Source: a virus | DNA length: 24,276 bases | Strand: one strand, 5' to 3' | IMG/VR virus record: IMGVR_UViG_3300045988_119278 | The notes under the pieces: generated by a model | What the model was told of the DNA's origin: nothing | Databases searched by the model: none | Seen by the model: only the letters and a program-made list of their open reading frames with translations | Part shown: one piece after another, positions 1 to 24,276 of the stretch | How positions within the stretch are numbered: the stretch's first letter is position 1 | Layout: every line of letters begins with the position of its first letter | Translations under genes and position numbers: made by a program

Positions 1-119
1 CTCAAAGGAGAAAGCAAAATAAGTTATGGTATTGTCATCATTTATTTGTTTAAAATAATACATATAACAACCTCCTTACTCTACCCAAAAGGCATAGATA
101 TAATAATCTCTTGAACTTA
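1..119. repeat. Terminal overlap copy 1, identical to 24158-24276. Indicates a circular or circularly permuted genome with 24,157 bp unique length.
   Basis: Direct string comparison of the two window ends. The repeat lies inside coding sequence (3' end of CDS 76..507 and 5' end of the CDS annotated at 24065..24220). Confidence 0.95.
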
Positions 120-507
120 TAGAGATAGAAGAAGCATTACTCCACCCTATAGAAATTGTCTGTGTGGTTTTATCATAGTCAATGTAATAACTTATATCAG
201 TAATCTCTCCACCGGTCTGTATCCTTTCCACTATCCCTGTTGAAACATTGTATCTTGTAATAGCACCATTCATTACCATAACAAAAGTATAATTTGTTGG
301 AAGGTTTGTATTAGTTATTGTCTTAGTGCCATTCTTATTTTTTGGCATTGAAAAGCTTGTTGCCATTTGTATATACTTTAATTCCCCGCCACCTGCTTGA
401 ATACCCTAAATAGCAGTAGGTATAGCATCAAGGGTTAATAACTCTGTTCCGCCCGTCTTTTCTCTAATAGCTGAACCAATAGCAGAGAGTTTATCAGTAA
501 GTGCCAT
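76..507 (-). CDS. Structural, fibre-associated protein of unknown function, 143 aa, with 1 in-frame TAG (406-408)
   Basis: ATG at 505-507 overlaps the TGA stop of the upstream CDS. N-terminus is MALTDKLSAIGSAIREKTGGTELLTLDAIPTAI. Track ORF 76..366 is its C-terminal part in the same frame. TAA stop at 76-78. Confidence 0.6.
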
Positions 508-802
508 TCTCAATAACCCCCAATGCTTGATTGATTAATGTATTTACTTGGTCTGCGGTTTGGTAGCCTTTATTTTCAACTTCTGTCATAGTAGCATAAC
601 CACTCAAATCAGGCTTACCAGTTATATCATTCCAAGCAACCCCACCTACAGCAGAAGTATCTACCCATAATTTAATCTTATTATCAGTAGGAGCAACAGC
701 CCCTACTGATATTTCAGTTTTATCATTCACATAAGATTTAATTTGGGAAGACAACTTACTTAAACCGCTACCATTAATAATTTTATTATCAGTAGTTGCC
801 AT
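494..802 (-). CDS. Fibre-like protein carrying a G-Y-Q-T..QV..I motif, 102 aa
   Basis: Intact track ORF with RBS AAGAGGTG upstream of the ATG and a TGA stop. Motif NKGYQTADQVNTLI is shared with CDS 814..1386. Confidence 0.75.
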   Translation of the reverse strand: MATTDNKIINGSGLSKLSSQIKSYVNDKTEISVGAVAPTDNKIKLWVDTSAVGGVAWNDITGKPDLSGYATMTEVENKGYQTADQVNTLINQALGVIENGTY

Positions 803-813
803 AAGCGCACCTC

Positions 814-1386
814 TTAAACTGCGTCAGTCCAAATTTGATTAATTTCCGCATTGGTTAAGAAGTCAAGGCTAACAGAAGTATCTCCTATTACTTCCCACTT
901 GCTATTGATATAAGCATACTCAGTGTAAATATTACCCTCAGTGCCTTGCTCTTTCAATTTAAGATAAATCACATTGGAAGAACCAGTAGCAGGAAGATTC
1001 TCAACAATCTCAAACTTAAATCCACCAACACCACCAATAGCAGAAGCAATAGCGTCCTGAACCTGCTTAGAGGTCTAATAGCCCTTTCCCTCAACTGCGG
1101 TCATTGTAGTATAGCCCTTATCAGTAATTGCGGTTTCTACCTGAGCGCTTGTTTGATATCCTTTACCTGAAATGGCGGTATCTACGTCATTGGCGGTTTG
1201 ATATCCAGCACCATTTGTAAGTTGATTGTTATTAGTAGGAATAGTTGGAGTATTAGCAATGAGAGAATAATCTAACTTACTATCCGCACTAATCTTATCT
1301 TGCTTACTTGCTAAACCCTCTTTGACCTTTTGAGTATAAACTACTAATTGGTCGCCCTTTAATACTTTGTTATCATAACTTGCCAT
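814..1386 (-). CDS. Fibre-like repeat protein, 190 aa, with 1 in-frame TAG (1075-1077)
   Basis: Track ORF 1075..1386 ends at TAG. The same frame stays open to TAA at 814-816. Repeats are GAGYQTANDVDTAI, GKGYQTSAQVETAI, DKGYTT and GKGY[TAG]TSKQVQDAI. C-terminus is ...NVIYLKLKEQGTEGNIYTEYAYINSKWEVIG. Confidence 0.8.
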
Positions 1387-1401
1387 ATTTAAATGTCCTC
1401 C

Positions 1402-1662
1402 TTAATATGTTTGCCAAATGGCTAATATATCTGAGTTAGTGAGACTATCTAAGCCCACAACCTCACTTGAAATTTCTGCTTTCAATTCTTCTTTATCTTT
1501 TGGAGTGTAGTAATCAACACCCTTAACAGGGGTATCACCCTTATCTCCCTTATCCCCCTTATCACCTTTACCGCCTTTATCACCTTTATAGTAATCAACA
1601 CCTAAGTTTAAATTACCATTCAAAGATTCTTCAACAGAGAGAACACCTTTTATTTCAATCAT
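1402..1662 (-). CDS. Collagen-like (G-X-Y) repeat protein, 86 aa; fibre or capsid-decoration candidate
   Basis: Contains GDKGGKGDKGDKGDKGDTP. RBS AGGAGG is present, the ATG overlaps the upstream TGA (ATGA), and the stop is TAA. Confidence 0.8.
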   Translation of the reverse strand: MIEIKGVLSVEESLNGNLNLGVDYYKGDKGGKGDKGDKGDKGDTPVKGVDYYTPKDKEELKAEISSEVVGLDSLTNSDILAIWQTY

Positions 1663-1988
1663 TGTGTTACCTCCTATCCAATTTCAAAAGTGGCAAAGGG
1701 AACAACGGTATAAATCTTACCTCCAAAAGTGGTAAGTTGAATATCATAGCAATATGTTCCAATAGCAAGAGATTTAGTATCATCAGGTAAGAAGTCAATC
1801 ACACCTTTGCTTGCGGTTTTGGCAAAAGCAATCTGACTGTCTGCGGTCTTTCTTACTGTTAGCGTGATTGTATCATCATCAAATAACTATCTCTCTTTGC
1901 CTGTATTGTCATATACCTTAACTTTAAGTGAAGCATTATCGCCCTTAGTTAAGTATATCTTATTTGTTTTCTCATTGATTTTAAACAA
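1659..1988 (-). CDS. Small beta-rich (Ig-like?) structural protein, 109 aa, with 2 in-frame TAG (1887-1889, 1674-1676)
   Basis: RBS AAGGAGG plus a 9-nt spacer and a TTG start. The frame is open apart from TAG and ends in TGA overlapping the next ATG. It is not in the track because TAG splits it into pieces under 60 aa. Confidence 0.6.
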
Positions 1989-2002
1989 GGCTTTCAACCT
2001 CC

Positions 2003-2794
2003 TTATTCTATAATTGCCAAAATAGCACAGCGGTCATTAGCGTGAAATGGTGGAATAGTCTCGCCTACAACCGCTTCCTCAATCAAGAAAATCTTACCAT
2101 TCATCTATTTACATCTATCACAAGTTCTATCATCCTTAGCAGATAAAACCTGATACTTTTTGATTCCAGCTTGCTTGTATTTATCTAATGTGGCCTAATT
2201 CTGAACATAACTTAGCTCAGTTCTTGCCAAGCGGTCAGCCTGTCTATATCCAACATTAAAATCATTCATTAGCTACATAACCAACTAATCTTTGCTTGCC
2301 CCTCTGCTGATACAATCAATCAAACCTTTTTCCAAGCCAACCTGTAATTTTGCTTTGTTCTGCCATATTCTTGTGCTCCAGTTCTTACCATCCGCACACC
2401 AAACCGCATTAATAACTTCTTTTGCTTGCTTTTGGTTAAACTCACCTGAGAACCCCAATGATTGACCTACAGCCACGCTTGTTTTCTAATACATATCCAA
2501 CAACTTTTTATCTGTTATCTTTATTTCCTTTTGGCCTAATGCTTTCAACTGCTTATTCAAAGACTTAACCAAAGAGAAATATCTATTATATTTGTATAAA
2601 TCGCTTGCTAAAAGAGTGCCGTTATAACTACTTGCTATAATCTCATCATACAGGGCTATAATATCCTTTTTAACCTGCTCCATAGAGTAAACATATTGCT
2701 TACTTAACTCTTGCTGATACTCTAAAAGGGTCTTATCATAAAGCAGTTCTTTTTGTCTGGTTTCTCTTTTCAGCCAATACTTACTGCTGTTCAT
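2003..2794 (-). CDS. Head morphogenesis protein, SPP1 gp7 / Mu F-like, 263 aa, with 5 in-frame TAG (2486, 2285, 2273, 2195, 2105)
   Basis: Track ORFs 2486..2794 and 2285..2476 are in one frame. Read-through gives ...ARTELSYVQN.ATLDKYKQAGIKKYQVLSAKDDRTCDRCK.MNGKIF...PPFHANDRC, the MuF-type C-terminal motif. TAA stop at 2003-2005. Confidence 0.85.
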
Positions 2795-4103
2795 TTACTG
2801 TTTCCTCTTGGTTATTTTGGAAAGAATACATATCAATATTTGCTTGCTTCTGCTCTTCCAACTGCTCTAATTCCTTTTGAACATCACCAACAAAAGGAAG
2901 CTGTGCTAACAAGGTAGCATCACTTACCAAACCTCTTAATTGATTAACCATTTGAGCAATTTCCAAAGTATTAACGGGTAAGTTTCTTGTAAACACAATG
3001 TCAATATCTCTCCACATTGAATCCCCGCCCTTGATATTGATAACCTCACAGATTAACTCAATGCGTTTCTGTAATGCCTTAGTCATATTGGCAACTATGT
3101 TAGAAGAAACATTTTCAAAGCCAGTCAATTTATATCTCATACTAATACCAGAAGCAGACATAAACTTATCATCATTAAAATCAGGTGAATTAGCAATCTT
3201 ATGTATAGTATCATTAATGTTTTTGAGCATATTTTCAATCTGTGTGTCTGATACGCTCTTTGTTAAATAGCTGGCTTCTGCGTCTGCGTCCATAATAAGC
3301 ACTCTGTTTTGCTTCATTGCTTGTAAATCATCCGCATCAGCTTGAACGCCCTTTAAGATTAAGTAAGCATCGCAGAAAGATTCAAAATCATCTACCTCAC
3401 TTGATAAGAGTTTGTTGTATGCGTCCTGTAGGCTCATAACCTTATCAAAAATGCTTTCTCTCTCTTGGTTCAAGGGGAACACAGTAATAGGAACTTGTTT
3501 GAAATAGTTAGGTCTTTCTTCCAAGAGTGAAAGAACAGCAAAGCCAACTGAACTTTCATAAATTAGAGTGCGGTCTTTGCTATAAACTTCAATATAATAT
3601 TTCTCTTGTGCTTCATTGATATTATCAGCAACATAATATCTAATTACATAAAGCAACTCACTATTCAAGTCATTAGCATAGATAGGAATTACTTCTCTTG
3701 GGTCTAATACCTTGAATCTTTGTTTCCCTAATTCATCAATATAGTTAATCTCATAAGAACAACCATAAATCAATGCTTGTCTAAGATAATCATTATCCTC
3801 TGTCCGCACGTCATTATAGTTAAGAACATTTTGAATCTCTACAAAGTCTTTCTCTGACTGATAGGCAATATCAATACCCGTTAGATAGCCTAAGTAATTC
3901 TGAACTATGTTATAGCAATAGTTAGTTACAATGCGGTTACAGGGCTTTCCAACATCAGTAGAAGACTTATAAATGATATCCTGTTTGCCTTTGTAATATT
4001 TGTAATACTTGTTTAATATAGGTTTATCCTGAATCTCAAATTGCTAAATACACTTACTTATGTATTCAGTTGTCAATGGTGCTTTTTTATCTATGATAAA
4101 CAA
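2781..4103 (-). CDS. Portal protein (SPP1 gp6-like), 440 aa, with 1 in-frame TAG (4044-4046)
   Basis: Track ORF 2781..3809 continues upstream in frame to a TTG at 4101-4103 preceded by GGAGG. The N-terminus ...KPILNKYYKYYKGKQDIIYKSSTDVGKPCNRIVTNYCYNIVQNYLGYLTGIDIAY is portal-like. Stop is TAA. Confidence 0.9.
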
Positions 4104-4123
4104 ACTATTACCTCCTTTTTTGT

Positions 4124-5359
4124 TTATAAACCTAAAACCGCTTTATCCAAGGTTTTAAGTCCTGATTTAGTATATATATCTGAGTAAGCATATCTTAACC
4201 CATCAATACCGTGCGAAAACTCGTGCGTGTATTTGTCCTCTTGGTATTCTCCTTGTTTATCCTTTTGATATGAGAAATTGGATAGCTCAGTTATCAGGTT
4301 TTGGCATTTGGAACTAACTATAATGGTATGGTTTTGTAAAAAGGATAAACCTGCTTTAACCGAATCCTTACCTTTGATACAAGGAGCAACATAAAAGCCC
4401 TATTTTTTGAAATAGTCAATGCTTCTTGGTTCTGCGGAATCCATATAAATCTTAGTCTTTGCTAACTCCATTGTGCGGATTGCCTGACTTACAGTATCTA
4501 ACTGCTAACCCCTCTTGTAATACTCATTGAGAACATAGATTGTCTTATTTTGCTTGTCATACAATGTATCAATTATTGTTGTTGGGTCAATAAAGCCCAA
4601 GTCCGCGCCCGCTCTTCTTTCTAATCCAAGAGAGAGAAGATTTTCCGTATCTAAAATAGTTTCCTGCCAATTATGAAATACTAACCCCTCATCCGGCACG
4701 CCCCACTCACCAAAACAATAAACTCTGGCTTTATTTGGGTTTCTTGTTATAAGCTCTTCTAATGAATTTACATACTCCTAAGATAGAAAAGGATTATCCT
4801 TGTATGTTGTCTCACTAAAATAAAAACTTTTGGGCGGATTTACAACACAAAAGTCATAGAGCCAATGCGCTTTGCTTATGGGGTTAAAGGCCATTAGTAT
4901 TTGCTGATTTGGCACGGTGGAGCGCATACGCAAGTTCAACTGCTCCACAATATCCTTGCTTACCTCAAATACTTCCTCAATAAAGATTGTGCCTATATCA
5001 TTGAGAGATAGCAATTTAGTCTCTTCATCCAACCCCATAAAGATAATTTCAGAACCATTTGGGAACTTAATATTAAAGTCCGTTTCTCTGATTTTTACAT
5101 AGGGCAGAATCTACCACTTTGTTAGAATCTCTTTGAATAGGGAGAAACAGGTATTTCTTATTGTTGAGCCATATTTACGGCAAACTAAGATTTTGATTTT
5201 CTCAGAACAAGCCCTAATTATCAATTTCTAAGTGATAAAATAGGACTTGCCTGAACCTGCTGAACCTTTATAGACTTCCCACCTATGAGAGTAGTCCAAA
5301 AGCAAAGGAAATAATGTTTTTGAAAATGCGGACTTGTCTATATTTAAGGTTATTGACAT
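4124..5359 (-). CDS. terL: Terminase large subunit (PBSX/Terminase_6-like), 411 aa, with 5 in-frame TAG (5228, 5111, 4778, 4505, 4400)
   Basis: Walker A KGSAGSGKSYFIT[TAG]KLI. Track fragments 4778..5038 and 4505..4699 are in the same frame. The nuclease end is ...IYMDSAEPRSIDYFKK.GFYVAPCIKGKDSVKAGLSFLQ...HGIDGLRYA. TAA stop at 4124-4126. Confidence 0.93.
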
Positions 5360-5364
5360 TGTGC

Positions 5365-5556
5365 TTACTCTTTCTTATCTATCTTTTGATTCAATTTCTC
5401 AGCCTGAGTGCCAAAATAGAAAGCAGTAATAGTTGTGTAAATGGTAGTAAACTCCTATGGTATCTGCTTGCCCCAAATCAATAAAACGCAGAATACAATA
5501 GTAAGCAATAAGGTAACAATGCTTTTAACTGTAATCAATCTTTTTAATTCAGCCAT
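5365..5556 (-). CDS. Small two-TM membrane protein, 63 aa, with 1 in-frame TAG (5455-5457)
   Basis: GGAG RBS and ATG at 5554-5556. Sequence is MAELKRLITVKSIVTLLLTIVFCVLLIWGKQIP.EFTTIYTTITAFYFGTQAEK..., ending in TAA. It sits between terS and terL. Confidence 0.6.
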
Positions 5557-5560
5557 AAAA

Positions 5561-5932
5561 TCAATCTCCTGTTATGTTTATATGTATATTGTTGTTAAGC
5601 TCCGCCTGAACCTTTTGTGTTTGTAAGCCCGTCTGTTTCTGTAAGAGGTCTAAGGCTTTCAATCTAATATTCTGCGGTGTATCCTCACTAAAAGCCATTT
5701 CTGATAACTCATTAGCAATATGTTCAGGTGTAATGTGGTTTGCTTCAAATATTTCTTTTTCCAACTGACTTATTCTTTCTTTAACTTCTGGCATTTTCAT
5801 TAGGCGTGCTCCGCCTGCTCTTGCTGAATCGTTCTTCTTAGTAGCATATACTTTTTCATAAGCCTTGCCCGCATTATATTTACAAGCAATAAATTCACGG
5901 CAAAACATTTCCTGTTGTGTATTCAGTGCCAT
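5561..5932 (-). CDS. terS: Terminase small subunit, 123 aa
   Basis: Track ORF 5561..5953. I place the start at the ATG following GGAGGTG. Sequence MALNTQQEMFCREFIACKYNAGKAYEKVYATKKNDSARAGGARLMKMPEVKERI matches the Terminase_2-type N-terminus. Stop is TGA. Confidence 0.8.
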   Translation of the reverse strand: MALNTQQEMFCREFIACKYNAGKAYEKVYATKKNDSARAGGARLMKMPEVKERISQLEKEIFEANHITPEHIANELSEMAFSEDTPQNIRLKALDLLQKQTGLQTQKVQAELNNNIHINITGD

Positions 5933-5965
5933 AATCAGCACCTCCAAGAGCAAAAGTAACTCTTT

Positions 5966-6064
5966 TTATTTCTCATTGTAGTCATACCCCATCTTAACAA
6001 GCGCTCCACCAAACAAGCATCCAATAGCAAAAGTAATTGCCCCTGTAATAAACATTCCAATCAT
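5966..6064 (-). CDS. Hydrophobic 32-aa peptide (MIGMFITGAITFAIGCLFGGALVKMGYDYNEK)
   Basis: GAGG RBS, ATG overlapping the upstream TGA (ATGA), and a TAA stop. It is too short for homology support. Confidence 0.4.
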   Translation of the reverse strand: MIGMFITGAITFAIGCLFGGALVKMGYDYNEK

Positions 6065-6162
6065 AATATTACCTCACTTATAATTTTATATTCTTTTAAT
6101 AGTGCGGTCAGTAGTTCTAATTCTGCCACACACTCATTAATTGTGTTGCTAATTGTATCCAT
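6061..6162 (-). CDS. 33-aa protein (MDTISNTINECVAELELLTALLKEYKIISEVIL); first ORF of the long minus-strand operon
   Basis: RBS AAAGGAG with a 7-8 nt spacer and ATG at 6160-6162. The TGA stop overlaps the next ATG. Confidence 0.45.
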   Translation of the reverse strand: MDTISNTINECVAELELLTALLKEYKIISEVIL

Positions 6163-6304
6163 TTTTAATACTCCTTTAATTATAAAATATTTTTTTATCA
6201 AAGTCATGCGGACGGGCAATTAAATTTGCCACGATTTTTTATAACTTTGATAAAGTGTAAGCAAAAACAATTTTTAATTAATTCTGGCTTACTACAATTC
6301 AATA

Positions 6305-6346
6305 TCCAATAGCAAAAGAAATAGAGAAAGTCCAATAGCAAAAGAA
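6305..6346. repeat. Two direct copies of TCCAATAGCAAAAGAA (6305-6320 and 6331-6346), 26-bp period
   Basis: Exact 16-mer duplication in the intergenic region upstream of the structural operon. Related copies occur at 6020-6033 (+), 7237-7249 (-), 22880-22889 (-) and in variant form around 6451-6470. Confidence 0.8.
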
Positions 6347-6376
6347 TTATGTAGTTCTTTCTATTGTATATAATTT

Positions 6377-6841
6377 TTAATTAAGTGCGGTTTTTGTGTT
6401 TTGCCCGCCCTTGTTATACTGTTTTACGTGCTCTATCACCATTTCCGCACTTGCTTTCTTGGCTATTGGATTCACTGTATAATGTATTCCGTCCTCTTTT
6501 GGTATTTGGTAATTCATTATAGGCACATACTTTCTAATCCATTTACCTTCAACAATTAGCAAGTTCTTTTTATTGGGGACATACTCTAACACCTCAAAAC
6601 AAAGGGTATAACCCTGTTGGATTATACCCCTAAATACATCATATTTATGTTCTGGTAAGTTTAGTTTTGTATTAACCTAATGCGCTAAGATTCTTTTTAA
6701 TAAATTACTTGCTTTACCAATATAAATGATAACACCATCTATCTTAATACAATAAATACCCGCTTTATCTAAGTGCGGTTTTTGGTTTTTGATTTCCTCA
6801 TATTGCTATATCATTGTTTTGTAATATATATTATCTTTCAT
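6377..6841 (-). CDS. GIY-YIG nuclease (homing-endonuclease-like), 154 aa, with 2 in-frame TAG (6806-6808, 6677-6679)
   Basis: RBS AAAGGAG and ATG at 6839-6841. Sequence is ...KAGIYCIKIDGVIIYIGKASNLLKRILAH[TAG]VN...LLIVEGKWIRKY. Track ORF 6377..6592 is the C-terminal part in the same frame. Stop is TAA. Confidence 0.8.
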
Positions 6842-6960
6842 TGGGGTTACTCCTTTCTTATTTAAAAGTGTAAAAATTATTTGCGGGCGGAACTCCTATT
6901 TAGTGCTTGTGCGGAAACACCCAGCGGGGAAGTTCCTTATAATTTTCTTTTCCATTCTTG

Positions 6961-7007
6961 TTATATGGGGGCTTCCGCTCTCCAAGGCGGAAAAGCCCAC
7001 CATATAA
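6961..7007. other. Long imperfect GC-rich hairpin (about 20 bp stem, loop TCTCCAAG), preceded by a second stem 6889-6894/6931-6936
   Basis: TTATATGGGGGCTTCCGC / GCGGAAAAGCCCACCATATAA pair with two small bulges. The segment is locally GC-rich in an AT-rich genome. There is no adjacent T-run and no convincing ORF. Confidence 0.55.
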
Positions 7008-7042
7008 CTATACTCTGTATAGTCTCTATAATATTTCTGGTA

Positions 7043-7079
7043 GAAATTTACTACCACATAAAGATGAAATTTACTACCA
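7043..7079. repeat. Direct repeat GAAATTTACTACCA x2 (7043-7056 and 7066-7079), followed by short palindromes up to about 7135
   Basis: Exact 14-mer duplication with a 23-bp period. Nearby inverted repeats are CAACTT-ATA-AAGTTG and CACTTT-TGA-AAGTG. Confidence 0.7.
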
Positions 7080-7146
7080 AGTTTTTGAAAATTTCAACTT
7101 ATAAAGTTGATATTTTACACTTTTGAAAGTGGAAATTTTCCTTTCC

Positions 7147-7422
7147 TCACACTCCATCATCAAAACTTAGTCTACTATTAAAATAAGCCTTAAAAGTGCT
7201 TATAACCTATAGATACTCATTATCAGGATAATTCATCTTTGCTATTGGATTATTAGGATTCTATTTCTTCCACTAACCAAAAGTATCATAAAGTTCCCCG
7301 TGTTTCTTTTTGTATTTAATCTCTTCATTCATTAGCGCTCTATGGCTTGCGCGCACTAATTTACCTACCACATTCTCAACATATTCAAATGGATAATCAG
7401 GTGTGTATTTTTCTTTTGCCAT
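7147..7422 (-). CDS. Hypothetical protein, 91 aa if 3 TAG (codons 50, 54, 72) are read through; 49 aa otherwise
   Basis: Strong RBS AAAGGAGG and ATG at 7420-7422. The frame is open apart from TAG down to TGA at 7147-7149. Confidence 0.5.
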
Positions 7423-7436
7423 TGTTATTTCCTCCT

Positions 7437-7916
7437 TTAATGTCTATCCCAAAGTATTTTAGCTTTTTCCGCAGAACCCACTCTATTAATTAATTCCTGA
7501 TAAGTGAGTTCAATATATTCGTCAACTGTTCCCTTAACTTTAAACTTCTTCTTTTCTTCCTCTACTGGAATACTATCATCTATTGGACGCTCATAGAAGT
7601 CATAAGAGTGTTTTTCTCTTAAAACTAAATATCCTTTTTCTATCAGGTCATTAACTGCGGATTTGGCTGTGTCCTTACTCATTCCGCAAACATCCGCTAT
7701 ATCTTGTGTGCTTAAAGCAAAGTGGTAATTATCTACATTTCCTAACATATACATATACGCTTTGAAAGAAGTTGCTTTACTCAAATTCTTCATAGCGTCA
7801 TTGATATTATCATTGTAAGCAATTACATAAGAGCGCTTACTTTCTTTTGTTCCTTTTGGAACTTCTCTGTGAATTGTGATTCTTCTCTAATTAGCATAGG
7901 TAATAAGTTCAGCCAT
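7437..7916 (-). CDS. Winged-helix/HTH DNA-binding protein (Rep-organiser or regulator-like), 159 aa, with a TAG at codon 10 (7887-7889)
   Basis: RBS AAGGAG and ATG at 7914-7916. Track ORF 7437..7793 is in the same frame but its ATG has no RBS. Sequence includes ...STQDIADVCGMSKDTAKSAVNDLIEKGYLV. Confidence 0.7.
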
Positions 7917-7918
7917 AA

Positions 7919-8068
7919 TTATTTCTCCTTATTATTAAATTGAGCCATATACCATTTAACCGCTTCTCTAATTAATTGTGATACTGGTATATCTTTTTCT
8001 TTAGCCATTCCCTCAATAGCTTCTTTTAATTCTTCATCAAATCTAACTGTTGCTCTATAATCTTTCAT
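7919..8068 (-). CDS. Ribbon-helix-helix (CopG/Arc-like) protein, 49 aa
   Basis: Sequence MKDYRATVRFDEELKEAIEGMAKEKDIPVSQLIREAVKWYMAQF. The ATG overlaps the upstream TGA and the stop is TAA. Confidence 0.75.
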   Translation of the reverse strand: MKDYRATVRFDEELKEAIEGMAKEKDIPVSQLIREAVKWYMAQFNNKEK

Positions 8069-8226
8069 TCTATTTCAATCTCCTCTTGGTATAAAAGTAA
8101 AAGAGCATATCTAACTACTTCTGACATACTCATATTGTGCTTAATCGCATACTCCTACAATCTTTCTTTCTATTGGAAACTCATCCCAATACATACGTCT
8201 GTTTTTTTATCTTTTGTGTATTTCAT
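8065..8226 (-). CDS. Ribbon-helix-helix protein, 53 aa, with 2 in-frame TAG (8170-8172, 8155-8157)
   Basis: RBS AAGGAG and ATG at 8224-8226. Sequence is MKYTKDKKTDVCIGMSFQ.KERL.EYAIKHNMSMSEVVRYALLLLYQEE. Stop is TGA in an ATGA overlap. Confidence 0.65.
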
Positions 8227-8269
8227 CAATTTACTCCTTGTGTTTGTCAGCGTTTGTCTCCCTCCGCTC

Positions 8270-8304
8270 AAAAAATATAAGGGCTTGCCTAACAGCCCTT
8301 ATAT
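8270..8304 (-). terminator. Hairpin plus T-run (minus strand) just upstream of the RHH operon; terminator or attenuator candidate
   Basis: Stem of 9-11 bp, ATAAGGGCT/AGCCCTTAT, with an 8-nt loop. It is followed on the minus strand by TTTTTT. Confidence 0.5.
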
Positions 8305-8674
8305 CTATGAAAGAAAGGAGTAAAATAACATAAATGACTAAAAACTTTTTTAAAGACTTCCTAGCCTGCTATTATATATAAAAATTAGAGTTAGTTATTT
8401 TATTTAACTCACCCAAAAATTTAAACGAATTTTCAAATAATTAATTTCAATACTTTTATCTAATTTGGATAGGAGAAAGGGGATTAGTATACCCAACTAA
8501 CCCCCATAGTTTATTTACTAACAAATCCCAAATATAGTAGTATCAATTATGATTTAATAACCTTCCAAGAATTAAATCATAACCAATAGGTAAAGAAGTC
8601 ACGGCAGAACTACAGGTAGAGAAGTAGAAAACCCGTTTGCCATTTAAGGCAGTTCCGCTATTCTTTATGTATTT

Positions 8675-8704
8675 ATAATACCAAAAATTTTTCCAAAAGT
8701 CCAA
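8675..8704 (-). promoter_or_regulatory. Candidate promoter TTGGAC-18-TATTAT with an extended -10 TGn
   Basis: Minus strand reads TTGGACTTTTGGAAAAATTTTTGGTATTAT. It would transcribe the 8227-8670 non-coding region toward the RHH operon. Confidence 0.35.
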
Positions 8705-8713
8705 TAAGGGCGG

Positions 8714-8992
8714 TCAGCAAGTCTTTAAGCGCTCATAGGCAAGGGCAACCGCATAATACTTATCATAAATGTCAGTCTTAGGATTCCTATCTGCTACATC
8801 ACTCATAATAGTATCCTCAAAAACGCACAAAACCACATCTTGATAATCTCCTTCATCAAAGCGTTCCTCAACATAGTTACTATCAAGGCGTTCAAAAACG
8901 CAATCATTTAACAACTCTTCAACTTCTTCTCTCTTGGACGTTTTATCAATAATTTCCTCAACATTCATCTTATATAAGTCATTAACTAACAT
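8714..8992 (-). CDS. Highly acidic 92-aa protein, first gene downstream of the leftward switch promoter
   Basis: Intact track ORF with RBS AAAGGAG and a TGA stop. About 24 of 92 residues are D/E. No in-frame TAG. Confidence 0.7.
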   Translation of the reverse strand: MLVNDLYKMNVEEIIDKTSKREEVEELLNDCVFERLDSNYVEERFDEGDYQDVVLCVFEDTIMSDVADRNPKTDIYDKYYAVALAYERLKTC

Positions 8993-9039
8993 TCTTATCT
9001 CTCCTTTTTATCTTTGTTTTTCCTTTATCTTATATATAT

Positions 9040-9068
9040 ATTATATTATTTATTTTTAATAAAATCAA
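9040..9068 (-). promoter_or_regulatory. Sigma-70-like promoter TTGATT-17-TATAAT (leftward)
   Basis: Minus strand has TTGATT at 9068-9063, a 17-nt spacer, and TATAAT at 9045-9040, upstream of CDS 8714..8992. Confidence 0.55.
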
Positions 9069-9275
9069 AAAAGGACTTTTGTATTAGTTATATAATGTTA
9101 TCTTCTCTTTCTTTTGGATATTGCTTTGTATAAAATAAAATTACTCAGTATAAAAGCAAGTTATCTGTCATAAAACTTTTAACCTTAAATGATAGCACTT
9201 TTTATTGAATTTTGCCTTTCATTTTATTGATTTTACACAGAAAATAACTCTCTAATAATTTGTTTAATGTGGATA

Positions 9276-9303
9276 TTGACTTATATAATTCCTTGCCTAT
9301 ACT
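9276..9303 (+). promoter_or_regulatory. Sigma-70-like promoter TTGACT-16-TATACT (rightward)
   Basis: TTGACT at 9276-9281 and TATACT at 9298-9303, about 50 nt upstream of the ATG at 9352. It is divergent from the 9040-9068 promoter. Confidence 0.6.
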
Positions 9304-9351
9304 AATCATCAGGGGAAACCCCACACAAAATAGGAAAGAGAGATAATCACA

Positions 9352-9540
9352 ATGAGAATTAGCCTTGATTTGGAAACCAATGAAATTATTGTCCCCAAGA
9401 ACTTCTTTAAGGAGATTGAAAAAAGGAACGAAATGATTGTTAAAATGGGCGGTGAAGCCATTAAACCCATTGACCTTATTAAAAAGTCCTTTGAAGTGGC
9501 TATGAGTAATACGGACAAGAACTTACACGTGCGCGCTTAA
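9352..9540 (+). CDS. Hypothetical 62-aa protein, first rightward gene
   Basis: Track ORF with a promoter upstream, a weak RBS (AAGAGAG) and a TAA stop. The antisense ORF 9309..9518 is hydrophobic, low-complexity and lacks an RBS. Confidence 0.55.
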   Translation: MRISLDLETNEIIVPKNFFKEIEKRNEMIVKMGGEAIKPIDLIKKSFEVAMSNTDKNLHVRA

Positions 9541-9541
9541 T

Positions 9542-9724
9542 ATGGGAGCAAAGGGGACTAAAGTAACCAGTAGAGAGAAAAAGCGTATGTGGGAACTCTA
9601 CCAGTTGGGTTTAACTTTCTCTGCTATTGGTAAGAAAATGCGTCGTTCACCTGATACAATTAGCAGATACGTCCACGAGTATGAAGCCAGCCTAAATGTA
9701 GCCAACCTATTAACGCAAAAATAA
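9542..9724 (+). CDS. Small HTH DNA-binding protein, 60 aa; regulator or excisionase-like candidate
   Basis: Sequence SREKKRMWELYQLGLTFSAIGKKMRRSPDTISRYV has an HTH pattern. The gene starts 2 nt after the previous stop, ends in TAA, and is convergent with the integrase. Confidence 0.7.
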   Translation: MGAKGTKVTSREKKRMWELYQLGLTFSAIGKKMRRSPDTISRYVHEYEASLNVANLLTQK

Positions 9725-9752
9725 AAAGAAGGGGTTTATGCCCCTTCTTTTT
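9724..9752. terminator. Bidirectional hairpin terminator between convergent genes
   Basis: AAAAAGAAGGGG-TTTATG-CCCCTTCTTTTT, with A-run and T-run flanks. The integrase stop codon lies in the loop. Confidence 0.7.
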
Positions 9753-10662
9753 TCATCTTCTCTGTTAGATTGTCTAATGGATTAAATTGAATCTGTAAGT
9801 CATTGCCATAGAGATTGACATAGTGCCTACTCATATCAATGGTGCTATGTCCCAACCAGCCTTGAAGCTGAACCATACCCCCGCCCGCCATTACAAACTT
9901 TTTGGCAAAGGTGTGTCTAAATAAGTGAGCGGAAGTCTTAGAAACCCCTCTTGAAATGTTGTAGGTTGTCAGGGCATTTTGAAAACCCCTCTTATTAAGC
10001 ATTGCGCCCTCACAGGATGGAAACAAAGGGCTATCAGGTGTCCAGTCCCACGTGTCTAAATACTCTCTCAAAACGGCTTCTAAAGCCTTGGAAAGGGGGA
10101 TTAATTGTTGCTTGCGGTTTTTCATCATTCTCAGAAAGATAAAGCCCTTTTCAAAGTCAATGTCCTTTACCCTCAGATTAATCACCGTGCCTACTCTATT
10201 TCCAGTAGCAATGAGGTAATTGACCGCACACCACATACGCCATTCCGTCCACCTATTGGAATCAGGCTTTTTAAGCAATCTGGCAAGTTCCGCATCAGTA
10301 TAAGGCTCTTTCTCTTCCGCATCCTCTTTCATCAGGGTAATTTCAAGGGGTTTCATATACTCCCTTTCAACCATAAACCTGAAAAACACTCTAAGCCCTC
10401 TAATTCTTGTATTTAAGGAAGTGGTTTTCTTACCCGCATCAATAAGAGACACAAGCCAATCCTCATAAACCTGTTGCGTGACCTCATCCACATATTTAAA
10501 TGTTCCAGCAGTAGAGAAGAAGTATTCAATATCTTCCTCATAGTATCTTAGGGTTTCTTCTCTCAGATTCTTCAATTTACAATGCTTGATGAACTCTGAT
10601 TCAGCTTCTACAATTCCTATGCGCTTTTGGGTCTTTGCGTTTTTGATGGTAGTCATTCTCAT
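9736..10662 (-). CDS. int: Tyrosine recombinase / phage integrase, 308 aa, with no in-frame TAG
   Basis: Intact track ORF. The C-terminal catalytic region is ...AHLFRHTFAKKFVMAGGGMVQLQGWLGHSTIDMSRHYVNLY (R..H-x-x-R..H..Y). GGAGG RBS and TAA stop. Confidence 0.93.
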   Translation of the reverse strand: MRMTTIKNAKTQKRIGIVEAESEFIKHCKLKNLREETLRYYEEDIEYFFSTAGTFKYVDEVTQQVYEDWLVSLIDAGKKTTSLNTRIRGLRVFFRFMVEREYMKPLEITLMKEDAEEKEPYTDAELARLLKKPDSNRWTEWRMWCAVNYLIATGNRVGTVINLRVKDIDFEKGFIFLRMMKNRKQQLIPLSKALEAVLREYLDTWDWTPDSPLFPSCEGAMLNKRGFQNALTTYNISRGVSKTSAHLFRHTFAKKFVMAGGGMVQLQGWLGHSTIDMSRHYVNLYGNDLQIQFNPLDNLTEKMKKEGA

Positions 10663-10721
10663 AGATTATTTTCCTCCATAAAATCCAGTTCTCTACCACC
10701 CCAAGGAATCTAATGTAAAAG

Positions 10722-10750
10722 AAAAAAACTCAAGGGAAAAACCCTTGAGT
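10722..10750 (-). terminator. Rho-independent terminator immediately 3' of the tRNA-like segment
   Basis: Perfect 9-bp stem ACTCAAGGG/CCCTTGAGT with a 5-nt loop, followed on the minus strand by T7. Confidence 0.7.
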
Positions 10751-10759
10751 TTCAACACT

Positions 10760-10815
10760 TTGGTGCGCGAGGCGGGACTTGAACCCGCACGTCCGTAATG
10801 AACACTAGAACCTGA
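10760..10815 (-). other. Probable attP core: 3' portion of a type-II tRNA-Leu(CAG)-like gene, from anticodon loop to CCA; not a complete tRNA
   Basis: Minus strand reads TTCAGGT-TCTAG-TGTTCATTACGGACGT-GCGGGTTCAAGTCCCGC-CTCGCGC-A-CCA. It has a T-arm, a variable arm and the 3' acceptor strand. No 5' acceptor strand (GCGCGAG) or matching 5' anticodon stem lies upstream. It is about 100 bp from the integrase. Confidence 0.7.
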
Positions 10816-10952
10816 ATCCCCGTCTGCCTTACTACTTCTGAGAACTCAAGTTTTTCTTACACCAGCTATTCCCCAAGGTGATTAGCTCTAACTTCTCATT
10901 AGAACTATCCAATGGACGTGTCTATTATACCACAGATTCTATTTTTGTCAAC

Positions 10953-10990
10953 AAAAAAAGGGTTATGGCTTTTAACCATAACCCTTTTTT
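10953..10990. terminator. Strong hairpin terminator (bidirectional flanks) after CDS 10992..11255
   Basis: AAAAAAAGGGTTATGG-CTTTTAA-CCATAACCCTTTTTT, a perfect stem. Confidence 0.8.
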
Positions 10991-10991
10991 A

Positions 10992-11255
10992 TTATCCCTC
11001 TAACTCAGCTAATTCAGCTTGAAGTTTAGCAATCATTTCTTTCTTTTTCTCAATGGTTTTGAGTTTCTTCTTATCCTTACTCTGTTCCGCAATAACCGCT
11101 TTAACTTCATCCTTCTCTAAGAACTCTTTAACAAGGTTGCCAATCACACTAGTGGGGGTAGCACCTTCAACGCCTTTACAATAAATGCTGAGGGCTTCAA
11201 AATCCTTAACCGCAATCTTAATCTCAGGGCGCTTTGTTCTTGTTGTGTTAGCCAT
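10992..11255 (-). CDS. 87-aa protein with an RHH-like N-terminus and charged coiled-coil tail, in an autonomous cassette next to attP
   Basis: Intact track ORF with GGAGG RBS, its own promoter (11288-11316) and terminator. Sequence includes KRPEIKIAVKDFEALSIYCKGVEGATPTSVIGNLVKEFL. No in-frame TAG. Confidence 0.75.
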   Translation of the reverse strand: MANTTRTKRPEIKIAVKDFEALSIYCKGVEGATPTSVIGNLVKEFLEKDEVKAVIAEQSKDKKKLKTIEKKKEMIAKLQAELAELEG

Positions 11256-11287
11256 AAAACAACCTCCATAATTTATTGGATGAGTTA

Positions 11288-11316
11288 ATACTACCTCATT
11301 TACTTGTGATTGTCAA
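11288..11316 (-). promoter_or_regulatory. Sigma-70-like promoter TTGACA-17-TAGTAT
   Basis: Minus strand has TTGACA at 11316-11311, a 17-nt spacer, and TAGTAT at 11293-11288, about 30 nt upstream of the RBS of CDS 10992..11255. Confidence 0.65.
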
Positions 11317-11330
11317 CTAATTTTTTGCCT

Positions 11331-11531
11331 TTATTCCTTAATTTCCTCTTGGATAATAGCAACTTGTTTTTCTAACTGATAAGTGCGTTCTATCAGATTA
11401 TTATGCTTATTAACCTTTTCCTCTAATTCTTTTAATCTATACTCAATCAAAGCAGTAGATTTTCTATTTGCTATCCAAGAACCGCCCAAAGCGCCAATCA
11501 TTCCTAAGATAGCAACAATAATAGCCTACAT
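11331..11531 (-). CDS. Single-pass membrane protein with a coiled coil, 66 aa; lysis-protein (holin/XhlA-like) candidate. TAG is codon 2.
   Basis: AAGGAGG, 7 nt, then ATG TAG GCT... Sequence is M.AIIVAILGMIGALGGSWIANRKSTALIEYRLKELEEKVNKHNNLIERTYQLEKQVAIIQEEIKE. Stop is TAA. It is the last gene of the tail operon. Confidence 0.6.
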
Positions 11532-11543
11532 TTCAAGTCCTCC

Positions 11544-14500
11544 TTAACTAAAGTAAATAATGACACACCCCTAAGCACCAGAAGAACCAGAAGAACCAGA
11601 ACCTCCTGAGCCACCACTACCAGAGTAGATTTTAGGATTGTCATTTTTATAGGGGTTAGAATCAGCGCCATAATTAACATTACCATACATAGCAACACCG
11701 CCAGAAGCGCCACCACCACCGCCACCGCCGTTTCCTCCATTACCACCATTACCATAAGTAGTAGGAGCACTTGGAGCAACAGCAGAAGCACCTTTACCAC
11801 CATCAGCACACCAAGCTGTAAATCTTGGAGACTGTTGAGAACCATAGATTCTTGAAGAATTGCCGTGAGCAGAATTATTACCAGCAGAAGCCCCACCAGA
11901 GCCACCACCACCAGCAACAACACCAATGGTTACATTATTATAGTTTATGTGTCCAAAATCGCTGGCTCCGTAAATATTACCACCACTATAAGTAGTTCCA
12001 TTATAAACAACACTTTTACCAACTTTAGCATTATAGTAGCTCCATTGCATCATACCAGTGCCAGTTACTCTAATAATTTCATAACCGTCACCACCATCAC
12101 CACCAGCTATACCTTCATTACCAATAACGGCATAAGTAGCATTGGTAAACGTGTTTGTGTAACCAGTAGAAGAGGAAGAACCAGTAGCAGAAGAAGCAGT
12201 AGTGCCATTGTAAGTGAATGTAGTATTTCCACCTGCTGAACCTGCGGTATTGGTAGAACCACCCGCACCACCTGAACCAATGCTAATAGTAAATGTGTCA
12301 GTTAATTTTGGAATGATAAAATCTTTCTAAAAGATTTTGCCACCAGAGCCAGCCGTGCCACCTGAGCCACCAGCACCGCCAGAACCATTACTTGCTATAT
12401 CGTATCCTCCATTTAATTTAACAGAAGCAGAACCGCCACCTCTACCAGACGAACCATTTTTACCACCTTTACCGCCCGTTCCGCCACCAATACAAACAAC
12501 TCTAATGTTTCTATGTGTAGCGCCAATACCTGACAAAGTATAACTACCGCCCGCACTAATTACTGTGCTCTTGGTATAATCATAAGTCTTAATTGAAACG
12601 GTAATTGGTTGATTTGCGGTTTGGGTAATTCCGCCATCTGTATAAGAAACAACAATTTGAGTTGTTCCATAAGGCAAAACGCCACTTGGGGAATAAGTAT
12701 AAGTTGTAATTACTTTATTTGTGTTATCAGAATAATAAGCGGTTATTTCCATTCCCTAAGTGTTAAATGATTCAGTATCATAATAGGATTTATATGTTGG
12801 CTCTTGGGTAATTGCTATTGAAGTTAGATAGATAACAACAATAGTCAATGTAGCCGTTTTAGTAATTCCCTTTTTAGTATAAGATACTGTAATTGTTGTA
12901 TCATCTTTTCCAAGAGCGGAAGTAGGTGTGTAAGTATAACCTCTAATTGCTTTACTACTTCCATCGTCAAAACTGGCAACAACAACCATACCTGTATTAT
13001 CAAAAAACTCACCTGCTCTATAAGTCATTTTATCAGGGTTAGTTATTATAGAAATACCAGTAAGATTTGGTGTATTTCCTATTGTTATCTCTTGGATAGT
13101 TGTTTTTGTAATTCCATCCTCAGTATATGAGATTGTAATTTCCGTATCATTATTACTACTAACTGTTTGCGGGCTGTAGGTGTAATTCTCTACAACTTTG
13201 CTTGAACCGTCTGAATAATAGGCTTCTAATACCATACCAGCAAGGCTAATAGTTTCCCCAATCTCATAAGCAGTTTCATCAGGTGGAGTTGTAATTGCTA
13301 TTGTCTTTAATAAGTTCTTAACTACAACGTCTAATTCTGTGCTCTTAACAACTCCCATTTCTCTATAAGTAATAATTACTTTAGTTGTATCCTTGGTAAG
13401 AACACTTGGGCTTACTGAGTAGTTTTTAACAATGGCTTTGTTTCCATCATCGTATGTGGCTTCAATAACCATTCCTGTTTTATCAAAATAATCCCCTGCT
13501 TCATAAGTTGTCTTATTGGGCGGAGTTTTAATAGCAATACTTACTAACTCTCTACTACCATAAATAGGTGGTGGATTATAGCCCAATCTTACTTCAACTT
13601 CACCTTTGGTTATTTGCTGTCCAAAAGTTCCCTCAATGCTCTTAATAATACCTGTGCTTTCCTCTTCAAATTGATTTGGCATAGTTATATTGTCTAAAGG
13701 TTTTTCATCATTCATAACTATTGAGCCTGATAAAGTGCTAGGCGCGTCATAATAAGCCATAACTTTTTCAGCAACAGAGTTAGAATTTGCTAAAGTGATT
13801 AAAGTAGCGTCCTCTACCTTAGCAACCTTTTCTTTACCTTGGTAGTTCTCTTTATCTCTGCTCACAATCAATTTTGAATGTATGTAAGGCTTTCCTTTAA
13901 TGGTAGCACTTGCGGAAGAAGAGACAACCGCATAATTCACACCTACTTCACTATTGAGTAAAGAGCAACCTGAAAAAGTAATACTATGGTGTGGTTCATC
14001 CCAAGTAATAATTGCTCCATTATCAATTACATATCCTTTTGGACTTGTAAAGCTACTTCCTACAATTTCACCAACATAAATATCCTCAGCCTAAGCATTA
14101 TCAACCTTGCTAAATTGATGCTCTATGACTTCAATTCTGCTTGCTGGGGCATTGTAGGTTATCTTACCTGAATCATAAACTCTATTGGCAGGGATTCCAG
14201 TAGGCGTATCAACTGTAAGAGTAGTAAAGTTGATAATACCATCTTTCTTTTTAACACAACCTCCAACAGCAAAGAGAAGTTGTTTTAAATTATCTCTTCT
14301 TGTGGCTACTGGCAACCAACCATAAACCTTAATCTTAGAAAAGATACTGTGCTCAGTATAAGTTATCTTTCCACCAATAATATCTTTAATAATATCACTT
14401 GCGGTTTGGCCTGAGTAAATACCGCCATAGTGGTTTGTATCATCCAATAGGCCAATAGCAGATTGAAGTGAGAAAGTGTATTCATATTTGCTGTTTCTCT

Positions 14501-14762
14501 CTACGTCTTTAAGATAGTAGCGGGCATATAATTTATCATCTTTATAGTATTCAACCTCTGAACCATAAGTAAAGGAGATAAGAGAGGGTGTTGCCCTCTC
14601 ATATCTCACTTTAACAGTCATTGTGTCTATACTTAATTCATCTTCTAACAAACTTGTTTCATTATAGAATGAACCCTCTATGATTTTCCCCTCTCCACTA
14701 TCAACCTAATCAGTAAAGGTTAATGTGATATTTTTATCGTATTTGTATATAACTTTGTTCAT
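11544..14762 (-). CDS. Giant tail tip / fibre protein, 1072 aa: Tal-like N-terminus, four Big_3-type Ig repeats, then glycine-rich C-terminal domains. 5 in-frame TAG (14706, 14091, 12756, 12327, 11571).
   Basis: Track ORFs 14091..14651, 12756..13940, 12327..12752 and 11571..12053 all share one frame and are separated only by TAG. The TAG at 12756 lies inside a Big_3 repeat (..ESFNT.GMEITAYYSDN.. aligned with ..FFDNTGMVVVASFDDG..). ATG at 14760-14762 follows GAGAGG. TAA stop at 11544-11546. Confidence 0.8.
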
Positions 14763-14766
14763 TCAA

Positions 14767-15129
14767 TTACCTCTCAATCAAAGGAAAACTAATACCCGTC
14801 CAATATTCAACACCGTTCTTTACCATTAGAAATTCAGCAGGAACATTATTACTGTAAGCCTAATAAGTTCTTGTGGTATTGGTCTTTGGGTTAGTGACAG
14901 TTAGGCTTACATATTCAGGTTCAATCAAAGAAAGCAAAGTTGCGGTTTCCTATGAGGTTAAAGGACGGCAATTAACCGTCCATTTATCCTTTGTTGCTAC
15001 TCTGTCTCTATACATTGTTCCATCTAAAGCACGGCCCGCATTTGGCCCGTCTAAATCGTTTCTTGTGTATTGTAATCCTCCATTGGCAATATAAGGGGTA
15101 ATATCAGTGCCATTAATTTTAAAAACCAT
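14767..15129 (-). CDS. Small tail component (Dit-position protein), 120 aa, with 2 in-frame TAG (14950-14952, 14860-14862)
   Basis: AAGGAGG RBS and ATG at 15127-15129. Sequence is MVFKINGTDITPYIANGGLQYTRNDLDGPNAGRALDGTMYRDRVATKDKWTVNCRPLTS.. Stop is TAA. It is missing from the track because TAG splits it. Confidence 0.75.
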
Positions 15130-15141
15130 TTATTTACCTCC

Positions 15142-18100
15142 TTAAACCATAACAAGGGACGTTCCCATTTGTTTCTTTTGTGCGGTCTGCTCCTTAGTAA
15201 TGCGTCTTGTAACCTTTGCTGTATCTATATAAACATCCATATTTTTGTCATCTACACTCTTGGAGATTTGGTTTCCAATAGCAAAGATAGCATTAATGAT
15301 ACTAGTATTAGCGTCTTCCATTGTCTCTCTCATAAGAGACTGCGGGGTTACTATTTCAGGGTTATTAGAAGCACCTGTGTATTCACCCATTAAACCTACT
15401 GTTGGGCTATTAAGAACACCGCCATTAGCAAAGGCTCTCATTTGTGGAATGTTAATATTTTTGGCTTGATTCTTTAAGTTAATCTTACTATTGGTGTTAA
15501 AGGTGTAAGTGTTCTTTTTCTTTTTATCCTTACCAAACAAATCATTGATAGCATTTCCAAGATTATTAATGCCCTCAATTAATCCATCAATAAAGCCCTC
15601 AAAAACACCGCTAATAGAATCAAGAATGCCTAAGACAATTTCTTTAATTCCCGTCCAAGCCTTTTCCCAATCGCCAGAGAAAACACCTGTTAAGAAGTCA
15701 ATTATGCCTGTCAAAACATCAGCAATTCCGCCTATGATAGAAGCAATCATTTCAATACCGCCAACTAATACACCAAGGACGGTAGAAATAACTACACCAA
15801 CAACCTTAATTATTTCTCCAAGAACAACTGATAACTTATCCCAAACGTCTTTTACTGTATCCCACAAATCAGAAAGAGACGGTTTGAGAGTGTTTTCCCA
15901 TAGCTCTTTAATTCTATCTACTAATGGTTTTAAATGCTCTTCCCATAACTCTTTTAATACGTTAATAATCTTATCAATAGTGGGTTTAAGATTGTTATTC
16001 CATAAATCCTAAATAGAATTTCTAAACTCTTCATTGGTATTCCAAAGATGAACCAACAAAGCAACAACCGTAGCAATAGCAACCGCAATCAAAGCAAACG
16101 GGTGAGCGCTAATAATAGCCCATAATCTGCTAAAGCCAGCGCCTACAGATTTAACGGTTGATTCTAATATCTAAAGTCCACCGCCAGAACTACCAATAGC
16201 AGTCATTGAAGCAGTCCATTCAACTCTCATAGCATCTAAGATAGATTTAAATGGAGTGAATAAGTGCGTATTGAGTGCGGTTTTGAATGGGGTAAAGAAT
16301 ATCATATCTAACTTTTCAAAAGCCAGTTTAAAGGGTTCAGTAATAAAGTAGCCTAAATCACCCTCTGAATTACCCTCTTTGATAATTTGTTTAAAACCTT
16401 TCCAAGCATTACCCGCCTAATCTGTGCCAGTGACAAATCCCATTAAACCATCTTGGATATTAAGAAATGCTTTTGCTGTGAGTGTTCCACCTGCTATTAA
16501 CAACAAATCAGTTATAATGCTCTTTAGCGTTTCAGGCTTCATAGTAATAAGGCTTGTAGCTATACCCTATAAAGCATCATTGATAATGGTTAAAGCAGTT
16601 GCTAAAACATTCCAAGTGATTCTTAATAAGTCTCCTATAATTGTGCTAATAGGTTCAACAATTTCACCTAATGTAGTTCCAAACTAAGCAATGTTATCTT
16701 TGTTGGTAATAAACCACTCTGACCATCCTTTGAATATTCCAGTAATCCAAGTAAGCATACTATCAGCAACGTCTCCAATAGCCTGAACCAAAGGACTTAA
16801 ACCAATATTATAGAAATTTTCTAAAGCAGGAACAACAGCACCAGTAATACTACTTGCTAACTCTGTAAAGGCTTCAACTAAACCTAAAATATCATTACCC
16901 AATCTACCAATATCTAAATCATTAGCAATATCAATTCCAATAGTGATAACGAATGAACCCCATCCAGCAATGGTATCAAGTAGATTCTTTCCTATGTTTT
17001 GTAAATTATTTTTAGCTTTCTCAGTATCAAAGTTAATCTCTAACTTGGGGATTGTGCTTTGCCACTTATTAAGTATTTCCTGACAATCTTTTACAAACTA
17101 TTCTAAGCGTGTTTTAACGCCCTCTGTTTGTGTCTCATCAACCTTAAAATCAGCAATGTTTCCTGCTCCAATGTCTGAGCCTGTATTACCAGAATCAGGC
17201 TTTTTTTCTTCCTCTTTTGGATTTAATACATTTAGTTCATCAAAACCCGCTATTGTTCTGGATAGCTTTTTAGCACTCTCATTAGCATCCCCCAAGCCCG
17301 CATCTAAATCACCTGCTGAACCTGCTGAATCTTTGATTGTGGTAGACATATTGTTTGTGGTCTTACCGCCAAACACCTTTGTAATAGCGTTTCCAATAGA
17401 GATAAGAGAAGCCAACATTTGATTCAAGGCTTTTACCATTGGGGTAAGTATTTTAATTAAACCGCTACCTAAAATGCCTAAAAACTGCGTCCATTGCTCT
17501 TTAAGTAAGCGGATTTGGTTAGCCCAACTACCTGACGTTCTGGCAAAGTCCCCTTGTGCGTTCTTAGTAGCATTGAGAACATAATTGTATCTTAGAGCAA
17601 CCTTTTCAGCCTGAGACATTGCTTGATAACTCTTTTTAATACCTTGTGATAAAGCAAATGCTTCTAAATTAGTTTCAGTAAGAACAATACCAAATTTCTT
17701 TAAGCTTTCTGTCTCTCCTGTAAATATTGAGTTTAATGCGGTTTGGGCTATATCCTATCCAACGTTGTAGAAAGATGCCATATCACCCGCCAGCGCAGTT
17801 AATTGAAGAGACATATTCTTTCCTGCTTCTTGTGCTATGTCCATACCGTTAGACATAGCCATAAAAGTAGATGCCATTCTCTTAGCAGTCAAAGCGCTCA
17901 TACCATAACTTCTAACAGCGGTATTGGCAAAAGCTTCAACCTCATCAGTCATAGAGCCAAATGACACATCTACTACATTTTGAACTTCCTCTAAATCAGA
18001 AGCCATATTGATAGCTTGCTTACTTAATAAGCCTAACTATCTTATAATCAGAGCAAATCCTACACCCTTAAACATATTCTTAAAAGAATTATTTATTTTC

Positions 18101-18219
18101 TTACAAGATTTGTCTGTTGTTTTCTCTAATTTTTGAAGTTGCTATTGCGTTTGGCTAATCTGCTTTTTCAATCCAGCGGTTTCCGCAGTAATAACAACTT
18201 TTAATTCTTCAACTGTCAA
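15142..18219 (-). CDS. Tail tape measure protein, 1025 aa, with 9 in-frame TAG
   Basis: Track ORFs 17755..18006, 17098..17619, 16684..16902 and 15142..15867 share one frame. I translated all gaps and found only TAG (18142, 18037, 17755, 17098, 16684, 16567, 16417, 16171, 16009). TMP core motif ..TGETESLKKFGIVLTETNLEAFALSQG..AEKVALRYNYVLNATKNAQGDFARTSGSWANQIRLL. TTG start follows GAGGGG. Stop is TAA. Confidence 0.9.
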
Positions 18220-18940
18220 TTTTTCACACCCCTCTATTTATTATGGGCTATGGCAAAGTCAATCATTTGTTCCTTGTAAATCATCCAACTCATATCCTCT
18301 TCTATTGGCTTTTCCTCTTGGAATTGAGTAGGATAAAGTTCATTGATATCAGGTATCTATTTGCCAGCCAAAGAACAGTTAACAAAACCGGCAATCATTG
18401 AAGCCAAATTATAGTTGCTTGCTAATATTTCCTTTGCCCTTATTTCTTCTTTCTCTTGGAATGTTTGAATAAGTAAGTTAATCTCACCTATTGTCATATT
18501 CCAATAGTCAAACAATGAAATTCCACACTTTAATGCTATGGGGAGTAGTTGTTGAAATAGTTCTGTGAGAGTATCAGGGGTTTTCTAATTACTCTCACTT
18601 GTTAGTTTTTTTCCTCTTCATCCTCAACTTTAAAAAATCCGCTCACTTTGAATACGTCCATAAGGATAGGAATTAAGTCCATCATTGTATTTCCATCATC
18701 AACAAACTTATCATATAACTCATAGGTCTTATCAATAGTCATACCGTGGTTGTATGCGGACAGGGATGCTTGAAAGATGCTAATAAGCACGCTCAAATCA
18801 GGAATTGAACCATCCTCAGCAATCTTAGCAAAGACGTTTAGAGGGTTAGTTCCAAGTTTCTTTTCTAAATCAACACAAGCCTTAGCATTAAGTCTTGCTT
18901 TGTAATCAGTTCCACCAATATTAATAACAGTATATAACAT
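18216..18940 (-). CDS. Tail assembly chaperone -1 frameshift product (gpGT-like), about 241 aa; the extension carries 3 in-frame TAG (18585, 18357, 18234)
   Basis: The -1 frame is open from 18617 to TGA at 18216-18218 apart from TAG, and that TGA overlaps the TMP TTG start. The extension reads ..LTSESN.KTPDTLTELFQQLLPIALKCGISLFDYWNMTIGEINLLIQ.. Confidence 0.65.
18602..18940 (-). CDS. Tail assembly chaperone (gpG-like), 112 aa
   Basis: Intact track ORF located between the major tail and tape measure genes. It ends ..FKVEDEEEKN with TAA directly after the slippery heptamer. Confidence 0.85.
   Translation of the reverse strand: MLYTVINIGGTDYKARLNAKACVDLEKKLGTNPLNVFAKIAEDGSIPDLSVLISIFQASLSAYNHGMTIDKTYELYDKFVDDGNTMMDLIPILMDVFKVSGFFKVEDEEEKN
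18605..18611 (-). promoter_or_regulatory. Slippery heptamer A_AAA_AAC for -1 programmed ribosomal frameshifting
   Basis: The zero frame is GAA AAA AAC TAA, giving an X_XXY_YYZ pattern immediately before the gpG stop. The window between the -1-frame TGA (18618-18620) and the zero-frame stop is only 13 nt. Confidence 0.65.
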
Positions 18941-18965
18941 AACAAAATCTCCTTTAAGTTTATAA

Positions 18966-18999
18966 TAAAAAAGAGGGGCTATTATATAAATAACCCCTC
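18966..18999 (-). terminator. Hairpin plus T-run after the major tail protein gene
   Basis: Minus strand reads GAGGGGTTAT-TTATATA-ATAGCCCCTC followed by TTTTTT. Confidence 0.7.
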
Positions 19000-19006
19000 A
19001 TTCCAA

Positions 19007-19426
19007 TCAAGTATTAGGATTGGTTACAGCAATATCACTATTGAGTGTGATATTTGCGGTAAAGGTAATAGCATTATTAACGCTTGCGCCATCAATAGAA
19101 GTAGTTACTTCGCCAGAGAAAGCAAACTCAGTGTTATCAGGGAAAGTAACTTTCCATTCAACAACTTTTCCTGCTTCTTCTAATCCACGGACAATGCGGT
19201 AATTGGAAGTAGCACCGCTATTGTCATAGAGGAACTTAAAAGCCAAATCGCCAAAATCCTTTACACCATTAATATACTTTTTATTGCCGTCTGCTAAAAC
19301 AGTTACGTCAACCTTTTCAGCAGTTCCGCCTAAATCTGGGCACTCTTGTAAATTGAGGATTTCCTCATAAGCAGAACCCTATTTCTTGTAAGATAGTTTA
19401 ATACCCTTGGTCAAAATGCCAGCCAT
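19007..19426 (-). CDS. Major tail protein (phi13/TP901-1-like), 139 aa, with 1 in-frame TAG (19379-19381)
   Basis: AAGGAG RBS and ATG at 19424-19426. Sequence is MAGILTKGIKLSYKK.GSAYEEILNLQECPDLGGTAEKVDVTVLADGNKKYINGVKDFGDLAFKF.. Stop is TGA. Confidence 0.88.
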
Positions 19427-19448
19427 AAAAAAATCTCCTTTTCAAAAA

Positions 19449-19790
19449 TCAATTTTCATAACCCATAGCTTGATAGCCTAAGATTAATTCTAATTGTTCT
19501 GCTCCATAAGATAACTCATTGTAAGAAGTTCTTTTGAACCCCTATTTGCGCATCACTTTATCAATCTTATCTAAGTATGGGGTTAAATCACCTAACCGCT
19601 TACCCCACAATTTAATGTTGTAAGATAATCGGCTATAAAGCAAAGTGTCTCCCTCCAAATCCGCATAATTACCTGCTTCAATGTAGGTAATACAAGGAGT
19701 AGGAGTTGAGCCATTAACAAATAACTCATAATAAACGGGCAAGCCCAATGTTTCCAAATTGCTTTTTAGAGTTGGTTTATAGTCAATCAC
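19449..19790 (-). CDS. Tail-completion / head-tail joining protein, 113 aa, with 1 in-frame TAG (19542-19544)
   Basis: GTG start in a GTGA overlap with the upstream stop, preceded by AAGGAG. Track ORF 19542..19790 continues in frame to TGA at 19449-19451. Confidence 0.7.
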
Positions 19791-20206
19791 TTTAACTTCA
19801 CTCCTTTTTTAATTTGCTCTTTAAACATCTTTTCTATTTTCCTGCGGTTTTCCTCTAAGGCAGGTTGTAAGTAAGGCTAAGGGTGTTGGCCTATGGTAGA
19901 GTGCCATTCACCTTTAGCATCTTTGTATTTCCATCTATCCTATCTACCATTTCCAAGAGAGGAATAAATACCTGTGCCAAACTCAACATAAGGAGCATAT
20001 TCAACATTAGTTCCTACAACTCCTACAAGTTCATCTGGATTATCTTCTATGTAATGGGTAATGGAGTTTCTTAAAAGCCCATTATCAACAGGACATTTTA
20101 TCTTTGCTTCATTCTCTACCAAAATACAAGCCTGCTCCATTGCCTAATTTACATTATCCAACTTTTCTAACTTACTTATTAATTTGTCTAAGTTTTCAAT
20201 AGCCAT
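19787..20206 (-). CDS. HK97 gp10-family head-tail protein, 139 aa, with 3 in-frame TAG (20144, 19940, 19877)
   Basis: Sequence ..AKIKCPVDNGLLRNSITHYIE..VGTNVEYAPYVEFGTG...HP.PYLQPALEEN matches the gp10-family signature. RBS AGAGGGTG. Stop is TGA. Confidence 0.85.
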
Positions 20207-20208
20207 TA

Positions 20209-20499
20209 TTACACCCTCTTCATTAAGATTTGGTGTAATCTTGAAGTAGGAATAACATACAGCACCTTATAAGTATCATTGCCAACTTGAACCTAATCTT
20301 TATCAGTAATCAAAGCATCCTTAGTAAGTCCAATAGTGGAAACATCCGTATATCTAACATCACTTGTATTGCTTTGCTGATAAAGCTTTACCACCATTTC
20401 TACTTCTCTTTTGGATTCACCCATAACAGGCTAACCATACTCATCTAATCCAGAAGTATAAGAAGTAATGATTGCGGTTTGCCACTCTCTATTAATCAT
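20209..20499 (-). CDS. Head closure / head-tail adaptor protein, 96 aa, with 2 in-frame TAG (20431, 20293)
   Basis: The ATG overlaps the upstream TGA. Sequence is MINREWQTAIITSYTSGLDEYG.PVMGES...VQVGNDTYKVLYVIPTSR. Stop is TAA. Confidence 0.8.
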
Positions 20500-20786
20500 A
20501 TGGTAATTAACTTTCTTTGCGATTTTAGGGCGCGCATAATACTTTCAGGGTAGTCAGTGGAATACCCAAAGCTAACTCCTGAGTATCCCTCTGAATCTAA
20601 CCCCTCTGTCCCTAACCTGTTATATTTATATACTACCATTGAAATAATGGTGGAACTCAAATTATCAATACTATCTTGGTGTGTATAATTTAATGCTTCT
20701 TCAATAGCCTATTCAATAAGTAATGTTAGTAAATCATCCTTAGTATCATCTTTAATACCTAATATCAACTTTAATTTATCTAACAT
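20496..20786 (-). CDS. gp6-like head-tail connector protein, 96 aa, with 1 in-frame TAG (20709-20711)
   Basis: AGGAGG RBS. Sequence is MLDKLKLILGIKDDTKDDLLTLLIE.AIEEALNYT...VVYKYNRLGTEGLDSEGYSGVSFGY. Stop is TGA. Confidence 0.85.
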
Positions 20787-20808
20787 TTACTTACCTCCTA
20801 TTAGTTAA

Positions 20809-21612
20809 TTAAGCCTGTGCTTCTTTAATGGAGCAAATCTTAGTAGCATCAGCAAGGGCTACAAGGTAAGTAGCACGCATATAAACGCTATTCTTTCTGG
20901 TATCAGGATTGCGGTCAGGCTCAACCTCAACATCTTTCTTGATGAAGAGTTTGACGGCTTCTTTGGTCATAACAAAGGCAGAATCAGTAAGAGCCTTAGT
21001 AGCAATAACGGGAATACCGCAAATAGTGCCAACCTATCCGTTGTAAATAACCTGTCCCATCATAGCACTCTTATAGTCTTCATCCTTGCGGAGAGATGCT
21101 TTCCAAGTGTTAGGAATGAGAATGAATAACTGGCTTTCGTCTTCAAGGTTGAGAGTGCTAATAGCATCAACAATGGTATCATAGTTAAGAGCGCCACCCT
21201 TAGCAAAAGTAACACCCAAAGTAACATCAGTGCTCTTAACAGCACTAATAAAGTCAGCGGTCATCTTGTTAGTCATTACCTGAACTGCGCCTCTCATCAT
21301 ACCATCAACAATAAAGGGGTCTTTCATTGCTTCCTCATCGGTATAATCATAAGCCTGTTGGCAGAGCTTTACACGGTAATCTTTACCAGTATAAGAGATA
21401 GAACCACGCTTAGAAGCGGTATTACCAACGCCATTAGCAAGTTCCTCAGCTTCACCCTTATAGGTGTAAGTATTAACAGTTTTAAGCATACCCGCGCTTT
21501 CTGCTAACTCATTATCAATAGTCATAAGAGAACGGGTATTAAGAGAGGTGGTAAGCAAGTCTTTTGCTACGCTCTCGACGATTTTATTATCAAATACAAC
21601 ATTAGTTGCCAT
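20809..21612 (-). CDS. Major capsid protein, 267 aa, with 1 in-frame TAG (21034-21036)
   Basis: AAGGAG RBS and ATG at 21610-21612 (MATNVVFDNK..). Track ORF 21034..21633 continues in frame through ..QVIYNG.VGTICGIPVIATKALTDSAFVMTKEAVKLFIKKDVEVEPDRNPDTRKNSVYMRATY.. to TAA at 20809. Confidence 0.9.
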
Positions 21613-21634
21613 AACGAAAAATCTCCTTTTCAAA

Positions 21635-22132
21635 TTAATTCACTAATTCAAAATGAAGTCCCTTTAAGGTTTTCTATCTTCCATTAATCATATGACTTAC
21701 AGCACTATAATCAACTCCAAGAGCCAAAGAAGCATCTCTGCCAGATTTATAAACAACTCCTGTTTCTACACATCTTATAGGTTTGCTTATCTTTTGAGAT
21801 GCCTTTTCATTCCGTGTGCCATAATTTATGTTATAACTGCGGGAACACCATTCTAAATTGTTTTCTTTATTATTATCTTTGTTTTCATCCTTATGGTTTA
21901 CACAAGGATAATTGTTTGGGTTTGGTATAAAATGAAGCGCAACCAATCTACTAACCTATTCTCTTTTTACTTTGCCATTAATAGCATACAAGCAAACAGT
22001 GTGATAGCCTTTTTGGTTTTTATGATGCTTCAAATATATTTGTCTTTTCTTGCTCCAAACCCTACCCATATTACTAATCTAATAGTTTGGGTATCCTTTA
22101 ATATCCATCCAGATTTCATTGTTCTCCAACAT
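21635..22132 (-). CDS. HNH homing endonuclease with a NUMOD4-like N-terminus, 165 aa, with 3 in-frame TAG (22081-22083, 21953-21955, 21674-21676)
   Basis: Sequence is MLENNEIWMDIKGYPNY[TAG]ISNMGRVWS...VSRLVALHFIPNPNNYPCVNHKDENKDNNKENNLEW...HMINGR[TAG]KTLKGLHFELVN. GGAGG RBS and TAA stop. It is inserted between the scaffold and capsid genes. Confidence 0.88.
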
Positions 22133-22146
22133 AAGTAACCTCCGTT

Positions 22147-22707
22147 TTAATTAAAAAGTTGAGAGTAAAGGTCAGGATTTTCATTAAGCAACTTTTGTCT
22201 TTCCATAATACCCATCTTCTTAGCCTGTTCCTTTGTAATGGTCTAATCAAGGGGTAAGTTCTTCTTTGGTGTGTTGCTACTCAAACGCTTTTCAACTTCT
22301 AATTTAACACTTTGTTTAAATGCCTTATCCAGTAGAGAGATGTTCTTATTCATAGTTTCAGCATCCTCAGCAACGACAAAATCAACTAAACTTAATGATA
22401 ATCCCTTTTCAGCAAGAATCTTTCCTGCTTCATTACGATTTTCAGCCAGAGCAAGGGCTTTTTCCTTTTCTACAATAGCCTTTTCTCTTTGCTCCAACTC
22501 ATATTGATATTTCTCTTGCTCATTCATTTGAGCCAGTCTTTGTGCTTCTTTTACCTTTTCCTGATTTTTAATCTCAGCTTTCTTTAATGCGGAACTCACA
22601 CGTCTATCAGTTTCCTTTTGTAAAAGAGCGTCAACTTCTTCCTATGTGTAGGATTTAGGTTCAGTGTTATTATTTTCTGCCCCTGTTACCTGCTTATTTT
22701 CTTCCAT
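22147..22707 (-). CDS. Scaffolding protein (DUF4355-like), 186 aa, with 2 in-frame TAG (22642, 22243)
   Basis: AGGAGG RBS. It has a charged coiled-coil core and the C-terminus ..TITKEQAKKMGIMERQKLLNENPDLYSQLFN. It lies immediately upstream of the capsid region. Stop is TAA. Confidence 0.8.
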
Positions 22708-22790
22708 AATATTAACCTCCTAAGTTTATGCCTTAAAGCATACCCTTTAATTAAAATATGAGTTTTATTTCTAACCATCAATTAAATATA

Positions 22791-22825
22791 AGAAAAGGGG
22801 TAGAGCGTTTTATTAACTCTGCCCC
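22791..22825 (-). terminator. Hairpin plus T-run after CDS 22873..23061
   Basis: Minus strand reads GGGGCAGAG-(11 nt)-CTCTACCCC followed by TTTTCTT. Confidence 0.65.
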
Positions 22826-22872
22826 AAATCTATTAACATTTTACAAAATTTTTTTAACTAAGTCCAATAGGA

Positions 22873-23061
22873 TTAGTCTGCTATTGGAACTTCAATGTAG
22901 TTATCAATACTATCATTAGAGCCAATGAATAAGGTTCTAACATAGAGGTGTTCTTGCTCTTCTTCCCCTTTTTCATTGGTGTGGCTTTTTGGTTCTCTCC
23001 AATCAAAAACTTTTCCTTTATCACTATCATATCTGATTAAATCAAAACTTTTTGCTTTCAT
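22873..23061 (-). CDS. Hypothetical 62-aa protein
   Basis: Intact track ORF with AAGGAG RBS and a TAA stop, followed by a terminator. Confidence 0.6.
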   Translation of the reverse strand: MKAKSFDLIRYDSDKGKVFDWREPKSHTNEKGEEEQEHLYVRTLFIGSNDSIDNYIEVPIAD

Positions 23062-23073
23062 ATAACATTCTCC

Positions 23074-24084
23074 TTATACAAATGATACAGTCCATCCTTT
23101 TGCGGTTGCTACTGCTATTTCTTCCTCAGTCATAGTGTTAATAGCTCCACCGTCAGTTTTAGCTCCTTGAGCGCCTTCAAATTTAATTGTATTAGTTCCT
23201 CCTGCTGTAGCTAAATAGGCACTTGTGTCAGGTAGTGAGTTAATAGTTTCTACAGCTGAAATGCGATTATAACGGGAATAATTTATATCCGAAGTCCAAC
23301 TATCAGGGTCATCTTTTAAAGCCTAATATGTAGCATCGTCTTTAATTTGCTTTGTTGATGAAAAACCATACTTGTCGGCATAAGAACCATAACCAACGGT
23401 TTTAGTTAAATCTATTATTTGGCTTTTCCACTCTACTACCTAATTAGGGTCAAAAGTTAAGCGCTTTAAACGCTAACACAGGTCAAAAGTAGAAACAAAC
23501 GCATTATAAGTCATTTTACCACTCATTATTGGAGCACCTAACCCAATGATTTCATCTAAAACATAACAAAAACGGAATCCATTAAAGTATATTAAATTAC
23601 GCTTACTACTATTTTCTAATTTAGTTAATTCTAATACTTCTGTAGGGATTTTTCTTAAATATTTAGCACTATAAAAGCAATTATCTAATCCAACTTGTTT
23701 AAATGAACCTGCTGGCGGTAATACAAAAACATTGTCTAAAGTCTAAATTTTTGAATTTTCAATAATATTATTCATACTTAAAGAGTAGTTATTTCCGACT
23801 GAATTTAAGTTTATTTTAAAGGGGATAGAAGTTAATTTTGAATTATAAAACATATAATTACAATAGCGGACTCTTTTTAATTGTATTTTATCTTTATACT
23901 TTGTTATAAACCAATCCCAAATACCATTATAATTAAAATAAGAAAAATTAAAATCAGTATAACCAGTGGTATTTCCAAAAGTCAATTCCTATTGAGTAGG
24001 AGCGGGCATATCACTTATTTCGTAGGCAACATTCTTACTTGCCACTTTCCATTCATTACCATCTTTATATTTCAGCACTGGCAT
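23074..24084 (-). CDS. BspA/DUF285-type leucine-rich-repeat protein (adhesin or receptor-binding candidate), 336 aa, with 5 in-frame TAG (23989, 23743, 23473, 23440, 23323)
   Basis: AAGGAGG RBS and ATG at 24082-24084. LRR-like units are ..RVRYCNYMFYNSKLTSIPFKINL.., ..NCFYSAKYLRKIP.. and ..TFDLC.RLKRLTF.. The C-terminus is ..MTEEEIAVATAKGWTVSFV. TAA stop at 23074. Confidence 0.75.
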
Positions 24085-24220
24085 TTGCTTCATCCTCCTT
24101 AATAGCAAGTATGTATTCTTCTTTTGTCATAGGATACATATTACCACTCACTTTTGGCTCAAAGGAGAAAGCAAAATAAGTTATGGTATTGTCATCATTT
24201 ATTTGTTTAAAATAATACAT
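24065..24220 (-). CDS. Hypothetical 51-aa protein. Its 5' end lies in the terminal overlap and is also seen at 1..63.
   Basis: GGAGG RBS and ATG at 24218-24220 (equivalent to 61-63). Sequence is MYYFKQINDDNTITYFAFSFEPKVSGNMYPMTKEEYILAIKEDEANASAEI. Stop is TAA. Confidence 0.5.
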   Translation of the reverse strand: MYYFKQINDDNTITYFAFSFEPKVSGNMYPMTKEEYILAIKEDEANASAEI

Positions 24221-24276
24221 ATAACAACCTCCTTACTCTACCCAAAAGGCATAGATATAATAATCTCTTGAACTTA
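24158..24276. repeat. Terminal overlap copy 2, identical to 1-119
   Basis: Direct string comparison. Confidence 0.95.

Follow-up and report, generated by a model that had tools for sequence, protein, structure and literature searches.

Genome organization

The window (the whole 24,276-nt stretch of DNA analysed here) is a circular assembly: nt 1-119 are an exact direct repeat of 24158-24276 (119 nt, 100% identity), which represents an assembly overlap and gives a circular genome with a unit of 24,157 bp. It is the complete circular genome of a temperate siphovirus-type phage. With TAG read as sense, the ORF map comprises 35 ORFs (7,220 codons, 65 TAG) that run contiguously on the minus strand; curation yielded 36 genes with 7,262 codons and 64 TAG (Table 1). 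The 344-aa protein, called an LRR protein in an earlier note on this sequence, had no match in Pfam or PHROGs. Whole-genome megablast found no match among GenBank phages, and the nearest GenBank TerL sequences, from Bacillus and Clostridium phages, share only 38-39% identity.

Table 1. Genes and other features, by position in the window
Feature	Position (nt)	Strand	In-frame TAG	Remarks
Recoded arc, first part	76-8271	-		fibre-like genes g01-g05 at start
MuF	2003-2794	-	5	
Portal	2781-4103	-	1	
TerL	4124-5359	-	5	
TM protein	5365-5556	-	1	
TerS	5561-5953	-	0	
GIY-YIG endonuclease	6377-7057	-	3	
g12	7147-7452	-	4	
g13	7437-7916	-	1	wHTH replication-initiator-like protein
RHH	7919-8068	-	0	
g14	8065-8271	-	2	RHH-like
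TAG-free island	8714-11255	both	0	g15, p1, p2, tyrosine integrase, attP, g19
g15	8714-8992	-		acidic; first early gene
p1	9352-9540	+		
p2	9542-9724	+		HTH protein
Tyrosine integrase (int)	9736-10662	-	0	
Terminator hairpin	10753-10725	-		directly upstream of int
attP core	10762-10833	-		copy of tRNA-Leu(CAG) 3' part, anticodon loop to CCA
Promoter	10951-10924	-		perfect sigma-70 consensus, TTGACA-16 nt-TG-TATAAT; upstream of int
g19	10992-11255	-		
Recoded arc, second part	11331-24108	-		meets 76-8271 across circle junction
g20	11331-11531	-	1	TM protein
Tal/fibre	11544-14762	-	5	1,072 aa
DUF6711 protein	14767-15129	-	2	
Tape measure (TMP)	15142-18219	-	9	
Chaperones	18216-18940	-		tail chaperone TAG-free
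Major tail	19007-19426	-	1	
Terminator	19449-19790	-	1	
Neck1	19787-20206	-	3	
g29 and g30	20209-20786	-		connector-type genes
MCP	20809-21633	-	1	
HNH	21635-22132	-	3	
Scaffold	22147-22707	-	2	
g34		-		between scaffold and 344-aa protein, in arc 11331-24108
344-aa protein	23074-24108	-	5	

TAG interrupts most genes in frame

In the 36 curated genes we counted 64 in-frame TAG codons in 7,262 codons (~9 per 1,000). The earlier note had arrived by hand at about 63 in about 7,300, and its counts for TerL, portal, MuF, TMP, Tal, MCP, scaffold, HNH and the 344-aa protein were exact; the TAG it singled out at 12756 corresponds to codon 669 in the tail protein of 1,072 aa. The same genes hold 156 CAA and 68 CAG codons, and TAG makes up 23% of Gln-type codons outside the 8714-11255 island.

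As the earlier note had stated, every gene ends in TAA (25 genes) or TGA (11 genes), none in TAG. At five of the TGA stops the start of the following gene overlaps, giving ATGA, GTGA or TTGA (g05/g04, g14/rhh, g24/g23, g28/g27 and g30/g29), and neither TGA nor TAA occurs in frame in the curated genes, which were delimited as TAA/TGA-free ORFs. Because TGA closes 11 genes and is never found in frame, it is a genuine stop, and codes 4 and 25 are ruled out.

Comparing translation tables 11 and 15, as the earlier note had proposed, we found that the summed length of minus-strand ORFs of at least 100 aa increases from 4,174 aa under code 11 to 7,146 aa when TAG is read as sense. The longest ORF lengthened from 444 to 1,072 aa, and tiled ORF coverage rose from 58.6% to 89.8%, with 34 of the 35 TAG-sense ORFs on a single strand. 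As controls, reading TGA as sense gave 65.7% coverage and reading TAA as sense 80.4%, the TAA ORFs being spread across both strands. Read-through also restored full domains, since profile matches bridge the TAGs in the portal (residues 8-437 of 440), the TMP (11-1022 of 1,025) and TerL (Terminase_3, 25-218; Terminase_3C, 253-393). Annotation under code 11 badly fragments such genomes; the gene calls stored with public assemblies of this phage already read through the TAGs.

TAG did not appear to act as a 5' gate: the first 30 codons of genes are not enriched (12 of 64 TAG versus 29 of 224 Gln codons; P = 0.31), nor is there enrichment by relative position within genes.

The integrase lies in a TAG-free island at attP

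Four assemblies (L046, L048, L049 and L050) carry the phage integrated beside host genes, bearing out its earlier designation as temperate. In each, the sequence immediately upstream of the integrase holds tRNA-Leu(GAG) and tRNA-Leu(CAG), and at these copies tRNA-Leu is followed by SIR2, cation-efflux and SpoVA genes. The integration site is the 3' end of the host tRNA-Leu(CAG), and integration rebuilds the host tRNA; a full tRNA is present at the junction of locus L001. On the minus strand between 10951 and 10725 the order is promoter, tRNA fragment, terminator hairpin and then int, a layout in which integration would separate the promoter from int.

The ~2.5 kb around this site (8714-11255) contain no in-frame TAG, so that the "genome-wide" distribution claimed in the earlier note holds for nearly all genes and is slightly too strong as worded. 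None of the island's 15 Gln codons is TAG (P = 0.018 given 23% elsewhere), and the integrase alone gives P = 0.07; within this genome alone, the island's lack of TAG is only modestly significant. The integrase is TAG-free in three recoded lineages (0 of 10, 0 of 15 and 0 of 15 Gln codons). Integrase aside, TAG-freeness is not conserved; TerS and the tail chaperone, TAG-free here, are not so in the relative L004. As listed, 137 collection blocks contain the identical integrase. The distant recoded prophage L038 retains the pair p1/p2 (66% and 51% identity); integrase identity there is 33%.

Search for a decoder of TAG

ARAGORN detected no tRNA(CUA) in the genome in default, -ps80, -ps70 with introns or mitochondrial (armless) mode, and an Rfam search of the genome gave no tRNA match at E <= 5. 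The sole tRNA-like signal, at 10761-10851 (also a weak match to a tmRNA 3' end), comes from the 3' portion of tRNA-Leu that is copied in attP. Loci of recoded relatives likewise yielded no tRNA(CUA), including five contigs with full or nearly full coverage; in these five, from two subclades, no release factor or tRNA synthetase was found either. Among the ORFs of the phage itself there was no Pfam or PHROGs match to RF2 or GlnRS.

Nor did we find a consistent candidate for a phage protein whose presence tracks recoding among the loci compared. p1/p2 had no match in standard-code loci but none in the L003-type recoded subclade either, and only the closest relatives have g15 and g19. Intergenic blastn against 87 loci, screened for a conserved ncRNA of recoded lineages, returned an AT-rich promoter region that is also present in standard-code relatives, and a terminator together with a covarying hairpin that precedes the scaffold RBS; neither resembles a tRNA. 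With none of suppressor tRNA, RF2 and GlnRS encoded by the phage, the decoder must be a host function or another factor acting in trans. Sup-tRNA(CUA) was found in 40% of code-15 phages by Borges et al. (bioRxiv 10.1101/2021.08.26.457843) and in 52% by Cook et al.

The host appears to use the standard code

Host flanks have a GC content of 54-56%, versus 35% in the phage, and the host SpoVAD is an exact match to a sequence named Oscillospiraceae / Hominenteromicrobium sp. The host is a gut Oscillospiraceae, Hominenteromicrobium/ER4-like and of about 60% GC. Relatives of the window were found in Clostridia/Oscillospirales MAGs. A 145-kb contig of a Clostridia MAG contains a second recoded prophage, L038, and the genes flanking it are intact under code 11. 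In ~10 kb of host DNA next to the phage, about 16 distinct genes carry no credible in-frame TAG, so over the ~10 kb covered the host appears to use the standard code. In-frame TAGs in two "host" ORFs of L048 were disregarded, because both resemble spurious antisense calls in GC-rich DNA.

A host that itself reads TAG as sense, or is a constitutive amber suppressor, would leave neither a code conflict nor a switch to explain. Such a host would account for the lack of a suppressor tRNA in the phage and its recoded relatives and for early genes that also require TAG read-through; with 1 of the 26 listed host-flank gene calls (L046, L049 and L048; genes partly shared) ending in TAG, suppression would cost it little. 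We consider this very unlikely, although a host tRNA(CUA) may lie beyond the ~10 kb of host DNA covered: the TAG-free flank genes stand against 9 TAG per 1,000 codons in the phage, an integrase without TAG in three lineages would be pointless if TAG were always readable, and Borges et al. reported standard-code hosts for such prophages.

Alignments assign TAG to glutamine

We examined the residues that homologous genes of ~40 standard-code relatives carry in the TAG columns (468 cells). These homologues align straight through every TAG, with no stops in any cell, so none ends where the window has TAG. Gln was commonest (115), followed by Glu (62) and Lys (57), and was the maximum-likelihood residue, ahead of Lys by 165 nats and Glu by 259. 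In the reciprocal test, in-frame TAGs of relatives fell opposite a TAG of the window in 128 cases, opposite Q in 69, E in 28 and K in 19. TerL codon 44, an invariant Gln beside Walker A, is written TAG in this phage; 24 relatives have CAA or CAG there. TAG reaches 8-13 per 1,000 aligned codons in relatives whose TerL identity is 70% or more, and 0 in more distant ones. In 19 loci of the same phage from independent assemblies the same codons are TAG, and codons that differ are CAG or CAA in 31 of 37 instances and something else in 6.

These comparisons indicate that TAG is a sense codon for glutamine in this phage, and the recoding interpretation of the earlier note is supported; the outcomes for all the refuting conditions listed there favour recoding. 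A different residue (pyrrolysine, Lys, Glu, Tyr or a near-cognate mixture) could be argued from the second and third ranks of Glu and Lys and from the lack of a cognate tRNA to fix the identity. This too we consider very unlikely: besides the likelihood margins and the CAG/CAA strain differences, Q is kept in 29% of cells at Gln codons versus 25% at TAG columns, Glu and Lys show the same spectrum there as at ordinary CAA/CAG positions, and neither pyl genes nor a pyl tRNA were found in the phage.

A decaying prophage losing genes to nonsense mutations would also show all large genes interrupted under code 11, yet the chance of this is negligible, as the interruptions are TAG only (the 7,262 codons contain neither TAA nor TGA and show no frameshift), their positions are kept across dozens of assemblies and two subclades, the contig is circular, the identical integrase recurs in 137 collection blocks and the proteins align full length. 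A sequencing or assembly artefact, such as a systematic CAG miscall, had no point in its favour and can be dismissed, because the same TAGs recur in independent assemblies, across studies and assemblers (IMG/VR, ENA and Logan), and 68 CAG codons stand alongside TAGs in the same genes.

A proposed code-gated partition of lysis and lysogeny

Taken together, our data make it very probable that this is a phage that reads TAG as Gln within a standard-code Oscillospiraceae host, with a TAG-free lysogeny side and a code-gated lysis/lysogeny partition. The recoded genes cover structural, tail, packaging and homing-endonuclease functions as well as early/replication genes; in them TAG supplies 22% of Gln-type codons, and TAA and TGA are the sole stops. 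The lysogeny side (integrase, the divergently oriented HTH gene pair p1/p2, g15 and g19) has no TAG and can be translated by a naive host ribosome. Standard-code translation would yield integrase and let lysogeny be established. All virion genes would give truncated products as long as amber suppression is missing, and lytic development would require a cell state that reads UAG as Gln. The decoder might be a near-cognate tRNA-Gln(CUG) acting on UAG once RF1 competition falls, a suppressor tRNA of the host or of a co-resident element, or an unrecognised small phage product. The function is most likely the code-gated partition proposed by Borges et al., a regulatory role that we infer. Since TAG is also present in the early genes g11, g12, replication-initiator-like g13 and RHH-like g14, a simple scheme of standard-code early and recoded late genes fails here.

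More tentatively, and in our estimate rather unlikely, this lineage may lack recoding hardware altogether and employ a tRNA-independent code switch. A small TAG-free phage product, with g15, p1/p2 and g19 as candidates, could lower, for example, RF1 activity and let the host tRNA-Gln(CUG) read UAG; alternatively, the Oscillospiraceae host could enter a suppression-competent state. If so, a tRNA-independent switch of genetic code would govern lysis versus lysogeny, and with just ~11 TAG-free ORFs in 24 kb, this genome would make the search for it manageable.

The phage is a clean, complete and, judging from its integrase, very widespread example of TAG recoding. Prophage and host share one cytoplasm with apparently different genetic codes, and the code boundary coincides with the lysogeny/lytic boundary. 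The phage is of value for the question of how UAG is decoded without an encoded suppressor tRNA, common to about half of code-15 phages, because its genome is small, its attB is defined (in tRNA-Leu(CAG)) and its host genus has a name.

Comparison with known recoded phages

The case is real and clean, and small TAG-recoded phages of this kind were already described in 2021-22. The novelty that the earlier note implied for a compact 24-kb integrase-bearing recoded genome does not hold: Borges et al. (bioRxiv 10.1101/2021.08.26.457843; Nat Microbiol 2022) reported TAG-recoded phages down to 14.7 kb. Like the crAss-like and Lak code-15 phages, this phage reads TAG as Gln and has recoded late genes; for crAss-like phages this assignment is described as validated by metaproteomics (Peters et al. 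2022, PMC9523058). Unlike it, those phages have genomes of ~100-660 kb, infect Bacteroidetes and often encode Sup-tRNA(CUA), some Lak phages also RF2, neither of which was found here, and the crAss-like set was analysed as virulent phages (Borges et al., bioRxiv 10.1101/2021.08.26.457843) whereas this phage is temperate. The Garnet clade Prevotella prophage of Borges et al. is likewise TAG-recoded, at 24,371 bp, with a TAG-free integrase and a standard-code host, although that host belongs to the Bacteroidetes and relatives of the window to Clostridia/Oscillospirales MAGs.

The Topaz clade comprises temperate, TAG-recoded phages (22±3 kb) of Oscillospiraceae whose integrases are free of TAG; its curated prophage spans 23,706 bp of an Oscillospiraceae genome, with an integrase lacking TAG and a 24-kb circular form (Borges et al., 10.1101/2021.08.26.457843). 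Judged from the published description of the clade, our phage resembles Topaz in its size (24.2 kb), temperate lifestyle and use of TAG as Gln, in structural genes that form one recoded unit beside a TAG-free integrase, in a standard-code Oscillospiraceae host of higher GC than the low-GC phage, and in integration beside a tRNA gene. That gene is tRNA-Leu(CAG) here, whereas the curated Topaz prophage adjoins tRNA-Thr; the relative L004 (72% TerL identity) has a tRNA-Thr at its contig end. Our phage differs further from Topaz in that its early and replication genes are recoded too.

TAG is read through across a circular genome

The first 119 bases of the window are identical to its last 119, which makes it a circular assembly; the unit measures 24,157 bp and has a GC content of 35%. 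Under code 11 the long genes are broken, with minus-strand open reading frames (ORFs) of at least 100 aa totaling 4,174 aa and the longest spanning 444 aa. Reading through TAG raises this total to 7,146 aa, with a longest ORF of 1,072 aa, and yields a contiguous gene map lying nearly all on the minus strand. A comparison of coding density between the two readings, proposed in the earlier note, came out in favor of TAG as sense: by greedy ORF tiling, genome coverage went from 58.6% under code 11 to 89.8% (34 of 35 ORFs on the same strand). Control tilings covered 65.7% with TGA as sense and 80.4% with TAA as sense, but in the latter the ORFs were scattered over both strands and none exceeded 407 aa.

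During curation two antisense ORFs were discarded as spurious, and the set gained a small RHH gene along with two genes on the plus strand. The resulting 36 genes comprise 7,262 codons, among them 64 in-frame TAG, 156 CAA and 68 CAG, and terminate at TAA (25) or TGA (11) but never at TAG. These counts confirm the in-frame TAG recoding observed in the earlier note, whose per-gene TAG counts and TAG at coordinate 12756 are likewise correct.

TAG is aligned with glutamine in relatives

We assembled 87 related loci from searches of IMG/VR with the terminase large subunit (TerL) and major capsid protein (MCP), one GTDB genome scan and an exact integrase look-up, then aligned every protein of the window against them by tblastn, TAG being translated as X. 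Standard-code relatives contributed 468 aligned cells at window TAG codons, led by Gln (115), Glu (62) and Lys (57). None was a stop, and homologs ending at TAG, which the earlier note had named as grounds for rejecting recoding, were thus not seen. Using an emission model built from how each ordinary residue is substituted in these alignments, Gln was the maximum-likelihood identity of TAG, 165 nats over Lys. Gln was retained in 25% of cells in TAG columns versus 29% in ordinary Gln columns, a near-equality showing that TAG acts as a regular Gln codon, and the positions where TAG stands for Gln include the invariant Gln beside the TerL Walker A motif. The reciprocal test pointed the same way: opposite the in-frame TAGs of relatives, the window has TAG in 128 cases, Gln in 69, Glu in 28 and Lys in 19.

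Nineteen of the loci come from other, independently assembled copies of this phage species. Window TAG codons are TAG in these loci with 37 exceptions, 31 of which are CAG or CAA, indicating population-level synonymous variation. This pattern rules out both an assembly artefact and decaying genes. Judged from these alignments, the reassignment of TAG to a sense codon proposed in the earlier note is well supported, with Gln as its predicted meaning.

The base after TAG (n = 64) is G in 52% of cases versus 33% after CAA/CAG, and T is depleted (9% versus 17%); within this genome only, the bias has a chi-square P = 0.03, or 0.004 versus all codons. In E. coli, RF1 terminates most strongly when T follows the stop, and the skew may represent a read-through context bias.

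Recoding among relatives

The relatives fall into two clear groups. Among those with TerL identity of at least about 70%, in-frame TAG density is 8-14 per 1,000 aligned codons; in some 40 more distant relatives it is essentially zero. In-frame TAA and TGA hardly occur in either recoded or standard-code relatives. Loci L038, L073/L074 and L078 show intermediate densities (4-6 TAG per 1,000 codons, versus 9-14 in the core clade and 0 in others) and may be early or partial recoding stages. L038 is a TAG-recoded prophage with 15 in-frame TAG on a 145-kb contig, where code 11 leaves the flanking genes uninterrupted. The 14 TAG counted in one MuF-like ORF of L078 may be artefactual, through a wrong frame or a fusion. 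Standard-code relatives use TAG least often of the three stops (25/378, versus 267/378 for TAA), in agreement with the "TAG depletion first" route to recoding proposed by Borges et al. (bioRxiv 10.1101/2021.08.26.457843; Nat Microbiol 2022). The closest TerL proteins among GenBank phages are only 38-39% identical. In the public assemblies, the gene calls on record already span the full proteins (for example, 411-aa TerL and 1,072-aa tail protein).

Gene content

Annotation with PHROGs and Pfam gave a standard siphovirus layout, and profile matches cross TAG codons (portal residues 8-437 of 440; tape measure 11-1022 of 1,025). The 344-aa "LRR protein" of the earlier note had no family match, and repeat family D1 is explained by the glycine-rich C-terminal domain of the 1,072-aa tail protein. 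No window ORF matched a release factor, aminoacyl-tRNA synthetase, endolysin or classified holin in Pfam or PHROGs. The lysis matches are missing despite a spore-forming Firmicute host, and only two small transmembrane (TM) proteins could be lysis-related candidates.

In L001, a relative 97% identical, the scaffold and MCP genes are directly adjacent with no HNH gene between them; the HNH gene is thus a recent mobile insertion, itself using the recoded codon. Recoded subclades (L059, L060, L069, L072) share a conserved intergenic stretch ahead of the scaffold gene, in which a terminator-like hairpin is followed by a small stem-loop directly 5' of the ribosome-binding site; the stem-loop shows compensatory changes (TATGC..GCATA versus ATTGCG..CGCAAT). 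This stretch may be a late-operon regulatory element.

Features of the window, with families assigned by PHROGs and Pfam
Feature	Coordinates	Strand	Details
Packaging/head			Terminase small subunit; TerL (Terminase_3 + Terminase_3C); SPP1-type portal; MuF; scaffold (DUF4355); HK97-fold MCP
Connectors/tail			Connector proteins; tail terminator; major tail protein; 2 chaperones; 1,025-aa tape measure; DUF6711 protein
Tail protein	11544-12400 (C-terminal domain)	-	1,072 aa; Big_3 repeats; long glycine-rich C-terminus, weak Gly_rich_2 match
Small fibre-like and collagen-like proteins			
Fibre-associated protein	1402-1662	-	86 aa; collagen-like (GDK)n repeat
Homing-type endonuclease 1 of 2, HNH/NUMOD4	21635-22132	-	3 in-frame TAG; between scaffold and MCP genes
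Homing-type endonuclease 2 of 2, GIY-YIG	6377-7057		3 TAG
Other proteins			wHTH replication-initiator-like protein; RHH proteins; tyrosine integrase
Small TM protein	5365-5556		
Small TM protein	11331-11531		TAG at codon 2
g12	7147-7452	-	Adjoins replication initiator; 4 TAG (3 if first ATG is the start), 0 CAA/CAG
TAG-free segment	8714-11255		g15; p1 and HTH protein p2 (only plus-strand genes); integrase; attP; g19
p1/p2	9352-9724	+	
attP	10833-10762	-	3' part of tRNA-Leu(CAG), anticodon loop through CCA
Sigma-70 promoter	in 10725-10951	-	12/12 perfect; extended -10 TG
Scaffold-upstream region	22708-22872	-	

The TAG-free segment and the integration site

One segment, which includes the integrase, has 0 TAG among 15 Gln codons (P = 0.018 given the 23% TAG share of Gln-type codons elsewhere; P = 0.07 for the integrase alone). 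Integrases of two other recoded lineages, L072 and L038, also lack TAG (0/15 Gln codons each). Early genes g11-g14, the replication-initiator-like protein among them, do carry TAG. Genes p1 and p2 match 5889-6310 of the distant recoded prophage L038 at 66% and 51% identity, compared with only 33% for the integrase and 49% for the portal. Standard-code loci and the L003-type recoded subclade gave no match to either gene.

In four assemblies an identical integrase lies directly downstream of host tRNA-Leu(GAG) and tRNA-Leu(CAG) genes (e.g. L046 9708-9902), beyond which integrated copies have SIR2, cation-efflux, SpoVAD/SpoVAC and glycosyltransferase genes. A compensatory base-pair change (C-G to T-A) in the variable arm of the tRNA-Leu part distinguishes the window from L001 (10-97). 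Transcription from the promoter in this region would cross the tRNA fragment and a strong terminator before entering the integrase gene; integration would sever the promoter from that gene, so that promoter-driven integrase expression would be limited to the circular form.

The GC gap between host and phage is very large (host flank 54-56%, host core genes about 60%, phage 35%), and host genes have no credible in-frame TAG. Host SpoVAD exactly matches a sequence named "Oscillospiraceae bacterium" and "Hominenteromicrobium sp.", in a 90% cluster that also holds Oscillibacter sp. ER4, and relatives were found in Clostridia, Faecousia and Acutalibacteraceae MAGs. In the host flanks of L046 and L049, stops are mostly TAA and seldom TAG; suppressing amber codons would therefore be cheap for the host.

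Decoding of TAG

The window has no tRNA by ARAGORN (default, relaxed and armless modes) or by Rfam at E <= 5. Nor was a suppressor tRNA found in the relatives, including five recoded contigs covered completely or almost completely (L003+L070, L004+L072, L007+L071, L033+L059, L001+L057); these contain no tRNA genes other than host ones for Leu and Thr, located at prophage junctions. Intergenic comparison with related loci gave no conserved tRNA-like non-coding element, and none of the window proteins consistently tracks recoding among relatives. Of all the features of this phage, only this clade-wide absence of recoding hardware is of real interest.

UAG has a natural near-cognate reader in tRNA-Gln(CUG), and depletion of RF1 makes such near-cognate read-through efficient. 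From this established knowledge, the decoding of TAG would most likely be supplied by the host or triggered by an unrecognised factor. In a standard-code cell, the integrase and repressor-side proteins would be made, but no virion protein, and lytic development would then depend on the arrival of amber suppression. The gene layout fits the code-switch model of Borges et al.

Comparison with described recoded phages

TAG-recoded phages as small as 14.7 kb are known, and genomes of the Topaz clade measure 22±3 kb, among them a curated 23,706-bp prophage beside a tRNA gene in an Oscillospiraceae genome, with a 24-kb circular twin (Borges et al.). TAG-free integrases were reported as well (for Topaz, P = 1e-16), and suppressor tRNAs occur in only 40% of TAG-recoded genomes (Borges et al.); Sup-CTA was reported in 52% of code-15 phages (Cook et al.). 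Compared by description rather than by a TerL tree, the window agrees with Topaz feature for feature, although its integration tRNA differs from the one described. The window phage is a further case of an already described kind of TAG-recoded phage.

What the first reader, a model, noticed from the sequence alone, without database searches (positions are those of the whole stretch)
1..24276. No suppressor tRNA, release-factor or aminoacyl-tRNA-synthetase gene is visible, so the source of TAG decoding is unexplained
I read all non-coding stretches on both strands: 6163-6376, 6842-7146, 8227-8713, 8993-9351, 10663-10991 and 22708-22872. The only tRNA-like sequence is the truncated Leu(CAG)-like 3' segment at attP, which has no CUA anticodon and no 5' half.

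Many described recoded phages carry their own tRNA-Sup(CUA). A 24-kb genome with about 63 sense TAGs and no visible decoding device implies one of three things. The host may supply a suppressor or have an altered code. The phage may depend on a co-resident element. Or there may be an unconventional RNA that I cannot recognise by eye; the GC-rich structured region at 6883-7007 and the 8227-8713 region are the places to look.
Basis: inference. Interest (0 to 1): 0.75.

Follow-up and report, generated by a model that had tools for sequence, protein, structure and literature searches.

The report
TAG-recoded gut prophage lacking any decoder
This is a complete 24-kb temperate phage of the human-gut bacterium Hominicoprocola fusiformis that reads the stop codon TAG as glutamine yet carries no tRNA, release factor or synthetase gene to do so. 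That gap is real and shared by its whole clade, but it is already a recognised open problem for this published phage group ("Topaz").

Summary
The window is a complete circular genome (119-bp terminal repeat; 24,157 bp) with 62 in-frame TAGs in 26 of 35 genes and no gene ending in TAG. TAG means Gln, because it interchanges mainly with CAA/CAG in relatives. ARAGORN (default and relaxed), Rfam, a custom CUA-anticodon scan and Pfam/PHROGs on every ORF find no tRNA(CUA), RF or aaRS. The only tRNA-like piece is the 3' 58 nt of tRNA-Leu(CAG) in attP.

About 25 recoded relatives, at least 9 of them covered end to end, also have none. ARAGORN readily finds tRNA(CUA) in other recoded phages.

The host is Hominicoprocola fusiformis (Oscillospiraceae): attP matches its attB at 97% over 145 bp. 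Host DNA is about 60% GC, has no in-frame TAG and uses TAG as a rare true stop, so an altered host code is refuted.

The phage fits the published "Topaz" clade (Borges et al.). Published surveys find suppressor tRNAs in only 40-52% of TAG-recoded phages.

The decoder is most likely supplied in trans: a Gln-accepting tRNA(CUA) from the host or a co-resident element, competing with RF1. This is unproven.

The parts
1..24276 (-). Complete circular genome of a TAG->Gln recoded temperate siphovirus. Bases 1-119 repeat 24158-24276, so the true length is 24,157 bp. Nearly all genes are on the minus strand.
10674..10818 (-). attP core, 145 bp, 97% identical to attB of H. fusiformis CLA-AA-H188
10761..10818 (-). 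3' 58 nt of tRNA-Leu(CAG), from the anticodon loop to CCA; identical to the host gene. It rebuilds the tRNA at attL after integration.
10819..10851 (-). Degenerate pseudo-5' half upstream of the tRNA fragment. ARAGORN calls the pair only at the 80% threshold, as 'SeC(tca)', with a poor cloverleaf. It is not a CUA tRNA.
10924..10951 (-). Perfect sigma-70 consensus promoter (TTGACA-16-TGnTATAAT) reading through the pseudo-tRNA towards int
10725..10753 (-). Intrinsic terminator of the tRNA-Leu gene, carried inside attP
9736..10662 (-). Tyrosine integrase, 308 aa, no TAG
9352..9724 (+). Plus-strand TAG-free operon (62-aa ORF 9352-9540 and 60-aa HTH ORF 9542-9724); putative lysogeny-maintenance genes
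8993..9351 (.). AT-rich divergent promoter/switch region
8714..8992 (-). First early gene, 92 aa, acidic, TAG-free; ORFan confined to this phage species
8227..8713 (-). 487-nt non-coding stretch with a promoter-like site and two terminator-like hairpins (8505-8479 and about 8323-8255). It is structured (z = -4.0) but not conserved beyond close kin, and it has no tRNA signal.
6842..7146 (-). Non-coding stretch upstream of the GIY-YIG gene, containing the GC-rich hairpin at 6883-7007 (z = -5.5). The segment is absent from sibling recoded genomes L001/L040.
6377..6841 (-). GIY-YIG endonuclease (2 TAG)
7437..7916 (-). wHTH replication/regulatory protein (1 TAG at codon 10); an early gene that already needs TAG decoding
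8065..8226 (-). RHH (Arc/CopG-like) early regulator, 2 TAG
5561..5932 (-). Terminase small subunit (0 TAG)
4124..5359 (-). Terminase large subunit (5 TAG)
2781..4103 (-). SPP1-type portal (1 TAG)
2003..2794 (-). Mu-F-like head morphogenesis protein (5 TAG)
20809..21612 (-). HK97-type major capsid protein (1 TAG)
21635..22132 (-). HNH/NUMOD4 homing endonuclease (3 TAG); absent from siblings L001, L003 and L032
15142..18219 (-). Tape measure protein (9 TAG)
11544..14762 (-). Tail protein with Big_3 repeats and a Gly-rich C-terminus (5 TAG)
11331..11531 (-). Holin-like TM/coiled-coil protein with TAG at codon 2. Found in 13 divergent recoded contigs and in none of the standard-code relatives sampled.

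Best explanation
The window is a Topaz-type temperate siphovirus of Hominicoprocola fusiformis (Oscillospiraceae). It integrates into tRNA-Leu(CAG) and writes about 22% of its glutamine codons as TAG.

Its lysogeny genes (integrase and the plus-strand operon), the first early gene g8714 and the 87-aa gene next to attP are TAG-free, so the standard-code host can express them. Most other genes, including early regulators and the replication protein, need TAG to be read as Gln.

The phage genome encodes no decoder. The most likely source is a glutamine-accepting tRNA with a CUA anticodon supplied in trans. It could be a normally silent or low-level suppressor in the host chromosome, or one carried by a co-resident mobile element or phage. 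It would work in competition with the host's still-active RF1.

Shown here: the recoding, TAG = Gln, the host identity and its standard code, the clade-wide absence of tRNA/RF/aaRS, and the lack of any conserved TAG-free phage factor. Inferred: that the decoder is a trans-supplied tRNA(CUA).
For: The genome is complete and circular and has no tRNA or Rfam RNA. No RF, aaRS or deaminase domain appears in any ORF scanned.

The same holds for about 25 TAG-recoded relatives, including at least 9 genomes covered end to end. ARAGORN does call tRNA(CUA) in dozens of other recoded-phage contigs, which serves as a positive control.

No TAG-free or early protein is shared across the recoded clade, and the candidate g8714 is an ORFan. 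Non-coding stretches are not shared either. A universal phage-encoded switch is therefore not visible.

TAG = Gln: CAA/CAG account for 55 of 111 distinct TAG substitutions, and Q is the commonest residue opposite TAG in standard-code relatives.

TAG is as common as CAG (62 vs 67), and the tape measure has 9 TAGs. This demands efficient, tRNA-like decoding.

Sense TAGs favour +4 A and avoid +4 T relative to CAA/CAG (p = 7e-4, n = 373), while true stops favour +4 T. This is the classical context signature of a suppressor tRNA competing with a release factor (from my knowledge of E. coli amber-suppression context effects).

TAG is a rare stop in the host (4 of 92 filtered genes), so transient suppression would be cheap.
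Against: No host or helper tRNA(CUA) was found. Before the probe scans, the 3.3 Mb of loci then held contained none. A probe for a host-type tRNA-Gln backbone with a CUA anticodon found only unrelated phage or environmental tRNAs, at most 73% identical to the host-type tRNA-Gln. I could not scan a whole H. fusiformis genome.

A constitutive host suppressor would read through the roughly 4% of host genes that end in TAG. Dependence on a helper is hard to square with the 50-fold in-vivo replication reported for a Topaz prophage (bioRxiv 10.1101/2021.08.26.457843).

[quoted passage not shown] Some Topaz members may therefore carry their own.
Confidence: 0.45

Rival explanations
1. A code switch that needs no tRNA gene. 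On induction, the phage or a host stress response neutralises RF1, and UAG is then read by near-cognate tRNA-Gln(CUG). Alternatively, a host tRNA is edited in the anticodon: for example, tRNA-Trp CCA to CUA by C35-to-U deamination, a tRNA that GlnRS-type recognition would charge with Gln.
For: No tRNA gene exists anywhere in the clade. A TerL-related TGA-recoded relative (L175) also lacks a suppressor tRNA, which one anticodon-editing activity on tRNA-Trp could explain (C34 or C35). [quoted passage not shown] Near-cognate decoding in RF1-deficient E. coli yields mainly Gln (my knowledge).
Against: No deaminase, protease or RF-binding domain is present, and no conserved TAG-free protein could start the switch. 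Near-cognate read-through is too inefficient for 9 TAGs in one protein, or for a codon used as often as CAG. The +4 context bias indicates that RF1 is still competing.
Confidence: 0.25
2. The phage does encode its own decoder, but as an unconventional RNA or small protein that current tools cannot recognise. It might sit, for example, in the 487-nt early non-coding stretch 8227-8713 or in the promoter-driven pseudo-tRNA transcript at attP. Each sub-lineage would carry a non-homologous version.
For: Both non-coding stretches fold better than shuffles (z = -4.0 and -5.5). Region 8227-8713 follows the first, TAG-free early gene, has its own promoter-like and terminator-like sites, and is 97% conserved among close kin. 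A perfect consensus promoter drives a tRNA-like chimera at attP. Divergent relatives also have early-region gaps of 150-450 nt.
Against: There is no tRNA or other Rfam signal even at E<=10, and no CUA anticodon arm. The pseudo-tRNA's nominal anticodon is UCA or CAG and its cloverleaf is poor. Region 6842-7146 is missing from equally recoded siblings. Nothing non-coding is shared across the recoded clade except a 50-70-nt AT-rich promoter patch. Bacterial ribosomes and EF-Tu need a near-canonical tRNA.
Confidence: 0.15
3. The host itself reads TAG as a sense codon, either through an altered genetic code or through pyrrolysine-type decoding.
For: This would explain the lack of phage machinery, as with code-25 phages of Absconditabacteria (Borges et al.).
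Against: Host genes next to the prophage have 0 in-frame TAG in more than 2,200 codons, and the apparent exceptions are spurious antisense ORFs. Host genes do end in TAG. The phage's lysogeny genes avoid TAG (clade-level p = 1e-16 in Borges et al.). TAG interchanges with Gln codons, which does not fit Pyl.
Confidence: 0.02
4. The TAGs are real stops, and the element is a decaying, non-functional prophage.
For: Deleted remnants of this prophage do exist at the same attB (L310/L311).
Against: Only TAG interrupts the genes; TAA and TGA never do. TAG swaps with CAA/CAG. Full-length circular genomes recur in many samples. Borges et al. documented active replication of a Topaz prophage.
Confidence: 0.01

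Closest known systems
Topaz clade of alternatively coded phages (Borges et al. 2021/2022, bioRxiv 10.1101/2021.08.26.457843)
   Same: Genome of about 22+-3 kb (a curated prophage is 23,706 bp). TAG recoded to Gln. Oscillospiraceae host using the standard code. Integrated next to a tRNA. TAG-free integrase, with most other genes containing TAG. A marked GC drop relative to the host. Unidirectional gene and GC-skew layout. Relatives L006/L174 sit at tRNA-Thr, as in the paper.
   Different: This genome integrates at tRNA-Leu(CAG) rather than tRNA-Thr. The host is resolved here to a cultured species, H. fusiformis. [quoted passage not shown] I could not compare sequences directly with the paper's Topaz genomes.
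Garnet TAG-recoded prophages of Prevotella (same paper)
   Same: About 24 kb, temperate, TAG-recoded, TAG-free integrase, tRNA att site, standard-code host.
   Different: Different host phylum and different clade.
crAss-like, Lak and Jade recoded phages with a 'code-change module'
   Same: Stop-to-sense recoding (TAG = Gln in crAss-like and Lak phages; TGA = Trp in Jade), concentrated in late and lytic genes, in a standard-code host.
   Different: Those phages encode suppressor tRNAs, sometimes with RF1/RF2 or an aaRS, and theta ribozymes may flank the tRNAs (PMC10879173). This genome has none of these. Recoding here also reaches early genes.
Code-4 and code-25 phages that share their host's altered code (Mycoplasma/Spiroplasma, Absconditabacteria)
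   Same: The phage needs no decoding genes of its own.
   Different: In those cases the host uses the same code. Here the host uses the standard code.

Membership tests
Topaz clade (TAG-recoded temperate Oscillospiraceae phages) | TAG reassigned to glutamine (code 15) | tested here: met
   Coding coverage rises from 52% to 88% with TAG as sense. TAG interchanges with CAA/CAG in 55 of 111 substitutions. Q is the commonest residue opposite TAG.
Topaz clade (TAG-recoded temperate Oscillospiraceae phages) | Small genome (about 22+-3 kb), siphovirus-type structural module | tested here: met
   24,157 bp circular genome. TerS/TerL, SPP1-type portal, HK97-type capsid, tail tube and tape measure are present.
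Topaz clade (TAG-recoded temperate Oscillospiraceae phages) | Prophage in a standard-code Oscillospiraceae genome, bounded by the integrase and a host tRNA | tested here: met
   Integrated copies are L043 and L045-L047. attB of H. fusiformis matches at 97% over 145 bp. The host flank uses the standard code.
Topaz clade (TAG-recoded temperate Oscillospiraceae phages) | Integrase avoids in-frame TAG | tested here: met
   0 TAG in 308 codons. The lysogeny/switch set has 0 of 15 Gln-type codons as TAG, against 62 of 266 elsewhere (p = 0.048).
Topaz clade (TAG-recoded temperate Oscillospiraceae phages) | Placement inside the Topaz TerL clade of the original phylogeny | not testable with these tools
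   The paper's sequences and supplements are not held. Membership rests on matching descriptors only.
Suppressor-tRNA-based recoded phages (crAss-like/Lak/Jade type) | Phage-encoded tRNA with an anticodon complementary to the recoded stop | tested here: not met
   for the window. for relatives. One search is the positive control.
Suppressor-tRNA-based recoded phages (crAss-like/Lak/Jade type) | Accessory release factor or aminoacyl-tRNA synthetase gene | tested here: not met
   Pfam and PHROGs on the ORFs, including every ORF of at least 300 aa.
Theta-ribozyme/tRNA modules (PMC10879173) | Minimal HDV-like ribozyme abutting a phage tRNA 3' end | tested here: inconclusive
   No HDV-like Rfam family hit at E<=10 and no phage tRNA to abut. 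The paper's RNArobo descriptor itself was not run.
Phage sharing an altered host code | Host genes use the same reassigned codon | tested here: not met

The most novel reading that the evidence does not exclude
A whole clade of complete, actively circulating temperate phages decodes about 60 UAG codons per genome as glutamine in a standard-code host, with no suppressor tRNA gene anywhere: not in the phage, the host or a helper. The mechanism would then be a switch independent of any tRNA gene, such as induced anticodon editing of a host tRNA (for example tRNA-Trp CCA to CUA) or RF1 neutralisation. Related TGA-recoded members would use the sister reaction.
Probability: 0.25. Interest if true: 0.85.

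Novelty: new member of a known kind. Interest (0 to 1): 0.45.

Why it matters
How about half of stop-codon-recoded phages get their recoded codon read is an acknowledged open question (Borges et al.; Cook et al. 2024).

This genome does not answer it, but it narrows it usefully. The genome is complete, small (35 genes) and demonstrably lacks any decoder, and its relatives lack one too. Its host is now pinned to a cultured species, H. fusiformis: strains CLA-AA-H188 and CLA-AA-H269 have an empty, matching attB. That makes a clean experimental system possible.

If the decoder is a host or helper tRNA, lytic growth of these phages is gated by something outside the phage. If no tRNA gene exists at all, a new way of switching the genetic code would be implied.

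Tried and rejected
1. Relaxed and organellar ARAGORN modes gave only low-score calls with non-CUA anticodons.

2. The weak tmRNA hit at 10772-10788 is just the T-arm and acceptor 3' end of the tRNA-Leu fragment. The acceptor lacks the G3:U70 of tmRNA.

3. I asked whether the attP pseudo-tRNA or a shifted 'uuCUAgu' loop in the tRNA-Leu fragment could be a CUA tRNA. The stems do not pair, and ARAGORN's best cloverleaf has anticodon UCA with three G:U pairs.

4. g8714 as a conserved code-switch protein: it is an ORFan with no similarity to the analogous TAG-free first early ORFs of relatives.

5. A megablast of the whole window against INPHARED phages found no match.

6. A probe for a host-type tRNA-Gln with a CUA anticodon, run against viral and JGI metagenome contigs, returned many phage suppressors but none related to the host tRNA-Gln.

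7. The two 'TAG-containing host genes' in L045, which might have marked a second recoded element, are spurious antisense ORFs.

8. A search for a cultured lysogen through the integrase cluster found only metagenome contigs and a MAG carrying a deleted remnant.

9. The Borges supplementary tables are not held.


Full report
**What is in the window.** The window carries an exact 119-bp direct repeat at its two ends, so it is a complete circular assembly of 24,157 bp. Under the standard code the minus strand is only 52% covered by ORFs of at least 100 aa. Reading TAG as sense raises this to 88%, whereas reading TGA or TAA as sense does not.

The resulting map has 35 genes and 7,097 codons. There are 62 in-frame TAGs in 26 genes, and the stops are 24 TAA, 11 TGA and 0 TAG.

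Pfam identifies a tyrosine integrase, TerS, TerL, an SPP1-type portal, a Mu-F-like protein, an HK97-type capsid, a head-tail connector, a tail tube protein, a tape measure and a Big_3 tail protein. It also finds GIY-YIG and HNH homing endonucleases. This is a temperate siphovirus.

**Which amino acid TAG encodes.** In standard-code relatives, Q is the commonest residue opposite the window's TAG codons. Within the recoded clade, 55 of 111 distinct substitutions at TAG sites involve CAA or CAG, even though CAA needs two base changes. TAG therefore means Gln (code 15). It supplies 22% of Gln-type codons, about as many as CAG.

**Checking the claimed absence.** ARAGORN finds no tRNA or tmRNA in default mode. 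Intron, mitochondrial and low-threshold modes give only poor calls, none with a CUA anticodon. Rfam gives nothing at gathering thresholds. At E<=10 it gives only noise plus a 17-nt match to the tmRNA 3' end, which is really the T-arm and acceptor end of a tRNA fragment. A custom scan for any CUA triplet in a 7-nt loop closed by a stem and followed by a T-loop finds nothing credible.

Pfam and PHROGs show no release factor, aminoacyl-tRNA synthetase, deaminase or tRNA-modifying domain in any ORF scanned, and every ORF of at least 300 aa is accounted for. Because the genome is complete, the missing device cannot be off-contig.

**The tRNA-like piece and the host.** Window 10761-10818(-) runs from the anticodon loop (CAG) to CCA of a tRNA-Leu. 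The near-identical contig L001 begins with a complete tRNA-Leu(CAG) next to the integrase, which is the integrated form.

Looking up the integrase found contigs with the prophage inserted after a host tRNA-Leu(GAG)/tRNA-Leu(CAG) pair. That pair lies downstream of SIR2, cation-efflux and SpoVAD/SpoVAC genes. The other junction leads into an ECF sigma factor gene and trpA.

Using the host SIR2 protein as a probe against reference genomes gave Hominicoprocola fusiformis strains CLA-AA-H188 and CLA-AA-H269 at 98-99% identity. Many 'Oscillibacter sp. ER4'/Oscillospiraceae MAGs followed. Window 10674-10818 matches the H188 attB at 97% over 145 bp, and the 58-nt tRNA part is identical. Both cultured strains have an empty attB.

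**Is the host recoded?** No. Host flanks are about 60% GC against 35% for the phage. Called host genes have no in-frame TAG in more than 2,200 codons, while the adjacent prophage genes have many. Two apparent exceptions in L045 are spurious antisense ORFs. Among non-overlapping host ORFs with a GC3 signature, the stops are TGA 55, TAA 33 and TAG 4, so TAG is a genuine but rare stop.

**Is the absence peculiar to this genome?** No. Portal-, capsid- and TerL-anchored searches of IMG/VR returned about 25 TAG-recoded relatives, with portal or capsid identity of 69-99%. They also returned standard-code relatives and one apparently TGA-recoded relative, L175.

At least nine recoded genomes are covered end to end by overlapping loci. 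ARAGORN finds no tRNA in any of them except host att-site genes: Leu-CAG, and Thr-CGT in L006/L174. Rfam finds nothing in 140 kb of the divergent relatives.

As a positive control, a probe for a CUA anticodon arm retrieved 57 viral and metagenomic loci. ARAGORN called tRNA(CUA) in most of them.

**Is there a hidden phage factor?** The TAG-free genes are:
- the integrase;
- a plus-strand operon (62 aa plus a 60-aa HTH protein);
- the first early gene g8714;
- an 87-aa gene next to attP;
- TerS;
- a tail chaperone;
- three small ORFs.

None of the non-structural ones is conserved in the divergent recoded relatives, whose early and lysogeny modules differ entirely. g8714 is an ORFan and is unrelated to the analogous first early ORFs of other lineages.

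However, 6842-7146 lies in a module that is replaced in the equally recoded siblings L001/L040. Region 8227-8713 is conserved only among near-identical genomes. No universal phage-encoded switch is visible, whether protein or RNA.

**Indirect evidence on the mechanism.** Early genes already contain TAG: the RHH regulator has 2, the wHTH replication protein has one at codon 10, and the tape measure has 9. Decoding must therefore be available from the start of lytic growth, and it must be efficient.

Across ten non-redundant recoded genomes, sense TAGs are followed by A in 43% of cases, against 33% for CAA/CAG. They are followed by T in 13% of cases, against 21% (p = 7e-4, n = 373). True stops are followed by T about half the time. 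From what is known of amber suppression in E. coli, this is the context signature expected when a suppressor tRNA competes with a release factor. It suggests that RF1 remains active.

**Comparison with the literature.** Borges et al. (bioRxiv 10.1101/2021.08.26.457843) defined the 'Topaz' clade:
- genomes of 22+-3 kb;
- TAG recoding;
- prophages in standard-code Oscillospiraceae, bounded by an integrase and a host tRNA;
- a TAG-free integrase;
- active replication in vivo.

The window matches every descriptor I could test, although a direct sequence comparison was not possible. The same paper found TAG suppressor tRNAs in only 40% of TAG-recoded genomes. Cook et al. found them in 52% (PMC11210395). 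Both call the mechanism unresolved. Theta ribozymes (PMC10879173) are tRNA-associated and do not apply here.

**Verdict.** The altered-host-code option is refuted, and the two proposed hiding places are unlikely. My estimates for the source of decoding are:
- a Gln-accepting tRNA(CUA) supplied in trans by the host chromosome or a co-resident element: about 0.45;
- a switch that needs no tRNA gene (RF1 neutralisation or anticodon editing of a host tRNA): about 0.25;
- an unrecognisable phage-encoded RNA or protein: about 0.15.

The cheapest decisive step is a whole-genome tRNA scan of the cultured H. fusiformis strains, which I could not run.

Noticed in passing
window 10924-10951 (-), with 10725-10918: A perfect sigma-70 consensus promoter (TTGACA-16-TGnTATAAT, 12/12) points through the pseudo-tRNA/tRNA-Leu fragment and its terminator towards int. 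After integration it ends up at the far (attR) end of the prophage, cut off from int and reading out towards the host ECF-sigma/trpA side. This suggests int expression that depends on the circular form.
   Followed up: partly
window 10790-10803 vs L001 55-68: The phage-borne tRNA-Leu fragment is identical to the H. fusiformis gene. Sibling L001 differs by a compensatory C..G versus T..A pair in the variable arm. The fragment therefore appears to be under selection to rebuild a working tRNA at attL.
   Followed up: partly
whole window vs host flanks (L043 1-9900; L062): There is a GC gap of about 25 points between the temperate phage (35%) and its host (about 60%).
   Followed up: partly
window 21635-22132 and 6318-8060: The HNH/NUMOD4 endonuclease gene between the scaffold and capsid genes is absent from siblings L001, L003 and L032. 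In L001/L040 the replication/early module 6843-8060 has no homologue, 6318-6451 does not align, and the GIY-YIG cassette 6451-6843 is only about 80% identical. These are mobile or mosaic modules within one phage species.
   Followed up: partly
L310 8718-14200; L311 2274-7756; L312: Deleted derivatives of this prophage sit at the same attB. They are remnants of about 5.5 kb that keep int, the 62-aa gene, fragments of structural genes and the 87-aa gene. One is in NCBI MAG GCA_048522405.1.
   Followed up: no
L175 (IMGVR_UViG_3300021400_000007): A relative with 61% TerL identity appears TGA-recoded (coding coverage 0.65 under the standard code vs 0.91 with TGA as sense). It also has no suppressor tRNA in the part held.
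   Followed up: no
L027 1369-1869; L028 5423-5923: Standard-code, higher-GC (0.51) relatives from rumen samples carry tRNA-Gln(UUG) and tRNA-Thr(GGT) genes. Such genes are possible raw material for suppressor evolution in this phage group.
   Followed up: no
window 9000-9072 vs L004 5493-5541, L005, L006 1403-1464, L030 4413-4471: The AT-rich early promoter patch upstream of the first early gene is about 76-82% conserved in divergent recoded relatives, even though the genes downstream are unrelated.
   Followed up: no
window 23074-24093 (-) and the whole genome: No recognisable endolysin was found. The only large unannotated ORF (339 aa, 5 TAG) looks like a leucine-rich-repeat surface protein by eye and has no Pfam or PHROG hit.
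   Followed up: partly
window 11331-11531 (-): The holin-like gene has TAG as its second codon. Homologues occur in 13 divergent recoded contigs but in none of the standard-code relatives sampled.
   Followed up: partly
sense TAG codons in 10 recoded genomes: TAG is preceded by A or T in 81% of cases, against about 58% for CAA/CAG. C and G are depleted at -1, possibly through CTAG avoidance. This is separate from the +4 bias.
   Followed up: no

Follow-up and report, generated by a model that had tools for sequence, protein, structure and literature searches.

The window analysed here, a stretch of viral DNA of 24,276 nucleotides, carries on its minus strand a gene whose product contains four tandem repeat units and whose reading frame holds a single TAG (the GYQT-repeat gene, Table 1). 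In this protein the long units follow the consensus G-x-G-Y-Q-T-x-x-x-V-x-x-A-I, and the TAG lies at the Q position of the last unit. A preliminary description of the locus had taken this as a built-in clue that TAG is decoded as Gln. The placement of the TAG at the Q position of long units holds, but the short third unit, with Thr at that position, had been left out; since this unit has Thr after Gly-Tyr, we limit the argument to the 14-residue unit type. The adjacent paralog is related to the GYQT-repeat protein with a BLASTP E value of 2e-10, and its CAA aligns exactly to the TAG.

Table 1. Coordinates of the genes, repeat units and sites of the window
Feature	Coordinates	Strand	Details
GYQT-repeat protein gene	814..1386	-	190 aa; ATG 1386-1384, GGAGG Shine-Dalgarno upstream, TAA stop
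In-frame TAG, codon 104	1075..1077	-	plus-strand CTA; Q position of repeat unit 4
Repeat unit 1, G59-I72, GAGYQTANDVDTAI	1171..1212	-	Q63 = CAA, 1198-1200
Repeat unit 2, G74-I87, GKGYQTSAQVETAI	1126..1167	-	Q78 = CAA, 1153-1155
Short repeat unit 3, D89-E99, DKGYTTMTAVE	1090..1122	-	T at the queried position; kept in relatives
Repeat unit 4, G100-I113, GKGY[TAG]TSKQVQDAI	1048..1089	-	TAG after GY
Paralog, 102 aa	494..802	-	TAG-free; one short unit (SGYATMTEVE) and one long unit (NKGYQTADQVNTLI); Q81 = CAA, 560-562
Portal ORF	2781..4142	-	TTG at 4103 gives 440 aa, starting just after terL
Large terminase (terL)	4124..5359	-	5 TAGs; Pfam Terminase_3, E = 3e-47
Holin-like gene, 63 aa	5365..5556	-	two predicted membrane helices; TAG 5455-5457
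Tyrosine integrase	9736..10662	-	TAG-free; Pfam Phage_integrase precomputed for identical product
attP region	10663..10827 (about)	-	3' part of tRNA-Leu(CAG), anticodon loop to CCA end
Holin-like gene, 66 aa	11331..11531	-	one membrane helix and a coiled coil; TAG = codon 2, 11526-11528
Major capsid protein	20809..21612	-	one TAG, 21034-21036
HNH/NUMOD4 homing endonuclease	21635..22132	-	3 TAGs; Pfam NUMOD4

In order to see which codons occupy the repeat position, we collected long GY?T units, orthologous as well as paralogous, from 86 related loci. Among the 25 units that are distinct at the DNA level the codon is CAA in 19, CAG in two and TAG in four, and no other codon occurs. This restriction to Gln or TAG far exceeds chance, the residue making up about 4% of these proteins. 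The counterpart in relatives of the codon at 1075-1077 is either TAG or CAA, and in one relative the identical peptide context, GKGYQTSKQVQDAI, is coded with CAA. A protein-collection search with 814..1386 returned 947 homologs, and in the best 60 of these Q is found at every long unit. The number of repeats differs among relatives, whose proteins are 149, 164, 175 or 190 aa long. By comparison of the units, the TAG of the GYQT-repeat protein is an ordinary Gln codon, the long unit always having Gln there.

The gene belongs to PHROG 24103, a family of unknown function. We examined an AlphaFold2 model of a homolog 93% identical to the GYQT-repeat protein (P0001, pLDDT 73.7), in which an N-terminal helix is followed by the repeats, modelled as low-confidence short helices, by a confident beta domain (124-172) and by a terminal helix. 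The model has no match in the PDB at E <= 0.001. In BFVD, matches of the repeat protein are to head fibre, tail fibre and decoration proteins of uncultured phages (E = 3e-7 to 1e-5, TM about 0.25). The name "fibre protein" used in the preliminary description thus finds slight backing in these annotated fibres, at a TM of about 0.25, and none in the PDB or in the PHROG assignment. The gene lies in a block on the minus strand (76..2033 and 22873..24093), between the Mu F-like and scaffold genes, which also encodes a collagen-like GDK-repeat protein, the paralog, and unknown proteins of 143, 62 and 339 aa. The GYQT-repeat protein and its collagen-like neighbour (1402..1662) have a C-terminal LD.LTN..I..IW motif in common. 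A head fibre or decoration role for the GYQT-repeat protein would fit its gene position and this shared motif.

Genome organization and distribution of TAG

Bases 1-119 of the window are identical to bases 24158-24276. This overlap of 119 nt marks the window as a single complete genome, circular or terminally redundant, with a unit of 24,157 bp. In the contig of one relative terL is split over the two ends, which likewise points to a circular map, and many relatives are contigs of 22.5-24.2 kb. A megablast search of the window against GenBank phages gave no match.

When TAG is taken as a sense codon, 34 co-oriented minus-strand genes tile the genome. The gene order begins with the small and large terminases, the portal and a Mu F-like minor head protein, followed by six small genes including those for the repeat protein and the collagen-like protein, and then by the scaffold, the HNH/NUMOD4 endonuclease and the major capsid protein. 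Connectors, tail tube, chaperones, tape-measure protein, a Dit-like protein and a 1072-aa tail protein with Big_3 and glycine-rich domains come next, and after them two holin-like genes, the integrase and small ribbon-helix-helix genes, and finally a replication-initiator-like gene and a GIY-YIG endonuclease. The two holin-like genes are putative holins, judged from sequence, and neither Pfam nor PHROGs revealed an endolysin anywhere in the genome. Within the first 235 codons of the portal ORF there is no ATG, and public gene calls shorten it to 218 aa. As to the two endonuclease genes, that for HNH/NUMOD4 stands between the scaffold and capsid genes, and that for GIY-YIG (6377..6841, minus strand) upstream of terS.

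The 34 gene models contain 62 in-frame TAGs, in agreement with the "~63" TAG columns estimated in the preliminary description, and neither TAA nor TGA occurs in frame. The models themselves end in TAA (22) or TGA (12), never in TAG. In the 29 larger genes TAG makes up about 22% of Gln codons (58/266). Nearly all genes for structure, packaging and putative lysis contain it, with nine TAGs in the tape-measure gene and five each in terL, the Mu F-like protein and the tail protein. Pfam domains run across the TAGs in terL, in the Mu F-like protein and in the HNH protein.

The same TAGs might be real stops, in which case the window would be a decaying prophage with pseudogenes. Gene callers working with the standard code do fragment these genes, as in the 106-kb contig L072, and no decoder is encoded, both of which this explanation would accommodate. 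We nevertheless give it practically no credence. Genes are interrupted 62 times by TAG and never by TAA or TGA, TAG stands at identical positions in many independent samples, and the sequence downstream of the TAGs is conserved at the protein level. Further, free circularly permuted contigs of 23.7-24.2 kb exist. An integrase identical to that of the window is indexed in 137 blocks of the collection and, in the places that we read, belongs to free contigs of this size and to integrated copies. Finally, for a prophage of the Topaz group, discussed below, read depth gave evidence of active replication (Borges et al.).

Amino acid assigned to TAG

In order to determine which amino acid is assigned to TAG, we gathered relatives of the phage from IMG/VR scans with TerL and the capsid protein, and from ENA contig look-ups. 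They form two groups. Members of the recoded group have in-frame TAGs and a terL 70-99% identical to that of the window; two of them, L018 and L062, are borderline exceptions classed by their low TAG counts. Members of the standard-code group have no in-frame TAG or one, and their terL is mostly 63-68% identical. First-stop usage did not discriminate between the groups, TAG standing at 14/227 gene ends in the standard-code group vs 9/220 in the recoded one.

Homologs in protein databases cannot be taken at face value in this analysis. In one near-identical hit (P0021) there is a Q for which the DNA itself (L001, 10001-10459) reads TAG, and in a large protein collection the recoded contigs are already translated with Q for TAG. 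Since this collection is pre-translated in such a way, a Q in the database may be circular; we therefore rejected database homologs as evidence on TAG and made all counts on DNA codons.

A total of 43 TAG sites of the window could be aligned to standard-code relatives. The commonest residue at these sites is Gln, at 16% (site-weighted) against a background of 3.8%. As a more formal measure we used a decoding model in which substitutions were estimated empirically from the sense codons of the window itself, aligned to the same relatives. With the standard-code relatives, the log-likelihood of the 43 sites is -123.1 for Gln and -132.6 for Lys. When the sites were bootstrapped 2000 times, Gln came first in 1969 replicates (98.5%). 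With the non-TAG codons of the recoded relatives (55 sites), the values are -151.6 and -201.3, and Gln wins all 2000 bootstraps. In control decodings of true Q, K, E, T, Y, L, S and W sites, each residue was called correctly in 300 of 300 trials. The preliminary description had proposed this scoring of TAG columns against standard-code homologs, and had named as contrary outcomes an enrichment of Trp, Tyr, Leu or Ser, or no enrichment at all; what we found was Gln in first place and enriched.

A tRNA that reads TAG could insert a residue other than Gln: Lys or pyrrolysine, or else Glu, Tyr, Trp, Leu or Ser by way of a suppressor derived from a one-base neighbour. Pyrrolysine systems exist in some Clostridia, Lys and Glu are the second and third commonest residues at the TAG columns, and there is no tRNA to show an anticodon or identity elements. 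The presence of Lys and Glu, however, is also usual at true Q columns, where P(K|Q) and P(E|Q) are both 0.11. Gln is preferred over Lys by 9.5 log-likelihood units with the standard-code relatives and by about 50 with the recoded ones, Lys takes only 3 of the 2000 bootstraps, and the repeat position admits only CAA, CAG and TAG. On these grounds, and on those of codon exchange given next, we regard a residue other than Gln as exceedingly improbable.

Codon exchange was followed in genes at least 90% identical to those of the window. Of 11 distinct changes at a TAG of the window, 6 are to CAG or CAA, and in the reverse direction a TAG of the relatives corresponds to CAG or CAA in the window in 9 of 16. 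Of 21 changes of CAG in these genes, 13 gave CAA and 6 gave TAG, while the other one-base neighbours became TAG almost never (AAG 0/38, GAG 0/44, TAT/TAC 1/42, TTG 0/25). TAG therefore exchanges with CAG and CAA as a synonymous codon would, which AAG, GAG and TTG never do. The overall Gln content is compatible with this, since it rises from 3.1% to 3.96% when TAG is counted as Gln, the value in standard-code relatives being 3.8%.

Individual columns show both the strength of the assignment and its exceptions. Gln is conserved at TAG columns of the capsid protein (21/23 standard-code relatives), gene 19787 (17/23) and gene 20209 (14/17). Across all columns, the frequency of Q among standard-code relatives is 16% at TAG columns vs 25% at true CAA/CAG columns. 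Several TAG sites stand opposite a conserved residue other than Q in these relatives, for example L in gene 19449, V/I in gene 20209 and C at terL residue 285; at the gene 19449 and gene 20209 sites, recoded relatives have CAA or CAG.

Two motifs of well-known protein families were also considered. The first is GYPNY[TAG]ISNMGRV in the HNH/NUMOD4 gene, with the TAG at 22079-22081. The preliminary description had stated that relatives often have Q or E at this position. This proved correct: nine cultured phages with the standard code supplied 13 HNH copies, of which six have Q in this column, three E, two A, one H and one R. The homing endonuclease I-HmuI (PDB 1U3E) can be aligned with 21635..22132 over residues 8-160 (E = 1.5e-19). 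Opposite the first and second TAGs it has Q (GYEGHY-Q-VSN and F-Q-VHRLVA), and opposite the third R; its sole use here is to test the decoding by a separate alignment. The second motif is SGKSYFIT[TAG]KLI in terL, where the TAG (5228-5230) follows the Walker A motif. All 24 standard-code relatives of the alignment have SYFIT-Q-K at this flank, coded with CAA or CAG (23/25 in the column tally), while the distant Sf6 gp2 has R at the TAG column. The expected Q is thus borne out at the TAG column, although the context is T-Q-K and not the A-Q-K given in the preliminary description.

Repeat position, likelihood decoding, codon exchange and Gln content thus agree on the reading first proposed for this DNA. 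We consider it very probable, on these comparative grounds, that TAG is a sense codon for glutamine in this phage (genetic code 15). The Gln identity of the TAG sites is supported here by comparative evidence; proof by mass spectrometry exists only for crAss-like phages, in which metaproteomics showed that TAG = Gln (Peters et al. 2022, PMC9523058).

Integration site and host

The TAG-free state of the integrase means that it can be expressed under the standard code of the host. Integrated relatives place the attachment site at a host tRNA gene. In six independent contigs (L072, L073, L080, L082, L083 and L084) the prophage directly follows the host genes for tRNA-Leu(GAG) and tRNA-Leu(CAG), and at the host-prophage junction of L080 the identity with the window begins 168 nt upstream of the integrase ATG. 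Two other relatives, L006 and L076, have tRNA-Thr(CGT) in their loci.

The host flanks of three of these contigs (L080 1-9900, L083 1-9900 and L082 1-7300) have a GC content of 54-56% vs 34% in the prophage, and this gap of 20 points between host and phage is unusually large. Genes in the host flanks include SpoVAC/SpoVAD, a SIR2 protein, a cation-efflux protein and glycosyltransferases; the presence of SpoVAC/SpoVAD indicates that the host forms spores. In the flanks of L080 and L083 there is no in-frame TAG, and in that of L082, where genes were called with TAG read-through, two genes contain one in-frame TAG each. Host genes in a small sample end mostly in TAA (9/12 in L083). Standard-code relatives of the phage were found in MAGs of Faecousia (Oscillospiraceae) and of other Clostridia. 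The window thus represents a tailed, temperate gut phage whose host is a spore-forming member of the Clostridia, and from the relatives in Faecousia MAGs this host probably belongs to the Oscillospiraceae.

Search for the decoder and comparison with known recoded phages

Given that genes contain up to nine TAGs, decoding must be efficient, and we searched the genome for the factor responsible. No suppressor tRNA was found in the window by ARAGORN with default or relaxed settings, by Rfam at E <= 10, or by a custom anticodon-loop scan, and no CUA anticodon was found by ARAGORN relaxed to -ps70 with introns allowed. The loci of 34 recoded relatives, mostly partial genomes, likewise gave no CUA tRNA. 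In Rfam searches at the gathering threshold and at E <= 10 there was no credible RNA, the only notable hit being the tRNA-like 3' end at attP. Two kinds of candidates were discarded. One was a "tRNA-SeC" call at 10761-10851, which consists of the 3' half of the attP tRNA-Leu joined to unrelated 5' sequence, with broken stems; the other was a pair of hits of the custom U-CUA-R loop scan, both inside coding regions and neither with a T-loop. No release factor or aminoacyl-tRNA synthetase was recognised by Pfam on the larger proteins, by PHROGs on ten of them, or by eye on the small ORFs. Ordinary tRNAs, tRNA-Ile(TAT) and tRNA-Ser(GGA), occur in some standard-code relatives (L010 3208-3283, L023 7738-7814, L033 5156-5247), apparently inside the phage, and none was seen in the recoded relatives scanned.

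With no phage suppressor tRNA found, TAG could be a leaky, context-dependent stop that is read at low efficiency by the host tRNA-Gln(CUG) as a near-cognate codon, with no true code switch. A near-cognate tRNA-Gln would also insert Gln, and the comparative evidence fits such a mechanism equally well. The number of TAGs per gene is what makes it very unlikely in our opinion: at 50% read-through per site, the nine TAGs of the tape-measure gene would leave 0.2% of full-length protein. In addition, TAG is used freely as a normal synonymous codon, at the share of Gln codons given above, which points to efficient decoding.

Efficient decoding of TAG as glutamine may depend on a suppressor tRNA of the host or of a co-resident or helper element, on a non-canonical RNA, or on a protein of the phage that targets RF1 or tRNA-Gln. 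We consider it less likely than not that the phage has TAG decoded as Gln in its standard-code host by some means that involves no suppressor tRNA of its own. One possibility would be that RF1 is disabled, or the host tRNA-Gln or GlnRS retuned, by a small phage protein whose gene lacks TAG, and candidates for such a code-switch protein are the products of 8714..8992, of 10992..11255 and of a plus-strand 62-aa helix-turn-helix gene (9506..9724). The ORF 7919..8068 and terS are TAG-free as well. Dependence on a suppressor encoded by the host or by a helper is another possibility. Were such a route true, the factor should be easy to find because the genome is so small. The situation is a common one among TAG-recoded genomes: the share reported to carry a suppressor tRNA is 40% in one study (Borges), 13% in the Dutch cohorts and 52% in a third study (Cook et al.). 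Some 48-87% of TAG-recoded phage genomes are thus without one, and the literature calls the mechanism not fully understood.

The closest description in the literature is that of the Topaz clade, whose genomes measure 22 +/- 3 kb and whose structural and lysis genes are recoded at TAG (Borges et al., bioRxiv 10.1101/2021.08.26.457843; Nat Microbiol 2022). The published example is a 23,706-bp prophage of Oscillospiraceae, matching a 24-kb circular form; the prophage boundary lies at a host tRNA, where the GC content jumps, and Topaz integrases avoid in-frame TAG (bioRxiv 10.1101/2021.08.26.457843). In a Dutch-cohort study, 18 viral OTUs were assigned to Topaz. The window phage resembles this group in its size of 24.2 kb, its recoded structural and lysis genes and its TAG-free integrase, in its integration next to a host tRNA with a GC jump at the boundary, in its standard-code Firmicutes host, and in the occurrence of standard-code and recoded relatives within one clade. 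It differs in that it integrates at tRNA-Leu(CAG), whereas the published example does so at tRNA-Thr. By description, the window phage matches the Topaz group feature by feature, its Oscillospiraceae host being a probable one, and it is a candidate member of the clade.

A more distant comparison is with crAss-like and Lak phages, in which Ivanova and colleagues are said to have reported genetic code 15 in 2014. The likeness lies in the use of TAG as Gln in late and structural genes by gut phages of standard-code hosts. The crAss-like and Lak phages, however, have genomes of about 100-600 kb and Bacteroidota hosts, whereas the window phage is temperate, has 24 kb and uses a Clostridia host. Many of them also encode a suppressor tRNA(CUA) and some an RF2, while in the window none was found.

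Borges et al. (bioRxiv 10.1101/2021.08.26.457843) proposed that recoding separates lysogeny from lytic growth. Extended to the present phage, their proposal would mean that the standard code of the host permits the expression of TAG-free lysogeny genes only, that late genes would be made only after the cell switches to reading TAG, and that recoding would in this manner separate lysogeny from lytic growth. The HNH/NUMOD4 and GIY-YIG genes hold in-frame TAGs, and so both would depend on the code switch.

TAG-recoded phages of this kind have been described before, and the phenomenon is already known; the repeat motif provides an internal control for the amino-acid assignment and adds no new principle. 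For annotation, translation with code 15 is needed, as otherwise nearly every structural gene is fragmented, and a public protein collection already uses TAG = Gln for near-identical contigs. How the code switch is made has already been flagged as unsolved in the literature, and a very small, complete and tRNA-less genome offers a compact case for this question. The phage is one more example of a prophage whose lysogeny genes are written in the code of the host and whose lytic genes are written in another.

Follow-up and report, generated by a model that had tools for sequence, protein, structure and literature searches.

The window analysed here, a 24,276-nt stretch of viral DNA, holds the complete genome of a temperate gut siphovirus in which TAG is read as glutamine, and within it one 3.1-kb block (8227–11330) contains five coding sequences without any in-frame TAG. 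This raises the question of why these genes escape the reassigned codon. The 24.16-kb genome (24,157 bp) is circularly assembled, with an exact 119-bp terminal repeat. Once TAG is read as sense, ORFs of at least 100 amino acids cover 21.8 kb instead of 10.4 kb, and ORFs tile the minus strand. The 64 in-frame TAG codons are spread over 28 of the 36 genes, all of which stop at TAA or TGA; conserved genes (TerL, portal and major capsid protein) each contain TAG, and the tape measure, TerL and tail fibre proteins have 5 to 9. Aligned with standard-code orthologs, the TAG sites have glutamine as the majority residue in about 30–40% of cases (six genomes), followed by E and K, and exchanges between CAG and TAG dominate the strain-level TAG polymorphisms (13/23). 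The reassignment of TAG to glutamine (code 15) is real in this phage. Its prophage junctions sit at a tRNA-Leu(CAG) gene, where the flanking host sequence matches Hominicoprocola fusiformis (Oscillospiraceae) with 99% identity. This bacterium is the host and it uses the standard code: the host flanks have a GC content of 54–60% and some of their genes end in TAG.

The phage fits the description of the "Topaz" phages, a match made by description and not by a TerL tree. In that group integrase families avoid TAG (P = 1.2e-16) and the same lysogeny hypothesis has been proposed (Borges et al., bioRxiv 10.1101/2021.08.26.457843, later in Nat Microbiol 2022); neither the idea of a lysogeny switch nor the TAG-free integrase pattern is new. 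Shared properties are a genome of about 22–24 kb (22 ± 3 kb for Topaz), TAG as sense in nearly all genes, a temperate life style, a standard-code Oscillospiraceae host of far higher GC, integration beside a tRNA gene and a TAG-free integrase. The published example differs in adjoining tRNA-Thr. The same apparently holds for the relative L006, whose contig ends with a tRNA-Thr(CGT) and a flanking ORF rich in GC. Further differences are that the present phage has a cultured, named host species and that its TAG-free set also includes a small helix-turn-helix (HTH) operon, a moron-like gene and an immediate-early acidic gene (Table 1).

Table 1. Genes and sites of the TAG-free block and its two flanking genes (window coordinates).
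Feature	Position	Strand	Remarks
RHH regulator (Arc/CopG-like)	8065..8226	-	left flank; 2 in-frame TAG
Terminator-like hairpins after 92-aa gene	8505-8479; ~8310-8272		by scan; read from sequence
92-aa protein	8714..8992	-	acidic, all-helical orphan; 0 TAG; first gene after leftward promoter (immediate-early slot)
Leftward (early lytic) sigma-70-like promoter	9040..9068	-	TTGATT-17-TATAAT, 10/12 consensus
Rightward promoter of 62-aa/60-aa operon	9276..9303	+	TTGACT-16-TATACT, 10/12 consensus
62-aa protein	9352..9540	+	no assigned function; opens the sole plus-strand operon; 0 TAG
60-aa helix-turn-helix protein	9542..9724	+	putative prophage repressor/regulator; 0 TAG
Bidirectional terminator hairpin	9723..9752	.	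between convergent HTH operon and int
Tyrosine integrase, 308 aa	9736..10662	-	0 TAG, 10 Gln codons
tRNA-Leu gene terminator	10725..10753	-	phage side of attP; inside 145-bp attB-identical stretch
attP core	10761..10818	-	3' 58 nt of host tRNA-Leu(CAG), anticodon stem to CCA
Perfect consensus promoter	10924..10951	-	TTGACA-16-TATAAT after TG, 12/12; reads across attP toward int
87-aa gene terminator	about 10953-10990		
87-aa orphan	10992..11255	-	moron-like position beside attP; 0 TAG
87-aa gene promoter	11288-11316	-	sigma-70-like, 10/12 consensus
Holin-like single-TM protein	11331..11531	-	right flank; TAG at codon 2

A sequence-only reading had described the block as five TAG-free coding sequences of about 614 codons, where some 5 TAG would be expected, set between two genes that require TAG read-through. 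The counts agree: the five genes have no in-frame TAG and no TAG stop, they comprise 609 sense codons (614 with stops), the rate in the rest of the genome (64 TAG in 6,803 codons, 0.94%) predicts 5.7, and both neighbours carry TAG, the holin-like gene at a position where its orthologs do not, since their lone TAG lies at codon 35. The statistical side of the claim was sustained only in part. Nominal P values for this genome alone are low, at 0.003 for zero TAG in the block, 0.006–0.009 by Fisher test and 0.018–0.027 under a Gln-aware null (15 Gln codons in the block; TAG makes up 23% of Gln codons elsewhere), but the island as a unit does not survive correction for its post-hoc selection (P = 0.03–0.2). 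The longest TAG-free run gives P = 0.09 in a scan test with uniform placement and 0.22 with placement on Gln positions, and the longest run of whole TAG-free genes 0.03–0.04. TAG trinucleotides counted in all frames are not depleted (12.9 per kb in the block vs 15.6 elsewhere), so that the absence is specific to the reading frame. Chance acting on small, Gln-poor genes in a block picked post hoc might account for the pattern, at least outside the integrase: the integrase by itself reaches P ~0.06 and the other four genes, which share just 5 Gln codons, ~0.25; six further TAG-free genes of 49–130 aa lie outside the block; and strain-level polymorphism is uninformative, the ~2 events expected within the block leaving that test without power. 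The evidence from this genome alone is modest. We nevertheless regard chance as rather improbable, given that independent integrase families and cassette orthologs repeat the pattern and that a clade-wide value of P = 1e-16 has been published.

The main support for TAG avoidance comes from the relatives of this phage, a comparison that had been put forward as a check on the original reading; it found the integrases TAG-free throughout and the cassette partners avoiding TAG more weakly, with free use of TAG by all other classes of gene. Eight recoded genomes carry an integrase (the window, L039, L005, L009, L035, L062 and L065, all TAG-recoded, and the TGA-recoded L068). Their integrases belong to at least five families with 21–35% mutual identity, and all eight are free of the reassigned codon. 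Taken singly, the genomes give Gln-aware P values of 0.003–0.11, and one integrase per family, combined by hand with Fisher's method, yields about 1e-4. The copies 87% and 85% identical to the integrase of the window, found in other recoded phages, are likewise TAG-free. Between the window and L039 or L089 the cassette genes are near synonymous saturation (pS 0.6–0.9, pN/pS 0.04–0.12). At conserved Gln positions they show 16 flips between CAA and CAG and none to TAG, which occupies 0 of 59 positions, whereas backbone genes show 22 such flips vs 31 involving TAG, with TAG at 51 of 120 positions (Fisher P = 1.8e-5; P = 0.009 with non-overlapping genome pairs only). For the non-integrase genes the avoidance is only suggestive, with a Gln-aware product, calculated by hand over three synonymously saturated lineages, of about 0.02. 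The L039 ortholog of the 60-aa HTH protein is 92% identical (pN/pS 0.04), and both shared Gln codons have flipped between CAA and CAG, neither becoming TAG; the L089 ortholog of the 87-aa protein (about 87–90% identical, pN/pS 0.07) is TAG-free. The variants L049 and L051 have additional immediate-early acidic ORFs, TAG-free too, and some small ORFs adjoining the integrases of other relatives contain TAG, most of these ORFs looking like antisense artefacts.

The same alignments bear on two further explanations. TAG could simply build up in fast-evolving genes and remain rare in a slowly evolving integrase and regulators, and TAG-containing genes do mutate faster in recoded gut phages (bioRxiv 10.1101/2023.08.07.552389). 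This we hold to be very improbable indeed, as it is already contradicted by the integrases, which are more diverged than the backbones and near saturation at synonymous sites, while the conserved TerL, portal and major capsid genes all have TAG. Alternatively, the TAG-free cassettes may be recent imports from standard-code phages or host islands, recoded for too short a time to have gained TAG. Of all phage modules, lysogeny cassettes are exchanged most often, and exchange is visible here: the backbones of L009 and L005 are 93–100% identical and their integrases just 75%, those of the window and L039 are 72% identical and their integrases 87%, and a single TerL family holds at least five unrelated integrase families. 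This movement of integrase cassettes between backbones means that ancestry could contribute to the pattern. The block also exceeds the backbone in GC and GC3 (int GC3 0.45 vs about 0.30), and the nearest non-phage relatives of int-1 (about 64–65%) are located in bacterial islands. Against a recent import, all int-1 relatives with at least 85% identity in a database of 5.8 billion proteins belong to TAG-recoded phages, the next tier reaching at most 66%; the closest standard-code relatives compared reach 64% (int-1) and 47% (int-2). Moreover, cassette alleles have approached synonymous saturation between recoded lineages with many CAA/CAG flips and no TAG, and backbone genes of comparably high GC3 are still rich in TAG. 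We therefore consider ancestry unlikely as the explanation, though it keeps some weight.

The content of the block supports its identification as an entry and lysogeny module. The claim that it holds an integrase and attP proved correct. The integrase matches PF00589 (E = 4.5e-26, residues 124–284), the N-terminal SAM-like domain PF02899 (E = 2e-8) and phrog_1 (E = 1e-38), and shows the HxxR motif (HLFRH) and a C-terminal RHY. The attP is mapped exactly: the switch from host to phage occurs at 10818 in contig 087506 and in four host-flanked contigs, empty attB sites in Oscillospiraceae genomes carry the same 58 bp, and identity to H. fusiformis continues from the core to 10674, so that 145 bp match the attB region. 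Integrases of the P4, P22 and HP1 type use an attP that carries the 3' end of a tRNA gene. The present attP is built alike, and with the 3' 58 nt of tRNA-Leu in it integration rebuilds an intact tRNA gene, to which the phage also supplies the terminator; its only peculiarities are a decayed copy of the 5' half of the tRNA and, likewise upstream of the core, a consensus promoter. This promoter is conserved in L089, and the scan lists no further promoter-like site on the minus strand from there to int. In phage P2, int is under "split-operon" control. The sole promoter-like site upstream of int here similarly lies across attP, so that integration would separate int from this site; unlike in P2, a terminator stands between the two.

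The remaining units of the block are each bracketed by promoters and terminators. The three sigma-70-like promoters that had been claimed for it are present, and two are kept in a diverged relative: L039 retains the -35 and -10 elements of the leftward promoter and has a perfect TTGACA-17-TATAAT at the position equivalent to the rightward one. Promoter-like sites overall are not above expectation (16 vs 12.9 ± 3.5 in shuffled sequence), and terminator-like sites, also claimed, are enriched (6 vs 2.3 ± 1.7). The divergent promoters, present in L039 as well, have HTH and RHH regulators on opposite sides, and a search of the region for an operator returned only a weak two-copy repeat, GGATATTG. 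All units except the HTH operon are transcribed in the lytic direction. Its 60-aa product matches HTH_38 (E = 9e-6) and HTH_23 (E = 4e-5), both slightly under the gathering score; the 62-aa product has no family match in Pfam or PHROGs, and its 74% identity to the L039 ortholog with a pN/pS of 0.12 identifies a real gene. The RHH regulator on the left flank (phrog_876, E = 4e-7; weak RHH_1 match in Pfam) is probably Cro-like. The 92-aa protein has no match in Pfam or PHROGs, its relatives are restricted to this phage lineage, and its AF2 model (mean pLDDT 71) has no fold match in the PDB. The label "RHH-like" given to the 87-aa protein found no support: no RHH match was obtained in Pfam or PHROG at E ≤ 0.01 or by PDB profile search, and hhalign against the phage's own RHH protein gave a probability of 0.3%. 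In its AF2 monomer (pLDDT 78) an extended stretch at the N-terminus precedes helices 19–27, 34–46 and 49–86, an order compatible with the beta-alpha-alpha arrangement of RHH proteins; Foldseek gave no match.

We propose, with a probability of about 0.62, that selection against TAG in the entry and lysogeny module explains its absence. The integrase, attP, the small HTH operon, the moron-like gene next to attP and the gene that comes first after the early promoter would form a set whose genes must be translated while the cell still stops at UAG, on entry and in the lysogen; this would best explain why they have no TAG. A CAG to TAG change, presumably silent in lytic genes, would truncate the module proteins and be removed by selection, and elsewhere in the genome TAG and CAG/CAA would swap freely. 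The timing of expression of these genes is inferred, and int may be transcribed from host-type sigma-70 promoters with no need of phage factors. A different view would be that read-through is constitutive and leaky, a near-cognate host tRNA-Gln reading UAG weakly, so that TAG acts as a translational attenuator; int and the repressor, needing full output at low copy number, would then avoid it. The phage does lack a suppressor tRNA and has TAG in early lytic genes too. Yet proteins with 5–9 TAG (among them the tape measure, TerL and tail fibre) could not reach useful levels in this way, TAG codons show no favourable +4 context and the host employs TAG as a stop. Both this account of attenuation and the avoidance it would impose on int and the repressor appear distinctly improbable.

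The original idea, that lysogeny genes are readable in the standard code and lytic functions require suppression, is left partly standing. The module, the integrase avoidance and, at the sequence level, the dependence of lytic genes on TAG read-through hold; a code switch timed by the phage does not follow. ARAGORN finds no tRNA in the window and Rfam none at E ≤ 1, the window has no match to a release factor or aminoacyl-tRNA synthetase, and among 11 recoded relatives there is neither a suppressor tRNA nor a release-factor gene. A suppressor tRNA(CUA) or release factor is common among TAG-recoded phages but not universal, occurring in about 40% of them. Even the first lytic regulators contain TAG, as does the replication gene, so a two-code switch would have no visible trigger and is, in its simple form, hard to start. 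In crAss-like and Lak phages TAG also encodes glutamine, and structural and lysis genes need it while some others are readable in the standard code; those phages, however, are large and virulent, have their own suppressor tRNAs or RF2 and often keep early replication genes in the standard code, whereas the present phage combines a small genome with a temperate life style, lacks tRNA genes and carries TAG even in early regulators and the replication gene.

One way out, which we regard as a long shot, would be a TAG-free immediate-early protein that neutralises host release factor 1, leaving UAG to be read by the abundant tRNA-Gln(CUG) of the host through a G:U pair at the first codon position. 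Foremost among the candidates is the acidic 92-aa orphan: no other gene comes before it after the early promoter, terminators fence it off, and sister strains keep other acidic orphans in its slot. If true, such neutralisation would explain how a 24-kb genome with 64 essential TAG codons can do without a suppressor, why the codon is reassigned to glutamine and why the first genes to be expressed are written in the standard code.

Reading TAG as sense turns the patchwork of short ORFs that the bacterial code gives for the window into a tidy gene map, nearly all on the minus strand, and raises the length covered by ORFs of 100 aa or more twofold, from 10.4 to 21.8 kb. In standard-code orthologs the residues aligned to TAG are mainly Gln, then E and K, and 13 of the 23 TAG polymorphisms among near-identical strains are CAG<->TAG exchanges; thus, glutamine is the best reading of this codon. 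An exact 119-bp direct repeat (1-119 = 24158-24276) shows that the sequence was assembled as a circle and that the window represents the complete genome, about 24,157 bp long. Its annotation is that of a small siphovirus, with packaging and head genes (TerS, TerL, portal, Mu-F-like minor head protein, scaffold, major capsid), tail genes (tail tube, chaperones, a 1025-aa tape measure and a 1072-aa Ig-repeat tail protein), a holin-like protein, a replication-initiator-like winged-helix protein, two Arc/CopG-type RHH regulators, a tyrosine integrase and two homing-endonuclease-like genes. The 1072-aa tail protein has a long glycine-rich C-terminal region (weak Gly_rich_2 Pfam match). Both homing-endonuclease-like genes (21635-22132 and 6377-7057, both on the minus strand) contain TAG; an HNH gene, without orthologs in the related loci L005-L009 and L035, separates the scaffold gene from that of the major capsid, and a GIY-YIG-like gene lies upstream of terS. 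No endolysin is recognisable in the complete genome, and a whole-genome megablast against INPHARED returned no match among known phage records.

The five CDS of the lysogeny and entry module (8227-11330, hereafter the block), which the sequence-only reading had singled out as devoid of in-frame TAG, indeed contain none in their 609 sense codons, against 64 in the 6,803 codons (0.94%) of the remaining genes; the computed expectation for the block is 5.7, close to the hand estimate of roughly five. As had also been stated, both flanking genes need read-through, since the RHH gene (8065..8226) contains two in-frame TAG and the holin-like gene one at codon 2. TAG trinucleotides in the other frames of the block are not depleted, thus the absence is frame-specific. 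Its probability varies with how far the selection of the block after seeing the data is allowed for: P(0 TAG) is 0.003 for a block regarded as chosen beforehand, 0.018–0.027 under a Gln-aware null model that takes account of the few Gln codons in the block (15; 23% of those elsewhere are TAG), 0.03–0.04 for the longest run of whole TAG-free genes and 0.09–0.22 for the longest TAG-free run anywhere in the genome. Taken by itself, the integrase has a P of about 0.06; for the four small genes without it, P is about 0.25. Among 14 near-identical genomes, 23 TAG polymorphism events fall in the backbone, i.e. the phage genes other than the integrase and its partners, and none in the block, where about two are expected, the integrase set of this comparison being biased by its retrieval through exact-protein look-up. 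Judged in one genome, the absence of TAG from the block is only suggestive.

The units of the block are listed in the table, in the direction of lytic transcription (high to low coordinates). Both divergent promoters are kept in a relative whose surrounding sequence has diverged. A search for operator repeats in the divergent region yielded a weak two-copy motif only, nothing convincing. The small ORFs are real genes, as their pN/pS values against the orthologs in L039 and L089 are 0.04–0.12. The 92-aa protein is a helical, acidic orphan with relatives confined to the lineage of the window. The 87-aa protein had been described as RHH-like; its predicted secondary-structure order is compatible with that fold, but searches of Pfam, PHROG, hhalign, PDB-profile and Foldseek gave no match and the label is unsupported. 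Homolog searches, an exhaustive profile search, AF2 and Foldseek yielded nothing usable on the function of either protein, and a match to a 1677-aa FN3-repeat protein and a 159-aa fusion look spurious. The sister strains L049 and L051 carry an extra small, acidic, TAG-free 87-aa ORF (L049:11691-11954, L051:11692-11955), unrelated to the 87-aa gene of the window, as an insertion at window position about 9005-9074, where it takes first place downstream of the leftward promoter, bordered by a ~70-bp duplication of the leader. The content of this immediate-early slot varies, and the slot serves as a cassette site for acidic orphans, possibly anti-defence genes.

Units of the block and of the attP region in the direction of lytic transcription
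Feature	Coordinates	Strand	Remarks
87-aa gene	10992..11255	(-)	after holin-like gene; own promoter (11316-11288) and own terminator
Perfect consensus sigma-70 promoter	10951-10924	(-)	12/12 matches, extended -10; kept in L089
attP core	10761-10818		3' 58 nt of tRNA-Leu(CAG)
Integrase	10662->9736	(-)	converges with the plus-strand operon on the bidirectional terminator
Bidirectional terminator	9723-9752		between integrase and 62-aa/60-aa operon
62-aa and 60-aa HTH operon	promoter 9276-9303	(+)	only plus-strand operon
Leftward promoter in the divergent region (359 bp)	9068-9040	(-)	drives the acidic 92-aa gene
Terminator-like hairpins past the 92-aa gene	8505-8479; about 8310-8272 (read from sequence)		ahead of the TAG-containing RHH genes

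TerL searches in IMG/VR retrieved about 65 related contigs of roughly 20–24 kb, most of them in standard code. The TAG-recoded lineages are the window group, the L005/L009/L035/L039 group, L065/L067, L062 and L057, and L068, L070, L071 and L083 are apparently TGA-recoded; a single TerL family (55–73% identity, L010-L088) holds standard-code, several separate TAG-recoded and apparent TGA-recoded lineages. An integrase is present in eight recoded genomes, belonging to at least five families with 21–35% mutual identity, and the search of these relatives for TAG inside int bore out the pattern: the reassigned codon is absent from all eight integrases, despite 5–18 opportunities each. Combining one Gln-aware probability per integrase family by Fisher's method gives roughly 1e-4 (hand-worked from counts). 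The only TAG found in the L089 integrase precedes the real start, within an N-terminal extension that is not genuine. The integrase of the TGA-recoded L068 lacks in-frame TGA. Among non-integrase genes, the orthologs of the HTH and 62-aa genes in L039, that of the 87-aa gene in L089 and the extra acidic ORF in L049 and L051 are TAG-free, with a joint probability of about 0.02 if the lineages are treated as independent; replicated evidence that these genes may avoid TAG is thin. A test on all opposite-strand ORFs beside the relatives' integrases was dropped, most of them being hydrophobic antisense artefacts. The holin-like orthologs contain exactly one TAG each, at codon 2 in the window (11331-11531, minus strand) and at codon 35 in four relatives (L005:4790-4999, L009:2344-2556, L035:4662-4871, L089:627-839), and these two positions suggest that the TAG of the lysis gene was acquired independently.

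The serious rival is frequent swapping of integrase cassettes, which would lack TAG on arrival merely because their donors use the standard code. Such exchange is real, as L009 and L005 share backbones that are 93–100% identical and integrases that are only 75% identical, and the reverse holds for the window and L039 (backbone 72%, integrase 87%). However, all relatives of the window integrase with at least 85% identity sit in TAG-recoded phages, the next tier reaches at most 66%, the examined members of that tier (P0005, P0008 and P0013, 64–65%) sit in non-phage bacterial islands, and close copies of these integrases are absent from the standard-code relatives compared. Moreover, synonymous sites of the cassette are near saturation between recoded lineages (pS 0.6–0.9), and at its conserved Gln positions we counted 16 CAA<->CAG flips and none to or from TAG, with TAG involved at 0 of 59 positions; in backbone genes of the same pairs the corresponding flips are 22 and 31, and TAG is involved at 51 of 120 positions (Fisher P=1.8e-5; P=0.009 with non-overlapping pairs only). 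This exclusion at the codon level weakens the reading as recent import. Slow evolution of genes that lack TAG fails as an explanation, since the integrases are more diverged than the backbones. The codon-level evidence thus indicates active exclusion of TAG from the integrase cassette, with free turnover elsewhere, and there are hints of the same constraint on the putative repressor operon and on the immediate-early genes. The proposal that lysogeny genes are readable in the standard code is upheld in part, strongly for the integrase and suggestively for its neighbours, and does not extend to any demonstrated switch.

The attachment site and host could be named. In contig 087506 an identical integrase is directly preceded by an intact tRNA-Leu(CAG), and four contigs that include as much as 10 kb of host DNA change from host to phage sequence exactly at 10818. 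Identity with the host species reaches 10674 and takes in the tRNA terminator (10753-10725). The host flanks (54–60% GC) read well in the standard code, where TAG terminates some of their genes, and carry Firmicute genes, SpoVAC/SpoVAD and SIR2 among them; two strains of Hominicoprocola fusiformis (Oscillospiraceae) have a SIR2 gene 98–99% identical to the flanking one, and in the reference genomes the attB sites are empty. The phage has 35% GC, a gap to the host (54–60%, compared over L046:1-9800, L048:1-7200 and L049:1-9800) that is unusually large for a temperate phage, and the lysogeny block is its most GC-rich part (int 41% GC, GC3 0.45). The promoter at 10924-10951 lies across attP from int, with the tRNA terminator alone in between, and integration would cut int off from it, an arrangement that may be likened to the 'split-operon' of P2, where int is likewise disconnected from its promoter on integration. 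The predicted ~200-nt promoter-to-attP transcript (leader, 3' half of tRNA-Leu, terminator) has an unusually stable fold (z=-4.0). Directly 5' of the attP core (about 10819-10850, minus strand) lies a decayed tRNA-Leu 5' half (GAAGTAGTAAGGCAGACGGG vs host GAGTGGTGGAATTGGCAGACTCGCTA), which gave no tRNA call with ARAGORN or Infernal. The variable arms of the phage and host copies differ by one compensatory base-pair change.

How UAG is read is less easily accounted for. ARAGORN and an Rfam E-value scan found no tRNA in the window, the sole tRNA-like signal being the tRNA-Leu 3' fragment in attP, and as the genome is complete this absence is a property of the whole phage, not of a fragment. The promoter-to-attP transcript, considered as a cryptic suppressor tRNA, is not a tRNA, and its anticodon is still CAG. 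Release-factor and aminoacyl-tRNA synthetase genes are likewise absent from this complete genome with 64 in-frame TAG, and neither these genes nor a suppressor tRNA were found among the recoded relatives L001-L009 and L034-L036. TAG occurs in the Cro-like RHH gene (twice), in the replication gene (codon 10) and in the next two genes; its presence in the first lytic regulators, together with the lack of a suppressor tRNA, makes the start of the code switch puzzling. The nucleotide at +4 is the same after TAG as after CAA/CAG codons (P=0.77 pooled), giving no read-through signature. Among the loci compared, which were partial, no gene family marks the recoded lineages as a code-switch effector, and the best candidate contains TAG itself and is confined to one clade. 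A 112-aa protein of phrog_1084, a family without assigned function (1659-1997, minus strand), encoded downstream of the Mu-F-like gene, is found in 7 of 11 TAG-recoded and 2 of 3 TGA-recoded loci and in 1 of 35 standard-code relatives, a skew that may be mere phylogeny; as its gene contains TAG, it cannot start the switch. No known route would allow this phage to begin the code switch unaided. UAG could become readable through a suppressor of the host, through a helper prophage or without any tRNA, for example by RF1 antagonism through a TAG-free early protein, the last an improbable reading and the most novel one.

The window is a further instance of a published phenomenon, and our interpretation is the published hypothesis. 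Phages of the TAG-recoded Topaz clade have genomes of 22 +/- 3 kb, one example being a 23.7-kb prophage bounded by an integrase and a tRNA in an Oscillospiraceae genome, and their integrase families avoid TAG across the clade (P=1.2e-16); a suppressor tRNA is detectable in only 40% of TAG-recoded genomes (Borges et al., bioRxiv 10.1101/2021.08.26.457843). The published model assumes a code change made by the phage part-way through infection (bioRxiv 10.1101/2021.08.26.457843), whereas the complete genome of the window has no tRNA, release-factor or synthetase gene. No experimental test of the lysogeny hypothesis was found in the searched literature. The account best supported is that purifying selection removes TAG from genes that would need translation at a time when UAG is still a stop, namely int, the moron-like gene, the first early gene and the putative repressor operon. 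The anatomy of the block fits this account, since its units have host-type consensus promoters and their own terminators, and together they would form a minimal lysogeny programme that needs no read-through. Two incompatible genetic codes in one cell, divided along the phage life cycle, would be a striking form of gene regulation. The exact attP and a named host with cultured isolates, Hominicoprocola fusiformis, make infection, lysogeny and proteomics experiments conceivable, and the remaining interest of this phage lies in its missing suppressor and its cultured host species.

What the first reader, a model, noticed from the sequence alone, without database searches (positions are those of the whole stretch)
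11331..11531. Candidate lysis gene gated by TAG as its second codon
After a perfect AAGGAGG and a 7-nt spacer, the ORF begins ATG TAG GCT. It encodes a 66-aa protein with one N-terminal TM helix (AIIVAILGMIGALGGSWIA) and a charged coiled coil. It sits at the 3' end of the tail operon, where lysis genes normally lie.

In the standard code this gene produces only Met. With suppression it yields the full membrane protein. An internal in-frame ATG at codon 11 would give a product with a truncated TM helix. This is the clearest single-gene example here of recoding acting as a switch on a potentially lethal function.
Basis: partly seen in the sequence, partly recalled or inferred. Interest (0 to 1): 0.65.

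Follow-up and report, generated by a model that had tools for sequence, protein, structure and literature searches.

The report
Lysis-type membrane gene with amber codon
A small membrane-anchored coiled-coil gene of a gut phage that reads the TAG stop codon as glutamine really does begin ATG-TAG and belongs to a family usually found beside phage lysis genes, but its TAG is one of 64 spread over most genes of an already described kind of recoded phage, so it is an ordinary instance and not a special switch.

Summary
On the minus strand, AAGGAGG (11545..11539) and a 7-nt spacer precede ATG TAG GCT. The ORF 11531..11331 encodes 66 aa: one N-terminal TM helix and a charged helix.

The gene is real. 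It has more than 1100 homologs and matches phrog_1863 (function unknown). Its similarity to XhlA/SPP1 gp24.1 holin partners is weak and below threshold. In standard-code Firmicutes phages, homologs sit after the tail genes and just before holin and endolysin.

The window is a complete ~24.2-kb temperate siphovirus with TAG read as Gln. It integrates into tRNA-Leu(CAG) of Hominicoprocola-like Oscillospiraceae and matches the published 'Topaz' clade. That paper also proposed that recoding gates late and lysis genes.

TAG occupies 64 codons in 25 of 34 genes, including the replication initiator. It is placed about randomly among Gln codons.

Codon-2 TAG is kept in all 15 aligned relatives. However, about half of TAG sites are kept at that divergence, and only two divergent lineages were sampled.

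The genome has no suppressor tRNA, no recognisable holin and no endolysin. XhlA-type proteins are not lethal alone.

Verdict: a new member of a known kind. A gene-specific switch is not supported.

The parts
11539..11545 (-). Shine-Dalgarno AAGGAGG. Its first two bases are the last two of the TAA stop (11546..11544) of the upstream tail gene.
   Evidence: All 9 AAGGAGG copies in the window are on the minus strand; 3.5 are expected by chance.
11331..11531 (-). CDS of the 66-aa membrane/coiled-coil protein (phrog_1863, XhlA-like), including the TAA stop at 11333..11331.
   Evidence: phrog_1863, E = 3.3e-9; more than 1100 homologs.
11526..11528 (-). In-frame TAG at codon 2, read as a sense codon (Gln).
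   Evidence: TAG is present in all 15 aligned relatives, while codon 3 (GCT/ACT/GGT) and the spacer vary.
11469..11525 (-). Codons 3-21: the predicted N-terminal transmembrane helix AIIVAILGMIGALGGSWIA.
   Evidence: KD 2.11; helix; conserved hydrophobic block in 32 homologs.
11334..11453 (-). Codons 27-66: charged amphipathic helix carrying the family motif L36 E37 K39 V40 K42 H43 N44 R49 E54.
   Evidence: (invariant and near-invariant columns).
11499..11501 (-). In-frame ATG at codon 11, the start of the 56-aa standard-code ORF. Probably not used.
   Evidence: There is no TM in the product. Only an AGGA directly abutting the ATG is available as SD (read by eye). Position 11 is Phe in the P0094/P0098 relatives.
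11544..14762 (-). Upstream 1072-aa tail tip/fibre protein (Big_3 repeats, Gly-rich C-terminus). It has a TAG at codon 1064 (11573..11571), 8 sense codons before its TAA.
   Evidence: codon 1064 is GAT in the P0099 group; the following G-C-V-I-I-Y-(F/Y)-S tail is conserved there, so the TAG is read through.
10992..11255 (-). Downstream TAG-free 87-aa gene with its own promoter-like site (11316..11288). It is swapped together with the integrase type in relatives, so it is a probable excisionase/RDF. It marks the end of the late operon.
5365..5556 (-). 63-aa membrane protein between TerS and TerL, with one strong hydrophobic segment, a second weaker one read by eye, and a charged C-terminus. It is the only other small membrane protein in the genome and a candidate holin partner. 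This role is inferred, not shown.
   Evidence: phrog_13256, unknown function; 685 unnamed homologs.

Best explanation
The ORF is the last gene of the late (head-tail) operon of a temperate, TAG->Gln recoded siphovirus of Oscillospiraceae. It encodes a 66-aa bitopic membrane protein with an N-terminal TM anchor. The N-R-K residues follow the TM directly, so the charged coiled-coil helix should lie in the cytoplasm by the positive-inside rule.

It belongs to a large Firmicutes-phage family (phrog_1863). That family usually sits between the tail genes and the holin-endolysin pair, and resembles the XhlA/gp24.1 class of holin accessory proteins. The most likely role is to act in the membrane with a holin-type partner at the end of the cycle. 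The partner here may be the 63-aa protein at 5365..5556.

The TAG at codon 2 is an ordinary Gln codon of this phage's code. The gene is silent whenever TAG is read as stop, but so are about three quarters of the phage's genes. The dependence on suppression is genome-wide and not gene-specific.

Shown: gene reality, architecture, family, synteny in relatives, recoding, conservation of the TAG, host and attachment site. Inferred: lysis function, partner, topology, and Gln identity at this particular codon.
For: **Recoding**
- Stop-to-stop ORFs on the minus strand cover 7146 aa with TAG read through, against 4174 aa in the standard code.
- There are 64 in-frame TAGs in 25 of 34 genes.
- TAG interchanges with CAA/CAG among relatives.
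- Tail-gene TAG 1064 is replaced by GAT in relatives, and the downstream residues stay conserved.

**Gene reality and family**
- phrog_1863, E = 3.3e-9; more than 1100 homologs.
- Conserved motif LE.KV.KHN..I.R....E.
- 11 of 32 homologs give sub-threshold XhlA hits.

**Synteny: homolog, then holin, then endolysin**
- Blautia phage Montmirail, Enterococcus phiEf11, Streptococcus SW15 and Monoglobales phage CHVD 5762.
- Proteins that read by eye as amidases lie directly downstream in L017, L036 and L054.
- Enterococcal XhlA-domain proteins always accompany a holin (PMC10630273).

**Architecture**
-.

**The TAG is not special**
- TAG makes up 22% of Gln codons. 25 genes carry a TAG against 23.6 expected. 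There is no significant 5' bias.
- In the two divergent lineages, window TAG sites are retained as TAG in 18 of 31 and 6 of 13 aligned cells.

**Phage type and host**
- 119-bp terminal repeat; attR and attL junctions in tRNA-Leu(CAG).
- The host flank is 97.9% identical to Hominicoprocola fusiformis.
- The phage matches the published Topaz prophage description.
Against: - No holin or endolysin HMM hit exists anywhere in this genome, and none lies next to the gene. The lysis role therefore rests on synteny in other phages.
- Pfam XhlA hits in relatives score 19-26 bits against a cutoff of 34.7 and cover only the coiled-coil part.
- The window protein itself has no XhlA hit.
- hhalign against SPP1 gp24.1 gives a probability of 1.3%.
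- The TM is N-terminal, whereas XhlA/gp24.1 have it at the C-terminus.
- In some relatives (L027, L045, L058) the homolog is followed by large fibre-like or unrelated genes.
- TAG at codon 2 is kept in 15 of 15 relatives, which leaves room for selection on that codon.
Confidence: 0.6

Rival explanations
1. Gene-specific gate. The ATG-TAG 'start-stop' is selected as a zero-leak lock on a dangerous membrane protein. In a standard-code cell the strong SD loads ribosomes that terminate at once. Only after a code switch is the protein made, and this times lysis.
For: - TAG at codon 2 is present in all 15 aligned relatives from three sublineages. Codon 3, the spacer and the upstream gene vary, and no relative has CAA or CAG at that codon.
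- The position is the earliest possible, so no truncated peptide is made.
- The published hypothesis holds that lysis genes are preferentially recoded.
Against: - About half of TAG sites are retained at the same divergence, and only two independent divergent lineages were sampled, so 15 of 15 is not significant.
- TAG is not enriched in this gene or at 5' ends.
- Early genes such as the replication initiator (TAG at codon 10) are equally 'gated'.
- No suppressor is encoded that could time a switch.
- XhlA-type proteins are harmless alone.
- The nearest outgroup has ATG TCA GAA at this position and appears to function without the TAG.
Confidence: 0.15
2. The protein is not a lysis protein. It would instead be a membrane-anchored product of the tail/late module with another role, such as superinfection exclusion, DNA-injection blocking or an assembly factor, and it merely neighbours lysis cassettes.
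For: - phrog_1863 has no assigned function.
- This phage has no adjacent holin or lysin.
- In L027, L045 and L058 the homolog is followed by fibre-like or unrelated genes.
- GenBank records often label enterococcal homologs as tail fibre or hypothetical.
Against: - Placement directly upstream of holin and endolysin recurs in four unrelated host genera.
- The motif and coiled-coil similarity to XhlA recurs in 11 of 32 members.
- A cytoplasmic coiled coil on a single TM is the XhlA/gp24.1 layout apart from which end carries the TM.
Confidence: 0.2
3. Translation really starts at the ATG of codon 11. This gives a soluble 56-aa coiled-coil protein in the standard code, possibly as a second dual-start isoform.
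For: - The standard-code ORF 11331..11501 exists and is called as a 56-aa protein in databases.
- SPP1 gene 24.1 and lambda S have dual starts.
Against: - The only SD-like bases (AGGA) abut the ATG with no spacer (read by eye).
- Met11 is Phe in the P0094/P0098 group and V or L in other homologs.
- Codons 3-10 are conserved as protein.
- The product would lack the TM.
Confidence: 0.04

Closest known systems
XhlA of Bacillus subtilis PBSX and gp24.1 of phage SPP1 (Pfam PF10779), holin accessory or second-holin proteins
   Same: - A small (66-92 aa) bitopic protein with one TM and a charged coiled coil.
- Encoded at the tail/lysis junction.
- A short shared motif (L-E-x-K/R-x-x-x-H). Relatives give sub-threshold PF10779 hits.
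- gp24.1 is the late-transcribed component thought to set lysis timing.
   Different: - The TM is N-terminal here and C-terminal in XhlA/gp24.1.
- The Pfam score is below the gathering cutoff, and the window protein has no hit.
- hhalign probability is 1.3%.
- No XhlB/gp26-type holin or endolysin is recognisable in this phage.
'Topaz' clade of TAG-recoded temperate gut phages, and the hypothesis that recoding gates late/lysis genes (Borges et al., bioRxiv 10.1101/2021.08.26.457843)
   Same: - A circular genome of about 24 kb, with TAG in frame in nearly all structural genes.
- The integrase is TAG-free.
- A prophage in a standard-code Oscillospiraceae host, with a large GC jump at the borders.
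   Different: - Their curated prophage abuts tRNA-Thr; this one inserts in tRNA-Leu(CAG).
- Clade membership was not tested by phylogeny here.
- The paper does not, in the text read, single out this gene or an ATG-TAG start.
'XhlA-domain holin-like' proteins of Enterococcus and Streptococcus siphoviruses (for example phiEf11 PHIEF11_0024, SW15_024)
   Same: Direct sequence homologs, 39-47% identical over 77-92% of the query, with the same N-terminal TM and motif. They lie immediately upstream of holin and endolysin.
   Different: - Those phages use the standard code and have no TAG in the gene.
- They carry an additional C-terminal K-V-A-N-H-R-I-x-D-L-E helix segment that is missing here.
- Their function is also untested.
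Dual-start holin/antiholin regulation (lambda S105/S107; SPP1 24.1/24.1*)
   Same: Control of a lysis membrane protein is exerted in the first few codons of the gene.
   Different: Here there is no conserved second start. The early codon is a recoded stop shared with most genes of the phage, not a gene-specific device.

Membership tests
phrog_1863 (PHROGs, function unknown) | Significant match to the family HMM over most of its length | tested here: met
   E = 3.3e-9, 37.5 bits, residues 2-65 on profile positions 5-89 of 97.
XhlA (Pfam PF10779) | Score at or above the Pfam gathering cutoff (34.7 bits) | tested here: not met
   The window protein has no hit at E <= 1. Homologs score 19-26 bits and only on profile positions 3-47 of 67.
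XhlA (Pfam PF10779) | N-terminal coiled coil with a C-terminal transmembrane helix | tested here: not met
   The TM is at residues 3-21 here. SPP1 gp24.1 has it at residues 68-86, and the literature places it at the C-terminus.
XhlA (Pfam PF10779) | Homology to a characterised member by profile comparison | tested here: not met
   hhalign of the 32-sequence family profile against SPP1 gp24.1: probability 1.3%, 20 aligned columns.
XhlA (Pfam PF10779) | Encoded next to a two-TM holin and an endolysin, and needed with them for lysis | tested here: inconclusive
   Adjacent holin and lysin are seen in four annotated relatives but not in this phage. The requirement for lysis cannot be tested here.
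Canonical phage holins | Match to a holin family model | tested here: not met
   No Pfam holin family matches. The best PHROG holin is phrog_1296 at E = 0.029. NCBIfam gives nothing.
Canonical phage holins | At least one TM plus a charged hydrophilic C-terminal domain | tested here: met
   TM at residues 3-21, then 9 K/R and 9 D/E. A single long helix is predicted.
Canonical phage holins | Membrane permeabilisation or lethality on expression | not testable with these tools
   This needs expression of the TAG->CAA allele.
Code-15 (TAG->Gln) recoded phage, Topaz-like | In-frame TAGs whose read-through restores full-length conserved genes | tested here: met
   7146 aa against 4174 aa in long ORFs. 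Terminase, portal, capsid, tape measure and other genes are restored.
Code-15 (TAG->Gln) recoded phage, Topaz-like | TAG interchanges with CAA/CAG at homologous sites | tested here: met
   Across the aligned relatives, window CAG sites read TAG in 20 aligned cells. Window TAG sites read CAA or CAG in 11 cells.
Code-15 (TAG->Gln) recoded phage, Topaz-like | Lysogeny genes free of TAG | tested here: met
   The integrase has 10 Gln codons and no TAG. The 87-aa gene and the two plus-strand genes are also TAG-free. Within this one genome alone P = 0.08 for the integrase.
Code-15 (TAG->Gln) recoded phage, Topaz-like | Phage-encoded suppressor tRNA(CUA) | tested here: not met
   ARAGORN at default and at 90% threshold finds none. 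The Rfam tRNA model at E <= 1 finds none, in the window and in 8 relatives. The literature finds such tRNAs in only 40% of TAG-recoded genomes.
Code-15 (TAG->Gln) recoded phage, Topaz-like | Placement in the Topaz clade by terminase phylogeny | not tested
   The reference sequences of that study are not held here. The assignment rests on size, host family, code and lifestyle.
Recoding-gated lysis gene (published concept) | Preferential use of the recoded stop in this gene relative to the rest of the genome | tested here: not met
   1 TAG among 4 Gln codons against a genome mean of 22%. P(at least 1) = 0.64. There is no 5' bias genome-wide.

The most novel reading that the evidence does not exclude
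The conserved SD-ATG-TAG 'start-stop' is under selection as a zero-leak lock on the final, timing-setting membrane component of lysis. The phage carries no suppressor tRNA, no recognisable holin and no endolysin. Release would then depend on a trans-acting code switch supplied by the host or a co-resident element, with this small protein as the trigger.
Probability: 0.1. Interest if true: 0.65.

Novelty: new member of a known kind. Interest (0 to 1): 0.3.

Why it matters
The result gives a concrete, well-delimited example of how code-15 phage genes are missed or truncated by standard annotation. Databases hold this gene both as a full-length 66-aa product and as a 56-aa fragment without the TM.

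It links a large unnamed family (phrog_1863) to the lysis junction of Firmicutes phages. It also places the phage on a cultivable host genus (Hominicoprocola), which could make the recoding hypothesis testable.

The larger open questions lie around the gene, not in it. One is who decodes TAG for a 24-kb phage without a tRNA. The other is how that phage lyses a Gram-positive cell without a recognisable endolysin.

Tried and rejected
- **Holin or XhlA identity by HMM.** Pfam, PHROGs and NCBIfam on the protein and on 32 homologs gave only phrog_1863 and sub-threshold XhlA hits. A PDB sequence search gave only generic coiled coils. hhalign against SPP1 gp24.1 was negative.
- **A tRNA or tmRNA-like gene near the integrase as a possible suppressor.** The Rfam tmRNA 3'-end hit, a perfect promoter and a low-threshold ARAGORN 'tRNA-SeC(tca)' call all turned out to be the attP copy of the 3' 58 nt of host tRNA-Leu(CAG). 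Its anticodon stem is broken, so it is not a suppressor.
- **Suppressor tRNA in host flanks or in 857 kb of Oscillospiraceae loci.** None was found.
- **Endolysin or holin elsewhere in the genome.** None was found by Pfam, PHROGs or PDB sequence search. The 63-aa membrane protein has only unnamed homologs.
- **5' enrichment of TAG as a genome-wide gating signature.** Not significant. One of four statistics reached P = 0.014 uncorrected; the others were 0.12-0.28.
- **Close relatives in GenBank phage records.** None were found by megablast.
- **First structure job.** It was repeated with database proteins.

Full report
**1. The observation**

All genes but two lie on the minus strand. There the sequence reads ...TTAGT TAA GGAGG ACTTGAA ATG TAG GCT ATT ATT GTT....

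- AAGGAGG is at 11545..11539, the 7-nt spacer at 11538..11532, ATG at 11531..11529 and TAG at 11528..11526. The ORF ends with TAA at 11333..11331.
- Read with TAG as a sense codon, the ORF gives 66 aa.
- Residues 3-21 (AIIVAILGMIGALGGSWIA) have a mean hydropathy of 2.11. The rest carries 9 K/R and 9 D/E.
- AlphaFold2 with 16 homologs predicts one continuous helix, residues 2-65, pLDDT 77.
- The in-frame ATG at codon 11 gives the 56-aa standard-code ORF listed. That product has no TM-like window.
- AAGGAGG occurs nine times in the window, always on the coding strand. Shuffles give 3.5 on average and never nine.

**2. What the window is**

- The first and last 119 bases are identical, so this is a complete, circularly assembled genome of about 24,157 bp.
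- Reading TAG through raises the amino acids in long minus-strand ORFs from 4174 to 7146. Reading TGA or TAA through does not have that effect.
- Under that code the genome is a compact siphovirus. It encodes small and large terminase, portal, a Mu-F-like head protein, scaffold, capsid, connectors, tail tube, chaperones, tape measure, a DUF6711 protein and a 1072-aa tail protein with Big_3 repeats. The 66-aa gene follows, then an 87-aa gene, a tyrosine integrase, two small plus-strand genes, and a replication/regulation block.
- There are 64 in-frame TAGs in 25 of 34 genes. CAA occurs 154 times and CAG 67 times.
- Among relatives, TAG interchanges with CAA and CAG at homologous sites.
- The tail gene's TAG at codon 1064 is GAT in one lineage, and the eight residues after it stay conserved there. 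TAG is therefore translated.

**3. Host and lifestyle**

- A 48-kb metagenomic contig (L066) carries the phage up to window position ~10761. It then continues into 58-62% GC DNA with trpA/B-like, MATE, spoIIM, gltX and trpS genes.
- The junction is the 3' end of a tRNA. The 28-nt core is found in 120+ Oscillospiraceae genomes. There it is the 3' end of tRNA-Leu(CAG).
- The phage carries the last 58 nt of that tRNA (10761..10818).
- Four other lysogen contigs show the other junction, with intact tRNA-Leu(GAG) and tRNA-Leu(CAG) about 100 nt upstream of the integrase.
- The L066 host flank is 97.9% identical to Hominicoprocola fusiformis CLA-AA-H269.
- This matches the 'Topaz' clade of Borges et al.: 22 +/- 3 kb, TAG-recoded, a prophage in a standard-code Oscillospiraceae host, and an integrase without TAG. 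That paper proposes that recoding keeps late and lysis genes silent until a code switch.
- I could not test clade membership by phylogeny.

**4. What the gene is**

- The protein matches phrog_1863 (unknown function, E = 3.3e-9). It matches no Pfam or NCBIfam family.
- It has more than 1100 homologs in public data. An alignment of 32 diverse members shows a hydrophobic N-terminal block and the motif L36-E37-x-K39-V40-x-K42-H43-N44...R49...E54.
- Eleven of the 32 give XhlA (PF10779) hits. These score only 19-26 bits against a cutoff of 34.7, and only over the coiled-coil half of the model.
- A profile comparison with the characterised SPP1 gp24.1 is negative, with probability 1.3%.
- XhlA and gp24.1 carry their TM at the C-terminus. 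Here it is at the N-terminus.
- Both layouts would still place the coiled coil in the cytoplasm. This follows from the N-R-K residues right after the TM and is an inference.
- The strongest functional lead is position. In Blautia phage Montmirail, Enterococcus phiEf11, Streptococcus SW15 and Monoglobales phage CHVD 5762, the homolog follows the tail genes and precedes holin and endolysin.
- Several IMG/VR relatives have proteins directly downstream that read by eye as amidases.
- A survey of enterococcal phages reports that such XhlA-domain proteins always accompany a holin.
- This is not universal. In L027, L045 and L058 other genes follow.

**5. What is missing in this phage**

- Downstream of the gene there is only a TAG-free small gene and the integrase.
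- That pair is exchanged as a unit among relatives: 87+308, 121+314, 96+311 and 97+291 aa. The small gene is therefore probably the excisionase, and the 66-aa gene ends the late operon.
- No ORF of the genome matches any holin or peptidoglycan-hydrolase model.
- The only other small membrane protein is a 63-aa protein between the terminase genes. Its 685 homologs are unnamed.
- No tRNA is found in the window or in eight relatives by ARAGORN or Rfam.
- A tempting promoter-plus-tRNA-like element next to the integrase is the attP copy of tRNA-Leu with a broken anticodon stem.

**6. Is the TAG a gene-specific gate?**

For:
- SD-ATG-TAG is present in all 15 aligned relatives and in every close relative examined.
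- These include two lineages at 75-76% protein identity that have different spacers, a different third codon (GCT, ACT, GGT) and, in one of them, different tail genes upstream.
- The next outgroup has ATG TCA GAA.

Against:
- In those same two divergent lineages, window TAG sites are retained as TAG in 18 of 31 and 6 of 13 aligned cells. Retention at one site in two lineages is therefore unremarkable.
- TAG makes up 22% of Gln codons. The number of genes carrying a TAG (25) equals the random expectation (23.6). There is no significant bias towards 5' ends.
- A gene with four Gln codons has a 64% chance of carrying a TAG.
- Probable early genes are recoded too, for example the replication initiator at codon 10.
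- XhlA and gp24.1 are each harmless alone and kill only with their holin partner.
- Without a phage-encoded suppressor there is no visible timer.
- The ATG at codon 11 is not conserved and has no spaced SD, so a dual-start scheme is unlikely.

**7. Conclusion**

The finding is a correct reading of a real gene. Its best description is an XhlA-like (phrog_1863) membrane-anchored coiled-coil protein at the end of the late operon of a Topaz-type, TAG->Gln recoded temperate phage of Hominicoprocola-like Oscillospiraceae.

Its dependence on TAG read-through is real but is shared with most of the genome, and it falls under a published hypothesis. A special role for the ATG-TAG start is not excluded, but nothing here supports it.

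Two things remain puzzling: the absence of any suppressor tRNA, and the absence of any recognisable holin or endolysin in a complete phage genome. Both are recorded below.

Noticed in passing
window 1..119 and 24158..24276: An exact 119-bp direct terminal repeat. The window is a complete, circularly assembled phage genome of about 24,157 bp.
   Followed up: yes
window 10674..10828 (minus strand); L066, L152, L209-L213: attP. The last 58 nt of Oscillospiraceae tRNA-Leu(CAG) lie at 10761..10818. Homology to the Hominicoprocola fusiformis locus extends 146 nt, through the terminator, almost to the integrase start. attR and attL junctions are seen in lysogen contigs.
   Followed up: yes
window 10924..10951 (minus strand) and 10725..10753: A 12/12 sigma-70 consensus promoter (TTGACA-16-TATAAT with an extended TG) fires into about 170 nt that end in the truncated tRNA-Leu copy with CCA. 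A strong terminator follows. This could be a small RNA of unknown function. At 80% threshold ARAGORN calls it 'tRNA-SeC(tca)', probably spuriously.
   Followed up: partly
whole window: The genome has no tRNA of any kind, although 25 of 34 genes need TAG read-through. The source of suppression is unknown. The host family uses TAG as a stop in about 13% of long ORFs.
   Followed up: partly
whole window: No recognisable endolysin or canonical holin is present in a complete genome of a phage of a Gram-positive-type host. Seven ORFs in 76..1997 and 22873..24108 have no family assignment.
   Followed up: partly
window 5365..5556 (minus strand): A 63-aa membrane protein with a charged C-terminus is wedged between the small and large terminase genes. 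It is conserved in relatives and has 685 unnamed homologs (phrog_13256). It is a possible holin in an unusual place.
   Followed up: partly
window 11571..11573 and 11544..11546 (minus strand): The tail gene has a TAG eight sense codons before its TAA. The extension G-C-V-I-I-Y-F-S is conserved in a lineage where the TAG is GAT. The TAA overlaps the SD of the 66-aa gene, which suggests translational coupling.
   Followed up: yes
window 9736..11255; L065, L199, L202, L205: The small gene plus integrase downstream of the 66-aa gene are swapped as a cassette among close relatives (87+308, 121+314, 96+311 and 97+291 aa). The L199/L200 relatives show no integrase in the fetched stretch.
   Followed up: partly
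window 9352..9540 and 9542..9724 (plus strand): These are the only plus-strand genes: two small TAG-free ORFs (62 and 60 aa, the second HTH-like), convergent with the integrase. They are probably lysogeny regulators readable in the standard code.
   Followed up: no
window 8714..8992 (minus strand): A TAG-free, very acidic 92-aa protein with no family match lies at the head of the early region. It could be a DNA mimic or anti-defence protein, or speculatively a factor acting on termination.
   Followed up: no
window 21635..22132 and 6377..7057 (minus strand): Two probable homing endonuclease genes. One is HNH/NUMOD-like by eye and is inserted between the scaffold and capsid genes. The other is GIY-YIG (weak Pfam hit in relatives, phrog_1111). 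Both contain TAG codons.
   Followed up: no
L066 10001..19056 versus window: The phage has 35% GC and its host flank 58-62% GC. This is an unusually large gap for a temperate phage and agrees with the low-GC route to recoding proposed in the literature.
   Followed up: partly
L021 (IMGVR_UViG_3300001517_000005): A second TAG-recoded phage, judged by ORF lengths with and without TAG read-through. It carries a homolog of the 66-aa gene with its TAG at a different place, in the L-E-Q-L-E motif and not at codon 2.
   Followed up: no
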